From the IMG/VR virus record IMGVR_UViG_3300029197_000003: a stretch of DNA of 64,000 bases. One strand, written 5' to 3'. Source of the stretch: a virus. The translations under genes were made by a program, and so were the position numbers. Under the pieces are notes generated by a model, which was not told the DNA's origin, did not search any database, and worked only from the letters and a program-made list of their open reading frames with translations. How positions within the stretch are numbered: position 1 is the first letter of the stretch; the number at the start of each line of letters is the position of its first letter. Below are positions 1 to 64,000 of the stretch, piece by piece.

Positions 1-221
1 TCCGCAAGAGCCGCGACATACCAAAGCACATCGCCAAGCTCATACTTAACGCTTTCCTTAAACGCTTTATCATCGAAGTTTCCGTTATTGTATCGGATAG
101 CCTTCTTTACCTTGTCGGCCACCTCTCCAGCCTCTCCAGCAACACCAAGAGCCGCAAATAAAACGATTGGCTCTCCACATCTATACTTAGATGCCAGATG
201 TTGGTATTCGTCCATTTTCAT
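1..221 (-). CDS. MazG-like nucleoside triphosphate pyrophosphohydrolase (N-terminal part; gene runs off the left edge)
   Basis: Hand translation from ATG at 219-221 gives MKMDEYQHLASKYRCGEPIVLFAALGVAGEAGEVADKVKKAIRYNNGNFDD...ELGDVLWYVAALA. The GEAGEVADK and ELGDVLWY helices match the EExxE/ExxD metal-binding pattern of all-alpha MazG NTP-PPases. Confidence 0.6.
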   Translation of the reverse strand, partial: MKMDEYQHLASKYRCGEPIVLFAALGVAGEAGEVADKVKKAIRYNNGNFDDKAFKESVKYELGDVLWYVAALA

Positions 222-230
222 TTGTTTTCT

Positions 231-575
231 TTATTTAAGAGCTTCCAACTCTACGCCAACGCGGTAGTTTGGGATTATAACACGCCCAAAAGCAGACATC
301 AGCGCAATCTCCATATCACAAATTTTGCTTGCAATGCTTCCCCTGCCTGACGGTGATATTCTGACAATTGCGCCACAGTCAAGCATGCGAGAAGCATTTT
401 GGTCAAAATGTCGGATAATGTTCTCTTCGTTTTCGCCGATAAATGGTGAATAATCAAATACAGGAACAATCGGCGTGTGTCCGTGATTGATGATAGTCTG
501 CGACATGCGCTTGTATTCGTAGTCGTATTCAGCCTTGCTAACGTAGCGATATGGCTGTGAGATATAAACCTTCAT
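231..575 (-). CDS. hypothetical protein, possibly with a nucleoside 2-deoxyribosyltransferase-like (DUF4406-type) fold
   Basis: ORF track, 114 aa. It starts MKVYISQPY, is small, and sits next to the MazG-like gene. The assignment is weak and by resemblance only. Confidence 0.35.
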   Translation of the reverse strand: MKVYISQPYRYVSKAEYDYEYKRMSQTIINHGHTPIVPVFDYSPFIGENEENIIRHFDQNASRMLDCGAIVRISPSGRGSIASKICDMEIALMSAFGRVIIPNYRVGVELEALK

Positions 576-829
576 TTCGCGTATTCTTTTTGGTATTTAA
601 TCCAACATTCTCTTGCCTGCTCTGCCAGTTTGGGCAGGCTTTCTTTTGCACTTCCTTCGCGAACAAGGGGGATGCCCCTGTGGCAGAGCCACAAGGCGCC
701 ATCATATTCCTTCACCTGCACTTCCCTGTAAGCCTGCTTGTGAAGCTCGCGCTCGCGCTTGGCCTCAGCGTTTCCAAGAAGGAATTTCTTCGCCTGCTGA
801 CACCACATTCCAAAGTTATTCTTCTTCAT
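572..829 (-). CDS. hypothetical protein
   Basis: ORF track, 85 aa. It has a 4-nt overlap with the downstream gene in a minus-strand operon. No motif recognised. Confidence 0.55.
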   Translation of the reverse strand: MKKNNFGMWCQQAKKFLLGNAEAKRERELHKQAYREVQVKEYDGALWLCHRGIPLVREGSAKESLPKLAEQARECWIKYQKEYAK

Positions 830-854
830 TTCGTTTTAGTTTTTATCTTTATTG

Positions 855-1739
855 CTATTTTTTGCCTTCTGACGGACTTTCCTTCTCCAAGGTAGGTAAT
901 CTATCGTCTTTGCCATTATCTTCGCTCAGAGAGATGCTTAGACGTGTTATGGCGTTTATCTTGATAATTCTTACATCGCCGCGTTTAACGTAGTCATGAA
1001 CGCGCCAAATTTCACTTTTGGGCAGAACGCCCTCGGCTATGCCGTTCACTCCCATGCCAGAGACGCACAATTCCTTGCGCAACTCTTCGCTGTCTCTGAG
1101 GATTCTCAGCGAAAACGAGAAATCGCTCGCAGCGTCGTATGCCTGCCGTTTGATGGCGAATGCTGGTATCGTCATCTTCCTCGCGCCATTCTCGCGTTCA
1201 ATCTTTGCAATAACCTGGTCGCGTTGTGGAAGAAATTCTTTGTGGAAGGCAACGCCGATACGCCTTGCGCTGAAGGTCGTGTAGCTGTCGTCGTACATGC
1301 CAGCGGCATAGCGTGAGAAAAACAGCATCAACTCTGTTAGCTTATACGCCGCCGCAACGTTTGCGAAGTTCTCGCTGAACACGGTGATAGCGTTAGCCAT
1401 CGTTGCATCTCTGCTGCCAGAGGCAACGTACATGGCTGTGACTTGCGCCTGCACCCATGTAGCGGCGGCACCGCGTGTAGCGTAGAGGTCATCAAGAGCG
1501 CCAAGCGCAGGACAGACACGAGTGTACGCGCCGTCACCAATGCGCGACAGGTGAGGCCAGTAGCTCGGTGAGTAGTTCGCGTACAACTCAGATAGGCAGG
1601 GATTCTTCTTCGTCCATTGGACGGAGACGCCGTAGTGCATCCTCTCGCAAACGCTCAATGACCGCAGCGTTTGCTTCTCGTTTCTCGTCTGTAGCTGATT
1701 TCCTGACATAGTTCTTTTCTTTTCGGTTCCACATTCCAA
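855..1739 (-). CDS. hypothetical protein (replication module), start uncertain
   Basis: ORF track. The track start at 1739 is a TTG. Alternative starts are ATG at 1709 or 1640, or a TTG at 1586 one nt after the upstream stop (1588-1590). Confidence 0.5.
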   Translation of the reverse strand: MECGTEKKRTMSGNQLQTRNEKQTLRSLSVCERMHYGVSVQWTKKNPCLSELYANYSPSYWPHLSRIGDGAYTRVCPALGALDDLYATRGAAATWVQAQVTAMYVASGSRDATMANAITVFSENFANVAAAYKLTELMLFFSRYAAGMYDDSYTTFSARRIGVAFHKEFLPQRDQVIAKIERENGARKMTIPAFAIKRQAYDAASDFSFSLRILRDSEELRKELCVSGMGVNGIAEGVLPKSEIWRVHDYVKRGDVRIIKINAITRLSISLSEDNGKDDRLPTLEKESPSEGKK

Positions 1740-2607
1740 GTCGAAGATTAAGGCTCCACGTGCGTTCTAACTCGTAGCGCATCTGTGTTCCACTCTTATT
1801 CGGCTCACTCCAGTAGTCGAAGAAGTTGCGCACCATCGCCTTTCCGTACATCTGCACATAGGGAACGAGTGAATTGTAAAACTCCACCCTACGCCCCTCC
1901 ATTAATTTTTTCTTCCGCTCTATCTCCTTCTTCAAATCCTTGGGCGCGTCCGAAGTCGCGCCAGCGACGGAGGAAAAAGAAACTTTGCTTTCTTTGGTTT
2001 TTCCACTCTCGCTAAGAGAGTGTTTTTCTTTCTTTCTTAGCGAAGGTTGGGGCGAAGCTTTTTCTTTTTCTTTATCTTTTTCTTTTATAGGGGGTGTGGG
2101 GGGAAGGTTTTCTTTTTCTCTTTCGTTTTCTTTTTGGATAAATGGCGGATTTTTTGGTGGATTTGGCGGTGAGGTGGGTTGTTTGTTATTTTCCGTGTTA
2201 CTTTGCGTGTTGAATTGTGTGTTATTTTGCGTGTTACTTCCGTGTTGACTTACATCTTCGCATGTAACGTAATCATCAAAGTTTAAGACAGTTATAATAG
2301 TAAATAAGCGTGTTACTTCTGTGTTAATCGCTGTGTTACTTTGCGTGTTACTCTGTGTGTCATTCTGCGTGTTGGAGGTAAATTTGCGCAATACGGTACG
2401 ATAGCTCTGTTTGCTTATCCCAATTCTTTTACAGGCTTCAGTTATGGATAACGCCAATTGGCCGCGTTGTAAGGCTCTTCCCTTATATATCGTCGGATGT
2501 TCCGCTGCATGGGTAACGAAGTATAAGAACACCTTAAATTCGTTCAGACTCTCGTAACGCCCAATATCAAACACATCCTTATTAATCGTTATCCACTCAT
2601 TGCTCAT
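1588..2607 (-). CDS. replication initiator-like protein (N-terminal winged-helix DNA-binding region, internal NTQ repeats, K/E-rich tract)
   Basis: The N-terminus reads GRALQRGQLALSITEACKRIGISKQSYRTVLRKF, which is HTH-like. The gene contains an iteron array, as lambda O contains ori. The C-terminus carries FFDYWSEPNK. Confidence 0.5.
   Translation of the reverse strand: MSNEWITINKDVFDIGRYESLNEFKVFLYFVTHAAEHPTIYKGRALQRGQLALSITEACKRIGISKQSYRTVLRKFTSNTQNDTQSNTQSNTAINTEVTRLFTIITVLNFDDYVTCEDVSQHGSNTQNNTQFNTQSNTENNKQPTSPPNPPKNPPFIQKENEREKENLPPTPPIKEKDKEKEKASPQPSLRKKEKHSLSESGKTKESKVSFSSVAGATSDAPKDLKKEIERKKKLMEGRRVEFYNSLVPYVQMYGKAMVRNFFDYWSEPNKSGTQMRYELERTWSLNLRLGMWNRKEKNYVRKSATDEKREANAAVIERLREDALRRLRPMDEEESLPI
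2190..2376. repeat. iteron array, candidate origin of replication inside the initiator gene
   Basis: At least 10 copies of (G/C)(C/T)GTGTTA(C/A/T) with about 11-12 nt spacing. They form two clusters (2193-2249 and 2308-2375) flanking an AT-rich spacer (2250-2307). Confidence 0.55.
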
Positions 2608-2806
2608 TTTCTTTCGATTCTTGGTAATATCTCATCACGATTTTTCTCACGCCCTCACGTGTGAGGCTCATGCGCTCAGCGATAAGATTATGCTTGCTGT
2701 AATCCGATGCCTCTGGGTATTCCTCCGTCAGCTCTTCATACATCATGATAACATTCTTGCGGCGCTTTTCTGTCGCCTTGCGATATTTACTTTTTGGTAG
2801 TTTCAT
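2597..2806 (-). CDS. small HTH-type DNA-binding protein
   Basis: 69 aa. NLIAERMSLTREGVRKIVMRY resembles a sigma-region-4 / HTH segment. Its ends overlap both neighbours. Confidence 0.45.
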   Translation of the reverse strand: MKLPKSKYRKATEKRRKNVIMMYEELTEEYPEASDYSKHNLIAERMSLTREGVRKIVMRYYQESKENEQ

Positions 2807-3243
2807 TGTATCTTTAGTAGTTTTTCGGTTTCTTGCTTGTAGTACTTGTATAGTTCGTCAATCTCGAATTTTCCAAGTTTGCAGGTCTGCTGCGATTTGA
2901 CCTTCAGTAAGTCAAAACGCTGCTGGCCTATCTTCTTAATTAGGTTCTCTCTGTAGCCTTCAAGATGCTCGGCGTTGAATCTATTACAATAATTACATTC
3001 GCTATTGCAATTGTCTTCGTCATACCGTGTACTCATGTGCCTACGACTGAAATAATGGCCGCAATCTGCCATGCGGAATGGCTTCACTTGTCCACACGAG
3101 ATACACTTGAATGCTTTGAACCCAAAGGCTCGGCTGTCGCGCAATCGGATATACAACGAAAATATCTTGTCAAGGCGCTCTATCGCCGTCCTTGATGCCG
3201 TTTTCTTCCCTGCTGCTTTCTTCTTGATATAATAGGGCATCAC
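2803..3243 (-). CDS. ninG: NinG/Rap-like recombination endonuclease
   Basis: Cys/His pattern FKCISCG...CGHYFSRRH...NCNSECNYCN, followed by a basic tail. The gene lies next to a NinB-like gene, as in lambdoid nin regions. Confidence 0.6.
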   Translation of the reverse strand: MMPYYIKKKAAGKKTASRTAIERLDKIFSLYIRLRDSRAFGFKAFKCISCGQVKPFRMADCGHYFSRRHMSTRYDEDNCNSECNYCNRFNAEHLEGYRENLIKKIGQQRFDLLKVKSQQTCKLGKFEIDELYKYYKQETEKLLKIQ

Positions 3244-3680
3244 ACGTATTCTTTATGCCGTTCTACTTCTATTTCCGCTAATTCAAGCAACCTATGTTCA
3301 TCGCTCGAAGGAATGTAGATGCCTGCATTCATAGCACAGAAATCGCGAAACCGCTCAATGGCAAGGCTCATTTCTTCGGTGGTGAGGTCGGCAGTGCTCC
3401 TTACGCGCTCGGTATATCCAAGAATACGGTCGTTAACAAGTTCGTAAAACAATTCTCTGTTGCATACTTCCTTAAAGAACTTCTCCTTGACATACTCCAT
3501 ACTCTCGCCGTATTGCGAAGCGAAATAGGAGAGGATAACGTGAAGGTAACGATTCTGCGGCAGTGAGCGCTGCCGCTTCTTAGTCGTAAACTCTACGATA
3601 CCTTCACGCTTCTCAACGGCCTTCCTCACGTGCTCCATAAGGCGCTCTCTGTCCGACTGGTTACTCAAATCGTATTTCAT
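3240..3680 (-). CDS. ninB: NinB/Orf-like recombination mediator
   Basis: 146 aa. RSLPQNRYLH matches the lambda NinB RSLDQNRKLW motif at the same relative position. STADLTTEEMSLAIERFRDF parallels STSRMRVGEFAELLELIQAF. Confidence 0.65.
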   Translation of the reverse strand: MKYDLSNQSDRERLMEHVRKAVEKREGIVEFTTKKRQRSLPQNRYLHVILSYFASQYGESMEYVKEKFFKEVCNRELFYELVNDRILGYTERVRSTADLTTEEMSLAIERFRDFCAMNAGIYIPSSDEHRLLELAEIEVERHKEYV

Positions 3681-3682
3681 TG

Positions 3683-4147
3683 TCAGAAGGGCAAATCGTC
3701 TTCGTTTCGTCCGCCGTACAGGTTATTGCCGCCGACAAACTCTTGTGACAATACTGTTTGCTGTGATTGTGCGCCCTGCTGCGACGGTGGTGCAAATGTC
3801 GGCTGCTGTGAAGGCTGCTGGCCCTCCTGCTTGCCGCCAAGTAGTTCAATCTCTCTCACGTTGAGGTCAAGGCCTGCAATAGCCTTGCCCTGGTTATCAA
3901 CTCACGCATGGCAGGAGATTCGCCCTGTCACGCATACCTTTGTCCCCTTGGTGAGGTATGGTGCAATGCCCGACGTATTTCCATTCATGATGCAGTCAAC
4001 GAATTGCACGTCTTCGCGTTTCGTGCCATCCTTGGCCTTCCATTTGCGATTCACGGCAACGGTAAATGTCGTGAACGGATTGCCGCCGTTCACTTGCTTT
4101 GTCTCGGCCGTCTTGGTGAGATTGCCGATGAAAATAGATTGATTCAT
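3683..4147 (-). CDS. ssb: single-stranded DNA-binding protein interrupted by an in-frame TGA at 3902-3904
   Basis: OB-fold N-terminus MNQSIFIGNLTKTAETK...VCVTGRISCHA, then TGA. The same frame continues VDNQGKAIAGLDLNVREIELLGG...Q/P-rich...NEDDLPF stop (3683-3685). DDLPF is the canonical SSB C-terminal tip. Confidence 0.8.
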
Positions 4148-4425
4148 TTTTCTTTCTTTTTTAGTAACTTGTTAATATCTTTGACGGAATAGAGGATATT
4201 CCGTCCAACTTGTGATACCTTCAACTTGTAGACCTCGCGCCATCTGCTCAAAGTGTGAGCAGATACCTTTAGTAGTCTGCATGCCTCGTCGGTACTCATC
4301 CATCCGTCAGGTTCTTCGCGTTCCTGCATGATGGTTTCGATTCTGCTGATAACGTCAACCATGCGTTTCCATTCCTGCTGCGGAACAAGAACGAAAGCCG
4401 CGCCGTTCTGTAATATCTCGTTCAT
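4144..4425 (-). CDS. HTH DNA-binding protein (MerR/excisionase-like)
   Basis: 93 aa. STDEACRLLKVSAHTLSRWRE is a typical excisionase-type HTH. There is an ATGA overlap with ssb. Confidence 0.5.
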   Translation of the reverse strand: MNEILQNGAAFVLVPQQEWKRMVDVISRIETIMQEREEPDGWMSTDEACRLLKVSAHTLSRWREVYKLKVSQVGRNILYSVKDINKLLKKKEK

Positions 4426-5342
4426 TTGATTTTTACGATTACGGATGAAGGCGTTTTGCTCTTCACCATGTATTTTTCATACATATCTGGATGGTCGGCC
4501 TTGAATGCCTTGCTGTCAAAGCTTGCTCGTTCTCCTTCGCATTTTCGTGTAATACTGATTTTCTGGCCGTCATATTTTTTGATATTGTTCGCGACCATGA
4601 TTGCTAAGATGCCGTCTTTGAGTTTATCATATTGCGCCTTGCAAAACTCCATCGCCTCTTTATATTCGATGATGGCAGCCTCTGCGCGGTTGATGTCTGG
4701 CATCATTTCTTCGTCAACGGTGGTAACTGGCAACGCTTCTTCAGTGTAAAGTAACTTCTTGACATCTTCGATTGATTTCCGCTCCACTTCCACAACCTTG
4801 TATTTATCTTCCCTGAACCATAAAGCATAGAGCTTTTTGACCTCTATGTTTGGATTTATCAGGTTAAAGAAATAAGCATAGATAGATAGTTGCCAACTCA
4901 CGTATTCCTCATTAAGATGGTAAGTAGTCTTCACGTCACCGAGAATAACGCCATCATCTTCTACATAAACCTTATCTATTGCAGAGGCATATTTTTCGCC
5001 ATCCGTGATAAGATATTCGCTTTGCAGATGATTAGCAAGGAAAGGAAATTCTGTCTGCGCCTTCATGTAGTTTTGAAGTTCCATGCAATCATCTGTTTCA
5101 ATTCCGACTTTGTCGTACAATTCAAGAACATGATGAATCCTCGTGCCTCTTGTCGCGGCACGTTGCAACACATCTTCGGGAACATCTTTATACTCATCTG
5201 GGAAGGCTCGTTCTTTGAGCCTTCCCGTGATTCCTTGCAACACTTCTCCATCTTTGGTGCAATAGGTGTGGCTTTCTGCATCAAACAGGATTCCGCTGTC
5301 ATTCAGTTTTATCTTCTTCATCGTCTTCATTATCGCCTTCAT
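4422..5342 (-). CDS. PD-(D/E)XK (RecB/Cas4/lambda-exo-like) recombination exonuclease
   Basis: Motifs are AIDKVY...ILGDVKTT (D...D-x-K) followed by SWQLSIYAY (QxxxY). It is adjacent to ERF and SSB. Confidence 0.6.
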   Translation of the reverse strand: MKAIMKTMKKIKLNDSGILFDAESHTYCTKDGEVLQGITGRLKERAFPDEYKDVPEDVLQRAATRGTRIHHVLELYDKVGIETDDCMELQNYMKAQTEFPFLANHLQSEYLITDGEKYASAIDKVYVEDDGVILGDVKTTYHLNEEYVSWQLSIYAYFFNLINPNIEVKKLYALWFREDKYKVVEVERKSIEDVKKLLYTEEALPVTTVDEEMMPDINRAEAAIIEYKEAMEFCKAQYDKLKDGILAIMVANNIKKYDGQKISITRKCEGERASFDSKAFKADHPDMYEKYMVKSKTPSSVIVKIK

Positions 5343-5436
5343 ATTTATTTGCTATGTGTTGTGCATATTCGAGAAAAACTATAAACGCTAACGCAAAGGC
5401 CAGCAAAAAGAGAGAACAACAAATAACTTTTATCAT
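5299..5436 (-). CDS. candidate 45-aa membrane peptide (one TM helix plus an acidic tail)
   Basis: Hand translation gives MIKVICCSLFLLAFALAFIVFLEYAQHIANKYEGDNEDDEEDKTE. Its start makes an ATGA overlap with the erf stop. It is below the ORF-track length cutoff. Confidence 0.3.
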   Translation of the reverse strand: MIKVICCSLFLLAFALAFIVFLEYAQHIANKYEGDNEDDEEDKTE

Positions 5437-6071
5437 TTCGGGTATTTTTTAGATGCTTCTTGCACGGCCTCGCTAAATCGCGGATTGGATTGCAAGTCTT
5501 TATTCTCATTCCAAATCGTTGTGAGCGTTTTCCTGCTTCTCGCATGGCTTATATCTTGCAGGAGCAACATCAAGCGCTCCTCATCGACCTGCGGTGCTTG
5601 CTGTTTCACTTGCTTTGGCTTGGCCTGGCTCACCGTTGCAGTTGTACTCTGTTGTGCAGCTTGCACCTGCTGCGCGTATTCTGTCGTGTCTGCATCTTTT
5701 GTGTCGTCAATAGCAAAGAGATTACCAAGCGCATATTTCTTGGCATAACTCATTGCAGCACCTGTTATCTGCGAATCATCCATGCCTTTTTTCGTTTCTT
5801 CCTCGCGTGCCATTCCGCTTGCACTTTCACTTGTTTTTCCGTCAGAAATGGTGACCGTGCATTCTACATAGATGCGATTTAGATGTTCGCTGATTTTCGA
5901 TTCCGTCACCAGCGTCAAACCCATTTCGCGAAGAAAGGGTTTTGTCGCGGCCAATATGCTTTCTGCGCTTCTATAACGATAGTTACCAAACTTGTTATAC
6001 AAGTCCTTCGGCGCTTCTAACTTTGTCTGAATCAGATTCAGTTTTTCGTGTAATGTCATTTTATTTTCCAT
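5433..6071 (-). CDS. erf: ERF-family single-strand annealing protein
   Basis: KFGNYRYRSAESILAATKPFLREMGL...GAAMSYAKKYALGNLFAIDD matches the ERF family pattern. ATG at 6071 (MENKMTL) is preferred over the GTG at 6125. Confidence 0.7.
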   Translation of the reverse strand: MENKMTLHEKLNLIQTKLEAPKDLYNKFGNYRYRSAESILAATKPFLREMGLTLVTESKISEHLNRIYVECTVTISDGKTSESASGMAREEETKKGMDDSQITGAAMSYAKKYALGNLFAIDDTKDADTTEYAQQVQAAQQSTTATVSQAKPKQVKQQAPQVDEERLMLLLQDISHARSRKTLTTIWNENKDLQSNPRFSEAVQEASKKYPK

Positions 6072-6270
6072 TGTGTTTGAATTTAAAAAGCAAAGCCGTC
6101 CGTACTTGCAGGTACGAACGGCCACCTTAGTATGAATTATGAGTATGAAAAGCGGAAGAACTAATTATCCCAATCCGTTGCGACCGCCCCTGTTAACTAT
6201 AGTCTCCTACCATTAACAAGTTGAATATTTGATAGAAACATCTTTCTTATATATAGCAAAAACGTAGTTG

Positions 6271-6507
6271 TCAAAGATTTCCATTAATAAGCGAATCTAC
6301 CTCTGGTATTTCGTGTTTATCGCTCCAATGAGAAATCAGAATCATCGTGACGTAGATAAGCAAGCATGCAGCTGCTTTTGTCAGCACCAAAAAGGCAATA
6401 AACCTCAGAGTGCTCCAACTATCGTCTGGCATAGCAATAAACAATATTGCCGCCATAAAGCTAACGGCAAAGAGAACGTAATATCTGTAGTTTGTTAATG
6501 CTTTCAT
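6271..6507 (-). CDS. small membrane protein (2 TM)
   Basis: 78 aa with two hydrophobic helices: YYVLFAVSFMAAILFIAM and FIAFLVLTKAAACLLIYVTMILI. Confidence 0.5.
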   Translation of the reverse strand: MKALTNYRYYVLFAVSFMAAILFIAMPDDSWSTLRFIAFLVLTKAAACLLIYVTMILISHWSDKHEIPEVDSLINGNL

Positions 6508-6519
6508 GATTGTAATTTT

Positions 6520-6873
6520 TTATTCTGCTTCGCTATTTCCTAATCTACTTGAACCATACAACCATCGTCTTACTGGTCTGAGAACCATTATAGCGGGATG
6601 GGTATCACAGCTTACATCACTTTCAAATACAAAGATTATTTCGCCAAACATGCCGTTTTCTCGCTTTAAACGAATATCTCTGCACCGCTTAATCGATGCG
6701 TTGATTTCATTAAGCCGTTTATTAAGGTCGGCAATTAGAACCTCTGGCGTATATTCTTCGTCGAACTCTATAAGACAATTCTTGTAGCTTTTAAGGTACT
6801 CGGCAAGTACCTCTTCTTTCATGTTTCTTCTATTACAAGAGACTGAAACAACAAAATAGTATTCCTTCTTCAT
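6520..6873 (-). CDS. hypothetical protein
   Basis: ORF track, 117 aa, in operon context. No motif recognised. Confidence 0.5.
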   Translation of the reverse strand: MKKEYYFVVSVSCNRRNMKEEVLAEYLKSYKNCLIEFDEEYTPEVLIADLNKRLNEINASIKRCRDIRLKRENGMFGEIIFVFESDVSCDTHPAIMVLRPVRRWLYGSSRLGNSEAE

Positions 6874-6890
6874 AATATGTTTTTATTGGT

Positions 6891-6997
6891 TGGTGCAGGT
6901 GAGAGGAATCGAACCTCTTATCTCACATATTCTATTTAATCAAATCATAACAACTATGGAACTTCCAAAAGTATGAGACCCAGTCTCAATCACCTGC
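6891..6997 (-). tRNA. tRNA-like element 1 (107 nt, encoded CCA, anticodon arm not identifiable)
   Basis: The minus strand reads GCAGGTG-AT-TGAG-ACTGGGT-CTCA...AGAGG-TTCGATT-CCTCT-CACCTGC-A-CCA. It has a perfect 7-bp acceptor stem, a D arm and a canonical T arm. However, 55 nt lie between the D and T arms. Confidence 0.45.
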
Positions 6998-7001
6998 GTG
7001 T

Positions 7002-7101
7002 AGCTCGCTGCGGAAATCTTCTCACCCATAACTTTTCACAGATTCACAGTTTCATTTGCGATGCAACGCTTTGCACCTCGTGAAAAGAACCGCAGCGAGC
7101 T
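7002..7101 (-). ncRNA. nested-stem structured RNA candidate directly 5-prime of tRNA-like element 1
   Basis: A perfect 12-bp pairing (7002-7013 with 7090-7101) encloses an 8-bp pairing (7032-7039 with 7080-7087). That in turn encloses the hairpin TGCAA-CGCT-TTGCA at 7062-7075. Confidence 0.3.
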
Positions 7102-7105
7102 TATA

Positions 7106-7453
7106 TCAATAAAGGAAATCGTACATCAGCGATTGTTCATGCTCCTCGTACAATTTTGCCTCCTTTTCAAGTTTTTCATACGCCTCTCGTTTGAGAGTTG
7201 CGTATAGCCCTGAATATTCGTTTAGGATAAGGATTTTCAATTTCACGTCCTCCACATCTTCTTCTACGTTGTAGACGGAACAATCGCTGCATTGCCAATC
7301 TTCATCAACGATTAATTCGACTTCGTAATTCTTCTTGCCAATCTCCATGTAGAAGTTGGCAGTGAGATAACCGCGTGTGCGGCAGATACACTGCTCTTCT
7401 GCATCCTGCATCAGCAATTCTCTTATCTCAGCAATTCTCTTAATCTTATTCAT
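7106..7453 (-). CDS. hypothetical acidic protein
   Basis: ORF track, 115 aa, flanked by tRNA-like elements. No motif recognised. Confidence 0.55.
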   Translation of the reverse strand: MNKIKRIAEIRELLMQDAEEQCICRTRGYLTANFYMEIGKKNYEVELIVDEDWQCSDCSVYNVEEDVEDVKLKILILNEYSGLYATLKREAYEKLEKEAKLYEEHEQSLMYDFLY

Positions 7454-7472
7454 ACAACAAGGTTTTAATTAG

Positions 7473-7554
7473 CTCAGATAGGTGGACTTGAACCACCTGT
7501 GCCGCCAAGTCCAAACGCAAACGAAAGGTGCCAGCTATCGGCATATCTGTCTGA
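7473..7554 (-). tRNA. tRNA-like element 2 (T arm plus imperfect acceptor, no canonical anticodon arm, no CCA)
   Basis: The minus strand has GGTGG-TTCAAGT-CCACC-TATCTGA-G. The 5-prime partner is ACAGATA (6 of 7 bp), or CTCAG..ATA with a 4-nt bulge. GCC-GATAGCT-GGC forms a D-like hairpin. Confidence 0.3.
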
Positions 7555-7772
7555 GGAGGATATAAAGAATTTATGTAGTAGTTACATGATAGTTACATAA
7601 CTTCTCGTGGCAGCTCACGCGGTATGGATGATGCCGAACCTCATCCGTTTACAACTTCACGACATAGATAGTTACTATCACGTGATGCCACTTTTTCGGG
7701 GATTTGGGCCTTGCTACTTCAATTTCACTTCCGTACCCCTTTGCCAATAAGTCAAAGAACACTTTTCGCTTG

Positions 7773-7856
7773 TGAGCCACGGCGGAATCGAACCGCCACA
7801 CACCATCAACAACTCAATTCTCACAACACAATGAATGGTGTGCAACCATTAGGCTC
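7773..7856 (-). tRNA. tRNA-like element 3 (T arm plus partial acceptor, no canonical anticodon arm)
   Basis: The minus strand has GGCGG-TTCGATT-CCGCC-GTGGCTC-A. The 5-prime GAGCCTA pairs at 5 of 7 positions. ATGGT-TGCAC-ACCAT forms a hairpin in the D position. Confidence 0.3.
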
Positions 7857-8003
7857 TGTCTCGTTTTTCTCGGCAAGCAAGTCGACGACGATTAGTCAGA
7901 TTATCGCGAGACGTGAAAAAATAAAACACAGAACGCTTTCCAATTACTTGGATATTTGTATATTTGCGGTAACAAGTTGTGCAACTCGTTCCGTAACACG
8001 TTG

Positions 8004-8035
8004 CAAAGATAGATATAATATCTATTGTAACCAAA
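8004..8035 (-). promoter_or_regulatory. Bacteroidota-type promoter driving the leftward early transcript
   Basis: On the minus strand, TATCTTTG (8011-8004) matches the TAnnTTTG -7 box. TTTG (8035-8032) lies 20 nt upstream and fits the -33 box. The promoter is divergent from the HTH gene at 8076. Confidence 0.45.
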
Positions 8036-8075
8036 TAAATCTTAGATTTTATTTCTAATTTAACACTTTACAACT

Positions 8076-8504
8076 ATGAATCTAAACGAAAGAATCCTTA
8101 CATTTATCAGCCACTTAGAAATGAATGTTGCTGAATTTGAGCGTAATTGCAATCTTAGCAACGGCTCTGTATCTAAAATGGGAGACAATACCAGACGTTC
8201 AACGTTAGAGAAAATATCTAAGATTTACCCATCTCTCAATCTCAATTGGCTCCTTACAGGAGAAGGCTCTATGATTTTAGGAGAGGAGAACGCGGTGCAG
8301 CAAAAGCAGGAATCGACAGAGAGTAAGGGCGATTTCGTAAGAGTGAAGATTCATGACGACCATGTTCACTACACATATATCAATCGTAATCACGTGTATG
8401 CCGTAAGAGAAGAGGCAGACCGTATCACCGTTTACATGACAAATGGTGATAACTATACCATCTTCGAGGACTTTAAGCGCGTATTGTCAGATTTACTCAG
8501 ATGA
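8076..8504 (+). CDS. HTH transcriptional regulator (phage repressor/Cro-like, Bacteroidales type)
   Basis: The N-terminus is LNERILTFISHLEMNVAEFERNCNLSNGSVSKM...LNLNWLLTGEGSM. This is the HTH plus NWLLTGEG signature it shares with the 9165 repressor. Confidence 0.6.
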   Translation: MNLNERILTFISHLEMNVAEFERNCNLSNGSVSKMGDNTRRSTLEKISKIYPSLNLNWLLTGEGSMILGEENAVQQKQESTESKGDFVRVKIHDDHVHYTYINRNHVYAVREEADRITVYMTNGDNYTIFEDFKRVLSDLLR

Positions 8505-8702
8505 ATTCTTCCGCTTCTCGCAGTAATCTTCTATAATCGGCTTGATGTGCTTGGCCGCTTCGCTGAGGTCAGACAACTGCCGCATGACTTCATCACTTGA
8601 CACGTCTATCGGGCTGTCATTTCCACAATGCGGGTCGTTCAATACTTCCATTTCCTGGCTGTAATGCTTACCGTAAAACCTTAATTTGATATTCAGATAC
8701 AT
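8493..8702 (-). CDS. hypothetical protein
   Basis: ORF track, 69 aa, downstream of the 9074 minus-strand promoter. Confidence 0.4.
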   Translation of the reverse strand: MYLNIKLRFYGKHYSQEMEVLNDPHCGNDSPIDVSSDEVMRQLSDLSEAAKHIKPIIEDYCEKRKNSSE

Positions 8703-8712
8703 AGGTCAATTA

Positions 8713-8937
8713 TTAATGTGATTGAATCTTTTCTTTAAAGAACTCAACAGTTAAATCCTCTATCCTTTTAGCCAGTTCACCGTACAAACTATACATTATC
8801 TGCGTTTCTTCGCGTCTCACGTCCATCTCGCTGATAAAACTTGATGGGTTTAACTCACCATGAAACGTAACGTAAGTACAAATTTGTGGTTCGTCCGTGT
8901 TATGCGGATTCTTGTTTACTAATACATTTAATTCCAT
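8713..8937 (-). CDS. hypothetical protein
   Basis: ORF track, 74 aa. It is the first gene after the 9074 minus-strand promoter. Confidence 0.45.
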   Translation of the reverse strand: MELNVLVNKNPHNTDEPQICTYVTFHGELNPSSFISEMDVRREETQIMYSLYGELAKRIEDLTVEFFKEKIQSH

Positions 8938-9073
8938 ATTATATCAGTTTTTAAATTGTTAAATCCATCAGAGTAGATTTTTAGGTTCAAGTCTTGCTTG
9001 TTAGATATTTAATCGCTATTTTTGCGATAGATATTCCGCAAACGTGTTGTGTAACTTGTTTTGGAATACATTG

Positions 9074-9104
9074 CAAAGATAGTGTATTACCTGTTATTAC
9101 CAAG
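9074..9104 (-). promoter_or_regulatory. second Bacteroidota-type leftward promoter
   Basis: The minus strand has TATCTTTG (9081-9074) inside the same TTGCAAAGATAG 12-mer seen at 8001-8012. A weak -33 (CTTG) lies 19 nt upstream. Confidence 0.4.
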
Positions 9105-9164
9105 GAAAAACAGGTATTTACTTTATAGTTTAAATCTTATTGTATGGTTTAATATTATAATGCT

Positions 9165-9935
9165 ATGCAGACATTACGAGAACAAAGAAAAGAACGCCTA
9201 CAAGTATTCGGGTATTCCATGAATGCTTTCGCGAATAGTGTAGGTATAGAACCAAGTAATCTCAGTAAAATGCTTGATGGGAAGCAAAAGATTACACGGA
9301 GAACAATGGAAAAAATAAAGGCTCGTTTCCCTGAATTAAATTTTGATTGGATTCTATGGGAAACAGGTAACATGCTCAACGAGGATGCGCCGCGACTAAT
9401 GTCACAGCAAAACAATCCTCACTCACCAGAAGCGAGGATGGAGAATAATTACTATATGCATGGAGGGGCGGAAGGCGGCAACATCGCCGCACAGAACTTG
9501 GAGGTAAAAAGCGCATCCGAAGACGCACGTCCAATCATTCCATCATATATGTATAATATGCCAGACTATGATATATATGCAAACATAAAGAATGGTGCTG
9601 CAAACATGGAGATATTCTCTGTAGAAGGATTCATGAAGCAGATAGATATTATTTACAGAGTGCAGGATAATTCCATGACGCCAACCTTCACCAGTGGAGA
9701 CCTCATAGGCATCAGAAGACTGCCAGAGACAGAACACATCGTTAACGGAGATTATTATGTCATTGACACAAAACCGCATGGCGTACGTCTCAGAATCCTC
9801 ATTGAGAATGCTGATTCATACACCCTGCGGACGACAGATGCCAACCGTGACAGATATACCGACTTCAAAGTGGCCAAAAGCGAAATCATCAGTATCTTTG
9901 CCGTTATATTTCTTTTTAGACATAGCTTTGTGTAA
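9165..9935 (+). CDS. CI/LexA-like repressor (N-terminal HTH plus C-terminal S24 peptidase domain)
   Basis: The HTH is GYSMNAFANSVGIEPSNLSKMLDG. The S24 serine motif is QDNSMTPTFTSGDLIG, and a candidate catalytic Lys lies downstream in FKVAKSEI. Confidence 0.8.
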   Translation: MQTLREQRKERLQVFGYSMNAFANSVGIEPSNLSKMLDGKQKITRRTMEKIKARFPELNFDWILWETGNMLNEDAPRLMSQQNNPHSPEARMENNYYMHGGAEGGNIAAQNLEVKSASEDARPIIPSYMYNMPDYDIYANIKNGAANMEIFSVEGFMKQIDIIYRVQDNSMTPTFTSGDLIGIRRLPETEHIVNGDYYVIDTKPHGVRLRILIENADSYTLRTTDANRDRYTDFKVAKSEIISIFAVIFLFRHSFV

Positions 9936-10153
9936 TGGAAAAGAATAACAGCGATGAACAAAGAAAAGAACTCGCAAAGTTCTTTTACGACTTGGCAAAG
10001 ACCATATTTACAACAATGGTATTGGGAGCCATATCGTCAGTCTTGATATTGGATAACGATTTGACTGCTTCTTCCCTTTTGTCTTTGATATTCGGTACAT
10101 TACTAACAACATTCCTTGCGACAATAGCTTATAAATTAAATAATAAAAAATAA
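9935..10153 (+). CDS. small membrane protein (2 TM), repressor-linked
   Basis: 72 aa with a TAATG overlap with the repressor stop. Hydrophobic helices are IFTTMVLGAISSVLIL and LLSLIFGTLLTTFLATIAY. Confidence 0.5.
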   Translation: MEKNNSDEQRKELAKFFYDLAKTIFTTMVLGAISSVLILDNDLTASSLLSLIFGTLLTTFLATIAYKLNNKK

Positions 10154-10160
10154 AGCGGAA

Positions 10161-10277
10161 ATGGAAAATGTATTTAACTTACTCAATATATTCTACCTAA
10201 TTATGATTATAATTAGCGGTGGTATCTTGATTTGGATGCACACGAAGAATGGTAAAAGATGGCTTGACGGCCATTGA
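10161..10277 (+). CDS. 38-aa hydrophobic peptide, paralog A
   Basis: Hand translation gives MENVFNLLNIFYLIMIIISGGILIWMHTKNGKRWLDGH. It shares the C-terminal TKNG(K/R)(R/K)WL with the next mini-ORF. Confidence 0.4.
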   Translation: MENVFNLLNIFYLIMIIISGGILIWMHTKNGKRWLDGH

Positions 10278-10298
10278 AATAATGAAATGAGGAAAGAA

Positions 10299-10406
10299 AT
10301 GATATACTTTACTCTCATATTCTCAATATCAATCGTTTTTGTGATAGTCTTCAACTGGTGGCTATCTTGCACCAAGAACGGCCGCAAATGGCTGAAAGAA
10401 TTATGA
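10299..10406 (+). CDS. 35-aa hydrophobic peptide, paralog B
   Basis: Hand translation gives MIYFTLIFSISIVFVIVFNWWLSCTKNGRKWLKEL. Confidence 0.4.
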   Translation: MIYFTLIFSISIVFVIVFNWWLSCTKNGRKWLKEL

Positions 10407-10443
10407 TAAAAACGTCAAAACAAAATGAAGTAATAATAGTATC

Positions 10444-10788
10444 ATGAAGAACATCAATTTAACAAAGAAACATTACTTAGTTTTTGCTCTATCATTATGC
10501 TTATTAACTATAATAGGTGTAATAATAGGGATATGGTTTCACAGTGGACTGCTTCCTAAAAACTTATACTTACAAGAAGTCTACGATGTAAAAATCGTTC
10601 ATACAAACGCCCGATGTGGAACAATTAGACCTCAGGGAATAACAATAACGCCAAGGATAATTAGTAAGGAAAATTTTTTCCGTGAAAAATATTTCGAGGA
10701 GTTTAGAACGTGTGGCGTATGCTTCAATGACAGGCAATTTGAAAGGTATGAAGATGCCGTGAATGAAGCAACGAAACAAAAGAAATAA
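10444..10788 (+). CDS. membrane-anchored protein (N-terminal TM, Cys-containing ectodomain)
   Basis: 114 aa. YLVFALSLCLLTIIGVIIGIWF is a signal-anchor-like helix. Confidence 0.5.
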   Translation: MKNINLTKKHYLVFALSLCLLTIIGVIIGIWFHSGLLPKNLYLQEVYDVKIVHTNARCGTIRPQGITITPRIISKENFFREKYFEEFRTCGVCFNDRQFERYEDAVNEATKQKK

Positions 10789-10802
10789 TATTTGTATATT
10801 CA

Positions 10803-10830
10803 AAAGCCCTACCTTAATCGATAGGGCTTT
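10803..10830 (+). terminator. hairpin terminator candidate between the membrane-protein genes and int
   Basis: AAAGCCCTA (10803-10811) pairs with TAGGGCTTT (10822-10830) across a 10-nt loop, followed by an A/T-rich run. Confidence 0.4.
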
Positions 10831-10844
10831 AAAATTTCCCACCC

Positions 10845-12065
10845 ATGAAATACAGCATACTATTCTCCCCAGATACACGTGGAGACCTCAGATTAACTAT
10901 ACGGTATCAGATGAAGCGCTTTACCTTCTCCCTTGGATATAAGGTAGACTCAGCCAAATGGGATAGGGATACGCAACGATGCAAACGAAATACCACGCAT
11001 GGCGAAGAAAAGGTGCCTGCGTCAAGAATAAATACGGAGATACAGCGATACGAAAGCGAAATAATCCGCTTGGCAGATGCGTACAAAGAGGCACCGACAT
11101 ACGACCAGTTCAAGGAAGACATTTCTTCCTTGTTTAGAATAAAAGAGGACGGGATTTCAAAAAATAAAAACCTGTTTGACCTCTATAATAAATACGTAGA
11201 AGAGGCTGGGAAAGAAAGTGGATGGTCATCATCAGTAAGGTATAAGCATAATCAGATATGGCATAACTTGTACGACTTCTTGCCATCGGCAAAAATAGAA
11301 GACATAAACGCTGGCATGCTCTCTAAATTTCGCGATTACCTTATTACGCAAGGCTATCAGAATGAGACAGTAAAAAAGAAAATATCCATGCTTAAATGGT
11401 TCTTCCGATGGCTCGTCACAAAGGGCATCATTAAGGATGTGAGCTTTACTACTTATCGGGCAAAATTAAAGCGCTCAAATAACACGGTTGTATTTTTAAC
11501 TTGGGAAGAGCTTATGAAAGTCTATAATTACCCGTTTAATGAGGGTTACTTATCACGAGCGAGAGATGTATTCTGCTTTTGCTGCTTCACTTCCTTGCGC
11601 TATTCCGATGTCGCCAAACTGAAGAAATCCGACATACAAAATGGAATAATCAATGTCATAACTCAGAAGACAAATGCCGCTTTAAAAATCGAATTGAACA
11701 AATACTCCAGTTCAATCCTTGATAAATACACGAAAATGGAAGGAGACAAAGCATTGCCAGTCGCATCCAACCAGAAGATGAACAACTATATAAAAGAAGT
11801 ATGCCGCCAGTGTGAGTTAAACGAAGTCATCACATGCACCCATTATATAGGCAACAAAAAAATAACAGAAAGCAAGCCAAAGTGGAAGGCGGTTGGTACA
11901 CATTGCGGACGTCGTACATTCATTTGTAATGCCCTCATGCTTGGAATACCGCCATCTATCGTCATGAAGTGGACAGGGCATTCCGATTATAGAGCCATGA
12001 AGCCATATATAGATATAGCCGACGAAGCTAAGAAAAATGCCATGAATTTGTTTGATAAAATATAG
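10845..12065 (+). CDS. int: tyrosine site-specific integrase (Bacteroidales phage-integrase type)
   Basis: 406 aa. The catalytic-domain pattern is SLRYSD...HCGRRTFICNAL...WTGHSDYRAMKPYIDI (R...HxxR...H...Y). The N-terminus is an arm-binding-type region, MKRFTFSLGYKVDSAKWD. Confidence 0.9.
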   Translation: MKYSILFSPDTRGDLRLTIRYQMKRFTFSLGYKVDSAKWDRDTQRCKRNTTHGEEKVPASRINTEIQRYESEIIRLADAYKEAPTYDQFKEDISSLFRIKEDGISKNKNLFDLYNKYVEEAGKESGWSSSVRYKHNQIWHNLYDFLPSAKIEDINAGMLSKFRDYLITQGYQNETVKKKISMLKWFFRWLVTKGIIKDVSFTTYRAKLKRSNNTVVFLTWEELMKVYNYPFNEGYLSRARDVFCFCCFTSLRYSDVAKLKKSDIQNGIINVITQKTNAALKIELNKYSSSILDKYTKMEGDKALPVASNQKMNNYIKEVCRQCELNEVITCTHYIGNKKITESKPKWKAVGTHCGRRTFICNALMLGIPPSIVMKWTGHSDYRAMKPYIDIADEAKKNAMNLFDKI

Positions 12066-12298
12066 CGAGTTATAAAAAGTGGCACACATTATGTCACACA
12101 TTTTTCATAACTCGCTGAAAATTAGTAATAATTGTGGACCAGGAGGGACTATCCATTCTTACTTCTATTGGTATCTATAAGCCTATTTGTGTCTATAAAA
12201 CAGCGCTTTACGAATAATCCATATACATATATATGTAGATAGACGTATATAGATGTACGCAAAAGTGGCACACATTTTTTGTTATGTGTGCCACTTTT
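12064..12298. other. candidate attP region (core plus flanking arm-type repeats)
   Basis: It lies immediately 3-prime of int. Read on the minus strand, 12135-12150 is AGT-CCCTC-CTGGTCC-A, the geometry of a tRNA 3-prime end. G(G/T)CACACATT repeats occur at 12081-12090, 12093-12102 and 12267-12276, with an inverted copy at 12284-12293. Confidence 0.3.
12261..12298. terminator. 15-bp hairpin, bidirectional terminator candidate
   Basis: AAAAGTGGCACACAT (12261-12275) pairs with ATGTGTGCCACTTTT (12284-12298) across an 8-nt loop. It abuts the stop of the 12298-12648 gene. Confidence 0.5.
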
Positions 12299-12648
12299 CA
12301 TTTCATTGCCTCTACATACCTGTAAACCTTATCTTCTGGCGCATCTTCATCATCAAAGAAGAAAGCGTATGCAGCAACTGCTATCATCTCAGGAGACATA
12401 ATCTTATTGAAGTCAGCATAGGCATAGTTCAATGCTACATATTTGTCCCAATCGGTGACATGCTCTTTGAATTTCTGCTTGTTCGTTATCTCGCGTATAT
12501 CGTCAATGCTCCAATGAGGGCCGTTGTGTTCCTTTCCTTCATCGTCTGTGTAGTAAATTCTTTCTACGGCATCTATTGCAGAAACTTCGTCATAATGATT
12601 GCTGTGAGGTCTTAGATTCCCGTGATGTAAGATATAATATTTCTTCAT
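12298..12648 (-). CDS. hypothetical protein
   Basis: ORF track, 116 aa. It is the last gene of the long minus-strand late operon. Confidence 0.55.
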   Translation of the reverse strand: MKKYYILHHGNLRPHSNHYDEVSAIDAVERIYYTDDEGKEHNGPHWSIDDIREITNKQKFKEHVTDWDKYVALNYAYADFNKIMSPEMIAVAAYAFFFDDEDAPEDKVYRYVEAMK

Positions 12649-12700
12649 GGCAATTTTAATTTACAATGGTAGGGAAATTATCTTCCCTACCATCTTTGTG

Positions 12701-13525
12701 TTAAGCTGTTGTCGTTTTCAGAGCTGCGATAAGCTCCGCATTCTGCTTCTGCTGTGAGAGTTCCAGACGTGCATCATTGTAGCGCTGCTGCAAATCTGAG
12801 TTCCAATGACTGTTAAGTGTGTCGATTATGCGTTGCGTATTGTCCTGCCCTGCGCGAATAATATCGCATTTGTCCTGCGCATTTTGAAAGCCAAGAGCAC
12901 TAAAACCGCGTTCGACTGACGAGTTAATGAAATTCATACTCCTATTCAAAGATTCTGTCTGGCCTTGAATTGCGAGCTGATTCTCATAGCCCATTTTCAA
13001 AATACCCTGCTGTGTGTTGCAGCAACAATTCTGAATTGCACTTATAATGCTGGCATCACCGCGCTCGGCCGCATTGATAACACGTTCAGCGCTGAAACCT
13101 ACTTGCCCAGCAACATTTTCTACTGCTGAACGTATTGCACAAACGGCCTGTTGCAATTGATTGAAGTCGCAATTAAGATTCGCGCCAAGTGTTTTGAGGG
13201 CATCATCGTTACCCTTTATAGCTGACATCAGCAAATCTGCATTGTGGTTGTCGGCCATCTGTGAGCGTAGAGAGGCAATCTGATTTTGGATTTCTGCATC
13301 CTGCACGGCATTCCCTCTGTTGCCAAAGCCTCCGAATCCTGCACCGCCAAACAATGCAAGAAACATCATATAGGCAAATGGATTATTCATCCACTGATTA
13401 CCCATGCCTCCGTTCATCATTGCGGCCATCGCCATTGGGTCGGACTGTTTGTTTGCCATCGCTGCATAAGCCAAGGCGTCATTGTTGCCACGGTCGCAAC
13501 AGATAATTTTTTCTACTCCGTCCAT
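12701..13525 (-). CDS. hypothetical protein (Gly/Met-rich N-terminal region, helical Q/N-rich body), possibly virion-associated
   Basis: ORF track. ATG at 13525 (MDGVEKI) is preferred because the track start (TTG at 13579) lies inside a TAATTTTG -7 box. Confidence 0.5.
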   Translation of the reverse strand: MDGVEKIICCDRGNNDALAYAAMANKQSDPMAMAAMMNGGMGNQWMNNPFAYMMFLALFGGAGFGGFGNRGNAVQDAEIQNQIASLRSQMADNHNADLLMSAIKGNDDALKTLGANLNCDFNQLQQAVCAIRSAVENVAGQVGFSAERVINAAERGDASIISAIQNCCCNTQQGILKMGYENQLAIQGQTESLNRSMNFINSSVERGFSALGFQNAQDKCDIIRAGQDNTQRIIDTLNSHWNSDLQQRYNDARLELSQQKQNAELIAALKTTTA

Positions 13526-13576
13526 AATAATATGTTTTTTAAGTTGAATGCGGTAGGACTTTCCTGCCGTCTGATG

Positions 13577-13584
13577 CAAAATTA
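13577..13584 (-). promoter_or_regulatory. -7 box candidate (TAATTTTG) downstream of the giant-gene terminator
   Basis: The minus strand reads TAATTTTG, about 50 nt upstream of ATG 13525. No clear -33 TTTG was found. Confidence 0.3.
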
Positions 13585-13630
13585 CTATGAGACGTATTGT
13601 TTATTTTTTGTTCGTTTTGTTAGTTGTTTG

Positions 13631-13666
13631 TAAAAAACGGGTGCATGGTAATTTTCATGCACCCGT
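13631..13666 (-). terminator. Rho-independent terminator after the giant ORF
   Basis: On the minus strand, ACGGGTGCATG-AAAATTAC-CATGCACCCGT (13666-13637) is followed by TTTTTT. It starts 11 nt after the TGA at 13677-13679. Confidence 0.65.
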
Positions 13667-13676
13667 CAATCTTACG

Positions 13677-16600
13677 TCACTCTTCAACCTTACTTAAGGT
13701 TTCCTTAATCTGAGGTGTGTACTCGCTTTGAATCCTGCCAATTTTCTCATCGGCCTCTTCCTGCGTCTTGGAATCCTCAACGGCGCGAGCACATTCTGTC
13801 ATTATTTTCTGCACTAACATCTGTGCATGGTCAAGTGCTGCGCGTTTATCCTTGTCATCGCCAATATAACTTCTTGCGTTGTCAAATTGGCTCTTGACTG
13901 AATTATAGCTTTTCCATAGCATATAACTCATGAAATCCTTGCTCTTAGCAAATTCGTCAAGCTCTTTCACGTATTGACTGTTACCTCTCGCGGATTCTTT
14001 CTGGTAATTATCAATCTTGTAAATCAACTTTTGCCCCTTGTCGTATTCTCGTTGGAATCGCTCTCGTGCTGCACGATTATGCGTGCGGTCGTCTACGGAT
14101 TTAACCAAGGTACGGTAGAATGGTATCTCGTTAGACCTTATCTGCTCTCCTTGGATAATCTTAGCGATAACGCCAGAGGTTCTGCTGACAAATTTACCTG
14201 CGCCCCCTGTGTATGATTCAACGAGATGCTGAACCATTGCAGGGTTGACCTGCACACCTGCACGTTCGTAGTCGCCGCCGCCCTGCACCTCGTTCAACCA
14301 TTTAGACATGGCAATATAATTAGGATTGGTGCTTTGGTAAACATTTCTGAATGCAGGTGTATTCTTGTTGAACGGTTCTTTATAGATTGGCATTCCGAGC
14401 CAATTCTTATTGAAGGCAATTTCTACTTCTGGTCGCACCGCTGTTGGAACGAGAGAAAGCATGCTGCCGTTGCCTTCGGTCAAGTCAAGAGGCAGTATCT
14501 GTGACAATTGCTCAAATGCTTGAAATGTAATCTCGCTCGCTGGTAGATTTTCGCTGCCGCAAACAACCGTCCCCAACAGTTCACCAATGCCGTATGCTGC
14601 GCGATGCTCAATTGACATCGGAAGAGTTAAAAATCTTCCGTCCTTACCCAACGGCAGCATAATGCCCATTCTTCTCATAGATTCAGGCATATCCCAGTAG
14701 TCATCTGGGTCTCCGCCTATGGCAGACAACATCAATGGAATGCACATGGCAGAAAGCATGCCGAGCGTTACTGCTGCGCCGTCCCACATAAGCATTCCTG
14801 CTGTATGGTTAAGATGTAATCTAACATTCTTGTCAAGACCTTGGATGCTGGCATTTGAAAATGCGTAGAAATTCTTGAATACCGATGCTGCATAAGCGCT
14901 GAGAAAATGAAGATTGTTCATGCTGAAAAAGTTGGAAACATCCCATTTCCCTGCTGATTTACTTCCAGCGCCCTTGCGGTTGAAGTTTATAGTTACTTCC
15001 TTTGCATCCATGATAGACTGTTCCATAGAACGCCCCATCTGTCTGCTGGTAAGGAATACAGCAAAGCGCACCCAGTCTTCCGTGCAGCGGCTCAGATATT
15101 CCGCCCCCTTCATGTAAATATTCCAAGCGTCATTAATAACATAATGATGGCCGTAAACAACCTTATTACTAAGGCGTTCAATCTTACTTTTTCCTTCCTT
15201 GGCGCGAAGTTCAGAAAGAGCTTTAGTGATTTCGCCCTTATAACGCTCAACGCCCTTCATAAAAGTATAGCCTGTCTCGCCGCCATTGTAGATAAAATCG
15301 TAAAACGCCTTTTCTAAAGGATTGGACATATCAAGAGTATTGCCATTAAGTCGGTTGACAAGTCGGCCGATATTCTTGACGCACGTAAGATAGTTCTTAA
15401 CGTATCTGCCGTAATATTCCGTCCCCTCCTTTGGTATCAGTGTCGTTGAAAATTCCAAATCTCGCATGGCGTTAGAGATAGCGAACTCAACGTTTCTTGC
15501 CGTAGCCATTCTTGCAATCCAATTGGTCATAGCCTTCAAAGCAATAGCTCCAGGGTTTTCCGTGGCATCTGGGTTTAGTAAGCCATTGATAGCTTGCGCC
15601 GCCCTCGGGTTCCCGTTGATGGTCAGTATGTAGGTCTTGCCTCCACGTTTCACCATAACTTGATGCTCATTCATGTTTCTGCCGAGCACTCGGTATGGAA
15701 TATGCGGTTTCTGATGAGCCAAGGCGTAGGTGTCAGGTTCATCCTTAACCTTTTCCTCCATGTCATCTTGGAAATCAAGCATCACTTGGTTTGCTTCCTC
15801 CGTTGTCATGCCGCTTGTATCTGGCACAGCCACTGGCACCCATGCTCCGCGCGTGCCGTCTCCGTTGTCGTAGTCTTCATCAAATTTCACGTAGAGGTCA
15901 CTGACGCTGATAAGGTCGGATGGGTGGTTTAAGGCGAGGTTCAGCAATTGCTGTTTCATGAGATTGCGGTTAGACTGCATGATGGCCATTTCTGCCATAT
16001 TGCCGATAACTGCAAACGGGTCATCTGCAACACTCTTACGTCCCTTGGCTTTCTTCATGAAGCTACCCGTGCCTCCATTGATTGTTTGGTCGCCAAAATA
16101 TTCGTACACCTCATCACTCGTTGCTTCGTCAAAACCTCTGAGTGGAATGTAGTACTGATACATACTGCTTACATTGTCGTATGTCTCCTTACTTATCAGT
16201 CCTGCCTCATACGCTCTTTGAAGGGAAGACTTTGTAGCAGCACGAATGCTGTCCCACATGCTATCCGTCAGACTGCCAGCCTCGGCCTCCACTTCCTCTA
16301 CATATTTTTGCGCTTCATCCATAGCCTCAGAAACGCTCTGCGTTCCGAATAACTCTGTCAATCCTGCAAAGCTCTTCTCTTCATATTCATCAATGAAGTA
16401 GTCAAGCGTCTTCTGCCCAAATGGGTGCATGGATTTATATCTGTCATAAGCCTCTTCTGCGGCCTTTCCTGCCATATATTTTTGACGCTCCATGCCGTGT
16501 TTGGCCATCACATACGTCTTTATTTCTTCGTATGAACGGCCTGTCTCGCTGCCAAGCGCATGAATGGCCTCTATCATATCTGCATAAAGCGTCCTCTTGT

Positions 16601-19600
16601 AAATATCCATCTGCGCATAATTGCGACTGCTCATAGTGATATAAGCGTTATATGGATTTTCAAAGTCTCCAAGCTTAAAGCCGCCGTTTTTCTCTATGGC
16701 GTGTTGTAAGTCCTGAAGAGGAGAAAGCATGTCAACCCACGCGGTACGTTCAAGGTGCGAACCTCTCGTCACAAGTCTTTCATAAGTATCCTTGGCAAGG
16801 ATTTCCTGCAAATTATCCAGTTCTCCGCGGAGCAAAACGGAGTGCTCCTTCTTCTCCGTGTCGGTCATCGCGTTCTTCCCAGCCTTCAATTTATAACGCA
16901 TGGCAATACGCTCCGCTTCGGCTACATAGCGTCCCTTTTCGCCTGTCTTCAAATTCTGATAGCTACACCAAAGTATATAAGCAAGTTCCCTATCGCTCAA
17001 CTCACGGTTTTTCAGGCCCAAGAACTCCAGCGCACGGTTAAACAGTCTTCGGAGGGTAGCAAACAAGCCGCGTTCTTCTGCCGTCATACGTTCAAAGTCC
17101 GTGCGCTCTGCAAGCCCTGCAAGATATTCTTCTGTGGCGGTACGGAAATTCCATCCTTTTCCGCGACGCAATTCGTTGATAGCGTCTTTCACTTCCTGCG
17201 AAGCTGCCGCAAGAACGCTGTCAAGAAAAGCATCCATCACGTTATGGCCAAATAACTCTCTCAGTCCGTGATGGGCTACGGCTTCATGCAGGATGGTCTG
17301 CGTCACGTCTGCTGCGTCAGTGTTGTTCGACAATACCACGTGGATTTGCCCCGTTCTGGTATCATACCAGCCTTTGGCCGTGGCCTCTCTTCCTTCAAGG
17401 CCTTCGGCGCTTTCATGCACGACAACTCTGCCGCCAAGGTTGAGGTTCTCGGTGGCTTTCTGCGCGGCTTGGGCTGCCTCAACCTTTATCTTGGTGATGG
17501 TTTCTTCAAGCCCAATGTCATCGTTGCGGAACATAATGCCGCCATCTGCAACATTTTTGGAAGAACTTTCGTTAATATCAAATAATGTCGGTATCTTTGC
17601 ATCCGAAGAAAGGAATTCACCAGAGTACGTTACGGACGTAGGGAGTAGGGAGTCTTTTATCTCCATAACTCGCTGGCTGATACCTTTCTTTTTTGATTTA
17701 AAGAAACTCTTTGCAGTAAGGTTTCCCTTTTTTGTACTGCACACCTCAGTCAGGTTATACAATCCGTTACCAGCATCTTTCAAGAAGAAGAACAATTTGC
17801 GTCCGTCTTTCTTGTCCACGCCATAGAGTATGCCGTCTGGCTGGTTCAACACGTCCACCATATTCTGAATATCTTCATCTGTAAGTGGCACATTGTTACC
17901 TTTGTCCTTTTCATTCTCGCCATAATGGTCTGAACGGATATGGTTCAAGTCAGATGGATTGAGAACAAAGTCCACAAACTCTTTAAACTTCAAATCCGAC
18001 AATTTCTCCAAGTATGCCTTCCCGTCTGCACTCAACCGACCGATGCTTGCTGGTTTCCCGACAAACTCTCCTGTCTTTGCTTTTTGAAACAACTCGGTTA
18101 CTCGTTTTTTCATATCTGCTATAGTTGTAGCGACTTGGTGGTTTTCTTCGACCTTACCATCACTGAACTTAGTATCACCGAATCCTGTCTTCCTGCGCAT
18201 AACCACAGTATCAGCGGCATCGAATACGGTAGGCTTACCACCATTCTTCTTACGCTTGTAGGCTTCATGTAGAATAAACGCCCAGTCCTTATCACTCCAC
18301 TTTCTCTTGCCTGGGATTTTTAATCCGTCCAGCAATTTTTGTAGAGCCTTTTGAAGTATGGTGGTTAGCTTGCCCCAGAACGTAAGTTCCTCGGCGCTCA
18401 TCGTCTCAAAGCCGCTTTCACCGATGCGTCCAGCAAGGTCGGCAGCATACTCCTCTGTGGCATCACGCCTGAACTGCTCACTCTTCTTACTTGCCTCAGA
18501 ACGAGCCTTTTCAATGTCAGTATGATATAAAGTGTTAGTATCCTCGCCCTTCGCCTCATGCTCCTTGCGCTTTCTCTCGCGCAATCGGTCCACCTCAGCA
18601 TCGTACATCTTCTGTGCCATGCGGTCAATCGTGCCGCGTATCTCGTCCTTAGACACACGATAAAGTTCATCAAGAGCATTGTTCAGCTTCGCTTCATCGG
18701 GGAACAACACACGTAAACCATCATGTCCCACAACCTCATGCACAAACGTATTTTCAATATCTGCCATGTTAGCGTTGTTTGATACTACAATAGTCACCTC
18801 GCCAGTTATAGGATTGAAGCTGCCTTTCATTCTGCGCTGACGTACACTTGGAAGTGCTGCCACTTCTGCCTCTGTGCGGATTATGCGCACAGGAGTATGC
18901 AGACGTTCAGACAACTCGGTCACTCTCTCGCTCATGGCGCTTTCCATTACTTCCTTGGGTTCTCCGACCCACTTGCCAGCCGTCTTCGCATTGATGCGTG
19001 CAATATCCTCGTTGCTGATGAATGGCAGTTGGCCCTCACGTCCAGGGATAACATCACGACCCTCCCAATTCTGCTTGTCGAGTGCAAGACTTTCTACTGG
19101 TGTCAGTTCCTTACCATCCAACTCGAAGCGATAACCCATCTTTTCCAACTCCCTGCGAACCTGCGGTACAAAGCGGTTGTAGTCTCGGTGGCTCTTCAGA
19201 GCCTCACGCTTGCCAGGATGCTTCTTCCAATACTCGTCAATCATCTTCGCCTCTTCTTCGCGTGTGAGCACCTTGTCTATTTTGCTCCAACGTGAAAGAT
19301 ACAGCGTGCGGCCGTTGTTCCACTGATGTGCGCCAGTAGGCAACAGGGCATAATCAGCATGGAATGGCTCGTCTATCTCCGATTTTGGAATGAGGCTGCG
19401 AACCACAACAAGGTTCGGTCTCTTATTTGCCTCGCCAAACTGCGTGTTCAAAGGTGTTTCAATGGCATGGTCATAGGGGTCGTATGCAGCCCACAAACCC
19501 TTGTCTTTGGGGTTCTTCTTCAGGAAGTACTGCAACTGTGCCTCCTTGGTCTTCGGCTTTACGAATTTCAAGCCATCGTTAATCTGCAACTCTGTGCTCT

Positions 19601-22600
19601 TCTTGCCGTCAACCATGATGTAGCCATTTTTGTTGAGTTCGTCTAACTTTCGCTGCTGCTCATCGGTCAGTTTTATCTGCGGTGGATTGCTGTAGTTCCA
19701 CTTTCCACCCTCCAATGTCCTGCGCTCCCCTGTCTCAGCATCGCTGAATGCCATAGGCGAACCGAGTGTATCATCCTCAAAGGCCTGCACATTGCGATAC
19801 ACTGGCACAAGTTCACTGTCTGGCAGTGCCTCCAGCTCCATTGCCTTCGGGTCGTCAGCATCCAACAAACGGAACTTGGTCTTGTCTTCTTCCGATTGAC
19901 CAAGTTTGTTATACTCGGCATCGAGTTCTTTCTGCTTGGCAATGGCTTCATCAAGTTCTTTCTGCTTGGAGAAGGGCGCATCGCCCTTAGGCATGGTCTT
20001 CAACATCTCGCTGTTGGTATCATACTCACGATGGTACACCTCGTTGTTATGAATTATCTGCTCCAACAGACTGCGGAATACAAGACCTGCCTGTGTCGGG
20101 TCTTGCGGCATTCGCTTTGTGTAACGGATGCTCCATGCGTTGTTGCCTCCAATCTGCACCTCGTAGTGTGAAGACAGCAAGTCATCGTCTGTGACAAACA
20201 CGATATCGGCACGCTGACCGAAACCTGCAAGCACCACTTTTTTATTGTTCTTCAGTTGTTCGAGTATATACTGACCAGCTTCCTTTGGTTTGTCAAAGTT
20301 CTGTCCATAATAGGAATCTTCCACGGTTACCTTGACCTTTGAGGGATATGTGCCTTTATCATCTGGTTTGAAACCCTCTCTTTGTAAGTCATGAACATCA
20401 CTATCGCTTAACGAGATAAGGCGTTTCAAGTTCTCCACTTTCTTTGTCACTGTCTCGTAGTTCTGTCTCTTGCGCTGTTGGTCACGCAAGAAACCATTAT
20501 AAAGAGACTTCAACTTCTTCACCAACTTATCTTGCTTTGATTTCTCAAAGATAATTGGATTGCCCGAAAGCAAAGCAACCATCTGTGCAGGGTCGATATT
20601 GCCGTTTTCGTCAGCATCACCCTCGTCAAAGCTACGCTCACCAGATATGGTTCCCATCTTAAACTGCGTGAACATCTTGCCCTTCGCGTCAAGTAATTGA
20701 TACTTGTATAAGTCAAGGCTTCCCTCAGTGGCATAGTAGTGTACACGTACCTTATTATTGAGGAAATCATGAGCCACAACATTGCCCTGTCTGCTACCAC
20801 GACCAATACACTGCTCCAAGTCGGCAGGTTGCCATGGCACGGTCAGCATGTGCAGGTCAGTGATGCGTGTCTGTACATTCACACCAGTACCCATGTTTCG
20901 TGTACCTCCAATAAGAATGCGTACTTTGCCGTCACGCACCTTTTGGAACAATGCTTCCTTTTCCGTATCGTTCTTCACCTGCTGAATGTAGGCTATCTCA
21001 TCACGTGGTATGCCATAGTCTTTTGTCAGTCGGTTTATAATGTCATGATATGCATCGTATTTATTGCCCTTTGTTGGAACACCAAGTTCACAGAACACAA
21101 GTTGCACGCCTTTTTGCTCCTTCATTTCGTCATACGACTTCTTGATATTGTCACAGCAATAGGAAATCTTACCAACACTATCGTCCATATCTGGGAACAC
21201 AAGGCGCGGACTGACTGCCGCTTTTGCAGATATACCCGATGCGACAAGTCCCCATGGGAATTTCTTCGGGTTTATCGGGTGAATACCAAAATAGCTACCG
21301 TCCTTGGTCCGAAGCATCTTCACAACCTCGCGGTTTATCTCTGCTACTGCATCTGACTGTGGAACAATCACCGTCTTGCCGTCCACCTTTGGCTTGGGTA
21401 GTTGCAGGTTATAGTCGTTGCGCACATCGGCTATTTCCGCATAGAGTTGCGACAATTCTGGAACATTGTCGAAATAGCGGAAACGGTCTTTCATCTTGAA
21501 CTCGTTGGAAACACCAGCCTCTAACTCTGACGAATGTACGGCAAAGGTGCTTGCCCATGCGTCAAAGGTCGGCATACCCAACTGCTCCAGTTTGCGCGGG
21601 CGCAAATAGTTGAGCAAGTTGTATATCTCAACAAGAGAGTTTGTGATGGTCGTTCCCGAAAGGAATACTGTACCCTTGTCACCTTGGTGCATCTTCTGCA
21701 AGTGACGGATGCCTGTCAGCAAAGCAACGGCTTTGTTTGAACCTGATGCTTCGCCCAATCCTGCCACATTCTGGTAACTTGTGACATAGGGCAATGATTT
21801 GAACTGATGACACTCGTCCACAAACAGATAGTCTATACCCATGTTCTCAAAGCAGAACTCGCGGTCGGTGCTACGGTCAAGTCGTTTCTCCAACTTGGCG
21901 TGCAGGTTCTGTCTGCGCTTTTCAAGCGATTTTATCTGTCGCTTGGTGAGCTGGCTCTTGTCTCCTGTGCCATAAAGGTATTCAATCATGGCATCAAGCT
22001 GTGCAAGCTGCTCATTCACTACATCGCCTTCTGCCTCCTCAGAGTGAGGTATCTTGCAATATTGCTCATGGCTAACGATGATACAGTCATAATCGTTAAG
22101 CGAGATATTAGCGAAGAACTTCTTGCGGTTCTCTGTACTGAAGTCCTTTTCTGATGGTGCAAGAACACGCGCGGTAGGATAGGCCTCCTTGAACTCGCGG
22201 GCTATCTGTGGCACTGTTGACTTCAATGCCACAATCATAGGTTTCTTGGCTATGCCCATTCTGCGCATTTCCATAATGGCAGACTGCATTACAAGTGTTT
22301 TACCTGCACCTACGATATGGTCAACGATACCGCCTCGATTATTGATGAGCATCCATACGGCATCTTTTTGATGCGGACGGAGTTCCTTGCCCATCAATCC
22401 AGGCACGTTGAGGTGTGAGCCATCCCACTTGCGGAGCACTATGCGGTTGAAGCGGTCATTGTATGCTCGTTCCATTATCTGTATTCTTGCATCGTTACCA
22501 GGCAACCATTGCTCAAAATGCTCTCTGAGGTCGGCCACCTTGCTGTTGGCAAGCTCGGTTGCCTCCTGGTCTATCCATGTGTTGCCGTCTTTGTCCTTAC

Positions 22601-25600
22601 GCACAATGCGGAAGTCCTTGTCTTCAAGTGCTACTTGGAATATCTCCTTGATGCTCTTGTCGGCTGTCTTCCAATCATCTGCCTGTCCTCCAAGTTCCTT
22701 TTCTTCAATATTGATTTCAAAGGAGTCGGTTTCGGGAACGTACACCACACCACTCTTGATGATTTCTCTACGCTCACCGTCAACCCACTCATAGTTGCGT
22801 GAAGACGATGCGTGCAATCCAAGGGTCTCTTTCACAAAGTCGTTGAGCACTTCTTGTGGTATCCATCGTGCACCAAGGTGTATTGTGATGTCGTCGAATG
22901 GTATAGTGGCTGGCTGCACCTGTTCCAACTCCTTGACATTGCGTTCAAAGGTCGGGTCTGTTGCAGCTGCGGTCTTTGCCTCCTCCAATTTGGCTACTAC
23001 ATCGCCACTGAGGTATTCATCGCGTGTTACATAACGGTCTGTGGCATTAGGCTCCTTGAAAACAAGGTCGCCACACTGCTCAAACCAGTCTGCGCCCAAC
23101 GTCTTTTCGATATACTCGCCACGGATTTCACCATATTCTGCTAACGAGGTGGTTATGGCTTCCTGCGGTGTCTTAGCATCTTCAAGTTTGAGGGCTGGCT
23201 TGATTGTGTTCTTGGTGAAGATGTCGGACAATCCTTGGAACTTGCCGCCTTTCCATACTTCAAGTGCTTGCAGTGTATAGCCGTCAATGTCACTGAGGAT
23301 AACAGCGTTGTCGGTGTCCTGCAATTTGCCGTACTTGCTGACGAACTCACCGTAGGCTCGTTTGAGCTTGGCACGTAGCATGTTGAGCTTCGTGTCCGAA
23401 AGTCCATCAATCTGCCCTGCAATGAGTTCTTTCATGGCTGTACGCACCTCGCCCATGGCAATAATGCGCATCTTCTGCTTAGCCAGCTGTGGCTGCTCCT
23501 CAAACACTCTTGTCACCTCGCCATACTCATTCTTGGTGGCGGTCAGCACACCGACCTTGCCGTCTTGAATAACAAGGTTGCCTGTACTTACCCAGTTGCC
23601 ATCACCTTTATACTCCTCACGAACGGCTTGTTTAACCTCACGTGATGTGCGTGTGGTGTCAAAGAGCATTCCCTTGCGGTCGCCAACAATGCGCTTCACT
23701 GCTTTCTCCACCTCCTTGGCTATCTGGTCGGTGGTCAGTTCGCTATGCAAGCCGAAACTCTTGTCGTTATATTGGTTCCCTGCCACTACATCGCCTATCA
23801 TGTTCTTGCGGTTGCTCGCATAGTAGGCATTGTGCGACACCTTTTGCTTCTCACCATTGCGTTTGTTGGGTGCAGTGGTCTCGGCAGAAGACAGAAATGC
23901 TTGTTCGCGTGCAACATAGTCGGGGTTCTCGCGCGTCTTTTGTGCATCCTCTTCATCTTTCCACTTGCGGATATAGATGATGTCGGCCATTGCGCCTGTG
24001 CCTTGGAATGTGTTGTCGGGCAGTCTGACTGCTCCGAGGAACTCGCCCTGCTCGGCAATGTATCTACGGATATGCTGGTTACTCTGCGTATCCATCACAG
24101 CAGGACTTGTCATCATGGCAACAATTCCGCCAGGACGTGTAAGTTCGAGCATCTTCACAGCATAGTAGTTGTGAATTCTCTTCTGTGCCGACCGCTTAAT
24201 AGGGCTATTGTCGTTCTTCCATGTCGGGTCGTTTACTTCGATGTCACCAAATGGCACGTTACTTGTCACCACATCTTGCGAGTTCGGTGTAAGTCCTGAC
24301 TTTTCAAAGCCACAAATGCGCACATCAGCATCTGGATAAAGGGCGCGTGAAATCTGTCCCGAAAGCCAGTCAAGTTCAACGCCAGTTATCATTGTGCGCC
24401 CTTGAATGTCCTTCGGAAGTGTTCCCTCAAAGATACCGTTGCCCATTGAGGGGTCAAGGAAAGTGCCACCTTTGAAACCTGCAAGCGAGAGGAAAGAGTT
24501 CATCGCACTTGCAATCTTGGTCGGAGTATAGTATGACGATAGGGCAGCTCGCTTGATACCTGCAAACACGCCTTTCTTGCCATCTGGGTCAAGCGTGTCT
24601 ATTGCATCTGCGAGTCTATGGTATGGCGAATTGCCGTAGGTGTTCCTGCGCATCTGGTCAACCGAATAGAACTTGCTCAGCTGGTCTATCTGTCCCCAAC
24701 CACGGAAACGAGAAAGTATCTGTTTTTCCTCATCGGTGGCCTTACGTCCCTCTTTGAAGAGTTTGGCTATTACCTCAATGGCTGACACATTGCCCTCCAA
24801 ACGCTGTGCAGGAGTGTAGTTGTCGGCTTCATTGCCGTCTGTGCCATAGTGGAAGTTATTTGTAAACTTGCGCACAGGTGTACGCTGCTTCTTTACGGCA
24901 GAAGGTCTACTTCCCTCGCCAGTGGAGCTGGCAGGTTCTCCCGAAGAAAGTTCTTTTCCTCCTCCGTCAGTCTCTCCTGTCTGAACAGTGCGCGGTCCAG
25001 CAACTCGTCCACGCTCATCCGTGGCTCCGTTGGAAACTGTTCTATTAGCTGCGCTCTCATCACGTCCCCGATTTCCGACTGGTGGTTGTATTCCCCCGAC
25101 CTCATCAGTTCCATGTACTGCTCCGTCAGCTGCTTCTCGTCCGTTCTCACGGCTTGCATCAGTTGACCGCTCTCCGTCAGTTCCTGTAACTGCTGTGGTG
25201 CGTTTTCCTCCATCAGTTCCAGTTTCATCAATGCCCACGGTGTTCGGGCGTTCTCCTCCAGCCACTGTTTGGCTTGGGCTACTGCTATTGCTGTCTGCTG
25301 TTCCATTATTATTCGGTTTATCGAGCGGCCCAGCAAACAAATCGCCTACTGGCTGCTCTGGTTTAACTTTCTTAGTTGTCTTTTGGGCTGCTGATTTAGG
25401 TTTGCCTACTGGCTTTTCTGATGCAGTATGCTGAACACCGCCATTTTCAGAACGCCTCGTCACATCATCATTAATATGTATGCCTTCTGGCAATGCCGCA
25501 ACTGCATCCTCGTTAATACCATCCTCGTAGAAGTAGCCACCCTCATCATTTTTAGATACTATATGTCTCTTTGCAAAAGCCTTATCAGCTATCTTTTCAC

Positions 25601-28600
25601 TAAAACCCTTGTCATTAAGCAACTTCTTGTAAGTTTCCACATAACCATCCTTACGCAAAGACAGACGCACATCCGTCATGATTCTCTCACCCAAAAGTGT
25701 ACGAGCAGCTTGCGCATCAGGATTATTATCCACAAGTTCCTTGAATAACGGATGTTCCGTTATACGCTTGATAAGTTCAGTGTCGCTGATTGTGTTTGAT
25801 TCTGGCTTATGGCGCAACTGGTCGGGATGAGCATTAACCCACAAGACAGGAGCAAGACCTGTATCTATGAGGTAACCTCCCTCATCATTAGGATGCGCCA
25901 CAACAGCATCAGTCCATGTGCGGCCACCATCGGTTGAATACTGCACCTTGTCACCTGCTGCAAACTTACCATCTGAAACCTCAGTACGCTCAGGTAGATA
26001 CTTGTAGACTTCACGCTTCACCTTATCCAACAGTTCTGAATACGTCACGTCTTTGTTAACCCATACATTTATGCCATAGCGTCTGTCATAGCGGCCATTG
26101 CCATTAGGATTATCCACGCGAAACATGATACGAGTCACTTTGAGGTTGTCACCTTCAAATTTGGCAACACCTCTACCTGCTGATGGTACGAGTTGAATAT
26201 TCACATACAGCTCACGCCCCTCTTCCAATGGCAAGTGCATACTAACATCACCTCCTAAAGGAGCAATGTTTGCCACAGCAAGCGGTTTCGTCTTGCGTTT
26301 ACCTTTCTTGTCGGCCTCTCCGTGTGTAGCCTCGAAGCGGTCAAGTCCAAGGTCGTCAATCAACTGACTTGCAAGGTTTGCCGCATCCTTCACGGCCTTC
26401 TTCTCTGCATTACGCATGTAGCCGTATGCCTCGTTGTAGTCCTTCTCCACCTGCTCAGCCTCATAGTAGCCAAGCAGGGCAAGCTGCTCATTTACCTTGT
26501 CGAGGGTTTCGTCTACTCTTTCGGATGCTCCTCCAAGTTCTTGTCTATCGCTTGAAGTTTCTGCGAGATTTTCAACTTCGCTTGCAACAGACGTTGCTTT
26601 GCTTCCAATAGCATCTGTATTTGCTGCTGTCTGTTTTTCGGTTTCTTTTCGTTGCTCATTTCTTGTTGCTTTTAATTCATTGTTTGCTTTTTCTGCTGCC
26701 ACTTGTGCCTTGCCTTCCTCAACTATCATATTGGCTTGGGCAAACACATCTTTATGAGGCTTATCGAAGTTCTCCACATCAAAGGCATCAACTTCCTCTG
26801 TAGGAGTAAACATCGCTTGGTCATAACCAGGAATGCGTTTTGCACCCTCATAAAACGATTTCAGCCACGGCTTGATTTTATAGCCGAGACGGCTGACCAT
26901 TGCCTTTGCAAATTCGGGGAATTTCACAAAGCCTTGGTCAATATACCCCAATGAGTAGTTCACACCTGCATTGTACACAAAACGTCTCTGTTGAGAGGTC
27001 ATCGCATCGGGGTCACGGAACTTTATACCTCCGTCCAACTCTTCATCGCCAATACCAAGCAATTCACGAAGAATGTCCTCATCATGTTTCATTTCATCAG
27101 TAATGACAAGTTTCTTCTCACCATTCAGCTTTGGTTGCTCAGCTTTAGTCGGCTCTGATGGCTTCTGCTCTGCCACATCTGCGACCTCTACACGGTTTGC
27201 AGGCTTCTTGGCTGCGGTCTTCTTGCTTGCCGTTGGCTTCTTCGGCTCCACTGCATCGCGAAGCTCCTGCGCTGTCATTGGCTGATTATCTGCAACGGCT
27301 TCCTCATTACCAACCATTTCTGCGGCCTTGCGTGCGTCCTCTTCACTACGGAACATCCAACCACCGCTCTCACGGTCTTTCCAACCGCGTGCTGGGGCAA
27401 AGCGTCCCTCGCCTATACGCTCCTTAGCAAACTCCTTGACAGCACGCTCTTGGTCGGCTGTCAAGTTATGGTCAAACGTGAGCAGTGAAACATCACTCGT
27501 CTTACCTTTCTTGTTGGTATAGGTAGATGGAGTGATGGTGTACCCCTTGCTCTCGCTTGTTTTGGTCTGCTTTGTTTCAGCCTTTGTAGGTGTCGCTTCT
27601 TCCTTAGCAGGAGCATTGCCTATTGTCTCTTTCTTCACCCCAGCATACTCCGCAAAAGGTTTGGTCTTTCTCTTGCTCGACTCTATCCACTTTTCAAAGT
27701 CTTCGAGGTTCACTGCCGTCACGTCAATTCTGCGCCCATTCTCCCAACCCTTTTCATAGTTGGAAAGATAGGCGTTCCGTGCCTCTTCCATACTGTTGAA
27801 GCCAAGCATCACCTTGTGTTCGTCAAACGTGCCGTCTGGGTTGTACTGGTCAACCACAAACACATATTTGCCGTCCCACTTATCCATATCTTCTGCAAGG
27901 AACACGTCTATATGGTCGCCGTCCACGCCCTCCGTGCCACGGATATAGCCGTAGGTATTGTTCATCTTCACGCTCCACTTCTTGCCATTGGCATCCGTAC
28001 CGCTACGCTCGCTTCCCTTTGGGTTTTCGATGGTAACGTCAAACGCGCCAACCTTCACGTGGCCCATTTTGTAGTTACCTGCCTTCTTCTGGGCTTCGGT
28101 GGGAGAGGTCTCTACTTCGGCCGACGCGGATTTTACAGCGGATTGGGTGGAATTTTTCGGTCTGTTTTCTTGGGTGGATGGGGAGGATTCTGTAACTTTG
28201 TCGGTAGATAACTCCCTTTCAGCAGGATATTGGTCGGAATTGGGCCGACCCAGAAGTGCCTCTTGTTCGGGAGTTATTTCTTTGCTCTTATATATGATTT
28301 CCTCATTTTCAGAAAGATTTGCATTACTCCTACGACCAAACAGAGTAGTTATAGCGTTTACTTCTATGTCTCGTCCAGCGTTTTTCACATCAGCGCCGAC
28401 AACAACATAATCCCCTTTTTCTGTTTTAAGTGCAGTATATATACGGAATCCCTTCTCTTTATTTTTAAGCTGCGTTATAGCAAACGGATGCTCAATTGCA
28501 TGAGGAATTTGCTCCCATTCAGACTTTGTAAAATCATGCGAACCATCCTTTCCGAAATGACGCGCAATCACACCATACCTGATAGTGAATTTTGAGCCAG

Positions 28601-31600
28601 TCATTCCAAGATGCTTCATAAAATCGGGGGCCTTCGCGAAGTCAAAAAAATTTCTATTGAAAATCTTTGAAGCATAATCCTTTCCTTTTTTGTAGATTGT
28701 ATTAAGGACATTTTCTATTGTGGAGTTTAATTCGGATTCTGCTTCTTCGCTGGCACGCTTCGCTTCTTCTTCAGCCTTTCGTTTCGCCTCCGCTTCAGCT
28801 TTCTCTTTAGCTATCCGTTCCTCCACCACCTTTGCTCTCTGCTGGGCAGGAACTTCTGCTATAGCCTTCCACTTGTCAAGTTCTTCCTGCGCTTTGGCAA
28901 TAGCCTGTGTGCGTACTTTAGCGGCCTTTACCTTTTCTGCAACAGAAACGCCAGAAGGCAATTTTATCTTTTTGGCTTTCTCCAATGCCTTCTCCTTGTC
29001 TTCCACCATAGACTTAGCAATCTCTTCTGCTTCTATCACGTTTCCCGCTTCCTCAGTCAGACCAGTAAAAGCAGTTTCGGCATCTGTCTGCTCATAGATA
29101 GGATTTCCGTTTTCGTCCTTTGGAATGCGCTCCAAGGCCGTAGGCTTATGCTCCTGCTCTGCTTGGGCAATAGCAGGTTTTCCTGCGTCTTCCTGCCCTG
29201 CCTGCGTAGGTGTAGCATCCACCTGTGGCGCGACTTCCGTGTCGCCCACCGCCTCTGTTTCATTCCAAAGCACATTGCCGTTTGCATCAGCAATCTCAGA
29301 AACACCGCTATCGAAGTCCGCAAGAGGGATGCGGTCTACCATTTTCCCATTATATGGCGCGTCAAACTCAATCTCCACGCCGTCTGCTGACAGATTGGTG
29401 ACACGTCCACTGACGGCATTTCCGCTGCCGTCTTTCATCTTGACATGGTAATCGTATTTGACTTCTGGCTTCGTTGGCTTCTCAGTAGCATCCGTAGCTG
29501 ACTGAGGTGTGACACCCTCTGCCGCTCCCTGTGCGTCTTCTTCCGATACGCCCTCTTGCTCCTTGTTGGCCAAGTTGTACTCCTCATTCATCGGCCCTTC
29601 TGCCGCATGGTATTCTTCGTCTGTCTCATCCAAATACGGCTCAATAGCCTCAAACTTACGTCCGCGGCCGCGTTGCTCTCGGAATACATCAATAGGGATA
29701 AGATAGTCATTGTTGTTTTGGTCAACGACTAAGACGCTTGCAGGATTCCCTTGTTCGTCATTGAAAACACATTTAATACCAACTTGCCGTCTATGTCCCT
29801 CTTCGTCCATCAGAATACCGCCTTGACCTGCCAGCGGAGTGTCCATGTTTAGATTGATAAGTCTCTGCTGTTCCTTATTTTCAGCATCAATCTTATCGTA
29901 CTTCCGTTGACGCTCGGTCATAGCATCGGATTCTTCAACAATACCTTCCACTTCGGATGCAGGAATCATTTCAATAACACCATTACCTTCACTGACAACA
30001 ACCGTTTCACCTGTAATGCTTCCGTTTTCGTATCTTCCACGAATAAGGAACACTGGCTTCTCCCTTCCTTTCACGTTCACCAGAATAACCTTTCCAGAGC
30101 CTCCTTCGCTGTCTGCTTCGTTCTCGAAGGTTATCTGTCTGATTACGCTGTCTGCGTGCTGTCTGCGTATGCTTTCGTCAGAGGTGATGCCATCCATCGC
30201 GCCCTTCTGCTGCTCACGGGCATTCAGGTAGGCCGACAGTGCAGCGTTTGCGGCCTTCTCGTCAAGCCCATTTTCCTTTGCAACTTCCACACCTTTTTTC
30301 AACTGCTCGGCAGGGGTCTCGCCAAGCGTATCGAGGTATGCGTCTATATCATCAGTAACGCCAAGTGCTGACATAGCCATTTCTCGCGTGTCAGCAAATG
30401 CCTGCTGAGCCTGCGCATATTCCTGCGGTGTCTGCATGTTGCGACCTTCTGCGTAAGCATGAATGGTCATGGCGTTCATTTCGTTCAACTCCTCGCCCGT
30501 GAGTGAGAAGGAATACTTTTCGCTAACAGCATTATTAAATACGGCTTGTGCCTTCTGTGCTCTCACGTAATTAAGGAACGCCTTCTTTTGTTCGTCTGAG
30601 AGAGATTTATTCTGGCATACGCCTGCATATATAGCGTTCACCAATGGCTCACCCTCCAGTCTGAGGATTGTGTTTTGAATCTTGTCCCAGTTCTCGTTGC
30701 CAAATAAACGTCTTGCGTTGGCTTCTGCTTTATCATAAGCGCTATTGACAGAGCGGAGCGTTCTGTAATATTTGACAGAACTTGCAGTGGAGGAGAAACC
30801 AAGCATAAAGATTGAGGAGGCCCAGACACTCAATGCCGTGTCAAGATTTTGTCTGCTATCAAAGATGTCTGCAAAGGTATAATTTTCATCGAAGGTAGCC
30901 GTCATCGGATTGGCGATATATTCTTCCAATACCTCATTTACAAATCCATCATAGCCACCTTTTTCAAATGTGCCATACACCTTTGACATAGCCTTGGCAA
31001 AAGCGCCGTTTTGTATCATGTGGATTGTTTTGTTATACGGCAAGGCTTCGCCAAAACTGCGGAGGCTAATCTTCCCGATGCCAAAAGCCTTGGCCACAGG
31101 CTCCAATACGTAAGTACCAACACGCTCTGAGACGTTTTGTACGAGCGTGTTTAATCCTGAGTGTAACAAGGAGTGCCCCCAGCTCTTTTCTTGCTGTGTG
31201 CCCGTTACGACAATACGTTGATTTTCATCAAACGTGTAATTCATCAAGCCCATCTTCTCAATTGCAGCATCAGAGATGATGCGCGGCATCTGAAATGAGC
31301 TATCAATCACACCAGCGGCATTGATAGCTGCCAGTCGCGTTGTTGCTCGGATGGTGGTATCAAAGAGCCAGTTCGTGCCGTATTTCGCGGCCATTCTGCT
31401 TCCACCCCTGATAATACCTCTTGCGGCAACATTTCCTGCGCCATAGGTCGCTATCGCACCAATGGTGAAGGGGAACGAATATCCAGCACCGAATGCTGGG
31501 CCATAAAGACGGCCTTCCCCGTGTCTATGAAATGCCGACATTGACTCTTGACTGAGCGAACGTGCAAGCCCTAAGCGGTCTTTGGCTTCCTGACCCATTT

Positions 31601-33515
31601 TCCCTTCGTGCGCTTTCACTGCAACAAGGTTTTCACGCAAATTATAAAGACCGAAAGTCCAGTTATCCAAATCGGAGATACCTTCAAGAAAACCACCCCA
31701 GGCTCCTACTTTATCTCCTGTGCGTAAGGCTTCTAACGCCTGTGTATATTTCTTAATGGATTCTTCTAATTTTCTTATATTTCCCCTTGCGAGCGCAACT
31801 TCATCGCTACGTTTTACGCCTTCTTCAGTAGAAGATTCTAAGAGGTCTTTGTAAAAGCTTGGATTAAACATTTCTGGAATATAAGACCCCTTGACTGCAT
31901 CATGGTCTCCAAATTGCTTAAGCCGCTCCTGCTCTTTCTTTAGCGCTTCTCTGGCCTGCGCAATCTGCTGTTGCAAATACGTCTCCTTGTATGGAAGTTT
32001 TTTGGAGATTTCGTTATCCAACTCCACCTTGGCTTTTGCTATGGCATCCTCTTCGCTTTCTCCATTCTTAACGACAACAGGCACTATTTGCAATCTGTCA
32101 TCAGGGTTTAACAACACCCCCTCTTCGTTGAATTTTCCTCCTAAACCTATTTTAATAAGTTCCTGCGCATCATCCCATCTGCGCTGCTCAATCATGTACG
32201 GAAAATAGATAATATGGCAGACTTCCCCGTTTTGAAGGAAGTTGCCGACCACTCTGTTTTTCTCGTAGGGGTCTGTATAATCCTTTCCTTCTTCGCCGAA
32301 GGTCATCTTTTCGTATTGCCGTCTGAATAGCTCGCGCTGCGCTTCTACTCCTCCCCTTAAAATGCTTGGGTCTGGCGCTTGAAGCGGTCTGATACGGCCG
32401 TCTTGAAATAATACAAAAATCGTCTTATTCGTGCCATTATTATAAATGTCGCTTGCCATTAAGGCTGTATAATTGGCATGGTACATTCCGTTCAACGACA
32501 CATCGTCGGGGTATGCACCATCGGAGCGTTTCAGTCTTCTCTTTTGGTCTTCCTGCTCTAATTCAGCGGTTATCTTGTTTAATTTATTCTTATCGTAATT
32601 TAATGCTTCATTCCATCTTAATTCAGAAATCCATGCAGGTCTCTCCTTGCCTAATGCTTGAAGATTCCTCGCTTGAAGATAGACCGCATTAGGAGACATG
32701 CTCGCTGTCTCCTGTGTATAAATACTACCAAGCCCTCTAAGAGCCTTCCACTTTTCATACCTCTCCTGAATATCGCCGCCAAGCGATGCAAAAGTGTATT
32801 CCTTTGCACCGCCGCATACTTGATTCTCAAAAGTAAGTGCCGCCTCAAATACTGAATCCAAGTCTGCATCCTTTGGCAATGAGCGTATAGGGATATATCG
32901 TGCTGTCTGATTCAAGCGTACATAAGAATCCTCTTTTGGCTTCTGATAAGCCTTCTTCTTTAGGTCTTTTGCTGCCTGATTTGCGAGTTCTTCAAGGGAT
33001 TTTGAGTAAGCGTTGTTCGATATTTCTTCTGCGGCCTGTAGATAATAGTCCGTTCCTGCATTCCTCATGCGACTTACATTCGGATTGAAATCTTGAAGAG
33101 TGTCGATAGGGCGTTGATTTTCACTGACTGCCTCAGCGCTCACCTCTGGCTTTTCTTCTTTCTTAGCTTCTGGCTTTTTTGTTGGCGTGACTTCCACGGG
33201 CTTCATATCCTTGGATATAGAATCCGCGCCCATAGGCGTTTGTTGTGTCTGCGGGTCTATGGCGTGAAGACCTATCTTTGAAGCAAAATCTTCGTAGGTA
33301 TCGCCAATATAATCTACACCTCCCTTCTTCATAAAGTCGTACACTTCTTTACGATATGTGTAACCCTTTATACCTGGGGCGTAAAAATCATTATAGAAAG
33401 TATCGTAGTCCTTGTCATAGGCATTATTTAACTTCAACGTATTATATAATGCCGTGGAATATTTATCACTGCTGATAGGTCTTTTATCTTCCGTATTCTC
33501 CATATTTATCATCAC
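13677..33515 (-). CDS. giant polyvalent multidomain protein (6,612 aa): PPase-like, N6-adenine MTase, SNF2 helicase, two HExxxH modules, two small His-rich nuclease-like modules, membrane-spanning C-terminal region
   Basis: A single stop-free frame of 19.8 kb. The track start at 33515 is GTG. ATG at 33512 forms a TGATG junction with the upstream gene. Domain motifs are listed as separate features. Confidence 0.9.
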   Translation of the reverse strand: MMINMENTEDKRPISSDKYSTALYNTLKLNNAYDKDYDTFYNDFYAPGIKGYTYRKEVYDFMKKGGVDYIGDTYEDFASKIGLHAIDPQTQQTPMGADSISKDMKPVEVTPTKKPEAKKEEKPEVSAEAVSENQRPIDTLQDFNPNVSRMRNAGTDYYLQAAEEISNNAYSKSLEELANQAAKDLKKKAYQKPKEDSYVRLNQTARYIPIRSLPKDADLDSVFEAALTFENQVCGGAKEYTFASLGGDIQERYEKWKALRGLGSIYTQETASMSPNAVYLQARNLQALGKERPAWISELRWNEALNYDKNKLNKITAELEQEDQKRRLKRSDGAYPDDVSLNGMYHANYTALMASDIYNNGTNKTIFVLFQDGRIRPLQAPDPSILRGGVEAQRELFRRQYEKMTFGEEGKDYTDPYEKNRVVGNFLQNGEVCHIIYFPYMIEQRRWDDAQELIKIGLGGKFNEEGVLLNPDDRLQIVPVVVKNGESEEDAIAKAKVELDNEISKKLPYKETYLQQQIAQAREALKKEQERLKQFGDHDAVKGSYIPEMFNPSFYKDLLESSTEEGVKRSDEVALARGNIRKLEESIKKYTQALEALRTGDKVGAWGGFLEGISDLDNWTFGLYNLRENLVAVKAHEGKMGQEAKDRLGLARSLSQESMSAFHRHGEGRLYGPAFGAGYSFPFTIGAIATYGAGNVAARGIIRGGSRMAAKYGTNWLFDTTIRATTRLAAINAAGVIDSSFQMPRIISDAAIEKMGLMNYTFDENQRIVVTGTQQEKSWGHSLLHSGLNTLVQNVSERVGTYVLEPVAKAFGIGKISLRSFGEALPYNKTIHMIQNGAFAKAMSKVYGTFEKGGYDGFVNEVLEEYIANPMTATFDENYTFADIFDSRQNLDTALSVWASSIFMLGFSSTASSVKYYRTLRSVNSAYDKAEANARRLFGNENWDKIQNTILRLEGEPLVNAIYAGVCQNKSLSDEQKKAFLNYVRAQKAQAVFNNAVSEKYSFSLTGEELNEMNAMTIHAYAEGRNMQTPQEYAQAQQAFADTREMAMSALGVTDDIDAYLDTLGETPAEQLKKGVEVAKENGLDEKAANAALSAYLNAREQQKGAMDGITSDESIRRQHADSVIRQITFENEADSEGGSGKVILVNVKGREKPVFLIRGRYENGSITGETVVVSEGNGVIEMIPASEVEGIVEESDAMTERQRKYDKIDAENKEQQRLINLNMDTPLAGQGGILMDEEGHRRQVGIKCVFNDEQGNPASVLVVDQNNNDYLIPIDVFREQRGRGRKFEAIEPYLDETDEEYHAAEGPMNEEYNLANKEQEGVSEEDAQGAAEGVTPQSATDATEKPTKPEVKYDYHVKMKDGSGNAVSGRVTNLSADGVEIEFDAPYNGKMVDRIPLADFDSGVSEIADANGNVLWNETEAVGDTEVAPQVDATPTQAGQEDAGKPAIAQAEQEHKPTALERIPKDENGNPIYEQTDAETAFTGLTEEAGNVIEAEEIAKSMVEDKEKALEKAKKIKLPSGVSVAEKVKAAKVRTQAIAKAQEELDKWKAIAEVPAQQRAKVVEERIAKEKAEAEAKRKAEEEAKRASEEAESELNSTIENVLNTIYKKGKDYASKIFNRNFFDFAKAPDFMKHLGMTGSKFTIRYGVIARHFGKDGSHDFTKSEWEQIPHAIEHPFAITQLKNKEKGFRIYTALKTEKGDYVVVGADVKNAGRDIEVNAITTLFGRRSNANLSENEEIIYKSKEITPEQEALLGRPNSDQYPAERELSTDKVTESSPSTQENRPKNSTQSAVKSASAEVETSPTEAQKKAGNYKMGHVKVGAFDVTIENPKGSERSGTDANGKKWSVKMNNTYGYIRGTEGVDGDHIDVFLAEDMDKWDGKYVFVVDQYNPDGTFDEHKVMLGFNSMEEARNAYLSNYEKGWENGRRIDVTAVNLEDFEKWIESSKRKTKPFAEYAGVKKETIGNAPAKEEATPTKAETKQTKTSESKGYTITPSTYTNKKGKTSDVSLLTFDHNLTADQERAVKEFAKERIGEGRFAPARGWKDRESGGWMFRSEEDARKAAEMVGNEEAVADNQPMTAQELRDAVEPKKPTASKKTAAKKPANRVEVADVAEQKPSEPTKAEQPKLNGEKKLVITDEMKHDEDILRELLGIGDEELDGGIKFRDPDAMTSQQRRFVYNAGVNYSLGYIDQGFVKFPEFAKAMVSRLGYKIKPWLKSFYEGAKRIPGYDQAMFTPTEEVDAFDVENFDKPHKDVFAQANMIVEEGKAQVAAEKANNELKATRNEQRKETEKQTAANTDAIGSKATSVASEVENLAETSSDRQELGGASERVDETLDKVNEQLALLGYYEAEQVEKDYNEAYGYMRNAEKKAVKDAANLASQLIDDLGLDRFEATHGEADKKGKRKTKPLAVANIAPLGGDVSMHLPLEEGRELYVNIQLVPSAGRGVAKFEGDNLKVTRIMFRVDNPNGNGRYDRRYGINVWVNKDVTYSELLDKVKREVYKYLPERTEVSDGKFAAGDKVQYSTDGGRTWTDAVVAHPNDEGGYLIDTGLAPVLWVNAHPDQLRHKPESNTISDTELIKRITEHPLFKELVDNNPDAQAARTLLGERIMTDVRLSLRKDGYVETYKKLLNDKGFSEKIADKAFAKRHIVSKNDEGGYFYEDGINEDAVAALPEGIHINDDVTRRSENGGVQHTASEKPVGKPKSAAQKTTKKVKPEQPVGDLFAGPLDKPNNNGTADSNSSSPSQTVAGGERPNTVGIDETGTDGGKRTTAVTGTDGERSTDASRENGREAADGAVHGTDEVGGIQPPVGNRGRDESAANRTVSNGATDERGRVAGPRTVQTGETDGGGKELSSGEPASSTGEGSRPSAVKKQRTPVRKFTNNFHYGTDGNEADNYTPAQRLEGNVSAIEVIAKLFKEGRKATDEEKQILSRFRGWGQIDQLSKFYSVDQMRRNTYGNSPYHRLADAIDTLDPDGKKGVFAGIKRAALSSYYTPTKIASAMNSFLSLAGFKGGTFLDPSMGNGIFEGTLPKDIQGRTMITGVELDWLSGQISRALYPDADVRICGFEKSGLTPNSQDVVTSNVPFGDIEVNDPTWKNDNSPIKRSAQKRIHNYYAVKMLELTRPGGIVAMMTSPAVMDTQSNQHIRRYIAEQGEFLGAVRLPDNTFQGTGAMADIIYIRKWKDEEDAQKTRENPDYVAREQAFLSSAETTAPNKRNGEKQKVSHNAYYASNRKNMIGDVVAGNQYNDKSFGLHSELTTDQIAKEVEKAVKRIVGDRKGMLFDTTRTSREVKQAVREEYKGDGNWVSTGNLVIQDGKVGVLTATKNEYGEVTRVFEEQPQLAKQKMRIIAMGEVRTAMKELIAGQIDGLSDTKLNMLRAKLKRAYGEFVSKYGKLQDTDNAVILSDIDGYTLQALEVWKGGKFQGLSDIFTKNTIKPALKLEDAKTPQEAITTSLAEYGEIRGEYIEKTLGADWFEQCGDLVFKEPNATDRYVTRDEYLSGDVVAKLEEAKTAAATDPTFERNVKELEQVQPATIPFDDITIHLGARWIPQEVLNDFVKETLGLHASSSRNYEWVDGERREIIKSGVVYVPETDSFEINIEEKELGGQADDWKTADKSIKEIFQVALEDKDFRIVRKDKDGNTWIDQEATELANSKVADLREHFEQWLPGNDARIQIMERAYNDRFNRIVLRKWDGSHLNVPGLMGKELRPHQKDAVWMLINNRGGIVDHIVGAGKTLVMQSAIMEMRRMGIAKKPMIVALKSTVPQIAREFKEAYPTARVLAPSEKDFSTENRKKFFANISLNDYDCIIVSHEQYCKIPHSEEAEGDVVNEQLAQLDAMIEYLYGTGDKSQLTKRQIKSLEKRRQNLHAKLEKRLDRSTDREFCFENMGIDYLFVDECHQFKSLPYVTSYQNVAGLGEASGSNKAVALLTGIRHLQKMHQGDKGTVFLSGTTITNSLVEIYNLLNYLRPRKLEQLGMPTFDAWASTFAVHSSELEAGVSNEFKMKDRFRYFDNVPELSQLYAEIADVRNDYNLQLPKPKVDGKTVIVPQSDAVAEINREVVKMLRTKDGSYFGIHPINPKKFPWGLVASGISAKAAVSPRLVFPDMDDSVGKISYCCDNIKKSYDEMKEQKGVQLVFCELGVPTKGNKYDAYHDIINRLTKDYGIPRDEIAYIQQVKNDTEKEALFQKVRDGKVRILIGGTRNMGTGVNVQTRITDLHMLTVPWQPADLEQCIGRGSRQGNVVAHDFLNNKVRVHYYATEGSLDLYKYQLLDAKGKMFTQFKMGTISGERSFDEGDADENGNIDPAQMVALLSGNPIIFEKSKQDKLVKKLKSLYNGFLRDQQRKRQNYETVTKKVENLKRLISLSDSDVHDLQREGFKPDDKGTYPSKVKVTVEDSYYGQNFDKPKEAGQYILEQLKNNKKVVLAGFGQRADIVFVTDDDLLSSHYEVQIGGNNAWSIRYTKRMPQDPTQAGLVFRSLLEQIIHNNEVYHREYDTNSEMLKTMPKGDAPFSKQKELDEAIAKQKELDAEYNKLGQSEEDKTKFRLLDADDPKAMELEALPDSELVPVYRNVQAFEDDTLGSPMAFSDAETGERRTLEGGKWNYSNPPQIKLTDEQQRKLDELNKNGYIMVDGKKSTELQINDGLKFVKPKTKEAQLQYFLKKNPKDKGLWAAYDPYDHAIETPLNTQFGEANKRPNLVVVRSLIPKSEIDEPFHADYALLPTGAHQWNNGRTLYLSRWSKIDKVLTREEEAKMIDEYWKKHPGKREALKSHRDYNRFVPQVRRELEKMGYRFELDGKELTPVESLALDKQNWEGRDVIPGREGQLPFISNEDIARINAKTAGKWVGEPKEVMESAMSERVTELSERLHTPVRIIRTEAEVAALPSVRQRRMKGSFNPITGEVTIVVSNNANMADIENTFVHEVVGHDGLRVLFPDEAKLNNALDELYRVSKDEIRGTIDRMAQKMYDAEVDRLRERKRKEHEAKGEDTNTLYHTDIEKARSEASKKSEQFRRDATEEYAADLAGRIGESGFETMSAEELTFWGKLTTILQKALQKLLDGLKIPGKRKWSDKDWAFILHEAYKRKKNGGKPTVFDAADTVVMRRKTGFGDTKFSDGKVEENHQVATTIADMKKRVTELFQKAKTGEFVGKPASIGRLSADGKAYLEKLSDLKFKEFVDFVLNPSDLNHIRSDHYGENEKDKGNNVPLTDEDIQNMVDVLNQPDGILYGVDKKDGRKLFFFLKDAGNGLYNLTEVCSTKKGNLTAKSFFKSKKKGISQRVMEIKDSLLPTSVTYSGEFLSSDAKIPTLFDINESSSKNVADGGIMFRNDDIGLEETITKIKVEAAQAAQKATENLNLGGRVVVHESAEGLEGREATAKGWYDTRTGQIHVVLSNNTDAADVTQTILHEAVAHHGLRELFGHNVMDAFLDSVLAAASQEVKDAINELRRGKGWNFRTATEEYLAGLAERTDFERMTAEERGLFATLRRLFNRALEFLGLKNRELSDRELAYILWCSYQNLKTGEKGRYVAEAERIAMRYKLKAGKNAMTDTEKKEHSVLLRGELDNLQEILAKDTYERLVTRGSHLERTAWVDMLSPLQDLQHAIEKNGGFKLGDFENPYNAYITMSSRNYAQMDIYKRTLYADMIEAIHALGSETGRSYEEIKTYVMAKHGMERQKYMAGKAAEEAYDRYKSMHPFGQKTLDYFIDEYEEKSFAGLTELFGTQSVSEAMDEAQKYVEEVEAEAGSLTDSMWDSIRAATKSSLQRAYEAGLISKETYDNVSSMYQYYIPLRGFDEATSDEVYEYFGDQTINGGTGSFMKKAKGRKSVADDPFAVIGNMAEMAIMQSNRNLMKQQLLNLALNHPSDLISVSDLYVKFDEDYDNGDGTRGAWVPVAVPDTSGMTTEEANQVMLDFQDDMEEKVKDEPDTYALAHQKPHIPYRVLGRNMNEHQVMVKRGGKTYILTINGNPRAAQAINGLLNPDATENPGAIALKAMTNWIARMATARNVEFAISNAMRDLEFSTTLIPKEGTEYYGRYVKNYLTCVKNIGRLVNRLNGNTLDMSNPLEKAFYDFIYNGGETGYTFMKGVERYKGEITKALSELRAKEGKSKIERLSNKVVYGHHYVINDAWNIYMKGAEYLSRCTEDWVRFAVFLTSRQMGRSMEQSIMDAKEVTINFNRKGAGSKSAGKWDVSNFFSMNNLHFLSAYAASVFKNFYAFSNASIQGLDKNVRLHLNHTAGMLMWDGAAVTLGMLSAMCIPLMLSAIGGDPDDYWDMPESMRRMGIMLPLGKDGRFLTLPMSIEHRAAYGIGELLGTVVCGSENLPASEITFQAFEQLSQILPLDLTEGNGSMLSLVPTAVRPEVEIAFNKNWLGMPIYKEPFNKNTPAFRNVYQSTNPNYIAMSKWLNEVQGGGDYERAGVQVNPAMVQHLVESYTGGAGKFVSRTSGVIAKIIQGEQIRSNEIPFYRTLVKSVDDRTHNRAARERFQREYDKGQKLIYKIDNYQKESARGNSQYVKELDEFAKSKDFMSYMLWKSYNSVKSQFDNARSYIGDDKDKRAALDHAQMLVQKIMTECARAVEDSKTQEEADEKIGRIQSEYTPQIKETLSKVEE
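14712..14807 (-). other. predicted transmembrane hairpin in the C-terminal region (aa ~6237-6268)
   Basis: AGMLMWDGAAVTLGMLSAMCIPLMLSAIGG is followed by the acidic DPDDYWD. Confidence 0.45.
16926..17423 (-). other. domain: HExxxH module copy 2 (aa ~5365-5530)
   Basis: Sequence is GQIHVVLSNNTDAADVTQTILHEAVAHHGLRELF...ATEEYLAGLAERTDFERMTAEERGLF. HEAVAH lies at 17271-17288. It is collinear with copy 1. Confidence 0.5.
17645..17975 (-). other. domain: small His-rich module 2 (aa ~5180-5290), paralog of module 1
   Basis: Sequence is LNPSDLNHIRSDHYGENEKDKGNNVPLTDEDIQNMVDVLNQPDGILYGVDKKDGRKLFFFLKDAGNGLYNLTEVCSTKKGNLTAKSFF. Confidence 0.35.
18336..18878 (-). other. domain: HExxxH module copy 1 (aa ~4880-5060)
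   Basis: Sequence is GEVTIVVSNNANMADIENTFVHEVVGHDGLRVLF...ATEEYAADLAGRIGESGFETMSAEELTFW. HEVVGH lies at 18723-18740. Confidence 0.5.
20616..22418 (-). other. domain: SNF2-family helicase/translocase (aa ~3700-4300)
   Basis: Motifs are LRPHQKDAV, GAGKT (22296-22310), LFVDECHQFK (DECH at 21807-21818), FLSGTTITNSLVEIYNLLNYLRP, GGTRNMGTGVNVQ and QCIGRGSRQG (20784-20813). Confidence 0.8.
23916..24866 (-). other. domain: N6-adenine DNA methyltransferase (gamma-type order, aa ~2884-3200)
   Basis: SSYYTPTKIASAM is the YTP motif. FLDPSMGNGIF is the SAM-binding motif I (24429-24461). TSNVPFGD is catalytic motif IV of (N/D)PP(F/Y) type (NVPF at 24249-24260). Confidence 0.8.
27696..28088 (-). other. 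domain: family-I inorganic pyrophosphatase-like fold (aa ~1814-1940)
   Basis: VTIENPKGSE compares with the PPase EIPKGSxNKYE. NTYGYIRGTEGVDGDHIDVF compares with the E. coli NYGYINHTLSLDGDPVDVL. FDEHKVM compares with EDAKLV. Confidence 0.55.
28325..28715 (-). other. domain: small His-rich module 1 (aa ~1600-1730), barnase/EndoU/RelE-like nuclease candidate
   Basis: Sequence is FTIRYGVIARHFGKDGSHDFTKSEWEQIPHAIEHPFAI...FRIYTALKTEKGDYVVVGADVKNAGRDIEVNAITTLF. Conserved His residues are followed by a beta-rich core. It is paralogous to module 2. Confidence 0.35.
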
Positions 33516-34927
33516 TTAAATACTTGTAAATCATTAGATTGTTTGATAGGCTTCGTTTCGCCATAGCTAACCCATTTTCCCTTGCTTCTGTCGAACTTTA
33601 TACGCTTCCCTTTATCGTTATAATAGACCGCGCTGCTATTCTGCTTGGCAGAAGGGATGTATCTATAACCTCCCTTTTGGGTGGTTTTTCCAGCCCCAAA
33701 CATAGCACCATTCCTCTCTGATGTAGAGTTAACATAAGCGCCCTTGTACTTCTTTGCTGCCGCATTAGCTTCTGCCTCGGTTGCATAGACGACATGGACG
33801 GTGAACTCCTTGGCCCTCTCGGCATTCCCAGTCCCTCTCGGAACGTAGATATATCGGTTCATGCGCCCCTGCTTATCTGGCTTGCCTGTGCCGCCTGCAC
33901 TTGTTTCGCTCCTATACTTATCGGCTGCTGCCTGATTTCTCGCAATGGTAGACGCGCCGACGGCAGCGCTTGTCGCGGCACGTTGCTTGGCAACATTGAG
34001 CATGCCCTCGTTATGTCTTCTTTGGTCTTCTGCTCTCTGTTTGTCGTTCTCGGCTTTTGCCTCCGCTGCTCTCTTGCGCGTATCAGCATCTTGTTCCTTG
34101 ATTTTAAGCTCAGATTGGGCAATAACGCGGTTGAAGGCGTCTTGTGCAAGTTTCTCTCGTGCTGTTTTTGCGGAAAGTTCCTGCTGCACGGCTTGCGTGT
34201 CAAGGCCGTATTTTTCTTTGAGAACCGCCATATACTTTGCAGCGTCCTTCTCGCGCTGTGCTACCATCTTATCCCATCGTGCCAAATTGGCCTTACTCAT
34301 AGAGGCATTGGGATTATAAGCGTTAGGTGCGCCCTTTGTCGTGAAATAAAGGTTGGAAAGCGCTTGGATGCCGTCACTGATAGCTGAATACAAAGCTCTC
34401 TGTTTGGCTCGCTTGTTCTCGCGTTCTTCCTTCTCTTTGGTGCGCTTAAGGCGGTCTAATGTCTCGTTGAGATAGTTGTTTAATTCCGTCAGTGAGTTGA
34501 CCTGCGCCTTATATGCTTCTGAGGGTGCTTCGCCCTTCTCGTTCAAAACGCGATTGTAGGCTTGCTCTGGCGTCTCATCAATGTTGGTTGGTGGTGTGGC
34601 GGTCGCCTGTGGCGTTGTCTGCTGTGCTGCCTGCGGTATTCCGTATTTCTGCGCATAAAGTTGCGTGGCAGTTTTCATATTCTGAGGTTCATATAACTGC
34701 GACTGCGGAATGTTAAGCGGTGGATTGCTCGCCAATGATGCCTCTGTAACCGCTGGTCTCTGCCCATAGTTCGGATTGGTGTTACCTTGGATGGCAGAAG
34801 GCGCTTGCCCTCCAGAAGAGGTCTGACCATTCTGCCAGTCCACGGGATATTGAGGATTAGCCTGCGGTGTGACAGGCTGCTCCTCCTGTTTTGGTTTAAC
34901 TCCTAAGATGTCACTTATTGCACTCAT
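33512..34927 (-). CDS. Q/P-rich plus coiled-coil protein, internal virion/ejection protein candidate
   Basis: 471 aa. The N-terminus is a low-complexity P/Q tract and the centre is an A/K/E/R coiled coil. It is translationally coupled to the giant ORF. Confidence 0.5.
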   Translation of the reverse strand: MSAISDILGVKPKQEEQPVTPQANPQYPVDWQNGQTSSGGQAPSAIQGNTNPNYGQRPAVTEASLASNPPLNIPQSQLYEPQNMKTATQLYAQKYGIPQAAQQTTPQATATPPTNIDETPEQAYNRVLNEKGEAPSEAYKAQVNSLTELNNYLNETLDRLKRTKEKEERENKRAKQRALYSAISDGIQALSNLYFTTKGAPNAYNPNASMSKANLARWDKMVAQREKDAAKYMAVLKEKYGLDTQAVQQELSAKTAREKLAQDAFNRVIAQSELKIKEQDADTRKRAAEAKAENDKQRAEDQRRHNEGMLNVAKQRAATSAAVGASTIARNQAAADKYRSETSAGGTGKPDKQGRMNRYIYVPRGTGNAERAKEFTVHVVYATEAEANAAAKKYKGAYVNSTSERNGAMFGAGKTTQKGGYRYIPSAKQNSSAVYYNDKGKRIKFDRSKGKWVSYGETKPIKQSNDLQVFK

Positions 34928-35472
34928 ACTTTTGCGTCGGTTTTCTGTTTCAAATCCTTTTTAGCATCTGCCATCTCGTCAAAAGCAAGCCCCGCCGTTG
35001 CTGCGGCTTGTCCGACACCTTGGATGGCGGCTGCGGTATTAGCTTGTTGTTGCTGAGACATCTGTATCCGTCTGTTGGCGAAGTTCTGCGTGTTGGCGAG
35101 ATGCTGATGTTCGATTGCGTCACGTTGCGCCATGCCTTGTGCGTTGATATTGCTCGCGGTCTGAGCGATGGCATTGTTGTTTTGTTCGCGTGCAGCCGCT
35201 GCTGCCGCCGCCGTGCCGCCCATCACGGCACTCTGCCCTGCCGCCGCCTGATTACGTTTGCGGATGCTGTCTTGCGTCATCGTGATAAGGCGCTGTGCAG
35301 AGGCACGCTGTGTATTGTCAGTATTGTACTCCCTGTCATACCAAGCCTTCTCTGCCGCTTCCTGCTCTTTGAGGAGACGGCGTTGTTTACGGGCTTCACG
35401 AGCATTCTTGATGCCGCCGAAGATGGCGCTTGCTGCGCCGACACCTGCTGAAATAGCTGTTCCTATTGCCAT
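34924..35472 (-). CDS. Ala/Gln-rich protein with a hydrophobic N-terminus, internal virion protein candidate
   Basis: ATG at 35472 (MAIGTAISAGVGAASAIFGGI) is preferred over the track start. There is a 4-nt overlap with the next gene. Confidence 0.5.
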   Translation of the reverse strand: MAIGTAISAGVGAASAIFGGIKNAREARKQRRLLKEQEAAEKAWYDREYNTDNTQRASAQRLITMTQDSIRKRNQAAAGQSAVMGGTAAAAAAAREQNNNAIAQTASNINAQGMAQRDAIEHQHLANTQNFANRRIQMSQQQQANTAAAIQGVGQAAATAGLAFDEMADAKKDLKQKTDAKV

Positions 35473-35519
35473 AGTAGTCTGTTTTATAAAGATATATATA
35501 TGAGGCAAATATAATCATG

Positions 35520-35527
35520 TATCTTTG
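35520..35527 (+). promoter_or_regulatory. -7 box TATCTTTG for the 35556 gene
   Basis: An exact TAnnTTTG match lies 29 nt upstream of ATG 35556. Confidence 0.4.
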
Positions 35528-35555
35528 CTATCGGTTTATAACTTTATAAAGCGAA

Positions 35556-35834
35556 ATGGCAACGGCAGTAAGAAAGTGTGGAAGAAAAAAAGGTACGCCG
35601 AATAAGGCTACACAATTGGGTCGGGAGACTATCGCAAAGTTTCTTGATGCTTACTCTTCCACGGGTCTCATGCACGAGGACTTTATGAAGCTAAAACCGC
35701 GCGAGCGTCTTATAATTGTTGAAAAACTGCTGCAATACCACATGCCGAAGTACCAGGCAATCACTTACGATGTGGCTATTACGGAAACAAAACTTTCCAT
35801 TGAGCAGAAATTGAAACAACTTTGCGGAGAGTAG
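35556..35834 (+). CDS. small basic DNA-binding-like protein (lone plus-strand gene inside the late region)
   Basis: 92 aa. The N-terminus CGRKKGTPNKATQLGRE is a basic GRP/AT-hook-like tract. Confidence 0.5.
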   Translation: MATAVRKCGRKKGTPNKATQLGRETIAKFLDAYSSTGLMHEDFMKLKPRERLIIVEKLLQYHMPKYQAITYDVAITETKLSIEQKLKQLCGE

Positions 35835-35872
35835 ATTTTTCTTCATAATATTTATTAGTTTTTTCATTGGCT

Positions 35873-35910
35873 GAAATGCCCTGACAACATCTTTGCTGTC
35901 GGGGCATTTC
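35873..35910. terminator. bidirectional hairpin terminator between the 35556 gene and the portal gene
   Basis: GAAATGCCCTGACA pairs with TGTCGGGGCATTTC (14 bp including one G-U) across a 10-nt loop. T-runs flank it on both sides. Confidence 0.6.
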
Positions 35911-35911
35911 T

Positions 35912-37888
35912 TTAGCCATAAAGGGCCTGCGCTCCTTGCTGAACGGCCTGCATGTTTGTTCCTTGCTGTATCTGCTGTTGAAGCTGCGGCGGTAATCCCT
36001 GCGGCTGCTGCCCGTTAGCGATTTGCTCCTGCTGGCTCTTTACACTCTGCAAGAGACTATCGGCAAACGGGAAGTTACCATTTTCAAGCAACTGTTCCAA
36101 CGATATTTGACCACTCCGCCAAATCTCCATTAGGAAGTCATTGGCGAGCTGACGGTAAACAGGGGATGACGCACTATCCTCAATGCTGAGGTCATACTCA
36201 ACGTCCTGCATCTTTTCTGGGTCGTACTCCACTTGTGCGCCCCTTCTTCCTGCAATATTGATAATGCGCTTGCTGTCGTAGTATTGCTGTATATTCTTTA
36301 CCGTCTTGTACGCGCCGTCTATTATGAAGTTGTTGAAACTTTCAAAAACATCACTCAACGATACGGCTGCATTGTTGGTCTGCTGAGCATAAAGCGTTCC
36401 GCTGGTTCCAGACTGGGCCTGCTTGCCTTGGATGGCTCCAGTTACGCCGCTCACATTCTCAAAAAACTTCAATTGCAGACTAAGTATTTCATTGATGCCA
36501 ATGTTGGTTGAGTTGTTCACCACCTGTTGGGGGATGCGTCCGCTCTTTCCTGGCTTGTAGAATACAACACCATTAAACTTACGCCATTCGCTGGCAAAAC
36601 GCTTCATGCTAACACCTTCGGGGATACAATCGGTAGGAATCATAAGCACACCCTTTGCCGTGGCGCGTATCAGCCAGTCAAACAGGGTTATCAGTCGGTT
36701 CACGTAACGCTGCTGGTCTATGAATCCACCCATAAAACTCTTAATAACGCCATCAATGAATGGATATGCCTTGAATACGTATGGATGACTCTTATGGGCG
36801 TAGGGTGTCTCGCCCTCATCCAAAATATATCCAAGCGGAGTAATGAAGTAATAATACCAATAGGAATCCAAAAACGCCTCGGCCTCTATGAGCGGTATGT
36901 CGTCTTCTGCCATGCCAGCGGACGTACCTTGTGCGATTCGTTGTTCGTTGACGCTTACGACAAGTTCTTGGTAGTCCGCTTCGTCAACCTTGAAGTATTC
37001 TCCAGTATTGAGGTCGTGACATCGAAATCTCGGTTTCTGTTCTTTCCTCCACACTTCTATCACCCTGCACTTGTTTGTGTCTTCGGCAAAGAGAAAGTCA
37101 AGGCGTTTAAGGTCAAAGTTACCAAACTGACGCATAGAATAACTTATCTGCTCACGAGTTCTTGCGCTCTTGTATATCTCTTTAAGGTATCGCGCATCAT
37201 CACTACTCTTGGCAAACTGAGAGCATAATTCTTCAAAGGTAATATCGTGTATCTCACCAATGCAGTTGACATCCCATCCTCTGAAATCTCGCACGCCGTC
37301 ATCAATGAAGAAATAATTTGGATTCACATAATCAATCCAGCAATCATTGTTCTCATTGCGCCATTCATACGACATACGATGCACCACAAAGCCGCTGATG
37401 AGAAATTCTTCAAAACTTCTTGGCTTTACTTCATTCATTCTGTTCTTCTGCATCACGCATTGAAGCACAGTACTCATGGTCTCGCTCAACTCCTGCTCGT
37501 CGCGGTCTCTTGCAGAGCAAAACGGCTCTTTGTTTTGTGAACGAAATACGCCGAGCATACTGCGCATAACGCTCCACATGTGGTTGTTCTGTAAAGGTTC
37601 GCTACCCTGTGAACGGATATAGTCCGACTCGCGCATCTTCGTGGTGCATCCGAGCCTTCCTTGCACTTGAATGTAGTCACCAAGCTGGTCGCCATATACA
37701 TACCTTCTTGTCCTCTCGCGTTCCTTGCGGAAGGTCTCCATATTGTTCCAGTAGTCCTGCACTTGATAGAGGATGGCAAGCCCACGGCGATTCCCCTTTA
37801 GTTTTGAACGCTCAACGGTATCAAATTCCACATTGGGTTTGACACGTCTTCCGCTGACAACGCTCATTGAAAATAATTTGTCGGCCAT
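35912..37888 (-). CDS. portal protein candidate
   Basis: About 660-705 aa. An alternative start at 38029 overlaps the upstream gene. The C-terminus is Q-rich. The central DQQRYVNRLITLFDWLIRATAKGVLMIP and W/Y-rich segments look portal-like. No other ORF of portal size lies near the head genes. Confidence 0.55.
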   Translation of the reverse strand: MADKLFSMSVVSGRRVKPNVEFDTVERSKLKGNRRGLAILYQVQDYWNNMETFRKERERTRRYVYGDQLGDYIQVQGRLGCTTKMRESDYIRSQGSEPLQNNHMWSVMRSMLGVFRSQNKEPFCSARDRDEQELSETMSTVLQCVMQKNRMNEVKPRSFEEFLISGFVVHRMSYEWRNENNDCWIDYVNPNYFFIDDGVRDFRGWDVNCIGEIHDITFEELCSQFAKSSDDARYLKEIYKSARTREQISYSMRQFGNFDLKRLDFLFAEDTNKCRVIEVWRKEQKPRFRCHDLNTGEYFKVDEADYQELVVSVNEQRIAQGTSAGMAEDDIPLIEAEAFLDSYWYYYFITPLGYILDEGETPYAHKSHPYVFKAYPFIDGVIKSFMGGFIDQQRYVNRLITLFDWLIRATAKGVLMIPTDCIPEGVSMKRFASEWRKFNGVVFYKPGKSGRIPQQVVNNSTNIGINEILSLQLKFFENVSGVTGAIQGKQAQSGTSGTLYAQQTNNAAVSLSDVFESFNNFIIDGAYKTVKNIQQYYDSKRIINIAGRRGAQVEYDPEKMQDVEYDLSIEDSASSPVYRQLANDFLMEIWRSGQISLEQLLENGNFPFADSLLQSVKSQQEQIANGQQPQGLPPQLQQQIQQGTNMQAVQQGAQALYG

Positions 37889-37986
37889 AAAATCATGATT
37901 TTTCACGAAAATAATAACACGGCGTGTTATGCTTTCAATATCTTTAAAATACAGATGGGGCGTACCAATAAGCACGCCCCATCTCT

Positions 37987-38271
37987 TCACGTCAAAATCT
38001 TGTTTACACTCTCTTTCAGCATACGACACATAAGTGTTTTCATGCGGTAGATGCGTGAATTTTTCAAGGCATTTACCCTTTGCTGGCTCATGCCGCTTAA
38101 CTCAGCAATAGTGCCTTCGCTCATTCCTTTTTCGATTAGGTAATCAACGAAAACCACACGTGCATTCACACTTCGTTCACTTCTACTTGTCGTGAACTCT
38201 TCAAAAGATAAACCGCTTGCGTTCATTGTAGCTTCAACGGCTTTATCAAATAATATCTGTAATTGTTTCAT
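37987..38271 (-). CDS. HTH DNA-binding protein
   Basis: ATG at 38271 (MKQLQILF). GMSEGTIAELSGMSQQRVNAL is an HTH of sigma-r4/LuxR style. Confidence 0.45.
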   Translation of the reverse strand: MKQLQILFDKAVEATMNASGLSFEEFTTSRSERSVNARVVFVDYLIEKGMSEGTIAELSGMSQQRVNALKNSRIYRMKTLMCRMLKESVNKILT

Positions 38272-38306
38272 TTTAGAGGAATTAAAAGGTTGAATAATCT
38301 TTTGGA

Positions 38307-38795
38307 CTATCCTCGCTTTTTGCTCCTCTTGGAATAAACAAAATAATACCACGCGCCAATTATCATCAGCAATACCGCTGCAAACTGAAACAAGCAGTCT
38401 TTGAATCGCTGCAAAATCGGCGGTTTCTCCTTCACCGTCTTGTTTTCTTTCTCCTTTCTCGTCTCTTTCTTGTCCGTTACACTCGTCTGCTGCTCTTCCT
38501 GCTTAGCATTGATAAAGTGCTTTGCGTTTCGGTTAGAAATGATTTTCTTTTCGCGTTCCGTATCGGTGCGAAGAACCTTGCCATCTGAATCAACCGTTAC
38601 CATTGTTAGCTCGGTAATAAAGACGGTGTCGGAGAGATATACGGTGTCAGCAATCGTAAGAATCTGCCGTTGTATCAACGTGTCACGTCTCTCTATCCTC
38701 ACTGAATCCGTGAACTCTTTCTCAACGATCGTTGTCTTGCGCGAACATGAAACAAGAGAGAGAAGAACAATAAAGAATAACAATGCCTTTTTCAT
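38307..38795 (-). CDS. unimolecular spanin candidate (N-terminal lipoprotein signal plus C-terminal TM)
   Basis: Starting from ATG 38795, MKKALLFFIVLLSLVSC carries a lipobox. The C-terminus is LFQFAAVLLMIIGAWYYFVY followed by SKRSKKRG. It is the last gene of the lysis cassette. Confidence 0.5.
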   Translation of the reverse strand: MKKALLFFIVLLSLVSCSRKTTIVEKEFTDSVRIERRDTLIQRQILTIADTVYLSDTVFITELTMVTVDSDGKVLRTDTEREKKIISNRNAKHFINAKQEEQQTSVTDKKETRKEKENKTVKEKPPILQRFKDCLFQFAAVLLMIIGAWYYFVYSKRSKKRG

Positions 38796-39052
38796 ATCAT
38801 CGCAATCAAAATGCCTGCAACATCGCAAAAGAAGTCCTTCCACTCTGATGTTCCCTGCCCTGTGAATCTGTCGAGCAATTCCTTGGAAACGGCAACCAAC
38901 AGCATGACGGCTACCATAACCCATACTGGCAGGAAGATAAGTGCCATCTTGGAGATAATAGTCATTACGATAATATGTGTAAGGCCATCAATGCTAAGTG
39001 AGGCAGCGAAGCCTGCCACCTTGCTGCATAGCTTGTAAAACCACTTAATCAT
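38792..39052 (-). CDS. holin candidate (small multi-TM protein)
   Basis: 86 aa with 2-3 hydrophobic helices. It lies between the endolysin and the spanin, with 4-nt overlaps on both sides. Confidence 0.4.
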   Translation of the reverse strand: MIKWFYKLCSKVAGFAASLSIDGLTHIIVMTIISKMALIFLPVWVMVAVMLLVAVSKELLDRFTGQGTSEWKDFFCDVAGILIAMI

Positions 39053-39582
39053 TTGTTCAAAATAAGATTGTCGTACATAATTGAATTAATTCGGCGTTCC
39101 CATCCTCTAAGGTTTTCTTGCTGGCTCTTGTCGTTCTTAACAATACTCTTGACGAACAACAACCGCATTTGCTTGATACGTCCAAACAACGGCAAGCCGC
39201 TTGTGCTGTTGACGGCAGCCAACGTCTTGTTGCCGATGATGCCGTCAACCTTCACGCCTACGAGCTTCTGTAATTGTCGCGCCGCCGTGCCAACGCCGCT
39301 TGCCCATGCCCAATCAACCATGATGTTAGCAACATTCTGGTCTGCTACCTTGTCAAGTCTCAGCGCATCCCAGTACATGGTTTTGAAAATCTCCTCCCAT
39401 TCGCTGGTAGTCATCGCTTTCAAGGTTTCAACCGTTGCAGGCTTGCCCTTTTTAGCGCAATACCCTCGCCACGTGTTTATCGTCACGCCCTTGTTTGTCG
39501 CGCCTCCTCTGTCGTTCTTTCGGTTGCAAAAACCGCCCTCCCATGATAAAATGAAGGGAATTATTTGTTTGTAATTTGCCAT
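39049..39582 (-). CDS. endolysin, GH108 N-acetylmuramidase with a C-terminal peptidoglycan-binding domain
   Basis: ILSWEGGFCNRKNDRGGATNKGVTINTW matches the GH108 signature (EGG...DxGGxTxxGIT). LQKLVGVKVDGIIGNKTLAAVN is a PG_binding_3-like segment. Confidence 0.8.
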   Translation of the reverse strand: MANYKQIIPFILSWEGGFCNRKNDRGGATNKGVTINTWRGYCAKKGKPATVETLKAMTTSEWEEIFKTMYWDALRLDKVADQNVANIMVDWAWASGVGTAARQLQKLVGVKVDGIIGNKTLAAVNSTSGLPLFGRIKQMRLLFVKSIVKNDKSQQENLRGWERRINSIMYDNLILNK

Positions 39583-39667
39583 GTTGAATTATTTTTGTAA
39601 TTTTGTGGTGAAAGTTCTGAGAAGGTTAATGATGTATGCGTCTCAATGTTCGCACGTCTCAATCCAT

Positions 39668-40807
39668 TCAGAACTTTTTTATTTTTATAATTCCTCGATT
39701 AATCCATACTACGACTTTTTCTTTCTTCGTTGAATAGGTTCTCGAATATCCCTTGCGAAACCTTACTGCATACGCAATAAAGGAAAAACTCTTCGAAGGT
39801 TTTATTCTCGCCACACGGTTTATATCGATATTTTTACGAACTCGAAAGTAAGTCGTTTTGTTATTAATTTTTACCTCATGCCTATGGGGAATATGGTTTT
39901 CAATTGTAACTTTAAACTTTCTCCTTCTTTTGTAGGTGTAAAATCGAATATTTAATAAATCAAGTTCATCGTATTTTATAAAACCTTTTGAACTGCCAAT
40001 GCCTACTGGCTCGCAATAAGAAATTAGATTTCTTTTATCACTGTCTACGACATAAGAAGTGGAAGGAAGATTTTTTAGGTGTCTAATCTCGTATTTTTTG
40101 GATGACAACATTAATCCATTATCCATCAGAAATTGATTTAATCGCTCAGTCCTAATTATCTTAATATCCCCCGCCTGTGCGTTACTATACAAGTTTGTAG
40201 TACGGGTAATCTTAGCTAAAACATGTTGAAATGGTACACGATTAATATCATATAAATAGAGATATAAAACTAATAAATAACTTACGCGTTCTGGCTTAGT
40301 ATCTCCATAATTACTGTCTATTAATCTTTTTATTTCTGCAATGCTTTTACCTTCAATATCAGTTACAATAGGACCACAATAAAAAACAGACCCTCTGCTC
40401 CAAAATCCATTTTTGTCTATAACATCATACATAAAGGCAACGATATTTTTAGTGCCAACTTCGTATCCTTCTTGTTGAATACTTGGGAAACGAAACACCG
40501 CTGAATCATCCAATTTATCCAAATCAACCTTGAATTTAATCCTGCCATCGTGGAAGTAATAAAAATTACCCTTCTCTGGTGTCATCGGAATGGCCTTGTG
40601 TACAATCAATTTATTAAATCTTTTTGCCCCCCCCTGTTGACAAAACTTCATCCCATTAAACACAATCTCCCCATCCGTTGTGTAATGCACAACAGGGTCG
40701 CCCGTCTGATGGTCGTTTGTAATTGCCTCCCCTGTCGTTGACCCGACATCCACTTTAAAGAATCTCCCCTCTAACTCATTCCAAGGGGTTACAGGATTAT
40801 TGCTCAT
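39668..40807 (-). CDS. tail fibre / receptor-binding protein A (shared N-terminal module)
   Basis: ATG at 40807. WNELEGRFFKVDVGSTT...VVHYTTDGEIVFNGMKF is homologous to the N-termini of the genes at 41893 and 46018. The C-terminus is unique. Confidence 0.5.
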   Translation of the reverse strand: MSNNPVTPWNELEGRFFKVDVGSTTGEAITNDHQTGDPVVHYTTDGEIVFNGMKFCQQGGAKRFNKLIVHKAIPMTPEKGNFYYFHDGRIKFKVDLDKLDDSAVFRFPSIQQEGYEVGTKNIVAFMYDVIDKNGFWSRGSVFYCGPIVTDIEGKSIAEIKRLIDSNYGDTKPERVSYLLVLYLYLYDINRVPFQHVLAKITRTTNLYSNAQAGDIKIIRTERLNQFLMDNGLMLSSKKYEIRHLKNLPSTSYVVDSDKRNLISYCEPVGIGSSKGFIKYDELDLLNIRFYTYKRRRKFKVTIENHIPHRHEVKINNKTTYFRVRKNIDINRVARIKPSKSFSFIAYAVRFRKGYSRTYSTKKEKVVVWINRGIIKIKKF

Positions 40808-40808
40808 C

Positions 40809-41303
40809 TTACTTCTCCTCCTTCGTTGCCTCCTCAAACGCCTCGCCTGCATCCTTATCTTTCTTCTTTAGTATAGCGACAATAAAGCGTTTAAAAGAGA
40901 AATTAAACTTCACATTATGTATAGCGCACACGTGGCCTTTAATACTATCCAGTTCAAATATGGCAGCAAAGACAGAGCCTAACGCACCGCCCTCCTCGTA
41001 TGTACCTATACCCATAGGTTCAAGGAAAGACTTGCCAAGCAGCGCACCCGTCATGATGTAAATCATGTACTCGATGAATTTGCAAACGGTTCTTCTCCCT
41101 GCTCTGCTATATCTGAACGATTCCTTTTTCACCTTCACGCTTTCAGTCAGACCCAAATAAAAGTCTGCAATTATCATGAAGATAATAAACAACACCATCC
41201 ACCGCAGACCGTAAAACGTCTCTTCTATCTCTGTCGGAATGGTGTAATACGCTCCAATGCCTGCCAAGGCAACCAACGGATTTAAGATAAATGACGATTC
41301 CAT
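40809..41303 (-). CDS. multi-TM membrane protein resembling phage holin family 4_1 (LL-H type)
   Basis: 164 aa. IADFYLGLTESVKVKKESFRYSRAGRRTVCKF resembles the DxxTG...S...G..K core of that family. It has 3-4 TM helices. Confidence 0.4.
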   Translation of the reverse strand: MESSFILNPLVALAGIGAYYTIPTEIEETFYGLRWMVLFIIFMIIADFYLGLTESVKVKKESFRYSRAGRRTVCKFIEYMIYIMTGALLGKSFLEPMGIGTYEEGGALGSVFAAIFELDSIKGHVCAIHNVKFNFSFKRFIVAILKKKDKDAGEAFEEATKEEK

Positions 41304-41314
41304 CTTTGTCCCTC

Positions 41315-41881
41315 CTAAAGAAAATCAACCATTCTATAATAGGCATCACTGAACTCTGCCTTTCGTCTGAACTTCGCCCACATCCAAGGAATCGGAAGCA
41401 GCGTCTTCCAATTGTCCTTGGCCAAGACGTCATAGGCGGCAGTGTAGTACGGCATATCAGAACTTGACCACAATACGCGCCAATCTGGTTTCTTAACGCT
41501 CAGTTGCACGCATTGAATGTTGCTGAATCCTTTGAGGCATTCGGCAAGTTTTCTGAAATTGTCGTACACCTCAGTGCCTTCTTCGCATTCCCCTTCATAG
41601 GTAAGCAGATACATCGTCTTGACTGGCGAAGATGCTGCAATGCCGTTTAGTTCTGCCATGAGTTTTAGCAGGGATTTCTTAGCTTTCCACAAGCCATGTG
41701 CGGCAACGAATCTTCCTCTGCCATTGTCCCATTTCACGCGAAGGTCAAACAGACGGCAGCCGCATCTATGTTGTTGCACTAAGGTTTTTGACTGGCATTT
41801 TGAAAACGCGGAGACAAGGAACGACAAAAGGCCGTCACCTTTCTCTCCTGTAAGGCTGTTATGTGTTGCAATTTTAATCAT
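41315..41881 (-). CDS. PLC-like phosphodiesterase (PI-PLC X-domain-like)
   Basis: ATHNSLTGE, CRLFDLRV and VAAHGLW correspond to the H-N-S, R-x-x-D-x-R and H-G motifs of PI-PLC/GDPD TIM-barrel phosphodiesterases. Confidence 0.4.
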   Translation of the reverse strand: MIKIATHNSLTGEKGDGLLSFLVSAFSKCQSKTLVQQHRCGCRLFDLRVKWDNGRGRFVAAHGLWKAKKSLLKLMAELNGIAASSPVKTMYLLTYEGECEEGTEVYDNFRKLAECLKGFSNIQCVQLSVKKPDWRVLWSSSDMPYYTAAYDVLAKDNWKTLLPIPWMWAKFRRKAEFSDAYYRMVDFL

Positions 41882-41892
41882 GTCTTTCAGTT

Positions 41893-42756
41893 TTAATGGT
41901 TCAACGTTCCTGCCTCTTCCAGTTTATCAACGAGTGTTTTGCAGATAATGCGTAGATGGTTGATGGCAAACTTCGCCTCGTCAAGAGTGGTGACGCTTGG
42001 CACGGCCTTCAAAAACTCGTACTCACTTTGCAGATTGAGGTTGGCTTTCTTAACGCCGCCAATACTCGTTGTTGTAGCACTGGCAAGTGATATGATGCCG
42101 TTGTTGTCGTTTGTTGTATCTTTATATCCCTCTATGCCGTCATCCGTGACATTCAGACCATCACCGACCTTCACTATGCCGAACTGGTTTTTGGTGGCTC
42201 TGTTTAAAACTATATATTCCTGAGGAAGAGCTCGAAGATAATAGTAGCCTGTCTGTTTATGGTTTCCGTCTGTTGTTTCGTAATCATAAATAACATTTTC
42301 TTCGTAGCCCTGAATATGATTTATTGTCGCGTAAGGCTGTCCTTGTCTTGACCACCAAAACACCGTTACCATCATATTGTTCGCCACAGCTGATGCTGCA
42401 TCGCTCTGACCGAAGAAATTTACATAATTACCAGCTGCATCTCCGACAGCGAATAAAGGGTATTTCCCACCATCAGCAAGAAGAAATTCTTTCCACACAG
42501 GAGGCAAACTGCTTACTTCTTCCGCTGTCAGTGTGTAATTCTCATTTGATACCATAGCCATATTTTGAATCGCCTGCCCAAAATCCTTAATAAGCTCATT
42601 ATAGCCTGCAAACTGCACACCATTAAACACAATATTCCCCTCTGTCGTGAAATGAATAATCGCTGGATTCGTAGCCTTCAACGCCTCCTCTGTCGAAGTA
42701 TTCACGTCAAACCTAAATATGCGACCTTCAAGTTTTTTCCAATCAACTGTTGCCAT
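41893..42756 (-). CDS. tail fibre / receptor-binding protein B (shared N-terminal module)
   Basis: ATG at 42756. Sequence is MATVDWKKLEGRIFRFDVNTST...IIHFTTEGNIVFNGVQF. Confidence 0.5.
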   Translation of the reverse strand: MATVDWKKLEGRIFRFDVNTSTEEALKATNPAIIHFTTEGNIVFNGVQFAGYNELIKDFGQAIQNMAMVSNENYTLTAEEVSSLPPVWKEFLLADGGKYPLFAVGDAAGNYVNFFGQSDAASAVANNMMVTVFWWSRQGQPYATINHIQGYEENVIYDYETTDGNHKQTGYYYLRALPQEYIVLNRATKNQFGIVKVGDGLNVTDDGIEGYKDTTNDNNGIISLASATTTSIGGVKKANLNLQSEYEFLKAVPSVTTLDEAKFAINHLRIICKTLVDKLEEAGTLNH

Positions 42757-42858
42757 AACCTTATAAAATAACAACATTCTCTGACAATGTGAAATGACAA
42801 CATCTGCACATTGCCAAAGAATGCTCATTAAACCACACTTAGTTAATAATTAGTTTGT

Positions 42859-43758
42859 TTACTTGTTTTTATTCTCCCCTCCAACAAGATTAATATTCGT
42901 AATCTCGATAACGTTCAGAAGGCGCATCGTAAATTCATGCCATTCCTTTTCGAAAGGAGCAACCATCTCTGGCGTGACGTGAATCTTATTCAGCGTACCA
43001 ATGATGTTGACGATAAATCCTTTGACGTTGACAGCCTCAAACATACCTTGGTCGTGCTTCATAAAGAACTCGTACAAGTCAATCCAACAAAGGCCCTTGA
43101 ACACCACATCCTTAATGATGTTGGTTGTATGCGTCAGAGAATCTTTACGCATTCGATAGGTGTAGCCGATGGTGTCAGCATACGCTACCTTGTTCGCAAA
43201 GAACATCATCGGAATAATGGTCGGCGTGTCCTCGATATAACGCCTATCGCTATATGGGACTTTGTTGCAGATTTCCTTGCGGATTATCTTGTTATTCATG
43301 AACACAATGCGCTCACCCCAAAACTTGGCAACCTTGTCGCGGCCTTCCGTTATGCAATTGCCGTAGGACGTGGCATCCCATGAGCCATCCTCTTTGAGGA
43401 TTTTCACGCCGCCGCTGACAATATCCGCGCCTGTAGCATCGGCTCTCGCAAGCAGTCTCTTGACAAAATCAAGGTCAATGTAATCATCGCCATCAAGCGT
43501 CATTACATATTCTGCATTTGCGTAGTCAATGCCGCGTCTGCGCGAAAGGCCAGCGCCAACATTCTCTTCATTCTCCAAGAGAGTAATTCCCTTGATTCTT
43601 CTGAGGATGTCAAGCGTACCGTCTGTTGACTTATCTTCAACGACAATAACCTCACACTTCTCTGTCTGATTCAAGGCGCTTGCAACACTCTGTTCAATAT
43701 CTCTTTCAACATTGTATGCCGTAATAACGATGGCACATCTGTACATTTTTCTATTCAT
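42859..43758 (-). CDS. family-2 glycosyltransferase
   Basis: Motifs are CAIVITAYNVERDIEQSVASALNQT...VIVVEDKSTDGT...TLDGDD (the DxD). No C-terminal TM helices were seen. Confidence 0.8.
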   Translation of the reverse strand: MNRKMYRCAIVITAYNVERDIEQSVASALNQTEKCEVIVVEDKSTDGTLDILRRIKGITLLENEENVGAGLSRRRGIDYANAEYVMTLDGDDYIDLDFVKRLLARADATGADIVSGGVKILKEDGSWDATSYGNCITEGRDKVAKFWGERIVFMNNKIIRKEICNKVPYSDRRYIEDTPTIIPMMFFANKVAYADTIGYTYRMRKDSLTHTTNIIKDVVFKGLCWIDLYEFFMKHDQGMFEAVNVKGFIVNIIGTLNKIHVTPEMVAPFEKEWHEFTMRLLNVIEITNINLVGGENKNK

Positions 43759-43822
43759 ATTTCTTGTATGAGAGGATTAGGCAGGATGCACATCTGTACA
43801 CCCTGTCTAAATGTTAGTTTGG

Positions 43823-45163
43823 CTATGCCAGTTTCAAAAGGTCTTCCAAAGCGGAGACACGCCTTGCCAAAGCAGAGATGTCATTGGCGGTGGCGGCGGT
43901 AATTACTTGATAAGAACCTTCTATTTCTTTTCCCCAATTCAAAATACCATCTTCGTCAACCGAAAGCTCTACATTATTGGCAATTTTTACTCCACTTCCA
44001 ATTGCAACTTTATGTGCAACATCGTGTATAGCGACTAGGCTCGTCCCAAGATTTGTGCCTATTATTGTAGTATCAGAAATATCGACACCTTCTCCAATAG
44101 TAACATTTTTATGAATATCGACACCTTCATAAAAACGGATACCACTAGTAAAACCAGCACGAGTCAAACCAATAGCATCAAAACTCTCGCTATTTTCAAT
44201 TAAGATTTTTTCACCAATTTGCGCACCAGTACCAATAGATACATTACCATAAATATAAGCCTTAGGACGAAGAATCGCATAATTTATGCCATTCAAATCC
44301 GAAAATTGATATCCTCCTCCAACGACATCACTCTCTTTTACAATCTTCACATCCCCAATCTTTCCATCCACCGCATCAAGTTTCACCTTATCAGCAGCAG
44401 ACATAACACCAGCCGTGGTAGAGGTGGCAGGAAGAATACCAAGGTCACTTTCCGTAGTCGCCTCTCGTCCGTTGACAAAGGTAATGGTCTTCTTGAATGA
44501 TACGCCATTATCCTGCGCAAATTCCTCCTGTGCGAATTTCACATTTGCAACGGCGGTGTCTTCAATTTCGCTCTTCTTGGCATAGCTCGTCAAATCCTGC
44601 AAGCCCTGCAAAGCGTCCCAGTTCTTGGTGGCAGCAGGGTCAATGGCAGCACTAAAAGCAGTAACACATACCACGTTCACGCCAGCAGGATAAGCCTTGC
44701 CGTCAATGGTTATGGCATCGGTGATATTCCACACATCGCCAGCCTTTGCAGAAGTGAGAGCCTTCAACTGAGCGGCAGTGCATGAACCCTTAGTTGTGTA
44801 GACACTTCCAAGGGCAGAAACCTTCTGGTCTGCATAGCTCTTGGCAGAAGCGAGAGCGCTGTTAGCCTTCGTAGTCGCGTCTGTGGCGGCAGCACTGACG
44901 GCCTCCGTCTTCTTGGTGTCAGCATAGCTCTTCGCTGATGTCAGCGTGGCAGTGTCCTTGCTGTCAATTTCGCTCTTTGAATAAGTTTTGCCGCTTGCAG
45001 AGGCGATAGATGCTTTCAACTCTTTGTTGATGTCGCTCTGTAATTTATCCTCTTCAAGGTCAACGACCTGTGAGGCTTCAACTGCAACACCGTCACTCGT
45101 GTCTGATTTGATACGAGATGTATACTTGATATAATCGGATGCTACTCCGTATTTTTTTGCCAT
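43823..45163 (-). CDS. tail fibre protein with SAKSYAD repeats and a C-terminal beta-helix-like repeat region
   Basis: TSAKSYADTKKTEAV and ASAKSYADQKVSAL are fibre-type repeats. The C-terminus has hexapeptide-like segments such as IGEGVDISDTTIIGTNLG and KVAIGSGVKIANNVE. Confidence 0.6.
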   Translation of the reverse strand: MAKKYGVASDYIKYTSRIKSDTSDGVAVEASQVVDLEEDKLQSDINKELKASIASASGKTYSKSEIDSKDTATLTSAKSYADTKKTEAVSAAATDATTKANSALASAKSYADQKVSALGSVYTTKGSCTAAQLKALTSAKAGDVWNITDAITIDGKAYPAGVNVVCVTAFSAAIDPAATKNWDALQGLQDLTSYAKKSEIEDTAVANVKFAQEEFAQDNGVSFKKTITFVNGREATTESDLGILPATSTTAGVMSAADKVKLDAVDGKIGDVKIVKESDVVGGGYQFSDLNGINYAILRPKAYIYGNVSIGTGAQIGEKILIENSESFDAIGLTRAGFTSGIRFYEGVDIHKNVTIGEGVDISDTTIIGTNLGTSLVAIHDVAHKVAIGSGVKIANNVELSVDEDGILNWGKEIEGSYQVITAATANDISALARRVSALEDLLKLA

Positions 45164-45174
45164 TTCTCTTTAGA

Positions 45175-45987
45175 TTAATAAAGTTCAACATTATGTACGC
45201 TCACGCCCATCTTTGATGCCATACGATACACTTTGTAAGTGATGCCAGAACCTGTTGCGTCAGCCTGCTTTACAAAGTTGACTGGCAGCGGCCCTTCGCG
45301 ACCAGCGAGGTTATTTGCCAAGTTAGGCGAAACAGTAACATCAGACGGAATCAGAACATAGCCATAGGGCTTTTCTGCCGTGAAGGAGAATTTATACGTG
45401 CCGTTTGAATTGCTCTGCAATTTCGTGCCGTTGACCTGAGCAAGGAACTTGGCCATCTCAGTCGCATCGCTGACAGGTGCTGTCTCGTAGGAGCTGACGC
45501 CAAACAAGATTTGATTATAAGCGTAAACAGTCTTTGATGCAGTTCTTGAAACTCCCTTAACGGTAGCATGTACGTCAAAGAGGGTAGTCGAACTTGCATT
45601 TACAGTGCCAGAATAAACGCCAGTAGACTTCTTCGTAACGGTGACAGAAGCGCCTCCTGCAGTCATCGTTGGCAGTGCATCAGCGTCAACATTCGCACCT
45701 GCAAATGTACAAGTGACGGTCAACGTGAATGCCGTTGATGTACCCTTGACGAATGTTGCGGAAGGTGAAACACTAAACGAAATCTTCGCCTTTGCGTCAT
45801 TCTCCTCCTTAACCTTTCGGTTCACATACTCTGCCTGCGTGTCCGAGATTCCACGGATAACGGCAGAGGCTTCATACACGAGCGCATTTTCGCTCTTGAC
45901 CACGTCAACGCGGCCTTCTGTGCCTGCTGTGTCAGCCTTTGAAGCCGCCACAGAGGCTTTCTCTCTGAATTTGATAAATTTTGCCAT
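45175..45987 (-). CDS. Ig-like/beta-sandwich virion protein candidate
   Basis: 270 aa. ISFSVSPSATFVKGTSTAFTLTVTCTF...VTVTKKSTGVYSGTV is an Ig-like strand pattern. Confidence 0.4.
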   Translation of the reverse strand: MAKFIKFREKASVAASKADTAGTEGRVDVVKSENALVYEASAVIRGISDTQAEYVNRKVKEENDAKAKISFSVSPSATFVKGTSTAFTLTVTCTFAGANVDADALPTMTAGGASVTVTKKSTGVYSGTVNASSTTLFDVHATVKGVSRTASKTVYAYNQILFGVSSYETAPVSDATEMAKFLAQVNGTKLQSNSNGTYKFSFTAEKPYGYVLIPSDVTVSPNLANNLAGREGPLPVNFVKQADATGSGITYKVYRMASKMGVSVHNVELY

Positions 45988-46017
45988 GTTTTTTTATTTT
46001 GTTTTTAACTCATGAGT

Positions 46018-46932
46018 TTATTCGTCTGTTTGATTGAGGTTGAGAAGAAATTTGAGCATCTCAATGTCAGCTGAAGAAACGCCACCGCCGCCCTGTCCGA
46101 TTTGCTTGCGCAATTCATCCACTTGCGACTGAAGCTTCTCCATTTCGATGTTGACAGCCGATAACTCTTCTTCTATCTTATTGAATTTTATGCTGTCCTC
46201 GTAGATGGCCAACTCGTTAGCATCAACGCGCTTCTTCAACTTGGCGCTATCGCTTTGAAGATTGCCCACCTGCATACCAATCAGATTGACGTCTTCCTCT
46301 GTTTTGTCTTGGCGCTTTCTTAGCTCGTTGATGTCGTCGTAAATCTCCATTCTTATAGACGACACCTTTGCGGCATTATCGTCTATTTTCTTTTCAAGGT
46401 AGGCTTTCTCGGATGTTATGCGGTTGTCAAGATTGTCAACATTACCTTTTAATTCAAGGTAGTTGGCGTTGATAAGATTACCGATAGCTGTAGCATTGCC
46501 CTTGATTTGGGCAATCTCTGTATCTGTCGCGTCTGCCCACTGACGGGCGGCGGCTATATGCTGGGTTTCCTCCTTGTCTGTTATGGTGACACTCTGCGCG
46601 TCTGACGCAACGGCAGTAACGACGTTAGGCTCTGCGCCTTCTAAAATGGTGTCAAGCTTTACCTTGTCGGCACCATACATAAGGCCATCTATACCCCTCT
46701 CTGCCATCGGGAGGGTTACACTGCCAGAAGTGATGTCGCTGATATATTTCTTGCCATTGATGTAGATAACACTGGCACCGCCAAATACGGTTTCATTCAG
46801 TACAATACGGCCGTCTGTTGTGAAGCACAATACATGTGCAGGAACAGAGGAAGACATGGCCACATTGAAAGACGTGCCGACATCAACCCTAAACGGTTGT
46901 TCTTCGATATTTCCCCACGCTTCTCTTGTCAT
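46018..46932 (-). CDS. tail fibre / receptor-binding protein C (shared N-terminal module plus coiled coil)
   Basis: Sequence is WGNIEEQPFRVDVGTSF...VLCFTTDGRIVLNETVF. A long heptad-rich C-terminal half follows. Confidence 0.5.
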   Translation of the reverse strand: MTREAWGNIEEQPFRVDVGTSFNVAMSSSVPAHVLCFTTDGRIVLNETVFGGASVIYINGKKYISDITSGSVTLPMAERGIDGLMYGADKVKLDTILEGAEPNVVTAVASDAQSVTITDKEETQHIAAARQWADATDTEIAQIKGNATAIGNLINANYLELKGNVDNLDNRITSEKAYLEKKIDDNAAKVSSIRMEIYDDINELRKRQDKTEEDVNLIGMQVGNLQSDSAKLKKRVDANELAIYEDSIKFNKIEEELSAVNIEMEKLQSQVDELRKQIGQGGGGVSSADIEMLKFLLNLNQTDE

Positions 46933-46935
46933 TGT

Positions 46936-47616
46936 CTATTGTTTTTCTGATGGTTGAATATGAGCATGTCTGTATGCCAATGCCGTCATTACCTGCATTT
47001 GGTCTACGGAAGAGAATACGGCAGCGGCCATTGCTGCATTTGCGTACACAATGGCGCGTCTCAACTTTGGGCATATAGTAATTTTGCCTTCTTTCGCCAC
47101 TGGCTTTTGCACATATTTGAATGATGCGACCTTGGCAGTCTTCGCGCTGCAATAAAACTCCAATACGTTGTTTGGTACATCTATGGCAATTGCTGGGTGT
47201 CTTGGTGTCGCACCAATGCCGCTATATTGGTCTTGAAGACGTTCATAAGCAGGAGTCTCCTGTGCGGTAGGCATTGACACGGCGTAATCCCAGTCGTTCA
47301 TCTTAAACGATACAAGGCGAAGGAAATCACTCGGCAGGGCAACGCTTCCTGCTTGTATGGCGCTACCTTTCTTCTCCTTTCCCCATGATACGATGTAGTC
47401 TTCTCCCTCCTTGACGGCATCATCGCACCCTTCCAACATCTCCAATGGCGCACCTTCTTCAATAGCCGTTGCAGCGTCAACCATTGTGGAGCGTATAATC
47501 TCGTCAAGTGTCAGCGTATCGGTGTCTCCAAGCATGGAAAGAGCCTTGCCGTCCATATTCTGGTCAAGCGCCACTCGTACCTCTTTCACCAAATCGTCAA
47601 TGTTGCAGGTCTCCAT
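46936..47616 (-). CDS. virion structural protein (function unknown)
   Basis: ORF track, 226 aa, between the capsid and fibre genes. Confidence 0.45.
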   Translation of the reverse strand: METCNIDDLVKEVRVALDQNMDGKALSMLGDTDTLTLDEIIRSTMVDAATAIEEGAPLEMLEGCDDAVKEGEDYIVSWGKEKKGSAIQAGSVALPSDFLRLVSFKMNDWDYAVSMPTAQETPAYERLQDQYSGIGATPRHPAIAIDVPNNVLEFYCSAKTAKVASFKYVQKPVAKEGKITICPKLRRAIVYANAAMAAAVFSSVDQMQVMTALAYRHAHIQPSEKQ

Positions 47617-47619
47617 ATC

Positions 47620-48036
47620 TTACTGTTTGTCGTTGTTGTCCTTTTCCTTGTCTTCCGTCAAACCTTTAAAGATTACCTTATGCTCGTAGGCAGTAGACAA
47701 TACCTGTGGAAGGGTTTTCATACTTGAACGCGGAACACCGAAGCGCTCGTTAAGAAATTCCTTGGCTTCGCTCATCGTGTCAACTTGAACAACCTCGGGT
47801 TCTTCGCTTTTTGTTTCCTCTTGTATTTCTTTCGGTTTCTCATCCTCCGTCACACGATTCAAGAAAAACTCCTTGTCATACAGGTAGTGGTGCTCCAAGG
47901 CCCAAATTTCTTCTGGGTCATTGGTGACGAAGTAACTTCCAAGTCCTGTACAGGTATCGAAATTCACATGTCTGTGCCTTCCATCTTCAAAAGTGAGGTC
48001 AAGAGATATAGTACAGGGTGCAATATATTTTTTCAT
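47620..48036 (-). CDS. hypothetical protein
   Basis: ORF track, 138 aa. It is the first gene after the capsid terminator. Confidence 0.5.
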   Translation of the reverse strand: MKKYIAPCTISLDLTFEDGRHRHVNFDTCTGLGSYFVTNDPEEIWALEHHYLYDKEFFLNRVTEDEKPKEIQEETKSEEPEVVQVDTMSEAKEFLNERFGVPRSSMKTLPQVLSTAYEHKVIFKGLTEDKEKDNNDKQ

Positions 48037-48043
48037 GTCATTA

Positions 48044-48088
48044 AAATTAAAAACGCGCCATAAGAAGCAGCCTTTTTCTTATGGCGCG
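48044..48088 (-). terminator. Rho-independent terminator after the capsid gene
   Basis: On the minus strand, CGCGCCATAAGAA-AAAGGCTGC-TTCTTATGGCGCG (48088-48054) is a 13-bp stem followed by TTTTTAATTTT. Confidence 0.65.
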
Positions 48089-48094
48089 GAAAGT

Positions 48095-49537
48095 TTACTT
48101 ATGTGCAAGCTGCACGCGTGCATGTGCCTTTGGATAGCGTAGGTACAAGCAGGAGATTTCCTGCAAAACCGCTGCATCCGTGTTGCGGATTCCTGCCTTC
48201 TTCAAATCAAGGACGTTGCGCTTGAACGAAAGGAAGGTTTTCTTTGTGAGGTATTCGGGGTCAAGCACAAAGCCGCAATCCTTCATCTCGCACTGATTAA
48301 ACAACTCGTGGTGAATGGTGAGGATTTCGCCGAAATCGGTTTCCCATGATTTAAACTTCAAGTTCCATTTCTCAACAGAATCCTTCAGGCGGAATTTCTC
48401 TGACTTAACCTTTGACAGGGTAGCAAGGAGGTCGGAGCCACAGAACATAATCTTGCGGCCGTTACTCAATCCTGTACCTACAAAGATGTCGCGTGAGAAG
48501 TCAACCAAGTCGTCATCGCTAATAACGCAAGCGTTTTCCTTTTCGTCCCAATGGCCAATGGTGTACTTGGGGCAACCCATCCACCAAATACCCTTGGTGA
48601 AGTAACGAGCCATACCGTCTTTTGAGGCATGCTTAATAACATTCTTGTCGCCGAAAAGAATACTCATCTCCTGGGTCACACGCATATCGTAGATAGCGTC
48701 TTCTTCGAGGTCGGTGAAGTTCCAGTCAACTTCCTTATCGCTCATCTTGTCAATCGTAGACTGTTCCACCTGAATCATGTAGTTCTGGCAGTACTGCTCT
48801 TCTGCGGTCGGCAGATTATTGAATCGGCCAGTCTGTACATCCAATTCTCCGCATGACTTCCCCATACGTACAAGAACGGTCTTTGCGTTGATGGCAGGAA
48901 GCCAAATGTTGTTGCTCGTCTCGGTTGAAACCTCACCATTAACGGCAAACACCTGCGGATAACCTTCGCTGTCCTTTCCGCACACGCAAAGGACGAGGTC
49001 GGGCACCACTTCCTTCTTGGCGTCATAGGCGGAACCATTCTCCTTGGTGACAGCAGGAACACCGCAAACGCGAATAGTATCATCAATAGTGAAGATATTT
49101 GGGTCTTCAACCTTGAGTGATACGCGGTCGCCGCCAGTCTGCTTAACTACCGCTTCTTTAAGAAGGGTCTTAGTTGGACGTGTTCCTACGCTGTAGTACT
49201 TGACAATAAATGAATCCGTCTGTTGGGCGCTTGCCTGTCGGCTGATTTGGTCAATCGGCGTTGCCATAGGACGGATTTTGCAAATCTTCTGGTCAATGTC
49301 TTTGACGTAGAAATCGGGGTCTCCGTTCTCTCGTCCGTGCTGCATGGTGGCGGCACCTTCAACATTCATAGGCTTTTCTGGGCTTGCCGTGCCGCTGTCG
49401 GTCTTACCTGCGTCGGGCAAATCGGCGGCGGCAGCCATCATGACATTACCGCCTGCACCCAAGACAAAGCATAATACACTAAGAAGCAGGAAGCCAACAA
49501 ACTTCATTGCTCCTTTAAAACTGATAGTCTGTTTCAT
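48095..49537 (-). CDS. major capsid protein candidate (HK97-fold type) with an unusual hydrophobic N-terminus
   Basis: It follows the scaffold-like gene by 22 nt if it starts at ATG 49537. Alternative ATGs are at 49696 and 49369. Size, position and a strong downstream terminator fit a capsid gene. Confidence 0.55.
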   Translation of the reverse strand: MKQTISFKGAMKFVGFLLLSVLCFVLGAGGNVMMAAAADLPDAGKTDSGTASPEKPMNVEGAATMQHGRENGDPDFYVKDIDQKICKIRPMATPIDQISRQASAQQTDSFIVKYYSVGTRPTKTLLKEAVVKQTGGDRVSLKVEDPNIFTIDDTIRVCGVPAVTKENGSAYDAKKEVVPDLVLCVCGKDSEGYPQVFAVNGEVSTETSNNIWLPAINAKTVLVRMGKSCGELDVQTGRFNNLPTAEEQYCQNYMIQVEQSTIDKMSDKEVDWNFTDLEEDAIYDMRVTQEMSILFGDKNVIKHASKDGMARYFTKGIWWMGCPKYTIGHWDEKENACVISDDDLVDFSRDIFVGTGLSNGRKIMFCGSDLLATLSKVKSEKFRLKDSVEKWNLKFKSWETDFGEILTIHHELFNQCEMKDCGFVLDPEYLTKKTFLSFKRNVLDLKKAGIRNTDAAVLQEISCLYLRYPKAHARVQLAHK

Positions 49538-49559
49538 GTGATTAATAATTGTATTTGGT

Positions 49560-50393
49560 TTATTTGAATTTTGTTCGTTTTTCGTCAGAATCCCAAATGC
49601 TTCCGCGACTGGCGATAGCATCCAGTGCGCCAAGGTCAGGGCTGCTCTGACTTTTAGACGCGCCACGGCTCTTTCCTCCGAGTGAAGGAACACCATCGCT
49701 ATTCTTACTTTTTTTCAACTTCATGTCTATTTTCGCGTTGCGACCTCTGATTTCCCCCGCGTTTCCTGCTTCTTGCACATCCATGTCGTGCGTGATGGAT
49801 TTACGGGCGAGGTCAAGGCTTTCTTCTGTGAACTTACCTACGATAGCATCTGATGCAATCTGAACGATAAACTGAAAGGCTTCATCTACTTGTTCGTCTG
49901 TCAAATTGTTTTTCTTTTGCCAGTCGTCTGCGGCCTGCAAGGAATCGTCAAGGTTCTTCCTATATTCCTCCTCAAGGCTCTTTTCCTTGGCGACACGTTC
50001 AACATATTCTCTGTTCGCCGCTGCCACCTCTTCCTGCTTCTCTGGGTCGTTGGCCATATCGCCGACATCCTTTCCATACAATTTGATGAGCGTGAGGCGA
50101 GGGTCGCCACCATTGGCGAAGTCGGCAAACAGTGCTGCGTTGCGTTCGTCAGCGTTGAACATATTCGTCAACTTTCTTTCGTCTTCGCGGTAGCGGTTCA
50201 ATTCGCTCTCCGTACTGTCGTAGTCGTCAGAAATCTGGCCGAACATAGCCTCTTCATCATCAAAGTTTTTGTCGGGATATTTCTCAGAAAGTCGCTTCTT
50301 GAATGCGTCACGCTTGCTTGGTGTAGGCGTGGCCTCTCCTGCCGATGGAATCTTCACGTTGCCATCACCCGTACTAACTTGTTTATCTGCCAT
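49560..50393 (-). CDS. scaffolding protein candidate
   Basis: 277 aa, highly acidic and helical (DDEEAMFGQISDDYDSTESELNRYREDERKL). It lies directly upstream of the capsid candidate. Confidence 0.55.
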   Translation of the reverse strand: MADKQVSTGDGNVKIPSAGEATPTPSKRDAFKKRLSEKYPDKNFDDEEAMFGQISDDYDSTESELNRYREDERKLTNMFNADERNAALFADFANGGDPRLTLIKLYGKDVGDMANDPEKQEEVAAANREYVERVAKEKSLEEEYRKNLDDSLQAADDWQKKNNLTDEQVDEAFQFIVQIASDAIVGKFTEESLDLARKSITHDMDVQEAGNAGEIRGRNAKIDMKLKKSKNSDGVPSLGGKSRGASKSQSSPDLGALDAIASRGSIWDSDEKRTKFK

Positions 50394-50432
50394 ATAATTA
50401 CTTGTTTAAGTGCTTTGAATTATGCTTTTAAG

Positions 50433-50440
50433 CAAAAGTA
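50433..50440 (-). promoter_or_regulatory. -7 box TACTTTTG for the leftward late operon (scaffold onward)
   Basis: The minus strand has TACTTTTG 40 nt upstream of ATG 50393. TTTG (50459-50456) lies upstream, but the 15-nt spacing is short. Confidence 0.35.
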
Positions 50441-50487
50441 ATTATAGTTAACTGCCAAATTCGCTTATCTTTATAACGGTAATTTAT

Positions 50488-50495
50488 TATCTTTG
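50488..50495 (+). promoter_or_regulatory. -7 box TATCTTTG for the rightward terminase operon
   Basis: An exact TAnnTTTG lies 23 nt upstream of ATG 50518. It is divergent from the 50433 box. Confidence 0.4.
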
Positions 50496-50517
50496 CATTG
50501 TCAAAACATTTTACCGC

Positions 50518-50916
50518 ATGAAGAAAAAGTTTAGTACGATAGAATACGAGGGCGAGAGAGCGAGAGAGGTTATACATGCCTGTCGGGAGACAATGAAAAA
50601 AGTGAAGCATATCAATGTCCTTGACATCTTCGCAGAGGCCGTCAAGCAGCCATCGTCTCGCTACTGGGTAAGCGAGGACCGCGCAATCTATGTGATGCGT
50701 CGGATGCTTCGTGGTGACGACCTGTCTTACATGAGGCAGACGAAGCGAAAAATGTTCTACGAGCTTTTCTGGCGGTTCATCGAATGCAAGAGAAAGCACG
50801 AGGATGCAGGCGTGTGTAATATTGTCCGAAAGATAATATACACGCCTGCATCCTCATTTTTTCTCACATCGGCATCAGCAAAGGCAATATATTATAAGCA
50901 TAAGGATGAAAAATAG
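50518..50916 (+). CDS. hypothetical basic protein, small-terminase candidate by position only
   Basis: 132 aa. It is the first gene of the operon containing terL. It contains a long hairpin at 50800-50855. Confidence 0.45.
   Translation: MKKKFSTIEYEGERAREVIHACRETMKKVKHINVLDIFAEAVKQPSSRYWVSEDRAIYVMRRMLRGDDLSYMRQTKRKMFYELFWRFIECKRKHEDAGVCNIVRKIIYTPASSFFLTSASAKAIYYKHKDEK
50800..50862 (+). terminator. long hairpin plus T-tract inside the 50518 ORF (attenuator, terminator or packaging-site candidate)
   Basis: GAGGATGCAGGCGTGT (50800-50815) pairs perfectly with ACACGCCTGCATCCTC (50840-50855). The stem extends inward to about 23 bp with an 8-nt loop. TTTTTT follows at 50857-50862. Confidence 0.5.
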
Positions 50917-51394
50917 CAATCTTGACATAAATATCTTGTTGGCGGTCTCGTTGGCGCTTTTCGTGTTATCGTTCATCAGCCAAGATTCCGTGCAAATTTC
51001 ACGGAATATGGCCTTAAATCGCCTATTTTATCCCCTTTTTCACGCCAACTCGATTCATGCGATTTTAAATATATTTTGCATTCTTCAATTGGCGTTCTAT
51101 TACCGCATGTCGCGTTGGTATCTGCTGGCATCTTACATCATTGCCGTAACGGCACCTTCCAGCCTTATTGAAGGGACGATTGGTTTTTCTGGGGTTATCT
51201 TCGCAGCACTTGGCCTATATTCGATGATAGTAACAAGAGGGTGGGTGATTGCCGCTCATGTGGCCTTATATTGTTCGCTGACGGCATTATTTTCGTGTGT
51301 GAATACTCTACTGCACCTTTATTGTTATGCGGTTGGCTTCGTCTGCTCACTATTAATAACTGAAAAACAATGGTGGAGATGGAGAAAGATATAG
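50906..51394 (+). CDS. minimal rhomboid-family intramembrane serine protease (6 TM, 162 aa)
   Basis: FHANSIHAILNIF matches the TM2 HxxxxHxxxN motif. IGFSGVIFAALG matches the TM4 GxSG motif with the catalytic Ser. LLHLYCYAVGF supplies the TM6 His. There are six hydrophobic helices. Confidence 0.6.
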   Translation: MKNSNLDINILLAVSLALFVLSFISQDSVQISRNMALNRLFYPLFHANSIHAILNIFCILQLAFYYRMSRWYLLASYIIAVTAPSSLIEGTIGFSGVIFAALGLYSMIVTRGWVIAAHVALYCSLTALFSCVNTLLHLYCYAVGFVCSLLITEKQWWRWRKI

Positions 51395-53490
51395 AGCGGA
51401 TAATAGCAGAGGACAACGAGCGCATGAAGCGCTACCATTATGAGCCTAACCCGATAACAGGGGAAGGCTATTTTGGCGAGCGCGAGAAGATTGAGATAGA
51501 TGACTTCCCGATTCCTGTGCAGTTGGTTCCTAAAAGGATGCTGAAGATACCGTTCGTCAAGCAGCTGGTCAAGCATGGCAGTATAGAGAACTTCCTCTAT
51601 GAGGTGATGGAGGAGGAAAACACGGAAGAGGCACGTGACACGGTTGTGCAGCAATTCATTCGATACCGCATCCGCTATGATTTCCCCTTTTTCTCGGCCT
51701 TGTTCCTGTATATTAAGGCGAAAGGTGGAGGCCGTGACATCCTCTTTCGCTTGACACGCCCACAACGCAGATTGGTCAATCGCTTCATGGAGCTATATGA
51801 AGCCAAGAAGCCAATACGTATTATTCTTTTAAAGGCTCGTCAGCTTGGCGGTTCAACACTCATTCAGTTGTTCATGCTATGGATGCAGATAACGCAGGAA
51901 TACGGCCTTAACTCGCTCATTATCGCTCATCAGTCTATCGCATCGGACGAAATCCTTGATATGTTCAACAAGGCAGTAACGCAGCTGCCTTCATGGATAT
52001 TACATAAGCTTGGAGAGCAATACAAGGCGAATGAATCTACATTTGTCAATGTCGGCCACAGCGGAGCCATTAAACGTGTTCCTCAGCGAGATTGTAAGAT
52101 TAAGGTCGGAACCGCTGAGCGTCCTGATTCCTGCCGTGGTGGTGACTACAACCTTATCCACCTCTCCGAGGTTGGTCTATGGAAGACAACAGATGGAAAA
52201 AGCCCAGAAGACATTGTGCAGTCTGCCTGCTCTGGTGTCCTCTATAAGCATCGCACAATGATAGTGTATGAATCAACCGCTAAGGGTGTAGGAAACTTCT
52301 TCCACCGCGAGTTCCTTGCTGCCTTTGAGGGGAAATCGCAATTTGAAGCTATCGTTATATGCTGGTATGACATCGACCTTTATGTTCTGCCATTCGCAGA
52401 CGATAAGGAAAGAGAGAGCTTCGCGCGTTCAATGTATGAACATAGGAACGACACAGAAGCATCTTCTGAACGTGAGGAATGTGGCCAATACATCTACTGG
52501 CTATGGCAGAAAGGTGCAACATTGGAGGCCATAAACTGGTACATAGCTGAGCGCCGAAAATATTCAGACCATGCCCGTATGGCCTCAGAGTACCCCTCTG
52601 ATTACATTGAAGCCTTCAGCTTCAGCGGCGAAATCGTCTTCGACCGCCATCAAGTAGAAGAATTGCGTCACACATGCAAGGCTCCTCGTGCTGTCGGTGA
52701 CATCGTGGCTGACGCTAATGAAGGCATGAGAGCATTATCTAACGTTCGTTTCAGCGAAGAGAAGAAGGGTGGTTTGTCAATATGGGAATATCCAGAGATA
52801 TTCACGGATAACACGGTGGTTACTGACAGATATTTGACTGTTGTAGACATCGGTGGTCGTTCTTCCAAGGCAGACTGGTCGGTTATTGTTGTCTTCGATA
52901 GGTTCGCCATGCAGTGGGGTGGAAAACCAGAGGTTGTGGCCCAGTGGTACGGACACATAGACATGGATATTCTCGCATGGAAGGCAGCACAGATAAGCAG
53001 ATATTACGACAATGCAGAACTGGTGATAGAATCCAACACGTTAGAGACGCATGACAGGGAGCGAATGGTTGACGGCGACCAATCTGGTTATATTCTCAAC
53101 CGCATCAAGGATTATTATCCTAATCTATATGCTCGCGACCAATCAGAAGAAGAAATATTGCAGAACGCGCCTAAGAAATATGGGTTCCACACCAATACAG
53201 CGACCAAGCCAATTGTCGTCAGTGCATTGCAGCGAGCGGTGAGAGAGAGACTCTATGTTGAGCGAGACGGCAGGTGCCTCGACGAGATGATTAGCTATGA
53301 GCGCAAGCCAAATGGCGCATTTGGTGCCATTCTCGGCTGCCACGATGACCTGCTTATGACGAGAGCTATTGGCATGCACATCTGCTTCTCTAAGATGCCG
53401 CTTCCAAAGATAGTTGACAAGACAAGATATGTTGAAGAAGTCTTCCAACACGAGATACCAGGTAAAAATATTGACAACGAAAAACGTTAA
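51370..53490 (+). CDS. terL: terminase large subunit
   Basis: ILLKARQLGGSTLIQ is a Terminase_6-type Walker A (KxRQxGxS). DYNLIHLSEVGLW is Walker B. VVDIGGRSSKADWSVIVVFD is the start of the RNaseH-like nuclease domain. Confidence 0.85.
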   Translation: MVEMEKDIERIIAEDNERMKRYHYEPNPITGEGYFGEREKIEIDDFPIPVQLVPKRMLKIPFVKQLVKHGSIENFLYEVMEEENTEEARDTVVQQFIRYRIRYDFPFFSALFLYIKAKGGGRDILFRLTRPQRRLVNRFMELYEAKKPIRIILLKARQLGGSTLIQLFMLWMQITQEYGLNSLIIAHQSIASDEILDMFNKAVTQLPSWILHKLGEQYKANESTFVNVGHSGAIKRVPQRDCKIKVGTAERPDSCRGGDYNLIHLSEVGLWKTTDGKSPEDIVQSACSGVLYKHRTMIVYESTAKGVGNFFHREFLAAFEGKSQFEAIVICWYDIDLYVLPFADDKERESFARSMYEHRNDTEASSEREECGQYIYWLWQKGATLEAINWYIAERRKYSDHARMASEYPSDYIEAFSFSGEIVFDRHQVEELRHTCKAPRAVGDIVADANEGMRALSNVRFSEEKKGGLSIWEYPEIFTDNTVVTDRYLTVVDIGGRSSKADWSVIVVFDRFAMQWGGKPEVVAQWYGHIDMDILAWKAAQISRYYDNAELVIESNTLETHDRERMVDGDQSGYILNRIKDYYPNLYARDQSEEEILQNAPKKYGFHTNTATKPIVVSALQRAVRERLYVERDGRCLDEMISYERKPNGAFGAILGCHDDLLMTRAIGMHICFSKMPLPKIVDKTRYVEEVFQHEIPGKNIDNEKR

Positions 53491-53500
53491 ATTATTGAAT

Positions 53501-53833
53501 ATGATTAGATTACTTAAAAGATTAAAAGCAAAGATGGTCTATAGTAAGGCCGTCAGAACGGCGGAATCGGCATCAGCCAAGGACAACGGCAACCGCTATT
53601 ATGTGATGCCTTCAACTGTTAGAGGAAAGGTGATTATCTTCGACCGCTCTCAGTTTAGAATTTTAAAGCGAAAGCACTACGTCAAGGAATCAATGAGTAT
53701 GCAGGATTGTGTAAAGAATTGCTTTTATCATACGCGGGATAAAGCAGGGAATGTGATGCACCCGCTGCTCGTTGAGAAGGGACGCAAACGCTTCTTACAG
53801 TGGTCTTTATACAGAAGAAAGGAGGAGAAATGA
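53501..53833 (+). CDS. hypothetical basic protein
   Basis: ATG at 53501 (MIRLLKRLK), 110 aa, immediately after terL. Confidence 0.45.
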   Translation: MIRLLKRLKAKMVYSKAVRTAESASAKDNGNRYYVMPSTVRGKVIIFDRSQFRILKRKHYVKESMSMQDCVKNCFYHTRDKAGNVMHPLLVEKGRKRFLQWSLYRRKEEK

Positions 53834-54309
53834 ATATAGTCATCAAGAAGGAGGACGTTATAGACGTTGTTTCGCGTTCTGTAGCGATTCTAAACAGACA
53901 GCTACAACAACAGCAACAACCGCAGTTTCTCGGAATTGACGAGTTTACGCGCCATTTCGCTGAAATTGATTGGACGAACGTGTGGTCTGTAATCACAACG
54001 GCAAGCGAGCGTTACATGACCTCTCTCAGTGAAGGGGAGGGAAGCATTACACTCACGCTCTCAATGCCGCCACGTTACACTCTTGAACAGGCACCATTAC
54101 AGCAGACATACAAGAATGTAGCCGCATGGACTATCATGTCCTTGTACGCGGAGAAAAACTCGGCACCAGCGAATATTTTGCAAGTAATATCTCAACAGGC
54201 TAATGTCTATTTGAGTCTACTGAAGGATTCTCTTGCTGGCCACCGCTCGGCACCAGTGAGGAAAGAGCCGAAGAAGGTAAAAAATATTGACAAGATAAAT
54301 TGGTTGTAA
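53830..54309 (+). CDS. head-morphogenesis-region protein, tandem paralog 1
   Basis: ATG at 53830. ITLTLSMPPRYTLEQAPLQQTYKNVAAWTIMSLY aligns with the next two genes. Confidence 0.45.
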   Translation: MNIVIKKEDVIDVVSRSVAILNRQLQQQQQPQFLGIDEFTRHFAEIDWTNVWSVITTASERYMTSLSEGEGSITLTLSMPPRYTLEQAPLQQTYKNVAAWTIMSLYAEKNSAPANILQVISQQANVYLSLLKDSLAGHRSAPVRKEPKKVKNIDKINWL

Positions 54310-54310
54310 T

Positions 54311-54904
54311 ATGAACAAGACACTGACGATTCATATATACTTGACCGAATTGCTTCATGAGATTGCTAAGACATCGTGGCAAATCGGCCGTTCTCGCAAG
54401 GGAATGCAGCAAGTATCTCACGCGGAAGACATTCAGGATATAGATGAAGAGCGGATATTGCGCTCCGTGCAAACGGCAATGAAGGATGTGAGGATTGCTC
54501 TTGCTGAATACATTGTAGAAGGTGCGACGACGGCAGATAATATATTATTATCAGCAACACGCAAGGCCGTTGCAGGCGATAACGCGATAACAATGACATG
54601 GGGTAGCGGAGTGACCGAGCAGGAAGAAGATAATGTAATCACCTTCGTTCTCCGCGTTCCTTCCAATTACGCGAATGGCCAAACTGATTCACTCGCCACT
54701 TCTACTCATTCCTATATTGTGAACTACGCCCTGTCTGAATGGCTATTGCAGACAGACCCAGCAGAGGCAGGGAATTACAAGCAGATGGCAGCAGAGGCGT
54801 TGCAACAGTTATATGCTGCATCCTTCGCGCGTATTCAGCCTCGCCGTGCGCATGCACCGAAAAACAAAAAACCACTAACCAATAACGAAGTGAGATATGA
54901 ATAA
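54311..54904 (+). CDS. head-morphogenesis-region protein, tandem paralog 2
   Basis: ITFVLRVPSNYANGQTDSLATSTHSYIVNYALSEWLL shares its pattern with paralog 1. Confidence 0.45.
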   Translation: MNKTLTIHIYLTELLHEIAKTSWQIGRSRKGMQQVSHAEDIQDIDEERILRSVQTAMKDVRIALAEYIVEGATTADNILLSATRKAVAGDNAITMTWGSGVTEQEEDNVITFVLRVPSNYANGQTDSLATSTHSYIVNYALSEWLLQTDPAEAGNYKQMAAEALQQLYAASFARIQPRRAHAPKNKKPLTNNEVRYE

Positions 54905-55436
54905 CTGTAGAATACCACGCACAACGAGAGTGACAATAAGACTGAAGACGAATAATCTTCTATACGACATCGCTCAAGCAGGATTCCTTTCCGCTGAAGC
55001 TGTTGCATTGAGGTATCAGGATAATCAGCATGTGAAGCACCGCATGAAGGATGTTGTAGAGGATGGTAATGTTGACATTGTTATCCGCGAACTTGACAAT
55101 GCCTACACGCATTCCATGTTGCAACTGTCTCAGTTCGCGCCTCCTTCTCCACGAGAAGAGGATATTACAATGACGGATGATTATAACGACTATCGAGAGA
55201 GCTACGACTATACCATACTCATCAACTATGAGCACGTACGCTTCCTTGCTGAGCGCCTGACCTCGCTGCTTCATGATTATCTTGTGTCATCTGCAATCTG
55301 CCACTATATCTCTGTTGTTGCAGACACATCACACTCGTCTGAATTATACAAGCAGCGAGAAGAAGATACCATTGGTGAGATTATCGCCATGCTATCCATG
55401 TATGATTGTGAGAGACCAATCACGGCTACAATGTGA
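54897..55436 (+). CDS. head-morphogenesis-region protein, probable tandem paralog 3
   Basis: YDYTILINYEHVRFLAERLTSLLHDYLVSSAICHYI shows a weaker match to the same pattern. Confidence 0.4.
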   Translation: MNNCRIPRTTRVTIRLKTNNLLYDIAQAGFLSAEAVALRYQDNQHVKHRMKDVVEDGNVDIVIRELDNAYTHSMLQLSQFAPPSPREEDITMTDDYNDYRESYDYTILINYEHVRFLAERLTSLLHDYLVSSAICHYISVVADTSHSSELYKQREEDTIGEIIAMLSMYDCERPITATM

Positions 55437-55467
55437 CGAGTATTCTCGCCAATTGATTCATCCAACC

Positions 55468-55498
55468 ATTCCCGCAACAAGAAATTGCGGGAATTTTT
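55468..55498 (+). terminator. Rho-independent terminator
   Basis: ATTCCCGCAA-CAAGAAA-TTGCGGGAAT is a 10-bp stem followed by TTTT. Confidence 0.65.
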
Positions 55499-55655
55499 GT
55501 TGCTTAACTGTTTTATTTATTTTCGCTTATTAAATATCTCTCTATCAGATAATTAACCTACAATATTGCCCCAATATTAAATAATAACAAAGGTTAAAAA
55601 TGCACCCAAATAAAAATTATCTTGATTTTTATGCTGCGATTTCAAGATATATATT

Positions 55656-55663
55656 TACCTTTG
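55656..55663 (+). promoter_or_regulatory. -7 box TACCTTTG upstream of the 55716 gene
   Basis: A TAnnTTTG match lies 53 nt upstream of ATG 55716. No clear -33 box was found. Confidence 0.3.
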
Positions 55664-55715
55664 CACTTGTAATAATAATTCTCACAGCCCTCGACATCAC
55701 GGTGAAGTCCTTACT

Positions 55716-56048
55716 ATGTTAATTGACAATATTAAAGCGAAGTTCGCAGACTCCATTTTTAGCTCAATTCATGAAGCATACGACATGCTTGTGAGTAGAT
55801 TAGAAGAAGCTGATTGGCACGTTGCCACATCAAAGCAGGATATTAACGAATATACCTTTGCTGATGAAGAGAATCCAGCAGTTGAAGGTGAGACCTTTAG
55901 GGTTGAATGCGACATTCAAGAGGGTAGTGAAGTATTCGTCTATGAGTTCCGCATAAGGGAATATTATTCAGACCCTGGCTCTTCTGACTACGCATACGTA
56001 ATTGACGTTTACAGAGATAGACATTTTGTTTTCTCGTCTGTTGAATGA
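55716..56048 (+). CDS. hypothetical acidic protein
   Basis: ORF track, 110 aa. Confidence 0.5.
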   Translation: MLIDNIKAKFADSIFSSIHEAYDMLVSRLEEADWHVATSKQDINEYTFADEENPAVEGETFRVECDIQEGSEVFVYEFRIREYYSDPGSSDYAYVIDVYRDRHFVFSSVE

Positions 56049-56068
56049 TGAATTATCACAATTAAAGA

Positions 56069-56248
56069 ATGACGACAAATAAGCAATCAAGCTGGGGCGG
56101 CCGCCGCGAAAATAGTGGCCGCCCCAGAACAAACAAGGTTACATTGCGAGCAAACGTAACGCCTGCATTCCTTGCCAAGCTAAAGGAGAAGGCCGAAGAA
56201 GGAAATATGAAGGTCGGTGAATATCTTGAAGAACATCTTAGGTTATAG
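56069..56248 (+). CDS. 59-aa basic protein with a GGRRxNSGRP motif (DNA-binding candidate)
   Basis: Hand translation gives MTTNKQSSWGGRRENSGRPRTNKVTLRANVTPAFLAKLKEKAEEGNMKVGEYLEEHLRL. It is below the ORF-track cutoff. Confidence 0.45.
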   Translation: MTTNKQSSWGGRRENSGRPRTNKVTLRANVTPAFLAKLKEKAEEGNMKVGEYLEEHLRL

Positions 56249-56381
56249 TGGCCAAGCAAATTAATTTCATTCATAAGGCGCTGATTCTGAATGCTATTAA
56301 AAATAATATACCGCTTTTCAGCAAGTTACCAGCATATTAAATCCTTCCTTATACTTCGTGATTATAGCGAATTATAACCGA

Positions 56382-56423
56382 AAAACAAGGCTCGTCACGT
56401 TATAATGTGGCGAGCCTTGTTTT
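56382..56423. terminator. bidirectional terminator at the convergence of the plus and minus operons
   Basis: A 17-bp stem (one G-U) pairs AAAACAAGGCTCGTCAC with GTGGCGAGCCTTGTTTT across an 8-nt loop. It has an A-run on the 5-prime side and a T-run on the 3-prime side. Confidence 0.65.
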
Positions 56424-59277
56424 ATCTCATTCTGTTTGCTTGTCTCATTTGGTATTCTACGCTCATACCGTCAATCGTCTCTCCGTCTTCCAGATTCGCC
56501 ATGACGACCGCGACAAACGCCTTATAAGGACTTCCGTGCAGCCTTGCGATTCTTGCCCTGGTTCCAGAGCCAACATACAGGTAGTTAGTGTAATCTCGCG
56601 TTCCAAGCAGAGCTACCGAGGCGTGTGCATTGTTGAGATTTCCACGTAACATAATGTCGGTGGTGGTTCCAAGCGCATGTGCGTTGTTCAACTTCATTGG
56701 CCTTGTGACAATTACACCTCCCTGCGCCTCTCCGTCCTCACAGACATTCACAAGCTGCGCTTCTATACCTTCTTGCGTGATTGCGAGTCCATCAGGATAA
56801 CTATTGACAGAATACTTATACTCGCTCCTGATTGTAGACCACATCTTACTTGTCAGTGATAACACATACGCATACATCTTATCTTGATTGAATACGATAA
56901 CTCGCTGCCGCGTGTAGTCATATACCATGCCTGCATTGTCAAGGTATGATAAAAAGCCTAAATCGGGAATTTCAGAAGATTCAACCCCTTCTGCTCGTGA
57001 CATTTTTTTGACAACATTATGACTAAGGAGTGAAGCAGGATTATCGTGCAGCACCTCTGTTATACAGGTAGATTGTGAACCACTTATCATCATAATGCCT
57101 CTCTTTGTCGGGAAAAGTACACTTCTATCAAGCGATATGATTGCGTTGGGGTTGCTGCACACGTCTCTCGTGACTGGGGTTGCCGTCTGATAGCTGCCAT
57201 CATTGCCGACGGATAATGCCCATACGCCGTTTGATGTGAATGCGTATAGAGGGAATTGACCGAACTGGCCTTGCGACATGGCGGCAACAGCGGATGCGAT
57301 TCCGACCACTTCTCCAATGCCGACATCGTTCACGCCTATAGATGGAAAGTAGAATGGATTATTCACGGCAGATGTATAAATAGACGAGCTAACCTCAACC
57401 TTCTTATTCTCGTCTCCTTTGTCCTGCGGAAGGTCTGATGGAAGATTAAGGTAGTCGGTATATAATGAAGCATAAGATAGATTCAGGAAATCGTGCATCT
57501 TCATCTCCATGCTCATGGAGGGCTTTAAAACTCCGCTTGTCGTCATCCACCATATTACATCCTTCGCCGACGTGTAAGGGCAGAAGAATAGAGTTGGAAC
57601 ACGATTGTAAGTACTGACATATATAGGGCATTTCCCTTCCGTGTACAATTTTATCTCTCTTCCTTCCTCAACGGTGACGGTGAATGCGTTTGACATTGTG
57701 GCGTATGAGATTGGTAACTCACCGAATGTAATGCCGCCGCCAGTCTCTGCATAGGTTACAGGTACATAACCATCGAAGCGGCAGAAAGATTGCCTTATAG
57801 GATAACCATCATACAGCTGCCTCGTGACGCCAGCAAGATTCAATCGGGAGTTGTAGACATAAGACCTTTTAGCAGAAATCTTCTCGTGTGATTGGTAGTC
57901 GTCTGTCATTACCTCGCGGTTGACAAGAGATTGTAAATAATCATCCTTCACCTTAATTGTGACCGCTTCCCCCTTCCTGCTTTGTTCGCTTGCATTGATT
58001 AACTCATTCAGCGGAATGCTCTTTAACAAGTAGAATGAAGAGCAATCCGTTAGCTTTTTTCGCATATCTTCGTCCGTTACGGCAGGAAGTTCGATGGTGT
58101 CAACCTCATTATACTTGCCAGCATCATTGGCAATGAATGCAGGCCTGCAATACGCATTAAACAGGTCTACCATTTTGAAGGCACTGTGGTATTTCGTGTA
58201 GTCTCCGCTGATATGTGAGACACTTGACGTCAATCCCCACATGAGGGCGTTAGTACTCAGCCTGCCAACGTAGTCACCTTTATTATAATCACTATAATTA
58301 ATCTTCGTGAATTGAATTGTGTCTACAATGCCGCCTGCATCATAGGTATAAAGAGGAGCGCTTACGAATATATCCACGCTCTTTACGATGTCCCCCCATT
58401 CCTCCTTGAATGCCTTGGTAATATTGTCTTCCATGAAAAAAGTGAGTGCAGCACGAACCGCGAATACGTCAACTCTGCAATCTGTCAACTTACTGCCGTT
58501 GTAGCTTGATTGCCGCAAAAACGGCATAATAGCATGGTAGGTGGAAGGCATCATCAATATAGGTGCGGAATGATGAACTAATGTTCCATCATACAGACGA
58601 AGAGCATACCTCACGAAGAAGGGAAAACAGAATTTCCCCTTGCCTGTTACATGCTCGTTGATGAGCTTAGATACTGGTGCCAGCATTGTCGTAGTGTACG
58701 CTGTCAGATGCTCGCGCTTGTAGATGTAATTCCTGTCGCTCGGCCACACCTCGTAATCGAAGTGAACAAACATACCATCTGCCTCGGAACATTCCTTACT
58801 ATATAGGATAGGCTCACCGAGTAATCCGAACCGCATACCTATCTCGGGAAGAGCATCGCCAAGAGACTTGTACGCTGTATTCTTCCACAAGTAATAGTTA
58901 ATGCTGCCCTCCGTGAATATCAATAGTGTATTGCCAACGGCATCTACATGAGAGACCTCCGCTTTCATTTTCGCGAACTCCACCATGTTTAGATTTTCAT
59001 CTGCCGCATTACAATAGTAGTAATTATAAAATCCTTCAAGAATCTGCCCGTCTTCGTCTGTTGCTTGTGATTGAAAGATGTAATGCTTATATCCTGAGCC
59101 AGAATGCACATAGAGGAAACGAAAGCCGATAGGGACCTGCATCACTACTTTTGGCTTGTGCATTGGGCGAACCTCACCATATTCATGCACGAGGTTGTGA
59201 AGCAACGCCGTCTGGCCGTCTTGACAAGCGTAGTCAGACGGCACGGTCGTCATTCCTGTTATAGCAATATCCATCAT
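56422..59277 (-). CDS. large virion structural protein (951 aa; tail/nozzle or adaptor candidate)
   Basis: ORF track. The call rests on size and on being the last gene before a strong terminator. No motif recognised. Confidence 0.4.
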   Translation of the reverse strand: MMDIAITGMTTVPSDYACQDGQTALLHNLVHEYGEVRPMHKPKVVMQVPIGFRFLYVHSGSGYKHYIFQSQATDEDGQILEGFYNYYYCNAADENLNMVEFAKMKAEVSHVDAVGNTLLIFTEGSINYYLWKNTAYKSLGDALPEIGMRFGLLGEPILYSKECSEADGMFVHFDYEVWPSDRNYIYKREHLTAYTTTMLAPVSKLINEHVTGKGKFCFPFFVRYALRLYDGTLVHHSAPILMMPSTYHAIMPFLRQSSYNGSKLTDCRVDVFAVRAALTFFMEDNITKAFKEEWGDIVKSVDIFVSAPLYTYDAGGIVDTIQFTKINYSDYNKGDYVGRLSTNALMWGLTSSVSHISGDYTKYHSAFKMVDLFNAYCRPAFIANDAGKYNEVDTIELPAVTDEDMRKKLTDCSSFYLLKSIPLNELINASEQSRKGEAVTIKVKDDYLQSLVNREVMTDDYQSHEKISAKRSYVYNSRLNLAGVTRQLYDGYPIRQSFCRFDGYVPVTYAETGGGITFGELPISYATMSNAFTVTVEEGREIKLYTEGKCPIYVSTYNRVPTLFFCPYTSAKDVIWWMTTSGVLKPSMSMEMKMHDFLNLSYASLYTDYLNLPSDLPQDKGDENKKVEVSSSIYTSAVNNPFYFPSIGVNDVGIGEVVGIASAVAAMSQGQFGQFPLYAFTSNGVWALSVGNDGSYQTATPVTRDVCSNPNAIISLDRSVLFPTKRGIMMISGSQSTCITEVLHDNPASLLSHNVVKKMSRAEGVESSEIPDLGFLSYLDNAGMVYDYTRQRVIVFNQDKMYAYVLSLTSKMWSTIRSEYKYSVNSYPDGLAITQEGIEAQLVNVCEDGEAQGGVIVTRPMKLNNAHALGTTTDIMLRGNLNNAHASVALLGTRDYTNYLYVGSGTRARIARLHGSPYKAFVAVVMANLEDGETIDGMSVEYQMRQANRMR

Positions 59278-59663
59278 ACCTTCTTATCAATCTTGTATAA
59301 CTTCCTACCCTTAATCTTAACCACAGACACGTCCATTTGTACATGCTCTCCAGCTATCTTGTAATCATAGAAGATACGATTCACGGTTGGTACAAGGCAT
59401 TCAAATCCTATGCTGTCGTAATAGTCGTTTCGGCATAAGACTGAGCGGTATGTTCCGTCCTCGCCTTCATCTGACGAGAAATGAATGTAGTAACCCCCTT
59501 TCTCGTCTTGCACCACACGTGCTGCCACCTTACCGATTGGCCCGAGGTCTTTGCGTATGTATGCGATAAACCCGTCAGACAACGAGATTGAGTTGTCTGA
59601 CGAGTCTGCAATGATGTATAACCTACCGTAACGTAGTTTGCGAAAAATGTCCTTTAACTTCAT
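59274..59663 (-). CDS. hypothetical protein
   Basis: ORF track, 129 aa, with a 4-nt overlap with the 951-aa gene. Confidence 0.5.
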   Translation of the reverse strand: MKLKDIFRKLRYGRLYIIADSSDNSISLSDGFIAYIRKDLGPIGKVAARVVQDEKGGYYIHFSSDEGEDGTYRSVLCRNDYYDSIGFECLVPTVNRIFYDYKIAGEHVQMDVSVVKIKGRKLYKIDKKV

Positions 59664-59902
59664 TATTTATGCTGATAGTCTTTGTAGTCCTGGTTCCTGC
59701 TGCGGAAGCTGATTGTCTCCACGTAATCAAAAGAGCGATTTTTTTCAAGCGCTTGCTTGTGGCGGTACGCTTCTTCCTTGTTACGGAAGATATAGTTACT
59801 TATGCCATAATCGAATGAACCTGCCGACACAACGATATTGGCATAGTACTTCCTGCCAAATAGATGGCGGGTGAGCATGGTTAATAGCGATTCCTTTTCC
59901 AT
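59663..59902 (-). CDS. hypothetical protein
   Basis: ORF track, 79 aa. Confidence 0.45.
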   Translation of the reverse strand: MEKESLLTMLTRHLFGRKYYANIVVSAGSFDYGISNYIFRNKEEAYRHKQALEKNRSFDYVETISFRSRNQDYKDYQHK

Positions 59903-59959
59903 TGTGCTAAAGTAGTGTATTATTGGAATGCGTTGTGCTTATCTTTACCATTGATACTT

Positions 59960-60373
59960 TTAGAATTCAGTCTCAATGAACATTTCGATATTCTCCAGTC
60001 GCTTCATCTCCTTCTTAACCTCGTCAATATTCTTTTTCAAAAATTGCTTGATTAATAGTGAAGTGGTCTTTAAAATTTCCACCTTGTGGCAGTCAATCGC
60101 CTTAACCATAAACTCTTCCACCAGCGAATCATCTTTAAACCTCAACCATTCTTCTTTGATTGGTTCTCCCTGCTCATTGTCCCTATTCAAAACAAGGTAG
60201 GATTTCAGCTGAATGGTGAAAGGGTGCATACAATTCGCATTGACTTCTGTATTGTTGAATCCGTAGTAATTGGATTTATATGCGATAGAACGAAATTTTT
60301 TGCTTTTCTTGTCAACTGCTTCATCTAACATTCTCGCGGCCCTGTAGAGGTTCTTGTAATCTGTTATATCCAT
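59960..60373 (-). CDS. hypothetical protein
   Basis: ORF track, 137 aa. Its first 11 codons are duplicated at 60999-61034. Confidence 0.5.
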   Translation of the reverse strand: MDITDYKNLYRAARMLDEAVDKKSKKFRSIAYKSNYYGFNNTEVNANCMHPFTIQLKSYLVLNRDNEQGEPIKEEWLRFKDDSLVEEFMVKAIDCHKVEILKTTSLLIKQFLKKNIDEVKKEMKRLENIEMFIETEF

Positions 60374-60393
60374 AATGGTTAGGGTTTGATTTA

Positions 60394-60987
60394 TTATTTC
60401 TTAATCATGTTGAAGTCGGCCCAAAGCTTGATGAATTGTTGGCCACAATACGTGGCGAGAGCTTCGCTCTTAAAGCAAAGGCGAGAATCGAAGACCGCAC
60501 CCGAACCCGAGGGGGCGTCAAACGAGGTCGAAAAAGCGAAGCCCGCCCAGTCTCTTGAATAGTCGCCTGTTGATATGAGGTGTCGGTCGGCTTTCCACTC
60601 GTCACTCTTCTCTGACAGTTCTTCTTCCGTCCATAGCGTGAACCAAGGATACCAACGTTCCTCGTCTTCTGTGAACTGAGGCTTCCAACCCTCATTCAGG
60701 GCGGCGGCGATGATGCGAAGCTTCATGTATGCGAGGATGTCTCTGTTTTCCTCTGCAACCTCGGGGTCACGCAGATTTGTGTTCTGATAAGCGAGAACAA
60801 AGGAGTGGTCTGCGCCTAACTCACGGCAAGCGTCCTCAAATGTCTTCACACGTTCTATAATCGGGCGATTTACGACTGTCTGTGCCTCTGTTTCTTTCAA
60901 TTCGGGTAAGAGCGCGAGAAGAACTTTTTTGACGCTCTCATCGGCTGTTTTCAAAGCAGCCTTTGCGTTTTCAATCTTGATTTCCAT
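60394..60987 (-). CDS. hypothetical protein
   Basis: ORF track, 197 aa. Confidence 0.5.
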   Translation of the reverse strand: MEIKIENAKAALKTADESVKKVLLALLPELKETEAQTVVNRPIIERVKTFEDACRELGADHSFVLAYQNTNLRDPEVAEENRDILAYMKLRIIAAALNEGWKPQFTEDEERWYPWFTLWTEEELSEKSDEWKADRHLISTGDYSRDWAGFAFSTSFDAPSGSGAVFDSRLCFKSEALATYCGQQFIKLWADFNMIKK

Positions 60988-61034
60988 AAATGCTGTTATT
61001 ATTTATAAAGATTCTTGTGGTCTGTAATATCCAT

Positions 61035-61080
61035 GATTGTTATGGTTTGATTGTTATGGTTTGATTGTTATGGTTTGATT
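61035..61080. repeat. 14-bp tandem repeat, about 3.3 copies (GATTGTTATGGTTT)
   Basis: Perfect copies lie at 61035-61048, 61049-61062 and 61063-61076, with a partial fourth copy. A related sequence, AATGGTTAGGGTTTGATT, lies at 60374-60391. Confidence 0.8.
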
Positions 61081-61523
61081 TTTACTCTTACCTTCCACAT
61101 GTCAAGAAGCGCTTGCAGTTCATGCACAGAGTCGATTTCGTACATAAACATCGCATCGTGCATTCTTCTTGAACCATCTGGGAGCAATATCGGGCAGAAC
61201 GCGTTATGAGATACCGCAGAAGGTCTAAGTCCGATGCTAATAGGCTCAAAATCTGCAAAGAGCACATTTACTCCATTCAATGACTTCTGCCATCCGTATG
61301 CTTTCAGTAGCCCTTCTGATAGCGGAAACGGCGACATATCTTCGTATGAAGAAATAGCCATTTGTCTGCCTCCATCTTCATATACCTCTCTATGACGAAT
61401 CGTACCGCTGATATTGTCAATACCTTCAACAATAGAGTATTTATAGCCTTCGTACTTGTTTTCTTTGGTGATAATATCGCCAATTCTTAATTCTATAATG
61501 TTTATCATTTTATGCCTCCTCAT
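61068..61523 (-). CDS. hypothetical protein
   Basis: ORF track, 151 aa. Confidence 0.5.
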   Translation of the reverse strand: MRRHKMINIIELRIGDIITKENKYEGYKYSIVEGIDNISGTIRHREVYEDGGRQMAISSYEDMSPFPLSEGLLKAYGWQKSLNGVNVLFADFEPISIGLRPSAVSHNAFCPILLPDGSRRMHDAMFMYEIDSVHELQALLDMWKVRVKIKP

Positions 61524-62274
61524 CTTTGACTTCTACACCGACAAGATGTTCATTCCCATCAAATGGTATGCAGTATTCGTAACATCCTCCAAGCGTTCTA
61601 TAATGATAGATGCCGAATTGCTCATAATGCGAAAACATATCTATCTTCCAGCTTTGTTTTCTGTTGCGAACAAGAACTTTATCGTAAGTATTAAAGTGTG
61701 GAGCTTTTTCTTCGACCATCGTTATTCTTCCGCAGTCGACAACAAAGGTGTACGATTGCTCCATCAATTCAAAGAAAAATTCACGCTGTTCATCTTCGGC
61801 TTTCTGATAATCTTTTGTGTTAACAGTCAAATGTTTTGGTCTAAACTCTTTTCCGCCAAATTCGCTTGGCTTGTCGAAGTAGTCAATTATGCTCATCTTT
61901 GTATAATTTCTTTTAGCCCAGCAATCAAAGACAAACATTTCGCCTTTTTGGTTGATAACGACATCACCATGTTTAAAGAACTTGTTCCAGTCACGCATTT
62001 CTGACGAAGGAAAAATAGTACATTCGCCGCTCTGCGCTTGCAACATTCTTCCGTTTGCGTCTAAAGGAATATCGACTGTGTTCGTGCTCTCGAGGACAAT
62101 AATACCATTGCTCGTGATACCTTTGAAGAACGCATTGCCAAACATAGTTGTGTATAGAATTATTTCATTGGGTTTATAATCGCGAAGAATCTCAGCGACA
62201 TTAACAGGTTCTTTTTCTGTTTTCTTCAATTCAGGCAGTGTGCAGCACTGCTCTGTGTCTTTATTAGTTGCCAT
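61510..62274 (-). CDS. hypothetical protein
   Basis: ORF track, 254 aa. Confidence 0.5.
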   Translation of the reverse strand: MATNKDTEQCCTLPELKKTEKEPVNVAEILRDYKPNEIILYTTMFGNAFFKGITSNGIIVLESTNTVDIPLDANGRMLQAQSGECTIFPSSEMRDWNKFFKHGDVVINQKGEMFVFDCWAKRNYTKMSIIDYFDKPSEFGGKEFRPKHLTVNTKDYQKAEDEQREFFFELMEQSYTFVVDCGRITMVEEKAPHFNTYDKVLVRNRKQSWKIDMFSHYEQFGIYHYRTLGGCYEYCIPFDGNEHLVGVEVKDEEA

Positions 62275-62285
62275 AGTTGTTTGTT

Positions 62286-62882
62286 TTATTCATTGTGTGT
62301 AAACATAGATTTCTCACGTTGCAATGGACTAAATGCGGAGACAGCCATCACAACGTAGCTGTAGAACTTGCCGCGGATGTTGAAGAAACCACTACCGAAG
62401 TAGACGAACCATGCGTTCCAACTGCTGTTCTCTGAACTACTCCAGCCCCAATCATCTTCATCGAACTGGTCGGCATTAAGCATTTTCAACACCTCGTTCA
62501 ATTCATCACGATAAGCGATAATCGTTCCAAGCTCATACAAACTTGGAAGATACCACTGGAGGTCGCCTTTCTTGTACTGCCAGCAACGCATAGCAGCAGT
62601 CATATCTTCGCCATCTTCCTCGTTCTGCTTCACAATATTGCGAGTAAGCTCCAGTCCACTCAATGTCTGCAAGGCTTCTGCTTCACCGCACTCCTTATTG
62701 AAGACTTTGCGGTTTCTCTCGCTGCACCAGATTTCATTCCACTGGTCAAGAGAAATAATCACACCTATCACCTCCGTTTGAAGGATGACGCCGATTAAAT
62801 CGCCTCTGTCAATACGGCCATTCTGATAGTCTTCAACTGATGCGATGCCTTGATTTGTCTTTAGGGATATTAAATGTTTCAT
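62286..62882 (-). CDS. DUF1566 (Lcl C-terminal)-like domain protein
   Basis: WYLPSLYELGTI...WGWSSSENSSWNAWFVYFGSGFFNIRGKFYSYVVMAVSAF follows the W-x-LP-x-x-x-EL ... WSS ... AW ... F..G ... V pattern of that family. Confidence 0.45.
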   Translation of the reverse strand: MKHLISLKTNQGIASVEDYQNGRIDRGDLIGVILQTEVIGVIISLDQWNEIWCSERNRKVFNKECGEAEALQTLSGLELTRNIVKQNEEDGEDMTAAMRCWQYKKGDLQWYLPSLYELGTIIAYRDELNEVLKMLNADQFDEDDWGWSSSENSSWNAWFVYFGSGFFNIRGKFYSYVVMAVSAFSPLQREKSMFTHNE

Positions 62883-63136
62883 AATTCCTCAAATTCCTTT
62901 CTATAATCCTCTAAATTCTTTCTTATGCACTTCTCCACTAAATCTTCTATCTCGCTACGTTGTGCCTCAGAAAGAAACGGATAAACACTAAAGCCATCCG
63001 TTGTGCGCACACCTTTAAGACGAATTTCAAACGTATATCCTCCATCAATCTTCTCTATCGCCTCAGAGATGAATTTCATTTCCTCGGCTATCTTGTTAAT
63101 CATTCTAAGTCTTTCTTCTGTCATGATTTTAGTCAA
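62879..63136 (-). CDS. hypothetical protein
   Basis: ORF track, 85 aa. Confidence 0.45.
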   Translation of the reverse strand: MTKIMTEERLRMINKIAEEMKFISEAIEKIDGGYTFEIRLKGVRTTDGFSVYPFLSEAQRSEIEDLVEKCIRKNLEDYRKEFEEL

Positions 63137-63141
63137 TTAAA

Positions 63142-63372
63142 TTATTCATCTCGTGTGATTTTATATCCTCGCATTACAAGCTCGTAAATAATATCATCCT
63201 CGCCAAGTAGGTCAACAGCCTTATTCGCGCCAAGCGCTTTGATAAAATCTTGTCTCTGATATAATTCAAGACATTCGAAACATTCATACACGAAATCTAT
63301 CTTCTCAGATTCAGGCAGGCAGTCCATTATGTTACCTGTATCCATGTCGTTATATATTCTATATTCACTCAT
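63142..63372 (-). CDS. hypothetical protein
   Basis: ORF track, 76 aa. Confidence 0.45.
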   Translation of the reverse strand: MSEYRIYNDMDTGNIMDCLPESEKIDFVYECFECLELYQRQDFIKALGANKAVDLLGEDDIIYELVMRGYKITRDE

Positions 63373-63376
63373 AATA

Positions 63377-63955
63377 TTACCATTTATCTTCTAATAATTT
63401 TACCAAACCTTTACCATCGCGGAATCTGTCAGTCACAGCGTTTACGCACCTGCACACATATTCATCCTTGTTGAGATTAACGTCCCTACTTCCGCGAATG
63501 AATATCCGCTTTTTTATCAATTCTTCAAGAGAACAAAGGAGAGTTATAAGCGTCTCAGTGTTGTAGTCGTAGATACCTTTGATATATGAGTAATCTCTGT
63601 ATTTCTCCATGTCTCCTTTGCGGCAGGCATCTGCCAACTCTGCAACAATTCTCGTGCATTCCAACTGGGCATACAAGGCAGGGTCTGTCAAACATAGCTT
63701 ACAAGCCTGCATCATGCAGTAACGCAGCGCATCATATTTCTCTTTCATGTGCTCGCTGAAGGTGTCAACGAAGTGGTCATAGCCTTCAATATACCTTTCT
63801 TTCTGAATGACATTATACATCCAAGCATTCAGCCTCGCCACCTCGTCAACAATTCTTCTGCACGTCCGCTTGACTTCATGTCGATATATGTCCTTCCGCT
63901 TTGCAAGCGTGTCTACAGCATCACGTGCAAGCTTCATGGCATATTCAACGCGCAT
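63377..63955 (-). CDS. hypothetical protein
   Basis: ORF track, 192 aa. Confidence 0.5.
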   Translation of the reverse strand: MRVEYAMKLARDAVDTLAKRKDIYRHEVKRTCRRIVDEVARLNAWMYNVIQKERYIEGYDHFVDTFSEHMKEKYDALRYCMMQACKLCLTDPALYAQLECTRIVAELADACRKGDMEKYRDYSYIKGIYDYNTETLITLLCSLEELIKKRIFIRGSRDVNLNKDEYVCRCVNAVTDRFRDGKGLVKLLEDKW

Positions 63956-64000
63956 GAAGTGAAGGTAACATAATGCAGTGCAAATGCCGTATTCACGCCG

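Follow-up and report, generated by a model that had tools for sequence, protein, structure and literature searches.

What could a phage gain from a gene that begins and ends as a tRNA, has no recognizable anticodon arm, and lies between two protein-coding genes of an early operon? The question is raised by a 107-nt element in a viral DNA stretch of 64,000 nt (hereafter, the window). The element proved to be a real, conserved, lineage-restricted tRNA look-alike devoid of an anticodon and coupled to a second structured RNA. On the minus strand, 6997..6891, it reads GCAGGUG-AU-UGAGACUGGGUCUCA-(55 nt)-AGAGG-UUCGAUU-CCUCU-CACCUGC-A-CCA; hence, the sequence bears out the acceptor, D, and T arms and the 55-nt gap between the latter two described in an earlier note on this DNA. 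The normal spacing between the D and T arms of tRNAs is 23 to 40 nt. The parts of the element are as follows:

6891..6997, minus strand: the whole tRNA-like element, 107 nt here and 96-107 nt in relatives
6991..6997, minus strand: acceptor stem, 5' strand GCAGGUG, pairing with 6895-6901
6974..6988, minus strand: D arm UGAGACUGGGUCUCA (UGAG-ACUGGGU-CUCA), bearing the elbow GG; A8 U9 (6990-6989) are situated just 5' of it
6962..6973, minus strand: linker of variable length joining the D arm to the central hairpin, 7-12 nt in relatives
6922..6961, minus strand: central imperfect hairpin replacing the anticodon arm (RNAalifold consensus)
6938..6947, minus strand: 5-nt tandem duplication UGAUU UGAUU at the hairpin tip, seen in the alignment in the 107-nt variants only
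6902..6918, minus strand: T arm AGAGG-UUCGAUU-CCUCU, with a 5-bp stem including G53-C61 and a UUCRANY loop
6891..6901, minus strand: acceptor 3' strand CACCUGC, discriminator A, and CCA, as read from the sequence

The D arm can be drawn in two ways: a 7-nt loop on a 4-bp stem or a 3-nt loop on a 6-bp stem (UGAGAC/GUCUCA). The D stem (which displays no covariation), the GG-bearing loop, and A14 are in place; position 8, a nearly universal U in tRNAs, is occupied by A and followed by U9. The base of the central hairpin is formed by UUC-CAUA (consensus UUC-CAUR) pairing with UAUG-U-GAG over 7 bp, and its tip is variable. In the window variant, the small hairpin UGGA-AGU-UCCA, also spotted in the earlier note, can form at RNA positions 31-41, with the linker making up its 5' half. 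Overall, the element possesses the structural prerequisites for a substrate of RNase P and RNase Z: a 12-bp coaxial stack of the acceptor and T stems, an elbow between the T loop and the D loop, and a single-stranded 5' leader and 3' tail.

Chance does not account for the tRNA-like ends: when both strands were scanned for sites combining a 7-bp acceptor stem with a GG-bearing D arm and with a T arm made up of a 5-bp stem (G53-C61 included) and a TTCRA-type loop, exactly one site (the element itself) came up in the window, and none did in 200 dinucleotide-preserving shuffles; with the D-arm requirement dropped, the shuffle average was 0.04. At the same time, the standard tRNA finders and Rfam miss elements of this type. 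Both ARAGORN and Infernal/Rfam, two of the checks proposed in the earlier note, failed to find a standard cloverleaf: ARAGORN reported zero tRNA or tmRNA genes in the whole 64-kb window, and the search against Rfam at the gathering thresholds returned no match, with no covariance model revealing a hidden cloverleaf. At relaxed thresholds, the sole match from the tRNA clan was tRNA-Sec (RF01852), with 25.3 or 22.3 bits vs. the gathering score of 47; it covered only the two ends of the element, and 49 nt were skipped.

The window represents a temperate phage of the Bacteroidales/Bacteroides type. It encodes an integrase (10845-12065), an S24 repressor-type protein (9165-9935), Erf, a RecE-like exonuclease, SSB, NinB, and NinG, along with a portal protein, a terminase, and a major head protein, the last being 47-59% identical to that of three temperate Bacteroides phages; the related contigs derive from human-gut metagenomes. 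The surroundings of the element comprise the following features:

7106..7453, minus strand: upstream gene coding for a 115-aa protein with four Cys (CxC...CxxC), the first ORF of the early-left operon
7002..7101, minus strand: upstream structured RNA, comprising a 12-bp clamp, an enclosed hairpin, and a variable region
6520..6873, minus strand: downstream gene coding for a 117-aa protein, with its ATG 17 nt past the CCA; hypervariable between near-identical phages
8004..8035, minus strand: match to the Bacteroides-type promoter, TTTG-N20-TAtcTTTG (pattern TTTG-N20-TAnnTTTG), divergent from the HTH gene at 8076

The 115-aa and 117-aa genes are the first genes of the leftward early operon. The 232-nt spacer between them (both genes are on the same strand) is filled by the two RNAs and harbors no minus-strand ORF of at least 40 aa. 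The promoter match at 8035..8004 is, on weak evidence, the likely start of the transcript carrying the element: judged from the sequence, its position fits the layout of the operon, and the pattern occurs 6 times in the window vs. 2.2 expected. The small proteins encoded nearby belong to no family in PHROGs, Pfam, PADLOC, or NCBIfam. The 115-aa protein has only 8 homologue clusters, and its AlphaFold model (mean pLDDT 62) is too poor for a fold search; for the 117-aa gene, 137 homologue clusters at 90% identity were recovered.

The conserved structured RNA directly upstream and the early-operon position are both absent from the earlier note. This RNA begins 5 nt past the 115-aa gene's stop codon, and 4 nt (ACAC, 7001-6998) lie between its end and the 5' end of the tRNA-like element. 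Its clamp is formed by AGCUCGCUGCGG (7101-7090) pairing with CCGCAGCGAGCU (7013-7002) and encloses a conserved 7-bp hairpin, GGUGCAA-AGCG-UUGCAUC (7077-7060; consensus GGUGCAA-RGNG-UUGYAUC), as well as a variable segment. The fold of the 215-nt stretch has an energy of -73.9 kcal/mol (z = -4.8). In the alignment of 28 distinct sequences, 10 pairs of the clamp are 100% paired, with one compensatory change (U-A to C-G) and a frequent alternation of G-C and G.U; these G.U pairs are compatible with a minus-strand transcript only. The gap between the clamp and the element, accommodating the 5' leader, remains 4-5 nt in all 28 distinct sequences spanning both RNAs. No match to the upstream RNA was found in Rfam, and its hairpin motif occurs nowhere else meaningful in IMG/VR.

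The relatives of the element, recovered by DNA-pattern scans and by look-ups via both neighboring proteins, reside in about 55 gut-metagenome contigs (from IMG/VR, ENA, Logan, and one mis-binned MAG). The 76 fetched loci, with some contigs fetched twice, were reduced to 25 distinct sequences of 96, 97, 99, 100, 101, 102, and 107 nt. Relaxed DNA patterns yielded the same lineage along with unrelated chance matches (L021-L030, L053, L076-L082), and the protein-guided search of IMG/VR returned the same contigs again plus a rearranged one (L075). Among GenBank phages, neither the region nor either neighboring gene had a DNA or protein match, and the element alone as the query picked up assorted tRNAs, through generic T-arm similarity only; the related Bacteroides phage BKO1-TP3 carries no tRNA-like element in its first 34 kb. 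The literature searched contained no description of the element.

Across the 25 variants, the acceptor, D, and T arms have stayed intact, with their pairing amounting to 99.8%. In the acceptor stem, 99.4% of the alignment cells are paired, with U6-A67 alternating with U6.G67 in 12 of the variants; a mismatch (C2 opposite U) is tolerated in one lineage (L008, L037, L052). The D arm is invariant except for its closing pair, changed from U-A to U.G in the two most divergent relatives, L031 and L032, whose neighboring protein is 70-72% identical. The acceptor 5' strand and the D arm were unchanged also in the sets fetched without recourse to the 5' half, i.e., by the 3' pattern or by the proteins. 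The T stem displays two-sided changes at three of its five pairs (AGAGG/CCUCU, GAAGG/CCUUC, AGGGG/CCCCU), stemming from at least two events, and the G.U intermediate AGGGG/CCUCU was encountered as well. Still, nearly all the relatives are very close to each other, so the invariance as such has limited weight.

The 3' terminus is less strictly kept: the CCA, emphasized in the earlier note as encoded, is indeed present in the window but does not stand as a conserved feature, since it is replaced by CUA in L031 and L032 (ACUA with the discriminator) and by UCA in L019 (AUCA). The middle region varies between 44 and 55 nt, with two indel hot spots in the linker following the D arm and in the hairpin tip. 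The 5' half of the mini-hairpin is missing from the 96- and 97-nt variants. The only middle structure shared by the variants is the base of the central hairpin, in which 7 of 7 bp are 100% paired with one-sided changes only (C-G to U.G, G.U to A-U); the 3' half of this hairpin, UGAUUAAAUAG.AUAUGUGAGAUA, is nearly invariant.

A part of this variation could be expected from a decaying, functionless relic of a captured tRNA gene, looking conserved only because its carriers are recent relatives. The indels, the tandem duplication, the loss of CCA, the acceptor mismatch, and the complete deletion in one variant (see below) would all conform to such a decay, as would the A8 in place of U8 and the confinement of the family to one phage lineage. 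However, the three compensatory pairs in the T stem require selection for pairing. Furthermore, the element surpasses both flanking ORFs and the adjacent RNA in conservation in L031 and L032: the identity to L031 comprises 92% for the 5' part of the tRNA-like element and 80% for its middle, compared with 77% for the upstream ORF, 68% for the upstream RNA, and 64% for the downstream ORF. The element also stays essentially unchanged at loci where the 117-aa protein shares just 57-68% identity, as against 86-96% for the 115-aa and 78-aa proteins flanking it. Taken together, these observations make decay a fairly unlikely explanation.

A true decoding tRNA whose anticodon arm is unusual, whose loop is enlarged, or from which a short intron is excised is largely refuted and hardly credible by now. 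In its favor are the textbook ends and the tRNA-like loops of some variants, AUGAUAA in the 96-nt form (on a weak 4-bp stem, with U33 and A37) and AUUAAAU in the 107-nt form; however, no stem, loop, or anticodon is common to all the variants, the candidate apical loop (drawn by hand on the alignment) comprises 7, 8, or 12 nt depending on the variant, every score is below the detector thresholds, and the phage ORFs are read through in the standard code. The stem AUUUG/AGAAU around AUUAAAU (anticodon UAA), singled out in the earlier note, does exist in the window as 4 of 5 bp at RNA positions 53-69 but fails as a conserved anticodon arm: its 5' strand arises from the UGAUU duplication, and other variants pair only 3 of the 5 positions. 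The view expressed in that note that the gene has a tRNA shape without a functional anticodon arm is thus upheld, as the consensus fold contains no such arm and the candidate anticodons differ among the variants.

The suggestion of a tRNA with an intron or insertion, still decoding, fared worse, since the output of ARAGORN in the intron mode was inconsistent between the variants. It proposed five amino-acid identities and eight anticodons (among them Ser-gga, His-atg, Pro-tgg or ggg, Phe-gaa or aaa, Val-aac), with the position and length (10-29 nt) of the intron varying as well. An intron-containing tRNA was rejected, as the relatives have no common intron, cloverleaf, or anticodon. The stem UGUUU/AAAUA directly past the D arm, also a product of ARAGORN -i, is fully paired in the short variants only. 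A group I intron had no match in Rfam; such introns are several times longer than the extra 21-32 nt of the element, which are far too short for them. No machinery for short protein-spliced tRNA introns is known in bacteria.

Other RNA classes were considered and turned down. Assignment to the canonical tRNA family (RF00005) is at odds with the lack of a conserved anticodon arm of 5-bp stem and 7-nt loop (with U33 and purine 37), the sub-threshold scores, and A8. A class-II reading with a weak stem UUGUU/AAUAG and a variable arm UAU-GUGAG-AUA was set aside but is still conceivable; its loop is 7, 8, or 12 nt long depending on the variant. In tRNA-Sec, the acceptor and T branch is of the 8/5 or 9/4 type (13 bp), the variable arm is long, and the anticodon is UCA. 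In allo-tRNAs, this branch is of the 8/4 or 9/3 type (12 bp; PMC5389517). In the element, the outermost pair of the T stem covaries (A-U to G-C) and A8 stays fixed; hence, A8 does not pair with position 65, and the layout is 7/5, not 8/4. This layout, the middle region without UCA, and the score below the gathering one speak against both tRNA-Sec and an allo-tRNA.

The tmRNA was dismissed along the same lines: ARAGORN -m found none, the pair 3:70 is A-U and not G3.U70, there are neither a tag reading frame nor pseudoknots, and the matches to the Rfam tmRNA models (permuted, beta) involve the T arm only, with 10-20 bits vs. gathering scores of 47-84. The tRNA-like domain of tmRNA shares with the element the acceptor stem, the T arm, the CCA, and the absence of an anticodon arm; the element adds a proper D stem. 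As to YrlA/Y RNA, there was no Rfam match, the RNA ends of the element are its acceptor ends, and no TROVE/Ro60 protein was detected among the 52 window proteins scanned (a set leaving aside the 6612-aa ORF and some small ORFs).

The features of the element read by the enzymes of tRNA maturation are kept by selection and those read by the ribosome are not. The former comprise the 7-bp acceptor stem stacked on the 5-bp T stem, the UUCGAUU T loop, the GG elbow of the D loop, the discriminator A, and, usually, the CCA. Bacterial RNase P recognizes the stack of the acceptor and T stems, the T loop, and the 3' RCCA; the anticodon arm is not needed. A 7-bp acceptor stem is a key determinant of cleavage by RNase P (PMC4201824).

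The reading favored here, tentatively and at somewhat under an even chance, is that the element acts as a tRNA-derived, non-decoding module for RNase P and 3'-end processing which splits the early transcript; its transcription and cleavage, and the resulting stabilization, are inferred from the features described above. It would be co-transcribed within the early-left operon, the host RNase P would cut 5' of the G at 6997, and the 3'-processing enzymes would trim at the ACCA (6891), so that the cuts at the element would divide the polycistronic early mRNA. The upstream cistron would thereby acquire a new 3' end located 4-5 nt past the 10-12-bp GC-rich clamp, which would be expected to block 3' exonucleases. 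The net effect would be that of a terminator-like stabilizer which does not stop transcription. The hypervariable downstream gene would keep a short A/U-rich leader, and a stable tRNA-shaped RNA of about 100 nt would be set free.

This processing model is preferred because the arms are under selection, with compensatory changes at three of the five T-stem pairs; because the element is better conserved than its flanks and kept beside divergent genes; because no anticodon is common to the variants; and because the gap to the covarying clamp is fixed and both RNAs occupy a non-coding spacer past the promoter match. Among the options raised in the earlier note, a mimic or a processing signal fits best, in view of the kept arms, the compensatory T-stem pairs, and the middle region fluctuating between 44 and 55 nt. 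Several observations tell against processing as the whole story. The CCA, a helper of RNase P binding, has given way to CUA or UCA in some variants; A8 stands in place of U8; one lineage has the acceptor mismatch, and one relative (L034) lacks the element. Moreover, processing alone does not explain the near invariance of UGAUUAAAUAG.AUAUGUGAGAUA, which hints at an extra role.

Such a role could be that of a trans-acting tRNA mimic, i.e., a natural “tRNA scaffold” serving as a chassis for processing and stability, from which the hairpin or the elbow titrates a host factor. The candidate targets include a tRNA-targeting defence nuclease, a tRNA-modification or CCA enzyme, an aminoacyl-tRNA synthetase ignoring the anticodon, or another RNA. 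On the whole this option seems unlikely, although it ranks first among the rivals of the processing model: the 3' half of the middle region is conserved to the same degree as the arms, the element is situated at the very start of the early operon beside a hypervariable gene (a layout typical of host-interaction and counter-defence loci), and both phages and bacteria possess tRNA-like modules which are true enzyme substrates (YrlA; PMC4201824). However, no tRNA-related domain was found in any window protein scanned against PHROGs, Pfam, PADLOC, and NCBIfam, neither the hairpin tip nor the linker has a reverse-complementary match in the window above the chance level, the tip changes its length, and the deletion variant L034 exists. 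In a narrower version, which must be deemed improbable, the tRNA chassis would display the hairpin UGAUUAAAUAG.AUAUGUGAGAUA as an early trans-acting RNA neutralizing, jointly with the hypervariable 117-aa protein, a host factor that recognizes tRNA, e.g., a tRNA-cleaving defence nuclease. If true, the scaffold reading would represent a type of RNA-based counter-defence that has so far not been described in Bacteroides phages.

Non-decoding tRNA look-alikes are known from few systems. Thus, the T4 RNAC and RNAD (species 1 and 2) possess tRNA-like ends and are matured together with the T4 tRNAs. These phage-encoded non-decoding small RNAs are tied to tRNA-type transcription and processing, and their role is still unexplained (PMC3014915). 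The element resembles them as a non-decoding phage RNA but bears no sequence relationship to them; the T4 RNAs are located in a tRNA cluster, whereas the element resides alone between protein genes of the early operon and is paired with the upstream clamp RNA. The roles of such RNAs in phages are mostly unsolved, in the case of RNAC and RNAD for decades.

The closest parallel to the proposed processing is provided by the mascRNA of MALAT1 and MEN-beta, where a non-decoding tRNA-like fold follows a 3'-end protector and the cut by RNase P gives rise to a stable upstream 3' end, with the small tRNA-like RNA freed by the same cleavage; RNase P sites exist inside bacterial operon mRNAs as well. The logic proposed for the element is the same, but the eukaryotic protector is a triple helix in place of the 12-bp clamp, and the cleavage of the element is a prediction. 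A similar architecture is also known from engineered tRNA scaffolds, in which the cargo takes the place of the anticodon arm and the tRNA processing and stability of the cell are exploited; these scaffolds are artificial, whereas the hairpin of the element is only a putative cargo.

The tRNA-like module of YrlA/Y RNA, occurring in phages as well, mimics the T arm, the D arm, and an acceptor-like stem, and tRNA-like modules with a 7-bp acceptor stem are substrates of bacterial RNase P and CCA-adding enzymes, including those of M. smegmatis (PMC4201824). In contrast to the element, which ends with its acceptor ends, YrlA is permuted: its RNA ends belong to the Ro-binding stem, and a loop caps its acceptor stem. 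The pseudo-tRNA “tRNA-Other” of Bacillus cereus, found next to mobile DNA, is reported to have no role in translation and to exert a regulatory effect (PMC3399842). tRNA-Other is chromosomal and retains the cloverleaf with the anticodon arm, whereas the element is phage-borne and has no anticodon arm.

The element is compact and conserved, and it occupies a defined early-operon site in a widespread lineage of human-gut phages, with natural deletion, duplication, and length variants available. Therefore, it makes a tractable case for finding out whether phages employ the tRNA-processing enzymes of the host for cutting and stabilizing their mRNAs or for delivering a stable small RNA.

The natural rearrangements of the locus raise one more possibility. 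In L034, a deletion has removed the final 4 nt of the clamp together with the whole element save its final 8 nt, giving the junction GTAGC|CTGCACCA; hence, the element is dispensable at least in some settings. Four other loci (L088-L091) harbor, after the element, an extra 105-aa paralogue of the downstream gene, and a remnant of the last 13 nt of the element (CTCGCCTGCATCA) is situated between this paralogue and the 117-aa gene. Thus, two independent rearrangements have a breakpoint in the final 13 nt of the element, and the upstream RNA, the middle region, and the downstream gene have variants that are combined in a mosaic fashion. Both observations would suit a DNA-level boundary or recombination linker for swapping the hypervariable cassette, with the tRNA shape being a leftover. 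Nevertheless, such a function is very improbable: the G.U-compatible and compensatory changes point to a constraint on RNA, not DNA, a tRNA shape is unnecessary for homologous exchange, the integrase gene is 4 kb off, and the contigs run uninterrupted through the element.

The gene that begins immediately 3' of the tRNA-like element is hypervariable. The RNA directly 5' of the element is conserved.

6520-6873, minus strand: hypervariable 117-aa gene, immediately 3' of the tRNA-like element (loci L083-L097)
7002-7101, minus strand: conserved structured RNA of ~100 nt, directly 5' of the tRNA-like element

Identity among the 117-aa proteins is 57-68%, versus 86-96% for the neighbouring proteins, and the family comprises 137 clusters (at 90% identity). 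This divergence pattern suggests that the gene is subject to diversifying selection or cassette exchange.

Natural rearrangements are found at the element itself. In four related contigs (L088, ~200-590; L089-L091), the downstream gene has a paralogue of 105 aa, inserted in tandem 3' of the tRNA-like element and followed by a 13-nt leftover of the tRNA-like 3' end, CTCGCCTGCATCA; its ATCA ending also occurs in L019, there in a full-length tRNA-like copy. Another contig, present in two samples (L034, 1440-1500), displays a natural deletion of the element together with the last 4 nt of the 12-bp clamp, the junction being GTAGC joined to CTGCACCA. In the upstream RNA, this clamp, which shows covariation, encloses the hairpin GGUGCAA-RGNG-UUGYAUC; an Rfam search of the 7002-7101 RNA returned no match.

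A tRNA-like sequence in L030 (~11050-11135), an unrelated IMG/VR contig, shares the acceptor 3' end CGCCTGCACCA and has an apparent oversized 11-nt anticodon loop, TCCGA-GCGTCGAGGAG-TTCGGA; it is a chance pattern match.

Several other features of the window are listed below.

7454-8003, minus strand: ~540-nt stretch with short ORFs only, running from the putative early-left promoter (8035..8004) up to the first gene
13677-33515, minus strand: single ORF of 6612 aa
42859-43758, minus strand: family-2 glycosyltransferase gene
43823-45163: hexapeptide-transferase gene

The translation of the 6612-aa ORF, read by eye, contains a helicase-like motif (DECHQF) and an N6-methyltransferase-like motif (NVPFGD); by these motifs, it is reminiscent of giant virion-borne anti-restriction proteins. 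The glycosyltransferase and hexapeptide-transferase genes are possible candidates for surface modification (serotype conversion). Separately, in one IMG/VR contig (L075, 1790-2200), the 115-aa gene lying upstream of the element is broken at approximately residue 99 and fused to glycosyltransferase-like sequence.

Follow-up and report, generated by a model that had tools for sequence, protein, structure and literature searches.

The window, a 64,000-nucleotide stretch of DNA, derives from a temperate gut Bacteroidales phage that is probably podovirus-like; it also encodes an SU10-like capsid protein, a terminase, an endolysin, an integrase, a CI-like repressor, and an Erf recombinase. One frame of 6,612 codons, with a lone stop at its terminus in our own translation, takes up 19,839 of the 64,000 bases (31.0%), as the initial annotation had stated, and the second-longest open reading frame reaches 951 aa (Table 1). 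Because such a stop-free run would arise with a probability of (61/64)^6612, or approx. 1e-138 if uniform codons are assumed, the open frame is not plausibly due to chance. The earliest start of the giant gene is a GTG that shares the sequence GTGA with the TGA stop of the upstream 471-aa frame, which in turn overlaps the 194-aa frame by 4 nt; these overlaps agree with the proposed translational coupling to the two small proteins that follow the portal gene. Further in-frame ATGs lie at codons 2 and 5, and the product would comprise 6,608 aa if the latter were used, as it is by gene callers on related contigs. PHROG and Pfam searches returned no family match for the 471-aa protein. The strong intrinsic terminator reported at the end of the frame was also recovered: it consists of a 12-bp G+C-rich stem, an 8-nt loop, and a U-tract, with an energy of -25.5 kcal/mol (z = -7.7; none of 200 shuffles folds equally well), and is missing from the terminator list of a simple pattern scanner. 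The giant gene is located in a late structural operon with portal-linked genes and closes at the operon terminator. The linkage to the portal gene and the late structural context are kept in every relative examined. Searches for tandem repeats within the giant frame yielded merely a trivial 11-13-nt array, and neither tRNAs nor a DGR-like pair of template and variable repeats were found.

Table 1. Features of the giant gene and its surroundings (positions in the window; residues of the giant protein)
Feature	Residues	Position	Strand	Evidence or remark
P22-like portal protein		35912..38029	minus	Pfam P22_portal, E 3.5e-42; just upstream of the small partners of the giant gene
194-aa A/Q-rich protein		34924..35508	minus	Gly/Ala-rich hydrophobic N-terminus; homologue of BKO1-TP3 gp57, 43% identity
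471-aa Q/A/K/E-rich protein		33512..34927	minus	stop overlaps start of giant gene; homologue of BKO1-TP3 gp56
Giant ORF, GTG start	6,612 aa	13677..33515	minus	ORF list and own translation
Small N-terminal domain	16-130	33126..33470	minus	35-50% identity to short ORFan proteins
N-terminal 'chassis' module	560-1200	29916..31838	minus	Gly-rich stretch aa 673-700; LPD14-like region aa 801-912
K/E/A-rich predicted coiled coil	~1500-1600	28716..29018	minus	read from sequence
MuF_C domain, PBECR-type predicted RNase	1656-1745	28281..28550	minus	Pfam PF18819, E 3.8e-10
Polyvalent-type inorganic-pyrophosphatase-like domain (InPase)	1807-1945	27681..28097	minus	Pfam PF18823, E 1e-54
G/T/D/E/R-rich low-complexity linker	2725-2872	24900..25343	minus	dN/dS 0.26-0.38, relaxed constraint
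Gamma-class N6-adenine DNA methyltransferase	2873-3190	23946..24899	minus	Pfam N6_Mtase 9e-10
SF2 (SNF2/ResIII-like) helicase	3659-4279	20679..22541	minus	Pfam ResIII 4e-9, SNF2-rel_dom 2e-8, Helicase_C 4e-6
HExxxH module M1, putative zincin-like metallopeptidase	~4890-5110	18186..18848	minus	HEVVGH ... TEEY
PBECR3 predicted RNase domain	5171-5278	17682..18005	minus	Pfam PF18812, E 1.6e-13
HExxxH module M2	~5376-5560	16836..17390	minus	HEAVAH ... ATEEY
C-terminal 'chassis' module	5560-6612	13680..16838	minus	phrog_14770 1e-217
Sole strong hydrophobic segment	6241-6269	14709..14795	minus	Kyte-Doolittle 1.98
LPD38	6271-6466	14118..14705	minus	Pfam 7e-33; 114.7 bits vs cut-off 27
Intrinsic terminator, hairpin + U-tract		~13630..13675	minus	starts 9 nt past the stop of the giant gene

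The giant frame is a genuine, selected single gene. Complete, unbroken frames of 6,458-6,789 aa are present on 18 independent IMG/VR contigs, including a clade with just 53-57% core identity, which bears out the view that the frame is not an assembly chimera. A megablast search of the giant ORF against GenBank phages and PLSDB plasmids gave zero matches, and aa 3000-3700, when used to scan 185,579 species genomes, gave 29 pattern matches, none of which was confirmed. The dN/dS ratio is 0.016-0.09 over the methylase-helicase-M1 region, 0.11-0.13 in the InPase, and 0.09-0.45 in the informative N-terminal windows, for which one close sibling was usable and some windows held too few substitutions (one gave a meaningless 6.2 at a dS of 0.001). 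Within the entire gene, purifying selection is strongest on the methylase-helicase core. In one close sibling, the gene is broken by a stop at aa 2524 beside an IS-type transposase frame; thus, the full gene is dispensable, at least for prophage persistence.

The first approx. 1,000 residues had been described as devoid of motifs; a conserved LPD14-type N-module is found there instead. The LPD14 match is borderline in Pfam (26.1 bits vs a cut-off of 27), and the N-module is 25-28% identical to giant proteins that have a bona fide LPD14 at the equal position, plus an InPase and a C-terminal LPD38. The stretch at aa ~673, initially described as Gly-rich and hydrophobic, is present and Gly-rich but not strongly hydrophobic. 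The small domain at aa 16-130 is shared with short proteins, nine of which were searched against Pfam and matched no family. The N-module spans aa 1 to about 1,450-1,800, its border with the enzymatic cargo not being sharp, and the MuF_C domain falls in this junction zone.

The motifs previously read by eye all occur at the residues given for them, namely PAFGAGYSF... at 673, DPSMGNG at 3021, NVPF at 3086, GAGKT at 3736, DECH at 3900, QCIGRGSRQG at 4235, HEVVGH at 4926, and HEAVAH at 5410. Most of the domains that they had suggested likewise obtained Pfam support. In particular, the two His-rich nuclease-like modules correspond to MuF_C and PBECR3, which are classed as phage BECR-fold predicted RNases (Iyer et al. 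2017); the Phage_Mu_F head-binding domain has no Pfam match at E<0.05 in the giant protein, so that MuF_C alone is represented. The InPase match scores 184.5 bits and covers profile positions 1-135 of 135. Its acidic residues are kept across homologues in the alignment (E in IENP, DGDHID, D in VVDQ, and DE in FDEH), and we take them to be metal-binding, in line with family I PPases and with Iyer et al. 2017. A phmmer search relates the domain to residues 633-763 at the C-terminal end of the Pa193 portal chain (PDB 9b41_L, E 1.4e-26), in keeping with the occurrence of InPase domains fused to portal C-termini (Iyer et al. 2017); apart from this tail and weak methylases, phmmer found nothing among PDB sequences for the N-terminal half.

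The proposed N6-adenine methyltransferase and SNF2 helicase are supported by both their Pfam matches and their relation to DarB of phage P1. The methyltransferase has motif I LDPSMGNG and motif IV NVPF, as P1 DarB does, shows a dN/dS of 0.016-0.03, and aligns with P1 DarB residues 23-274 (4.6e-30). The helicase has motifs I (GAGKT), II (DECH), III (SGT), and VI (GRGSRQG), a dN/dS of 0.03-0.05, and is collinear with P1 DarB residues 780-1546. The catalytic motifs of both enzymes are all intact. Moreover, phrog_10089, 'DarB-like antirestriction', covers aa ~1380-5010 with E down to 5.6e-262. NCBIfam and PADLOC models returned nothing beyond sub-threshold methylase and helicase matches (MADS, BREX PglX, DISARM DrmD). 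Membership in one of these cellular defence systems was considered and rejected, all three matches being below threshold.

Modules M1 and M2 are paralogues (E 4e-22), and the HExxxH and TEEY motifs are conserved at ≥90% across 47 homologues. The zincin-like metallopeptidase of polyvalent proteins has HEXXH or, in a described variant, HEXXXH, followed by a Glu further downstream (Iyer et al. 2017), and the topology of the M2 AF2 model (pLDDT 83), with a helix, three strands, the HExxxH helix, and a Glu helix, is consistent with that description. Both modules, as judged from motif and predicted topology, would fit the HEXXXH metallopeptidase clade. Profile and fold comparisons did not add to this assignment: Pfam has no match for either module, MPTase-PolyVal included; a Foldseek search of the M2 model against the PDB gave no significant result (best E 0.57; an ArdC metalloprotease entry at rank 2, E 0.6); and hhalign of the M2 alignment against the C-terminal region of P1 DdrB indicated no relationship. 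In homologues, M2 is invariably located directly upstream of the C-module.

The C-module has at least 239 homologues and contains a PLRGF motif at aa 5791 and dozens of invariant polar residues. The transmembrane hairpin formerly placed at aa ~6237-6268 gave way to one hydrophobic segment, aa 6241-6269, the only segment of the giant protein above a Kyte-Doolittle value of 1.3. The AF2 model of the C-module (pLDDT 75.5, pTM 0.71) has no relative in the PDB according to Foldseek (best E 0.23, TM ≤ 0.1), and phmmer found nothing among PDB sequences for the C-terminal half. In BFVD, the model has 67 matches; the 50 listed are all phage or viral, mostly later pieces (suffix _2 to _4) of split long proteins.

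Comparison with relatives suggests that the giant protein is a mosaic in which an N- and C-module 'chassis' surrounds approx. 3,500 aa of exchangeable cargo. The C-terminal chassis unit (aa ~5350-6612) appears to consist of an HExxxH protease-like domain and a helical LPD38 module of approx. 1,050 aa, the latter as modelled. The cargo (aa ~1794-5350) would comprise the InPase, the DarB-type methylase-helicase dyad, another HExxxH protease-like domain, and PBECR3. On the one hand, the same cargo is found in different chassis: IMG/VR relatives are 80-99% identical over aa 1794-5350 and only ~24-34% identical in their N- and C-modules, their portals being 52-58% identical. On the other hand, P0125 (5,704 aa) combines the same chassis (N-module 96%, C-module 97%) with a different cargo, which contains PBECR1, InPase, a ResIII/AAA_34 helicase, and MuF_C. 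In distant giants, LPD14, InPase, variable effectors, and LPD38 recur in this order, and M2 with the C-module also occurs as proteins of 1,000-1,800 aa in Bacteroidales.

It is probable that this single gene of a temperate phage specifies a DarB-like polyvalent effector polyprotein of approx. 735 kDa, composed of a delivery chassis and exchangeable cargo. By analogy with its homologues, the protein most likely travels inside the head and enters the cell along with the DNA, where it would weaken host defences. Packaging and ejection are supported by two homologues that are virion-associated by mass spectrometry: JC1 gp69, of which 51 unique peptides were recovered from virions purified on CsCl (PMC9144972), and phi24B gp47, an abundant virion component that cryo-EM does not show and that has been proposed to be encapsidated and to serve in ejection (bioRxiv 10.64898/2026.04.10.717836). 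According to this scheme, the protein, co-expressed late with the portal-linked 194-aa and 471-aa proteins as the operon arrangement shows, would enter the procapsid in few copies via its chassis and, upon infection, would exit through the portal and tail channel with or ahead of the DNA. A chain of ~735 kDa would have to thread the narrow portal channel, a circumstance that counts against the scheme. Its C-terminal module, together with the two small proteins, may help to span the envelope; as no structural relative of the C-module exists in the PDB, this bridging role is a conjecture. The HExxxH domains might then cleave the polyprotein into working units, as envisaged by Iyer et al. (2017). 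The methylase-helicase would act in cis on the incoming genome and blunt restriction as P1 DarB does, and the InPase and RNase-like domains may attack host nucleotide signals or RNAs.

The chassis itself might have a more specific role. Tentatively, the LPD14 N-module and the HExxxH/LPD38 C-module could form a dedicated, lineage-specific injection vehicle that loads beside the portal and threads an arbitrary effector cassette of ~3,500 aa through the tail; the C-module would then be a new ejectosome or translocon, possibly enzymatic, and no inert linker. If this were true, the phages would possess a modular 'cargo slot' that is exchanged through recombination, in analogy to polymorphic toxins.

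The position of the two conserved HExxxH modules between functional blocks could also indicate that the polyprotein is cut before or during head assembly, so that some fragments are packaged and the rest act in the producer cell, for instance by methylating progeny DNA. P1 DdrB is indeed processed prior to packaging (Iyer et al. 2017), and a methylase in the producer cell would protect progeny DNA too. However, JC1 gp69 peptides were recovered from virions (PMC9144972), and N4 vRNAP and ArdC are transferred full-length despite their MPTase domains (Iyer et al. 2017). The observations made here agree with either course of events, early cleavage being regarded as rather unlikely.

It has also been considered that the protein is mainly a structural ejectosome component, its N- and C-modules forming a trans-envelope conduit in the role of P22 gp16 or T7 gp16 and its enzymatic middle being a passenger of little effect. 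The C-module is the most widespread part of the protein, bears its only membrane-type segment, and has BFVD fold matches in many phage giants with quite different enzymatic domains; moreover, the giant gene is placed like the last ejection-protein gene of VvAW1 and LASTA, and such a role has been proposed for gp47 by the phi24B authors (bioRxiv 10.64898/2026.04.10.717836). A passenger of little effect is nevertheless difficult to reconcile with the methylase-helicase core, whose dN/dS of 0.02-0.05 and near-unchanged transfer between diverged phages argue that the core itself serves an important function. Nor does the protein resemble known ejection proteins, or its C-module any solved fold: tblastn of P22 gp7, gp14, gp16, and gp20 against the window gave nothing at E<0.01 (BLAST also missed the portal detected by Pfam), and BLAST of LASTA, VvAW1, and 933W neighbour proteins against the window gave nothing. 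A remote relationship to P22 gp7, gp20, and gp16 may exist. A mainly structural role is quite improbable, and conduit and effector roles are in any case compatible.

That the protein is an unpackaged multi-enzyme which stays in the cell and acts in lytic growth or lysogeny, for instance in superinfection exclusion or as a replication or modification factory, is a very remote prospect. Methylase-helicase fusions are known in cellular defence, the weak MADS, BREX PglX, and DISARM DrmD matches recall them, and a chromosomal orphan fragment exists; however, these matches lie far under the cut-offs (e.g., 15-23 bits vs 500-720), and both tested homologue families are virion proteins. The gene also belongs to the late structural operon, whose terminator follows it, and shows coupling to portal-linked genes. 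Finally, an assembly chimera or a decaying pseudogene left open by accident, as mosaic relatives and the sibling interrupted beside an IS element might suggest, is practically discounted by the 18 independent intact frames, the strong purifying selection, the negligible role of chance, and the almost end-to-end collinearity with a cultured phage's gp55.

The DarB-like effector polyprotein favoured here occupies about a third of a ~60-kb genome, an investment that implies a considerable benefit from counter-defence enzymes delivered along with the DNA, restriction and other defence systems being abundant in the gut. Relatives with the same cargo in different chassis, or the same chassis with different cargo, constitute an unusually clean natural experiment, and the cultured relatives BKO1-TP3 and BS-TP4 exist. 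Several questions thereby become testable: how a protein of ~0.7 MDa is packaged and ejected via the portal (also raised by the phi24B authors), whether HExxxH domains release effectors, and which molecules the InPase and PBECR domains act upon. In practical terms, the host range of Bacteroides phages may be determined by such proteins, which could also be engineered as protein-delivery cassettes.

Among known systems, the closest is gp55 of BKO1-TP3 (XPO94969.1, 5,553 aa, GenBank PQ571269), a cultured temperate Bacteroides phage of ~65 kb. The two proteins are collinear almost end to end, with identities of 23.5% in the N-module, 45% in the InPase, 28% in the methylase-helicase, and 38% in M2 with the C-module; gp57 and gp56 lie upstream as here, and the portals are 58% identical. 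In contrast, gp55 is ~1,060 aa shorter, and the portal gene lies downstream of the giant gene in BKO1-TP3 and upstream of it here. The protein is auto-annotated as 'DarB-like antirestriction', and the isolation paper of the phage contains no discussion of it.

DarB of the myovirus P1 (2,255 aa) is head-packaged and shields injected DNA from type I restriction, as far as can be gathered from the literature cited by PMC9144972 and Iyer et al. 2017. Its dyad is collinear with aa 2873-4279, and motif IV NVPF as well as helicase motifs I, II, III, and VI are common to both proteins. However, P1 DarB consists of the dyad alone, without InPase, PBECR, HExxxH, LPD14, or LPD38, and its packaging requires DarA, Hdf, DdrA, and Ulx. 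As tblastn of P1 DarA, DdrA, DdrB, and Ulx against the whole window detected nothing at E<0.01, packaging of the giant protein, if any, would proceed by another route.

Bcep22-like and related podophages also encode DarB-like giants, namely Bcep22 gp75, JC1 gp69 (4,515 aa), Klebsiella LASTA gp01 (4,433 aa), and Vibrio VvAW1 gp01 (3,640 aa). They share ~31% identity with the giant protein across ~1,700 aa of the methylase-helicase region, VvAW1 gp01 additionally matching the LPD38 region, and each is encoded by the last gene of the structural module, behind internal or ejection-protein genes. These phages differ in having Proteobacterial hosts, and their giants are 2,100-3,000 aa shorter; the giant protein lacks the lytic transglycosylase domain annotated in some of their records, and the JC1 gp69 gene takes up 22% of its genome, compared with 31% of the window here. 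The orthologous proteins 933W p72 and phi24B gp47 (2,806-2,811 aa; LPD5, LPD1, LPD38, MuF-C), from temperate podoviruses of the Stx phage type, have MuF_C and a homologous C-terminal LPD38 module in common with the giant protein, and 933W residues 2051-2693 align with aa 5770-6466 (24% identity, E 3e-39); in contrast, they lack the methylase-helicase dyad and the InPase and are less than half the size.

All these likenesses fit the polyvalent proteins surveyed by Iyer et al. (2017), to which the protein had initially been assigned; MuF_C, InPase, N6_Mtase, ResIII/SNF2/Helicase_C, PBECR3, and LPD38 were indeed found by Pfam in one chain. The vocabulary held in common comprises the MTase-helicase dyad, InPase, PBECR/MuF-C, the HEXXXH MPTase (putative here), LPD14, and LPD38, and phage types are likewise encoded beside virion genes and proposed to be delivered with the DNA. 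The survey does not describe a fixed frame of LPD14 N-module and MPTase-LPD38 C-module with reciprocal cargo swapping. The size, previously called extreme, is exceptional among phages, whereas in the class as a whole it is exceeded by a 12,242-aa plasmid example (Iyer et al. 2017). The giant protein elaborates on a class that has been described before, as an extreme member, and does not depart from it.

The giant gene runs on the minus strand to a terminator hairpin (see table), none of 200 shuffles of which folds equally well, and the second-longest ORF of the window reaches only 951 aa. Assuming uniform codon usage, the chance of an open frame this long is ~1e-138. The earliest start codon is a GTG that overlaps the terminal TGA of the 471-aa ORF upstream, which itself overlaps the 194-aa ORF by 4 nt; ATG triplets follow at codons 2 and 5, and codon 5 is the start picked by gene callers on sibling contigs. 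On translation, every motif quoted in the initial annotation was found where that annotation had placed it. Scanning IMG/VR with aa 3000-3700 of the giant protein returned 21 loci, 18 of which carry a complete frame of 6,458-6,789 aa that passes through the match and has stops on both sides, the remaining three being truncated by contig ends. Four of the 21, of which two are complete and two truncated by contig ends, constitute a clade with only 53-57% core identity, which indicates that the frame has stayed open while the sequences diverged substantially. Moreover, dN/dS ratios (Nei-Gojobori, giant gene versus three relatives) lie in the purifying range; over the N-terminal 1,550 aa, for which one 92%-identical sibling was the sole usable relative, they span 0.09-0.45 in windows with enough substitutions. 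The complete frames and low dN/dS dismiss an assembly chimera or a pseudogene and confirm the original reading of one uninterrupted ORF: the gene is under selection and is almost certainly a genuine polyvalent DarB-like gene.

Features of the giant gene, its protein and the surrounding phage genome (aa, positions in the giant protein; other positions, window nucleotides)
Feature	Position	Strand	Details
Giant ORF	33515 to 13677	minus	6,612 codons, one terminal stop; 31% of window
Terminator hairpin	9 nt past giant-gene stop		12-bp stem + U-tract; -25.5 kcal/mol, z = -7.7
471-aa ORF	33512-34927	minus
194-aa ORF	34924-35508	minus
Integrase	10845-12065	plus
CI-like repressor	9165-9935	plus
LPD14	aa 801-912		Pfam 1e-5, 26.1 bits vs cut-off 27
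MuF_C	aa 1656-1745		Pfam 4e-10
InPase	aa 1807-1945		Pfam 1e-54
N6_Mtase	aa 3077-3190		Pfam 9e-10
ResIII / SNF2-related	aa 3710-3990		Pfam 4e-9 / 2e-8
Helicase_C	aa 4171-4244		Pfam 4e-6
PBECR3	aa 5171-5278		Pfam 2e-13
LPD38	aa 6271-6466		Pfam 7e-33
Methylase-helicase	aa 3001-4500		dN/dS 0.016-0.06
aa 4501-5100	aa 4501-5100		dN/dS 0.05-0.09
InPase window			dN/dS 0.11-0.13
Linker-rich region	aa 2101-3000		dN/dS 0.25-0.38

The domain map was obtained by tiled Pfam searches over the giant protein. Matches to N6_Mtase, ResIII/SNF2/Helicase_C and InPase bear out the methylase, SNF2-helicase and PPase-like assignments made earlier, and two modules first described as His-rich and nuclease-like remain nuclease-like, their identity now being MuF_C and PBECR3. 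The protein therefore carries, besides InPase, two PBECR-type domains, which Iyer et al. describe as predicted RNases of the phage BECR fold. In PHROGs, aa ~1380-5010 match phrog_10089 ('DarB-like antirestriction', E down to 6e-262) and aa 5350-6582 match phrog_14770 (unknown function, E 1e-217). P1 DarB matches collinearly: its residues 23-274 correspond to aa 2873-3184 of the giant protein, and residues 780-861, 963-1178 and 1461-1546 to aa 3659-4279. In an alignment of the giant protein with P1 DarB, LASTA gp01, VvAW1 gp01 and BKO1-TP3 gp55, the DarB-type methylase-helicase is intact, including methylase motifs I (LDPSMGNG) and IV (NVPF, identical in P1 DarB) and helicase motifs I (GAGKT), II (DECH), III (SGT) and VI (GRGSRQG). 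The acidic residues of InPase (IENP, DGDHID, VVDQ, FDEH) are kept across ten homologues. The PDB sequences include a single relative of this domain, namely the C-terminal tail of the Pa193 portal chain (9b41_L residues 633-763, E 1.4e-26), in agreement with Iyer et al., according to whom this InPase clade occurs as portal fusions and is packaged.

Two HExxxH modules, M1 (aa ~4890-5110) and M2 (aa ~5376-5560), are paralogous (29% identity, E 4e-22). HEAVAH and the downstream ATEEY are at least 90% conserved in 47 M2 homologues, and residues H71, E72, H76, E123 and E124 are invariant in the M2 alignment. In an AlphaFold2 model of M2 (pLDDT 83, pTM 0.74), the order of elements (N-terminal helix, three strands, HExxxH helix, later TEEY-bearing helix) is that of the zincin core described by Iyer et al., who explicitly reported an HEXXXH clade of polyvalent-protein metallopeptidases. 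Because the tiled search gave no Pfam match for M1 or M2, Foldseek found nothing significant for the M2 model in the PDB (the ArdC metalloprotease 6sna ranked second, E 0.6) and hhalign found nothing between M2 and the C-terminal region of P1 DdrB, the two putative metallopeptidases are considered likely, and not more than likely, to be proteases.

The C-module that follows (aa 5560-6612) is widespread, with at least 239 homologues at 33-39% identity. A 57-sequence alignment contains 81 invariant positions, many of them polar (e.g., in K-H..E-R, PLRGF, NGNPRAAQ..NG, GGETG and DAKE...NFN.KG). The AlphaFold2 model (pLDDT 75.5, pTM 0.71) is mostly helical with two small sheets and is without a relative in the PDB (best E 0.23, TM <= 0.1). 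In BFVD, 67 proteins match this model at E < 1e-3, the top matches reaching TM-scores of up to 0.77; the best 50 of the 67 are all from phages or viruses, and most are later pieces (suffix _2 to _4) of split long proteins. The matched proteins bear very different enzymes, including transglycosylase, RelA/SpoT and methylase. The only strongly hydrophobic segment of the giant protein, aa 6241-6269, lies inside the C-module and forms a single membrane-type helix rather than the TM hairpin initially proposed. M2 is located directly upstream of the C-module in almost every homologue that extends far enough, and M2 plus the C-module also stand as proteins of 1,000-1,800 aa in Bacteroidales genomes. 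Stx phage 933W p72 (2,806 aa) aligns with aa 5770-6466 (E 3e-39).

On another contig (L028:10001-15256; ENA ERZ28661931 scaffold_277), a 1,751-aa gene lies by itself amid bacterial housekeeping genes (AspRS, GpsA, PGI, PGM, sulfatase, GH25), and phage genes are absent within 10 kb of it. Its InPase (75% identity to aa 1770-2008) is followed by ~900 aa of other sequence and by a counterpart of aa 5349-5878, this last part being 96% identical to the window protein and up to 98% in variants; the same break-off point occurs in 8 of 10 variants (P0009-P0018). Possibly this gene is what is left of a phage polyvalent gene, either as an orphan remnant or as a domesticated fragment.

The N-terminal module is rare. 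A word-index search retrieved only four close relatives (91-97% identity), and HMMER with aa 1-1200 gave only 45 matches among 1.84 billion representative proteins. A small domain at aa 16-130 is common to short proteins without a Pfam family, and aa ~560-1200 share 25-28% identity with the N-terminal portions of further giant proteins. In three of these giants, LPD14 is clear at the aligned position, and two of the three also possess a mid-chain InPase and a C-terminal LPD38; the effectors in between differ (kinase, ADP-ribosyltransferase, ParB, PBECR1, LPD3). Given this alignment with LPD14-bearing giants, the first ~1,000 aa, previously held to lack any recognisable motif, constitute a rare conserved module.

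The N-module and the C-terminal unit (M2 plus the LPD38 module) can be regarded as a chassis for the cargo between them (aa ~1794-5350), and swaps were observed in both directions. IMG/VR relatives carry the same cargo on another chassis: aa ~1794-5350 are shared at 80-88% overall, with methylase-helicase identity of up to 95-99% in L005 and L016, the two loci analysed window by window, whereas the N- and C-modules are only ~24-34% identical (approximate values, obtained by global alignment in MAFFT and by local BLAST) and the portals 52-58%. Conversely, the homologous protein P0125 (5,704 aa) carries other cargo on the same chassis, with 96% identity in the N-module (aa 9-1455) and 97% in the C-terminal unit (aa 5318-6612). 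The ~2,600 aa in between differ and hold PBECR1, an InPase with 52% identity, a helicase of the ResIII/AAA_34 type, behind it a small NPPF methylase (identified by eye), and MuF_C. These two patterns show that cargo has been exchanged between diverged phages and that the end modules follow the phage lineage. A sibling phage (L003:10001-17806; ENA ERZ27242911 k141_315943) has a 99.6% identical portal and a 92% identical N-module; its giant gene stops at aa 2524, and the contig then ends in an IS-type-transposase-like frame (...LSNRESLRDLIVALKAHRAKQYHLGLG...), which suggests disruption by IS insertion. This copy also has a ddrB-ParB domain, missing from the window protein.

The phage is temperate. 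In addition to the integrase and repressor genes, it encodes an Erf recombinase, an exonuclease, a replication-initiator-like protein, a large terminase, a scaffold-like protein, an SU10-type major capsid protein, a GH108-type endolysin and a P22-like portal. The 20 larger ORFs scanned in the window gave no match to a tail tube, sheath or tape-measure family, from which we infer a podovirus morphology. Since the nearest cultured relatives are the temperate Bacteroides phages BKO1-TP3, BS-TP4 and BF1-TP2 and C-module homologues are named from Bacteroides, Parabacteroides and Prevotella, the host is most likely a gut Bacteroidales species. The giant gene belongs to a late operon beside the portal, and this linkage is kept in all relatives, with varying gene order (window compared with L026, L004-L022 and L024): the portal (35912-38029) is just upstream of the 194/471/giant cassette in the window and in L003, whereas it directly follows the giant gene in BKO1-TP3 and in 20 IMG/VR relatives reaching past the gene end (L023 ends inside the gene). 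The 194-aa and 471-aa proteins are conserved with BKO1-TP3 gp57 and gp56, and one of them has a Gly/Ala-rich hydrophobic N-terminus.

Several other elements were noted in the window. A 92-aa basic ORF (35556-35834, plus strand) lies between the portal gene and the cassette, as in L003. An array of 12-nt-period repeats (TT.CGTGTTA-like; 2167-2373), in or beside the replication-initiator/DnaD-like ORF 1588-2607, probably represents origin iterons. In the immunity region, a 49-nt direct repeat (76% identity; 7964-8012 and 9034-9082) is located just upstream of ORF 8076-8504 and of the CI-like repressor gene, respectively, and is a candidate operator or promoter duplication. Three tail-fibre-like ORFs (39668-40852, 41893-42828 and 46018-46932, minus strand) have a common N-terminal motif, W..LEGR.F.VDV.T..., which probably serves alternative receptor-binding proteins as a common anchor domain; a 50-nt DNA repeat (40643 / 42610) is also present in two of the three. 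A family-2 glycosyltransferase gene inside this block (42859-43758, minus strand; Pfam Glycos_transf_2 on the L003 orthologue) may serve lysogenic conversion or surface modification.

Judging from its homologues, the giant protein is quite probably packaged in the virion and ejected. The DarB-like JC1 gp69 (4,515 aa, 22% of the genome) yielded 51 unique peptides in CsCl-purified virions, and P1 DarB is a virion protein that shields incoming DNA from type I restriction (PMC9144972). phi24B gp47 (2,811 aa; LPD5, LPD1, LPD38, MuF-C) is an abundant virion protein that does not appear in the cryo-EM reconstruction, and the authors of that study proposed that it is an encapsidated ejection protein (bioRxiv 10.64898/2026.04.10.717836). 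In LASTA and VvAW1, the giant gene comes after genes annotated as internal virion or DNA-ejection proteins; in the window, it comes after the two genes for small gp57/gp56-like proteins. BLAST found neither the Dar partners DarA, DdrA, DdrB and Ulx nor P22-type ejection proteins in the window, and it also missed the Pfam-detected portal. A few copies would be loaded into the procapsid via the end modules and, at infection, leave by way of the portal and tail; the C-module, together with the two small proteins, might aid envelope crossing. The HExxxH domains might then cut the chain, after which the methylase-helicase would work on the entering genome, as in P1, while InPase and the RNase-like domains could target host nucleotide signals or RNAs, as suggested by Iyer et al. 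Anti-restriction in cis, by methylation or helicase action, is about evenly balanced between holding and failing; the idea of the end modules as a dedicated vehicle for protein injection, with a translocon of new fold, seems rather doubtful.

The class itself is already established, comprising the polyvalent proteins (up to 12,242 aa, in a plasmid; Iyer et al. 2017), the giant DarB-like virion proteins of Bcep22-like phages and the LPD38 protein of Stx phages. No transglycosylase domain was detected in the giant protein. Its gene takes up 31% of a 64-kb window, related IMG/VR contigs being mostly ~57-64 kb. At 6.6 kaa, with relatives of up to 6.79 kaa, the protein exceeds the next longest phage homologue compared, BKO1-TP3 gp55 (5,553 aa), a collinear relative from a cultured Bacteroides phage that is auto-annotated as DarB-like. 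Within this class, the window protein stands out by its length, by the lack of a detected transglycosylase domain, and by its frame of N-module, cargo and MPTase-LPD38 unit, together with reciprocal swaps that appear unusually clear.

Follow-up and report, generated by a model that had tools for sequence, protein, structure and literature searches.

What would a rhomboid intramembrane protease do in a tailed phage, encoded directly upstream of the large terminase gene and overlapping it, and which membrane protein might it cut? The question is raised by one open reading frame in the window (the whole 64,000-nt stretch of viral DNA that was analysed), which the initial annotation had read as a 162-aa, six-helix rhomboid of the packaging and morphogenesis region. 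The rhomboid ORF shares 11 nt at its 5′ end with an upstream ORF (here called up), and 25 nt at its 3′ end with the terL ORF; both the location and the terL overlap are borne out by the coordinates and by the match of terL to a terminase family (Table 1).

Table 1. Features of the window that bear on the rhomboid gene and its possible substrates.
Feature	Position	Strand	Remarks
Core 182-aa Gly-zipper protein, gene	34924..35472	-	
Candidate substrate B (N-terminus of the 182-aa protein)	35377..35472	-	
u-spanin-like lipoprotein	38307..38924		C-terminal TM and basic tail, type I
GH108 endolysin	39049..39582		
Holin	40809..41303		Phage_holin_4_1, 25.2 bits
Major capsid protein (MCP), gene	48095..49537	-	
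Candidate substrate A (MCP N-terminal 45 residues)	49403..49537	-	
Scaffold-like acidic protein	49560..50393	-	277 aa; phrog_22323; divergent from rhomboid operon, MCP gene next
Mirror -7 box TACTTTTG	50433-50440	-	Faces scaffold/MCP operon
Bacteroides-type -7 promoter box TATCTTTG	50488..50495	+	23 nt upstream of up ATG
up	50518..50916	+	132-aa basic protein; phrog_27246; first gene of operon
Mini-rhomboid gene	50906..51394	+	162 aa; six TM helices; ATG start; TAG stop at 51392-51394
H51 codon (TM2)	51056-51058	+	Within FHANSIHAILN
N55 codon (TM2)	51068-51070	+	Within FHANSIHAILN
Catalytic S95 codon	51188-51190	+	Within GFSG
Catalytic H137 codon	51314-51316	+	Within LLHLYCY
Large terminase, terL	51370..53490	+	706 aa; phrog_2 "terminase large subunit", 1.8e-21
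Terminator-like hairpin	55468..55494	+	10-bp stem and T-run; first strong intrinsic one downstream

Fold and active site of the phage rhomboid

On its own, the window protein scores 17.8 bits against Pfam Rhomboid (PF01694), under the gathering cut-off of 22.6; as a single sequence it found no match in the PDB, it matches no NCBIfam model, and no PHROG family matches either it or its orthologue gp50 of phage BKO1-TP3. Since the single Pfam score is sub-threshold, family membership rests on the orthologues and on the family profile. In the Pfam comparison proposed in the initial annotation, orthologues score 33.6 and 35.4 bits (cultured phages) and 25.0 bits, and 80 out of 100 family members match at E ≤ 0.001. 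An exhaustive profile search yielded 328 representatives, almost all of 145–180 aa. Their profile matches GlpG of Haemophilus influenzae (2nr9) with E = 7.7e-10 over positions 7–161, that is, over all six TM helices, and GlpG of Escherichia coli with E ~1e-5, the catalytic residues being aligned. The sole NCBIfam model with any match to the family is that of rhombosortase (TIGR03902), at 16–27 bits (best 27.1) against a cut-off of 84. Judged by sequence, the phage proteins are a distinct rhomboid family of ~160 aa, highly diverged from the cellular rhomboids.

An AlphaFold2 model based on an alignment of 100 sequences has a pLDDT of 90.8, a pTM of 0.86 and six TM helices (a shallow alignment of 12 sequences gave a pLDDT of 45.6). 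The top eight Foldseek matches to the model are all GlpG structures (prob 1.00; TMq 0.56–0.68). Comparison of the model with GlpG, by which the protease call was to be judged, supports that call in part, as regards the fold (prob 1.0; TM 0.63–0.68) and the number of helices.

The three hallmark motifs occur in the helices to which they had been assigned. H51 and N55 lie inside model helix 49–64, with H46 immediately ahead of it; S95 opens helix 95–105 at the start of TM4, in a motif (G93-F-S95-G96) that aligns with GLSG of GlpG; H137 is within helix 134–160 and is aligned by the family profile with the catalytic His in TM6 of GlpG. The H-x4-H-x3-N pattern of TM2 is present: H46, H51 and N55 align to HxxxxHxxxN of GlpG, where those TM2 His and Asn residues form the oxyanion hole, and H46 is kept in 99% of the family. 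H51, N55, G93, S95 and H137 are invariant: each of 100 diverse family members has them, as do all of the 96 unique copies that 166 loci provide, in sets whose overall identity is 25–59%. Profile homology to GlpG, the fold match and the invariant catalytic residues agree with the original identification of a six-helix rhomboid.

The phage family departs from the common pattern at flanking positions. Rhomboid motifs have been defined as A/G-H and GxSx (PMC12615303); here, A or G does not generally precede the catalytic His, position 136 being L in 48%, I in 26%, V in 17% and A in 4% of members, so that L/I/V stands there in 91%, a clade-specific deviation of a flanking residue. In loop L1, R39 is 91–96% conserved and the residue before it is variable (N/A/Q/T/S); such an xR form instead of WR has been described for class B secretases. 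TM6 carries C/A/G140-x3-G144 (G144 in 91%; position 140 small in all members) and TM4 carries G96-x3-A100-x2-G103, a small-xxx-small pattern and not strict GxxxG.

Lys and Arg number 7.3 in the N-terminus, L2, L4 and C-terminus as against 1.8 in L1, L3 and L5, which suggests a GlpG-like N-in/C-in topology; in the host inner membrane, this orientation should turn the Ser–His site towards the periplasm. Taken with the modelled fold, the conserved residues make it very probable that the gene encodes an active, catalytically competent rhomboid protease.

The same data bear on two other readings. That the ORF is a chance hydrophobic frame or a decaying captured host gene could be argued from the sub-threshold Pfam score and the missing PHROG match of the window protein, but it is refuted by the conservation data and we give it practically no credence: there are 96 unique intact proteins, deep conservation, a high-confidence fold, fixed synteny and coupled start and stop codons, and the ORF is far beyond chance because all 166 loci keep every catalytic residue. 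It is also very improbable that the protein is a non-proteolytic adaptor, Derlin- or iRhom-like, which together with up tethers the packaging or assembly machinery or thins the bilayer. Such a role would suit the tight coupling to terL and the cytoplasmic domain that some of the phages have fused to the rhomboid, and Foldseek also matches the model to iRhom1 and, very weakly, to Der1 (E = 4.8, prob 0.20); however, pseudoproteases lose precisely such residues as the Ser, the His, HxxxN and the GxS glycine, which all members of both sets retain.

A fixed gene string in a lineage of Bacteroidales phages

In nearly every locus that is long enough, up is found upstream of the rhomboid gene and terL (orthologues 43–69% identical) directly 3′ of it, which is the outcome of the survey of terL neighbourhoods in relatives that had been called for. 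The overlap of the rhomboid stop with the terL start suggests translational coupling. A Bacteroides-type -7 box precedes up and a mirror box faces the opposite way; these are consensus matches only, of a motif without significant enrichment across the window. The terminator-like hairpin is likely the end of a transcription unit composed of up, the rhomboid gene, terL and four further ORFs.

The up protein has no match in Pfam or the PDB, with its profile included in the search. In one sublineage (P0125), up and the rhomboid gene are fused in frame on nine contigs, the up portion joining the cytoplasmic N-terminus of the rhomboid. We infer that up is a cytoplasmic partner which, separate or fused, supplies the cytoplasmic part absent from the N-terminus of the phage rhomboid. 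up may conceivably be the small terminase, a reading on which its profile, having no PDB or Pfam match, does not bear either way.

The source is a temperate gut Bacteroides phage. It belongs to a large lineage of temperate phages of Bacteroidales, with an SU10-type capsid and a P22-type portal, in which the rhomboid gene is one of the core late genes and whose hosts range from Bacteroides to Prevotellaceae and Rikenellaceae. The gene was found in 78 of the 80 loci seeded with the MCP; terL is missing as well from the remaining two, which are apparently truncated upstream of the MCP gene. The linked capsid gene occurs in more than 500 IMG/VR loci, and the best 120 matches of the MCP database search all have at least 60% identity. 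Three relatives are in culture, and the most divergent of them, BF1-TP2, has the up–rhomboid–terL module, as do the distant members P0012, P0050 and P0150 (the contigs of P0100 are too short for terL to show). The nearest outgroup by terL (MW202692; 27% identity) has no rhomboid gene adjoining terL, and is too distant to inform. Assignment of the lineage to the Quimbyviridae was ruled out, the TerL of that family grouping with myoviruses.

This fixity is relevant to the idea that the enzyme is directed at the host, either cleaving host inner-membrane proteins late in infection (transporters, respiratory-complex subunits, envelope sensors) or serving, through a cytoplasmic partner, as a YqgP-like FtsH adaptor, such that the membrane is remodelled to favour phage production or exclusion. 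Each of the four bacterial rhomboid substrates validated so far is a membrane protein of the cell (PMC11389362), the extramembrane domain of YqgP serves as an FtsH adaptor (PMC7231995), and the fusion with up reveals a dedicated cytoplasmic domain. Moreover, the gene lists of Stenotrophomonas phages DLP3 and DLP5 do not place their 175-aa rhomboid in the vicinity of the terminase gene. A host-directed accessory gene would, however, normally be expected in a variable region, with gains and losses, whereas this gene has not once left the up–rhomboid–terL string beside the scaffold and MCP genes in the more than 160 loci, even though their hosts extend from Bacteroides to Prevotellaceae and Rikenellaceae; the family is, in addition, highly diverged from cellular rhomboids (NCBIfam matches ≤27 bits). 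We regard a host target as unlikely.

Orthologues already carry rhomboid labels in public records: "rhomboid domain-containing protein" (BS-TP4 gp8), "rhomboid family intramembrane serine protease" (BF1-TP2 gp59) and, in nr, "MAG TPA: Rhomboid protease GlpG [Caudoviricetes sp.]"; BFVD holds "GlpG-like" proteins from uncultured podoviruses, and the BKO1-TP3 orthologue is mislabelled "glycoside hydrolase". The rhomboid labels in phage records are automatic labels only. The paper that describes the Bacteroides phages nowhere mentions the gene, and the searched literature contains no paper on it despite the GenBank labels, nor any rhomboid role in tailed-phage assembly, just as had been asserted. 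The initial annotation included neither these existing labels nor the up–rhomboid fusion nor the difficulty with the orientation of the capsid candidate, which is set out below.

Candidate substrates within the phage

Late in infection, the rhomboid, accompanied by up, would reside in the inner membrane and would clip a membrane-embedded N-terminal segment from the precursor of a phage virion protein, acting as the morphogenetic processing protease of a phage without a conventional prohead protease. Among the ~50 window ORFs scanned, no conventional morphogenetic or prohead protease was found, the only other peptidase being an S24 repressor, and the rhomboid protein itself matches none of the soluble prohead protease families (Pfam, PHROGs). 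We put the chance at about even that this competent minimal rhomboid, a fixed core gene, processes a virion-protein precursor in morphogenesis. That its substrate is a phage structural protein is an equally balanced proposition, with the weight split roughly evenly between the candidate precursors, the MCP N-terminus (non-canonical, N-in) and the 182-aa Gly-zipper protein (canonical, N-out/C-in).

These two are the members of the four substrate candidates named at the outset that are conserved lineage-wide. The hydrophobic stretch of the giant protein was judged weak, being only weakly TM-like, with Asn-Asn in BF1-TP2; the u-spanin and the holin were set aside as conserved substrates, having no detectable homologue in BF1-TP2. 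A C-terminal Gly-rich/TM/basic signal that recurs across the lineage was not found.

The lysis proteins have a further bearing on function, as the rhomboid could time lysis, triggering or restraining it, if it cleaved the holin or the TM segment by which the u-spanin-like protein is anchored at its C-terminus. A holin, a GH108 endolysin and a lipoprotein whose C-terminus carries a TM and a basic tail are all present in the window, the spanin anchor lies N-out/C-in, as rhomboids prefer, and packaging and lysis are both late functions. Yet the rhomboid is invariant where the lysis proteins have no detectable homologue in BF1-TP2, and its gene stands in the terminase operon, ~10 kb from the lysis genes and on the opposite strand. 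We know of no rhomboid in any described lysis system, nor did the searched literature hold one, and a lysis-timing protease appears improbable.

In candidate B, an uncharged Gly-zipper helix, MAIGTAISAGVGAASAIFGGI, is followed by a basic cluster, KNAREARKQRR. This design is kept in 39 out of 39 distinct orthologues, and the protein is predicted to be N-out/C-in in all three divergent genomes considered, the orientation favoured by rhomboids (PMC7232013). Its gene is the first of the operon that also encodes the 471-aa and giant polyvalent proteins. The helix is marginally hydrophobic (17-aa KD 1.5–1.8) and may never insert in the membrane of the producing cell.

In candidate A, the capsid protein begins with a basic n-region, a hydrophobic helix of TM grade, a small-residue patch, V-M-M-A↓A-A (the arrow marks the putative cut) and LPDAG, and the SU10_MCP match (4.6e-28) begins only at residue 76. 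This N-terminal segment is translated and is kept in all 76 unique orthologues, with V-x-M-A↓x-A at the same offset in 74 out of 74; the motif agrees with the published P4/P1/P2′ rule for rhomboid substrates (PMC2941825), and is equally readable as an A-x-A signal-peptidase site. Its charges (+3 in the n-region, acidic beyond the TM) predict that the segment is N-in, a signal-peptide-like or signal-anchor-like N-terminus in non-canonical orientation; rhomboids do not prefer this orientation, and with it the body of the capsid protein would end up on the wrong membrane side. Tentatively, the capsid protein could be a membrane-anchored precursor, in which the rhomboid, acting with up and expressed along with the terminase, would cut the invariant V-x-M-A↓x-A site and so release capsid protein or procapsids from their attachment to the inner membrane, although we hold this to be rather unlikely. 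If true, intramembrane proteolysis would be a capsid-maturation step of a tailed phage, the prokaryotic counterpart of the release of hepatitis C virus core by signal peptide peptidase.

The rhomboid gene, the MCP signal and the Gly-zipper protein occur in every lineage member sampled; as all three are fixed there, co-occurrence cannot separate the candidate substrates.

Relation to known proteases and significance

With GlpG (PF01694, MEROPS S54), the phage protein has in common the six-helix fold, the aligned GxSG Ser in TM4, His in TM6, HxxxN in TM2 and Arg of the L1 WR motif, and the inferred N-in/C-in topology. The identity is 14–19%; unlike GlpG, the phage form is without an N-terminal cytoplasmic domain, has a shorter L1 and [LIV]-H in place of A-H, does not conserve the Trp of WR, and its gene is locked to terL.

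Rhombosortase (RssP) is similarly compact and without the N-terminal domain, but by the 84-bit equivalog cut-off of TIGR03902 the phage rhomboid is not a member. Rhombosortase substrates (GlyGly-CTERM) were first proposed from co-distribution with a signal composed of a Gly-rich patch, a TMD and a basic end, and VesB was later validated biochemically (PMC11389362). The same three elements make up the MCP N-terminus, where, in contrast, the signal is N-terminal, in mirror order (basic, TMD, Gly/Ser patch) and in opposite orientation, and a C-terminal GlyGly-CTERM is absent.

The 182-aa protein matches the substrate architecture of the AarA–TatA pair of Providencia stuartii, in which a short N-terminal piece is removed from a small N-out/C-in protein with a small-residue TM; however, AarA is cellular and has seven TM helices, and the Gly-zipper protein is no TatA homologue, its cleavage being hypothetical. 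The occurrence of up as a separate or, in P0125, a fused protein parallels YqgP of Bacillus subtilis, in which a rhomboid core is combined with a cytoplasmic domain (PMC7231995), but up has no detectable similarity to known domains.

The prohead proteases of HK97-fold phages (S49/ClpP-like, S77, S78 and S80) are soluble and packaged in the procapsid, and we know of no intramembrane protease among conventional prohead maturation proteases. If the morphogenesis reading is true, the role would be the same, namely removal of the N-terminal propeptide of a virion protein by the product of a gene in the head/packaging module; a maturation role of the rhomboid would be by analogy and not by membership in those families.

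Few membrane proteases are as widespread as the rhomboids, but only four bacterial enzyme–substrate pairs are validated (PMC11389362), and a review from 2025, which covers more than 122,000 members of the family, nowhere mentions viruses. The gene described here encodes a real, phage-specific and probably active variant of this known enzyme family, and is fixed as a core gene in a very common group of phages of human-gut Bacteroidales. As the ~65-kb genome offers no more than a handful of membrane proteins that could be substrates, and three relatives are in culture, the target of a bacterial-type rhomboid can here be tested directly. Cleavage of a virion protein, if that is what the substrate proves to be, would be an unprecedented membrane-embedded step in tailed-phage assembly.

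Rhomboid identity of the 162-aa membrane protein

The feature at 50906..51394 is real. Its start overlaps the stop of the preceding ORF (50518..50916, encoding a 132-aa basic protein and here called up) by 11 nt, while its stop overlaps by 25 nt the start of a 706-aa ORF (51370..53490), which is the large terminase gene terL (phrog_2 match, 1.8e-21). Both the ORF and the terL overlap claimed in the initial annotation are thereby confirmed, and the three rhomboid motifs it quoted are found as stated in the window protein.

As a single query, the window protein yielded no match in PDB or PHROGs. Its Pfam Rhomboid score is 17.8 bits, under the cut-off of 22.6, but 80 of 100 family members match Rhomboid individually, and the cultured-phage orthologues pass the threshold. 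Since the single-sequence score is sub-threshold, identity is settled by family-level evidence. A word-indexed search with the rhomboid returned 11 close relatives, one of them bearing the nr title “MAG TPA: Rhomboid protease GlpG [Caudoviricetes sp.]”. HMMER, run exhaustively over 1.84 billion representatives, gave 328 family members, nearly all of 145-180 aa, of which 129 reached E<=1e-10. In an alignment of 100 members (25-59% identity to the window protein), only Met1, H51, N55, G93, S95 and H137 are invariant; conservation is 90% or higher at R39, Y42, H46, P84, G103 and G144. The family profile matches Haemophilus influenzae GlpG (2nr9; E=7.7e-10, positions 7-161) and Escherichia coli GlpG (E ~1e-5), and its HxxxxHxxxN, GxSG and TM6 His align residue by residue with GlpG. 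The AlphaFold model from a deep alignment has six helices (pLDDT 90.8, pTM 0.86), and the closest PDB structures are GlpG (prob 1.00, TMq 0.63-0.68), then iRhom1. H51, N55, G93, S95 and H137 are kept in all 96 distinct proteins from 166 fetched loci, among which we found no decayed or pseudoprotease copies. By modelled fold and active site, the phage enzyme is a rhomboid, as had been proposed.

Lysine and arginine total 7.3 in the N-terminus, L2, L4 and the C-terminus versus 1.8 in L1, L3 and L5, so that the former would be cytoplasmic; the predicted topology is GlpG-like, with the active site toward the periplasm. The textbook rhomboid motifs are A/G before the catalytic His, WR and GxxxG (PMC12615303); the phage clade instead has L/I/V ahead of that His, does not conserve the Trp of WR and shows small-xxx-small in place of the strict GxxxG. 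GlpG and the compact rhombosortases are nearest in architecture. The phage rhomboid is outside the curated subfamilies of either: no curated NCBIfam subfamily covers the clade, which gave only rhombosortase matches, of 16-27 bits against a cut-off of 84.

The phage and its probable terminase operon

The window is from a temperate phage of Bacteroidales (features listed in the table). Its cultured relatives are the Bacteroides phages BKO1-TP3, BS-TP4 and BF1-TP2, temperate gut phages (PMC12694917). Integrated copies occur in Bacteroides congonensis and Phocaeicola massiliensis, and more on MAG contigs of Bacteroides ovatus, Prevotellaceae and Rikenellaceae.

Features of the window and mislabelled terL genes in fetched relatives
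Feature	Coordinates	Strand	Remarks
ERF recombinase	5433..6125		
S24 repressor	9165..9935		
Tyrosine integrase	10845..12065		
6612-aa “large polyvalent protein”	13677..33515	-	
182-aa core protein	34924..35472	-	Candidate substrate, single-pass N-terminus
P22-type portal	35912..38029		
GH108 endolysin	39049..39582		
Holin	40809..41303		
SU10-like adaptor	46936..47616		23.1 bits, under Pfam cut-off 27
SU10-type major capsid protein (MCP)	48095..49537	-	
MCP N-terminus	49403-49537	-	Candidate substrate, in gene 48095..49537
Rhomboid ORF	50906..51394	+	ATG start, 162 codons, TAG stop
Mislabelled terL genes	L001:5554-7668; L002:5298-7394; L087:6043-8070		Loci of relatives

The 6612-aa giant protein includes MuF_C, InPase, N6_Mtase, ResIII/SNF2/Helicase_C, PBECR3 nuclease, LPD14 and LPD38 domains; conservation in BF1-TP2 is confined to the C-terminal ~750 residues (5714-6457), inside which lies a weak hydrophobic stretch (aa 6248-6266). 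Within the structural block, 42859-45163 (-) encodes a family-2 glycosyltransferase (GtrB-like, 1.6e-29) and a hexapeptide-repeat acyltransferase-like protein, possibly for virion or host-surface glycan modification. An unannotated 394-aa ORF lies between the holin and endolysin genes. Downstream of the latter, on the same strand, is 38307-38924 (-), where an internal Met (MKKALLFFIVLLSLVSC...) is probably the true start; read from there, the product is a lipoprotein of u-spanin-like design, ending in a TM segment and a basic tail.

In nearly every sufficiently long locus, scaffold followed by MCP is divergent from up, rhomboid and terL, in that order. This arrangement occurs in almost all of 79 rhomboid-seeded IMG/VR loci, and rhomboid and terL are both present in 78 of 80 MCP-seeded loci; the other two have neither gene and are apparently truncated immediately upstream of MCP. 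The arrangement extends to distant family members (P0012, P0050 and P0150; the P0100 contigs are too short for terL) and to BF1-TP2, at 47% MCP and 44% terL identity. The closest outgroup by terL (27% identity) shows no rhomboid beside that gene. Beyond the Bacteroides lineage, the window terL (+) is closest to Vibrio and Aeromonas phage terminases (23-27% identity), and many Stx-converting phages are also among the 301 records matching it.

In all loci with the arrangement, neighbouring start and stop codons overlap or abut; a putative Bacteroides-type -7 box precedes up by 23 nt, and the first strong terminator predicted on that strand is at 55468-55494. On these grounds, up, rhomboid, terL and four more ORFs are probably transcribed together as a single late unit.

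The probable partner gene up

In P0125 (L259:1980-2858, 292 aa), a family member on nine contigs, up and rhomboid are naturally fused in frame: residues 1-132 correspond over their whole length to the up protein of the window (33% identity, E=4e-24) and run straight into TM1 of an intact rhomboid, followed by terL. Another member, P0137 (L261:4385-5008), lacks a separate up gene; its N-terminus instead carries a basic extension of 77 residues. The P0125 fusion, consistent with N-in topology, argues that the up protein works together with the rhomboid at the cytoplasmic face. No relatives of up were detected in Pfam or PDB; its product may be a small terminase, an adaptor for substrates or a protein of another kind.

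At 35556-35834 (+) lies the gene of a core protein of 92 aa, whose basic N-terminus is of the GRKKGTPNK type; the window protein has no Pfam match, and its BF1-TP2 homologue is annotated DUF5681. This protein is a candidate for the real small terminase, in which case up would be available as a rhomboid-specific partner.

Candidate substrates and novelty

No conventional prohead protease was found among the ~50 window ORFs scanned, where the only peptidase besides the rhomboid is the S24 repressor. Twelve window ORFs have tblastn homologues in BF1-TP2; the rhomboid is not among them, being recognisable there only by profile. Within this shared set, only MCP and the giant protein pass the TM threshold, the TM segment of the giant protein being weak in BF1-TP2. 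Filtering the window, BF1-TP2 and BKO1-TP3 for type I/III proteins, as is done for bacterial rhomboids (PMC7232013; PMC2941825), left exactly two recurrent homologous single-pass candidates: the MCP N-terminus and the 182-aa core protein. The rhomboid, the MCP N-terminal signal and the 182-aa protein are all fixed in the sampled lineage, so co-occurrence gives no choice between the candidates.

All 76 unique MCP orthologues share one N-terminal design: about three K/R, then a helix of TM grade (mean KD 2.07 over 17 aa), a patch resembling G-A-S-S-G and finally V-x-M-A-x-A-x-x-LPDAG. In the window MCP, the Pfam capsid fold begins only at residue 76. Substitutions are enriched 2.65-fold at third codon positions, and hence the segment is translated. 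The published rhomboid motif rule, P4-hydrophobic/P1-small/P2'-hydrophobic (PMC2941825), is matched at a single fixed position in 74/74 sequences, and the candidate cleavage residues double as an A-x-A signal-peptidase site. The charge-predicted orientation is N-in/C-out, and the segment resembles a Sec signal peptide or a type II anchor. Such a type II design is not normally preferred by rhomboids and would place the capsid protein on the wrong side of the membrane, a topological contradiction for the capsid-protein version of processing, although a type II protein could be cleaved at a motif that lies outside the TMD and loops back (Strisovsky et al., PMC2941825). A signal-like N-terminus is unexpected for a cytoplasmic HK97-fold (SU10-type) capsid protein.

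The 182-aa protein has an uncharged Gly-zipper helix at its N-terminus, with a basic cluster immediately after it, in 39 of 39 distinct orthologues (MGLIGSAIGAAGSIFGGI is the consensus of the strictly conserved zipper), as well as a WYDRRYNED motif. The helix is of marginal hydrophobicity, and the predicted orientation in the window, BF1-TP2 and BKO1-TP3 is N-out/C-in, as in TatA. Its gene comes first in an operon that also encodes a 471-aa protein and the giant protein, a grouping suggestive of internal or ejection proteins. The rhomboid, we infer, would most likely act on a virion protein, processing an N-terminal segment of it that is embedded in the membrane.

Automatic “rhomboid” labels on orthologues already exist in GenBank, and also in BFVD; the BKO1-TP3 orthologue (gp50; L001:5043-5561) is wrongly annotated “glycoside hydrolase”, and terL is wrongly annotated “tail spike protein” in PQ571269, PQ571277 and PQ571263. 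PHROGs v4 covers MCP (phrog_26635), scaffold (phrog_22323), up (phrog_27246) and a 951-aa protein (phrog_32516) in the lineage; it has no family for the rhomboid, which PHROG-based pipelines therefore leave unannotated. Stenotrophomonas phages DLP3 and DLP5 list a different rhomboid gene. Our literature search found no paper discussing the function of any phage rhomboid; the gene goes unmentioned in the description of the cultured relatives (PMC12694917), as do viruses in a 2025 review of the rhomboid superfamily. We rate the enzyme as a phage-specific rhomboid, a new variant within a known enzyme family; it is coupled, in a conserved manner not described before, both to the terminase operon and to a dedicated cytoplasmic partner.
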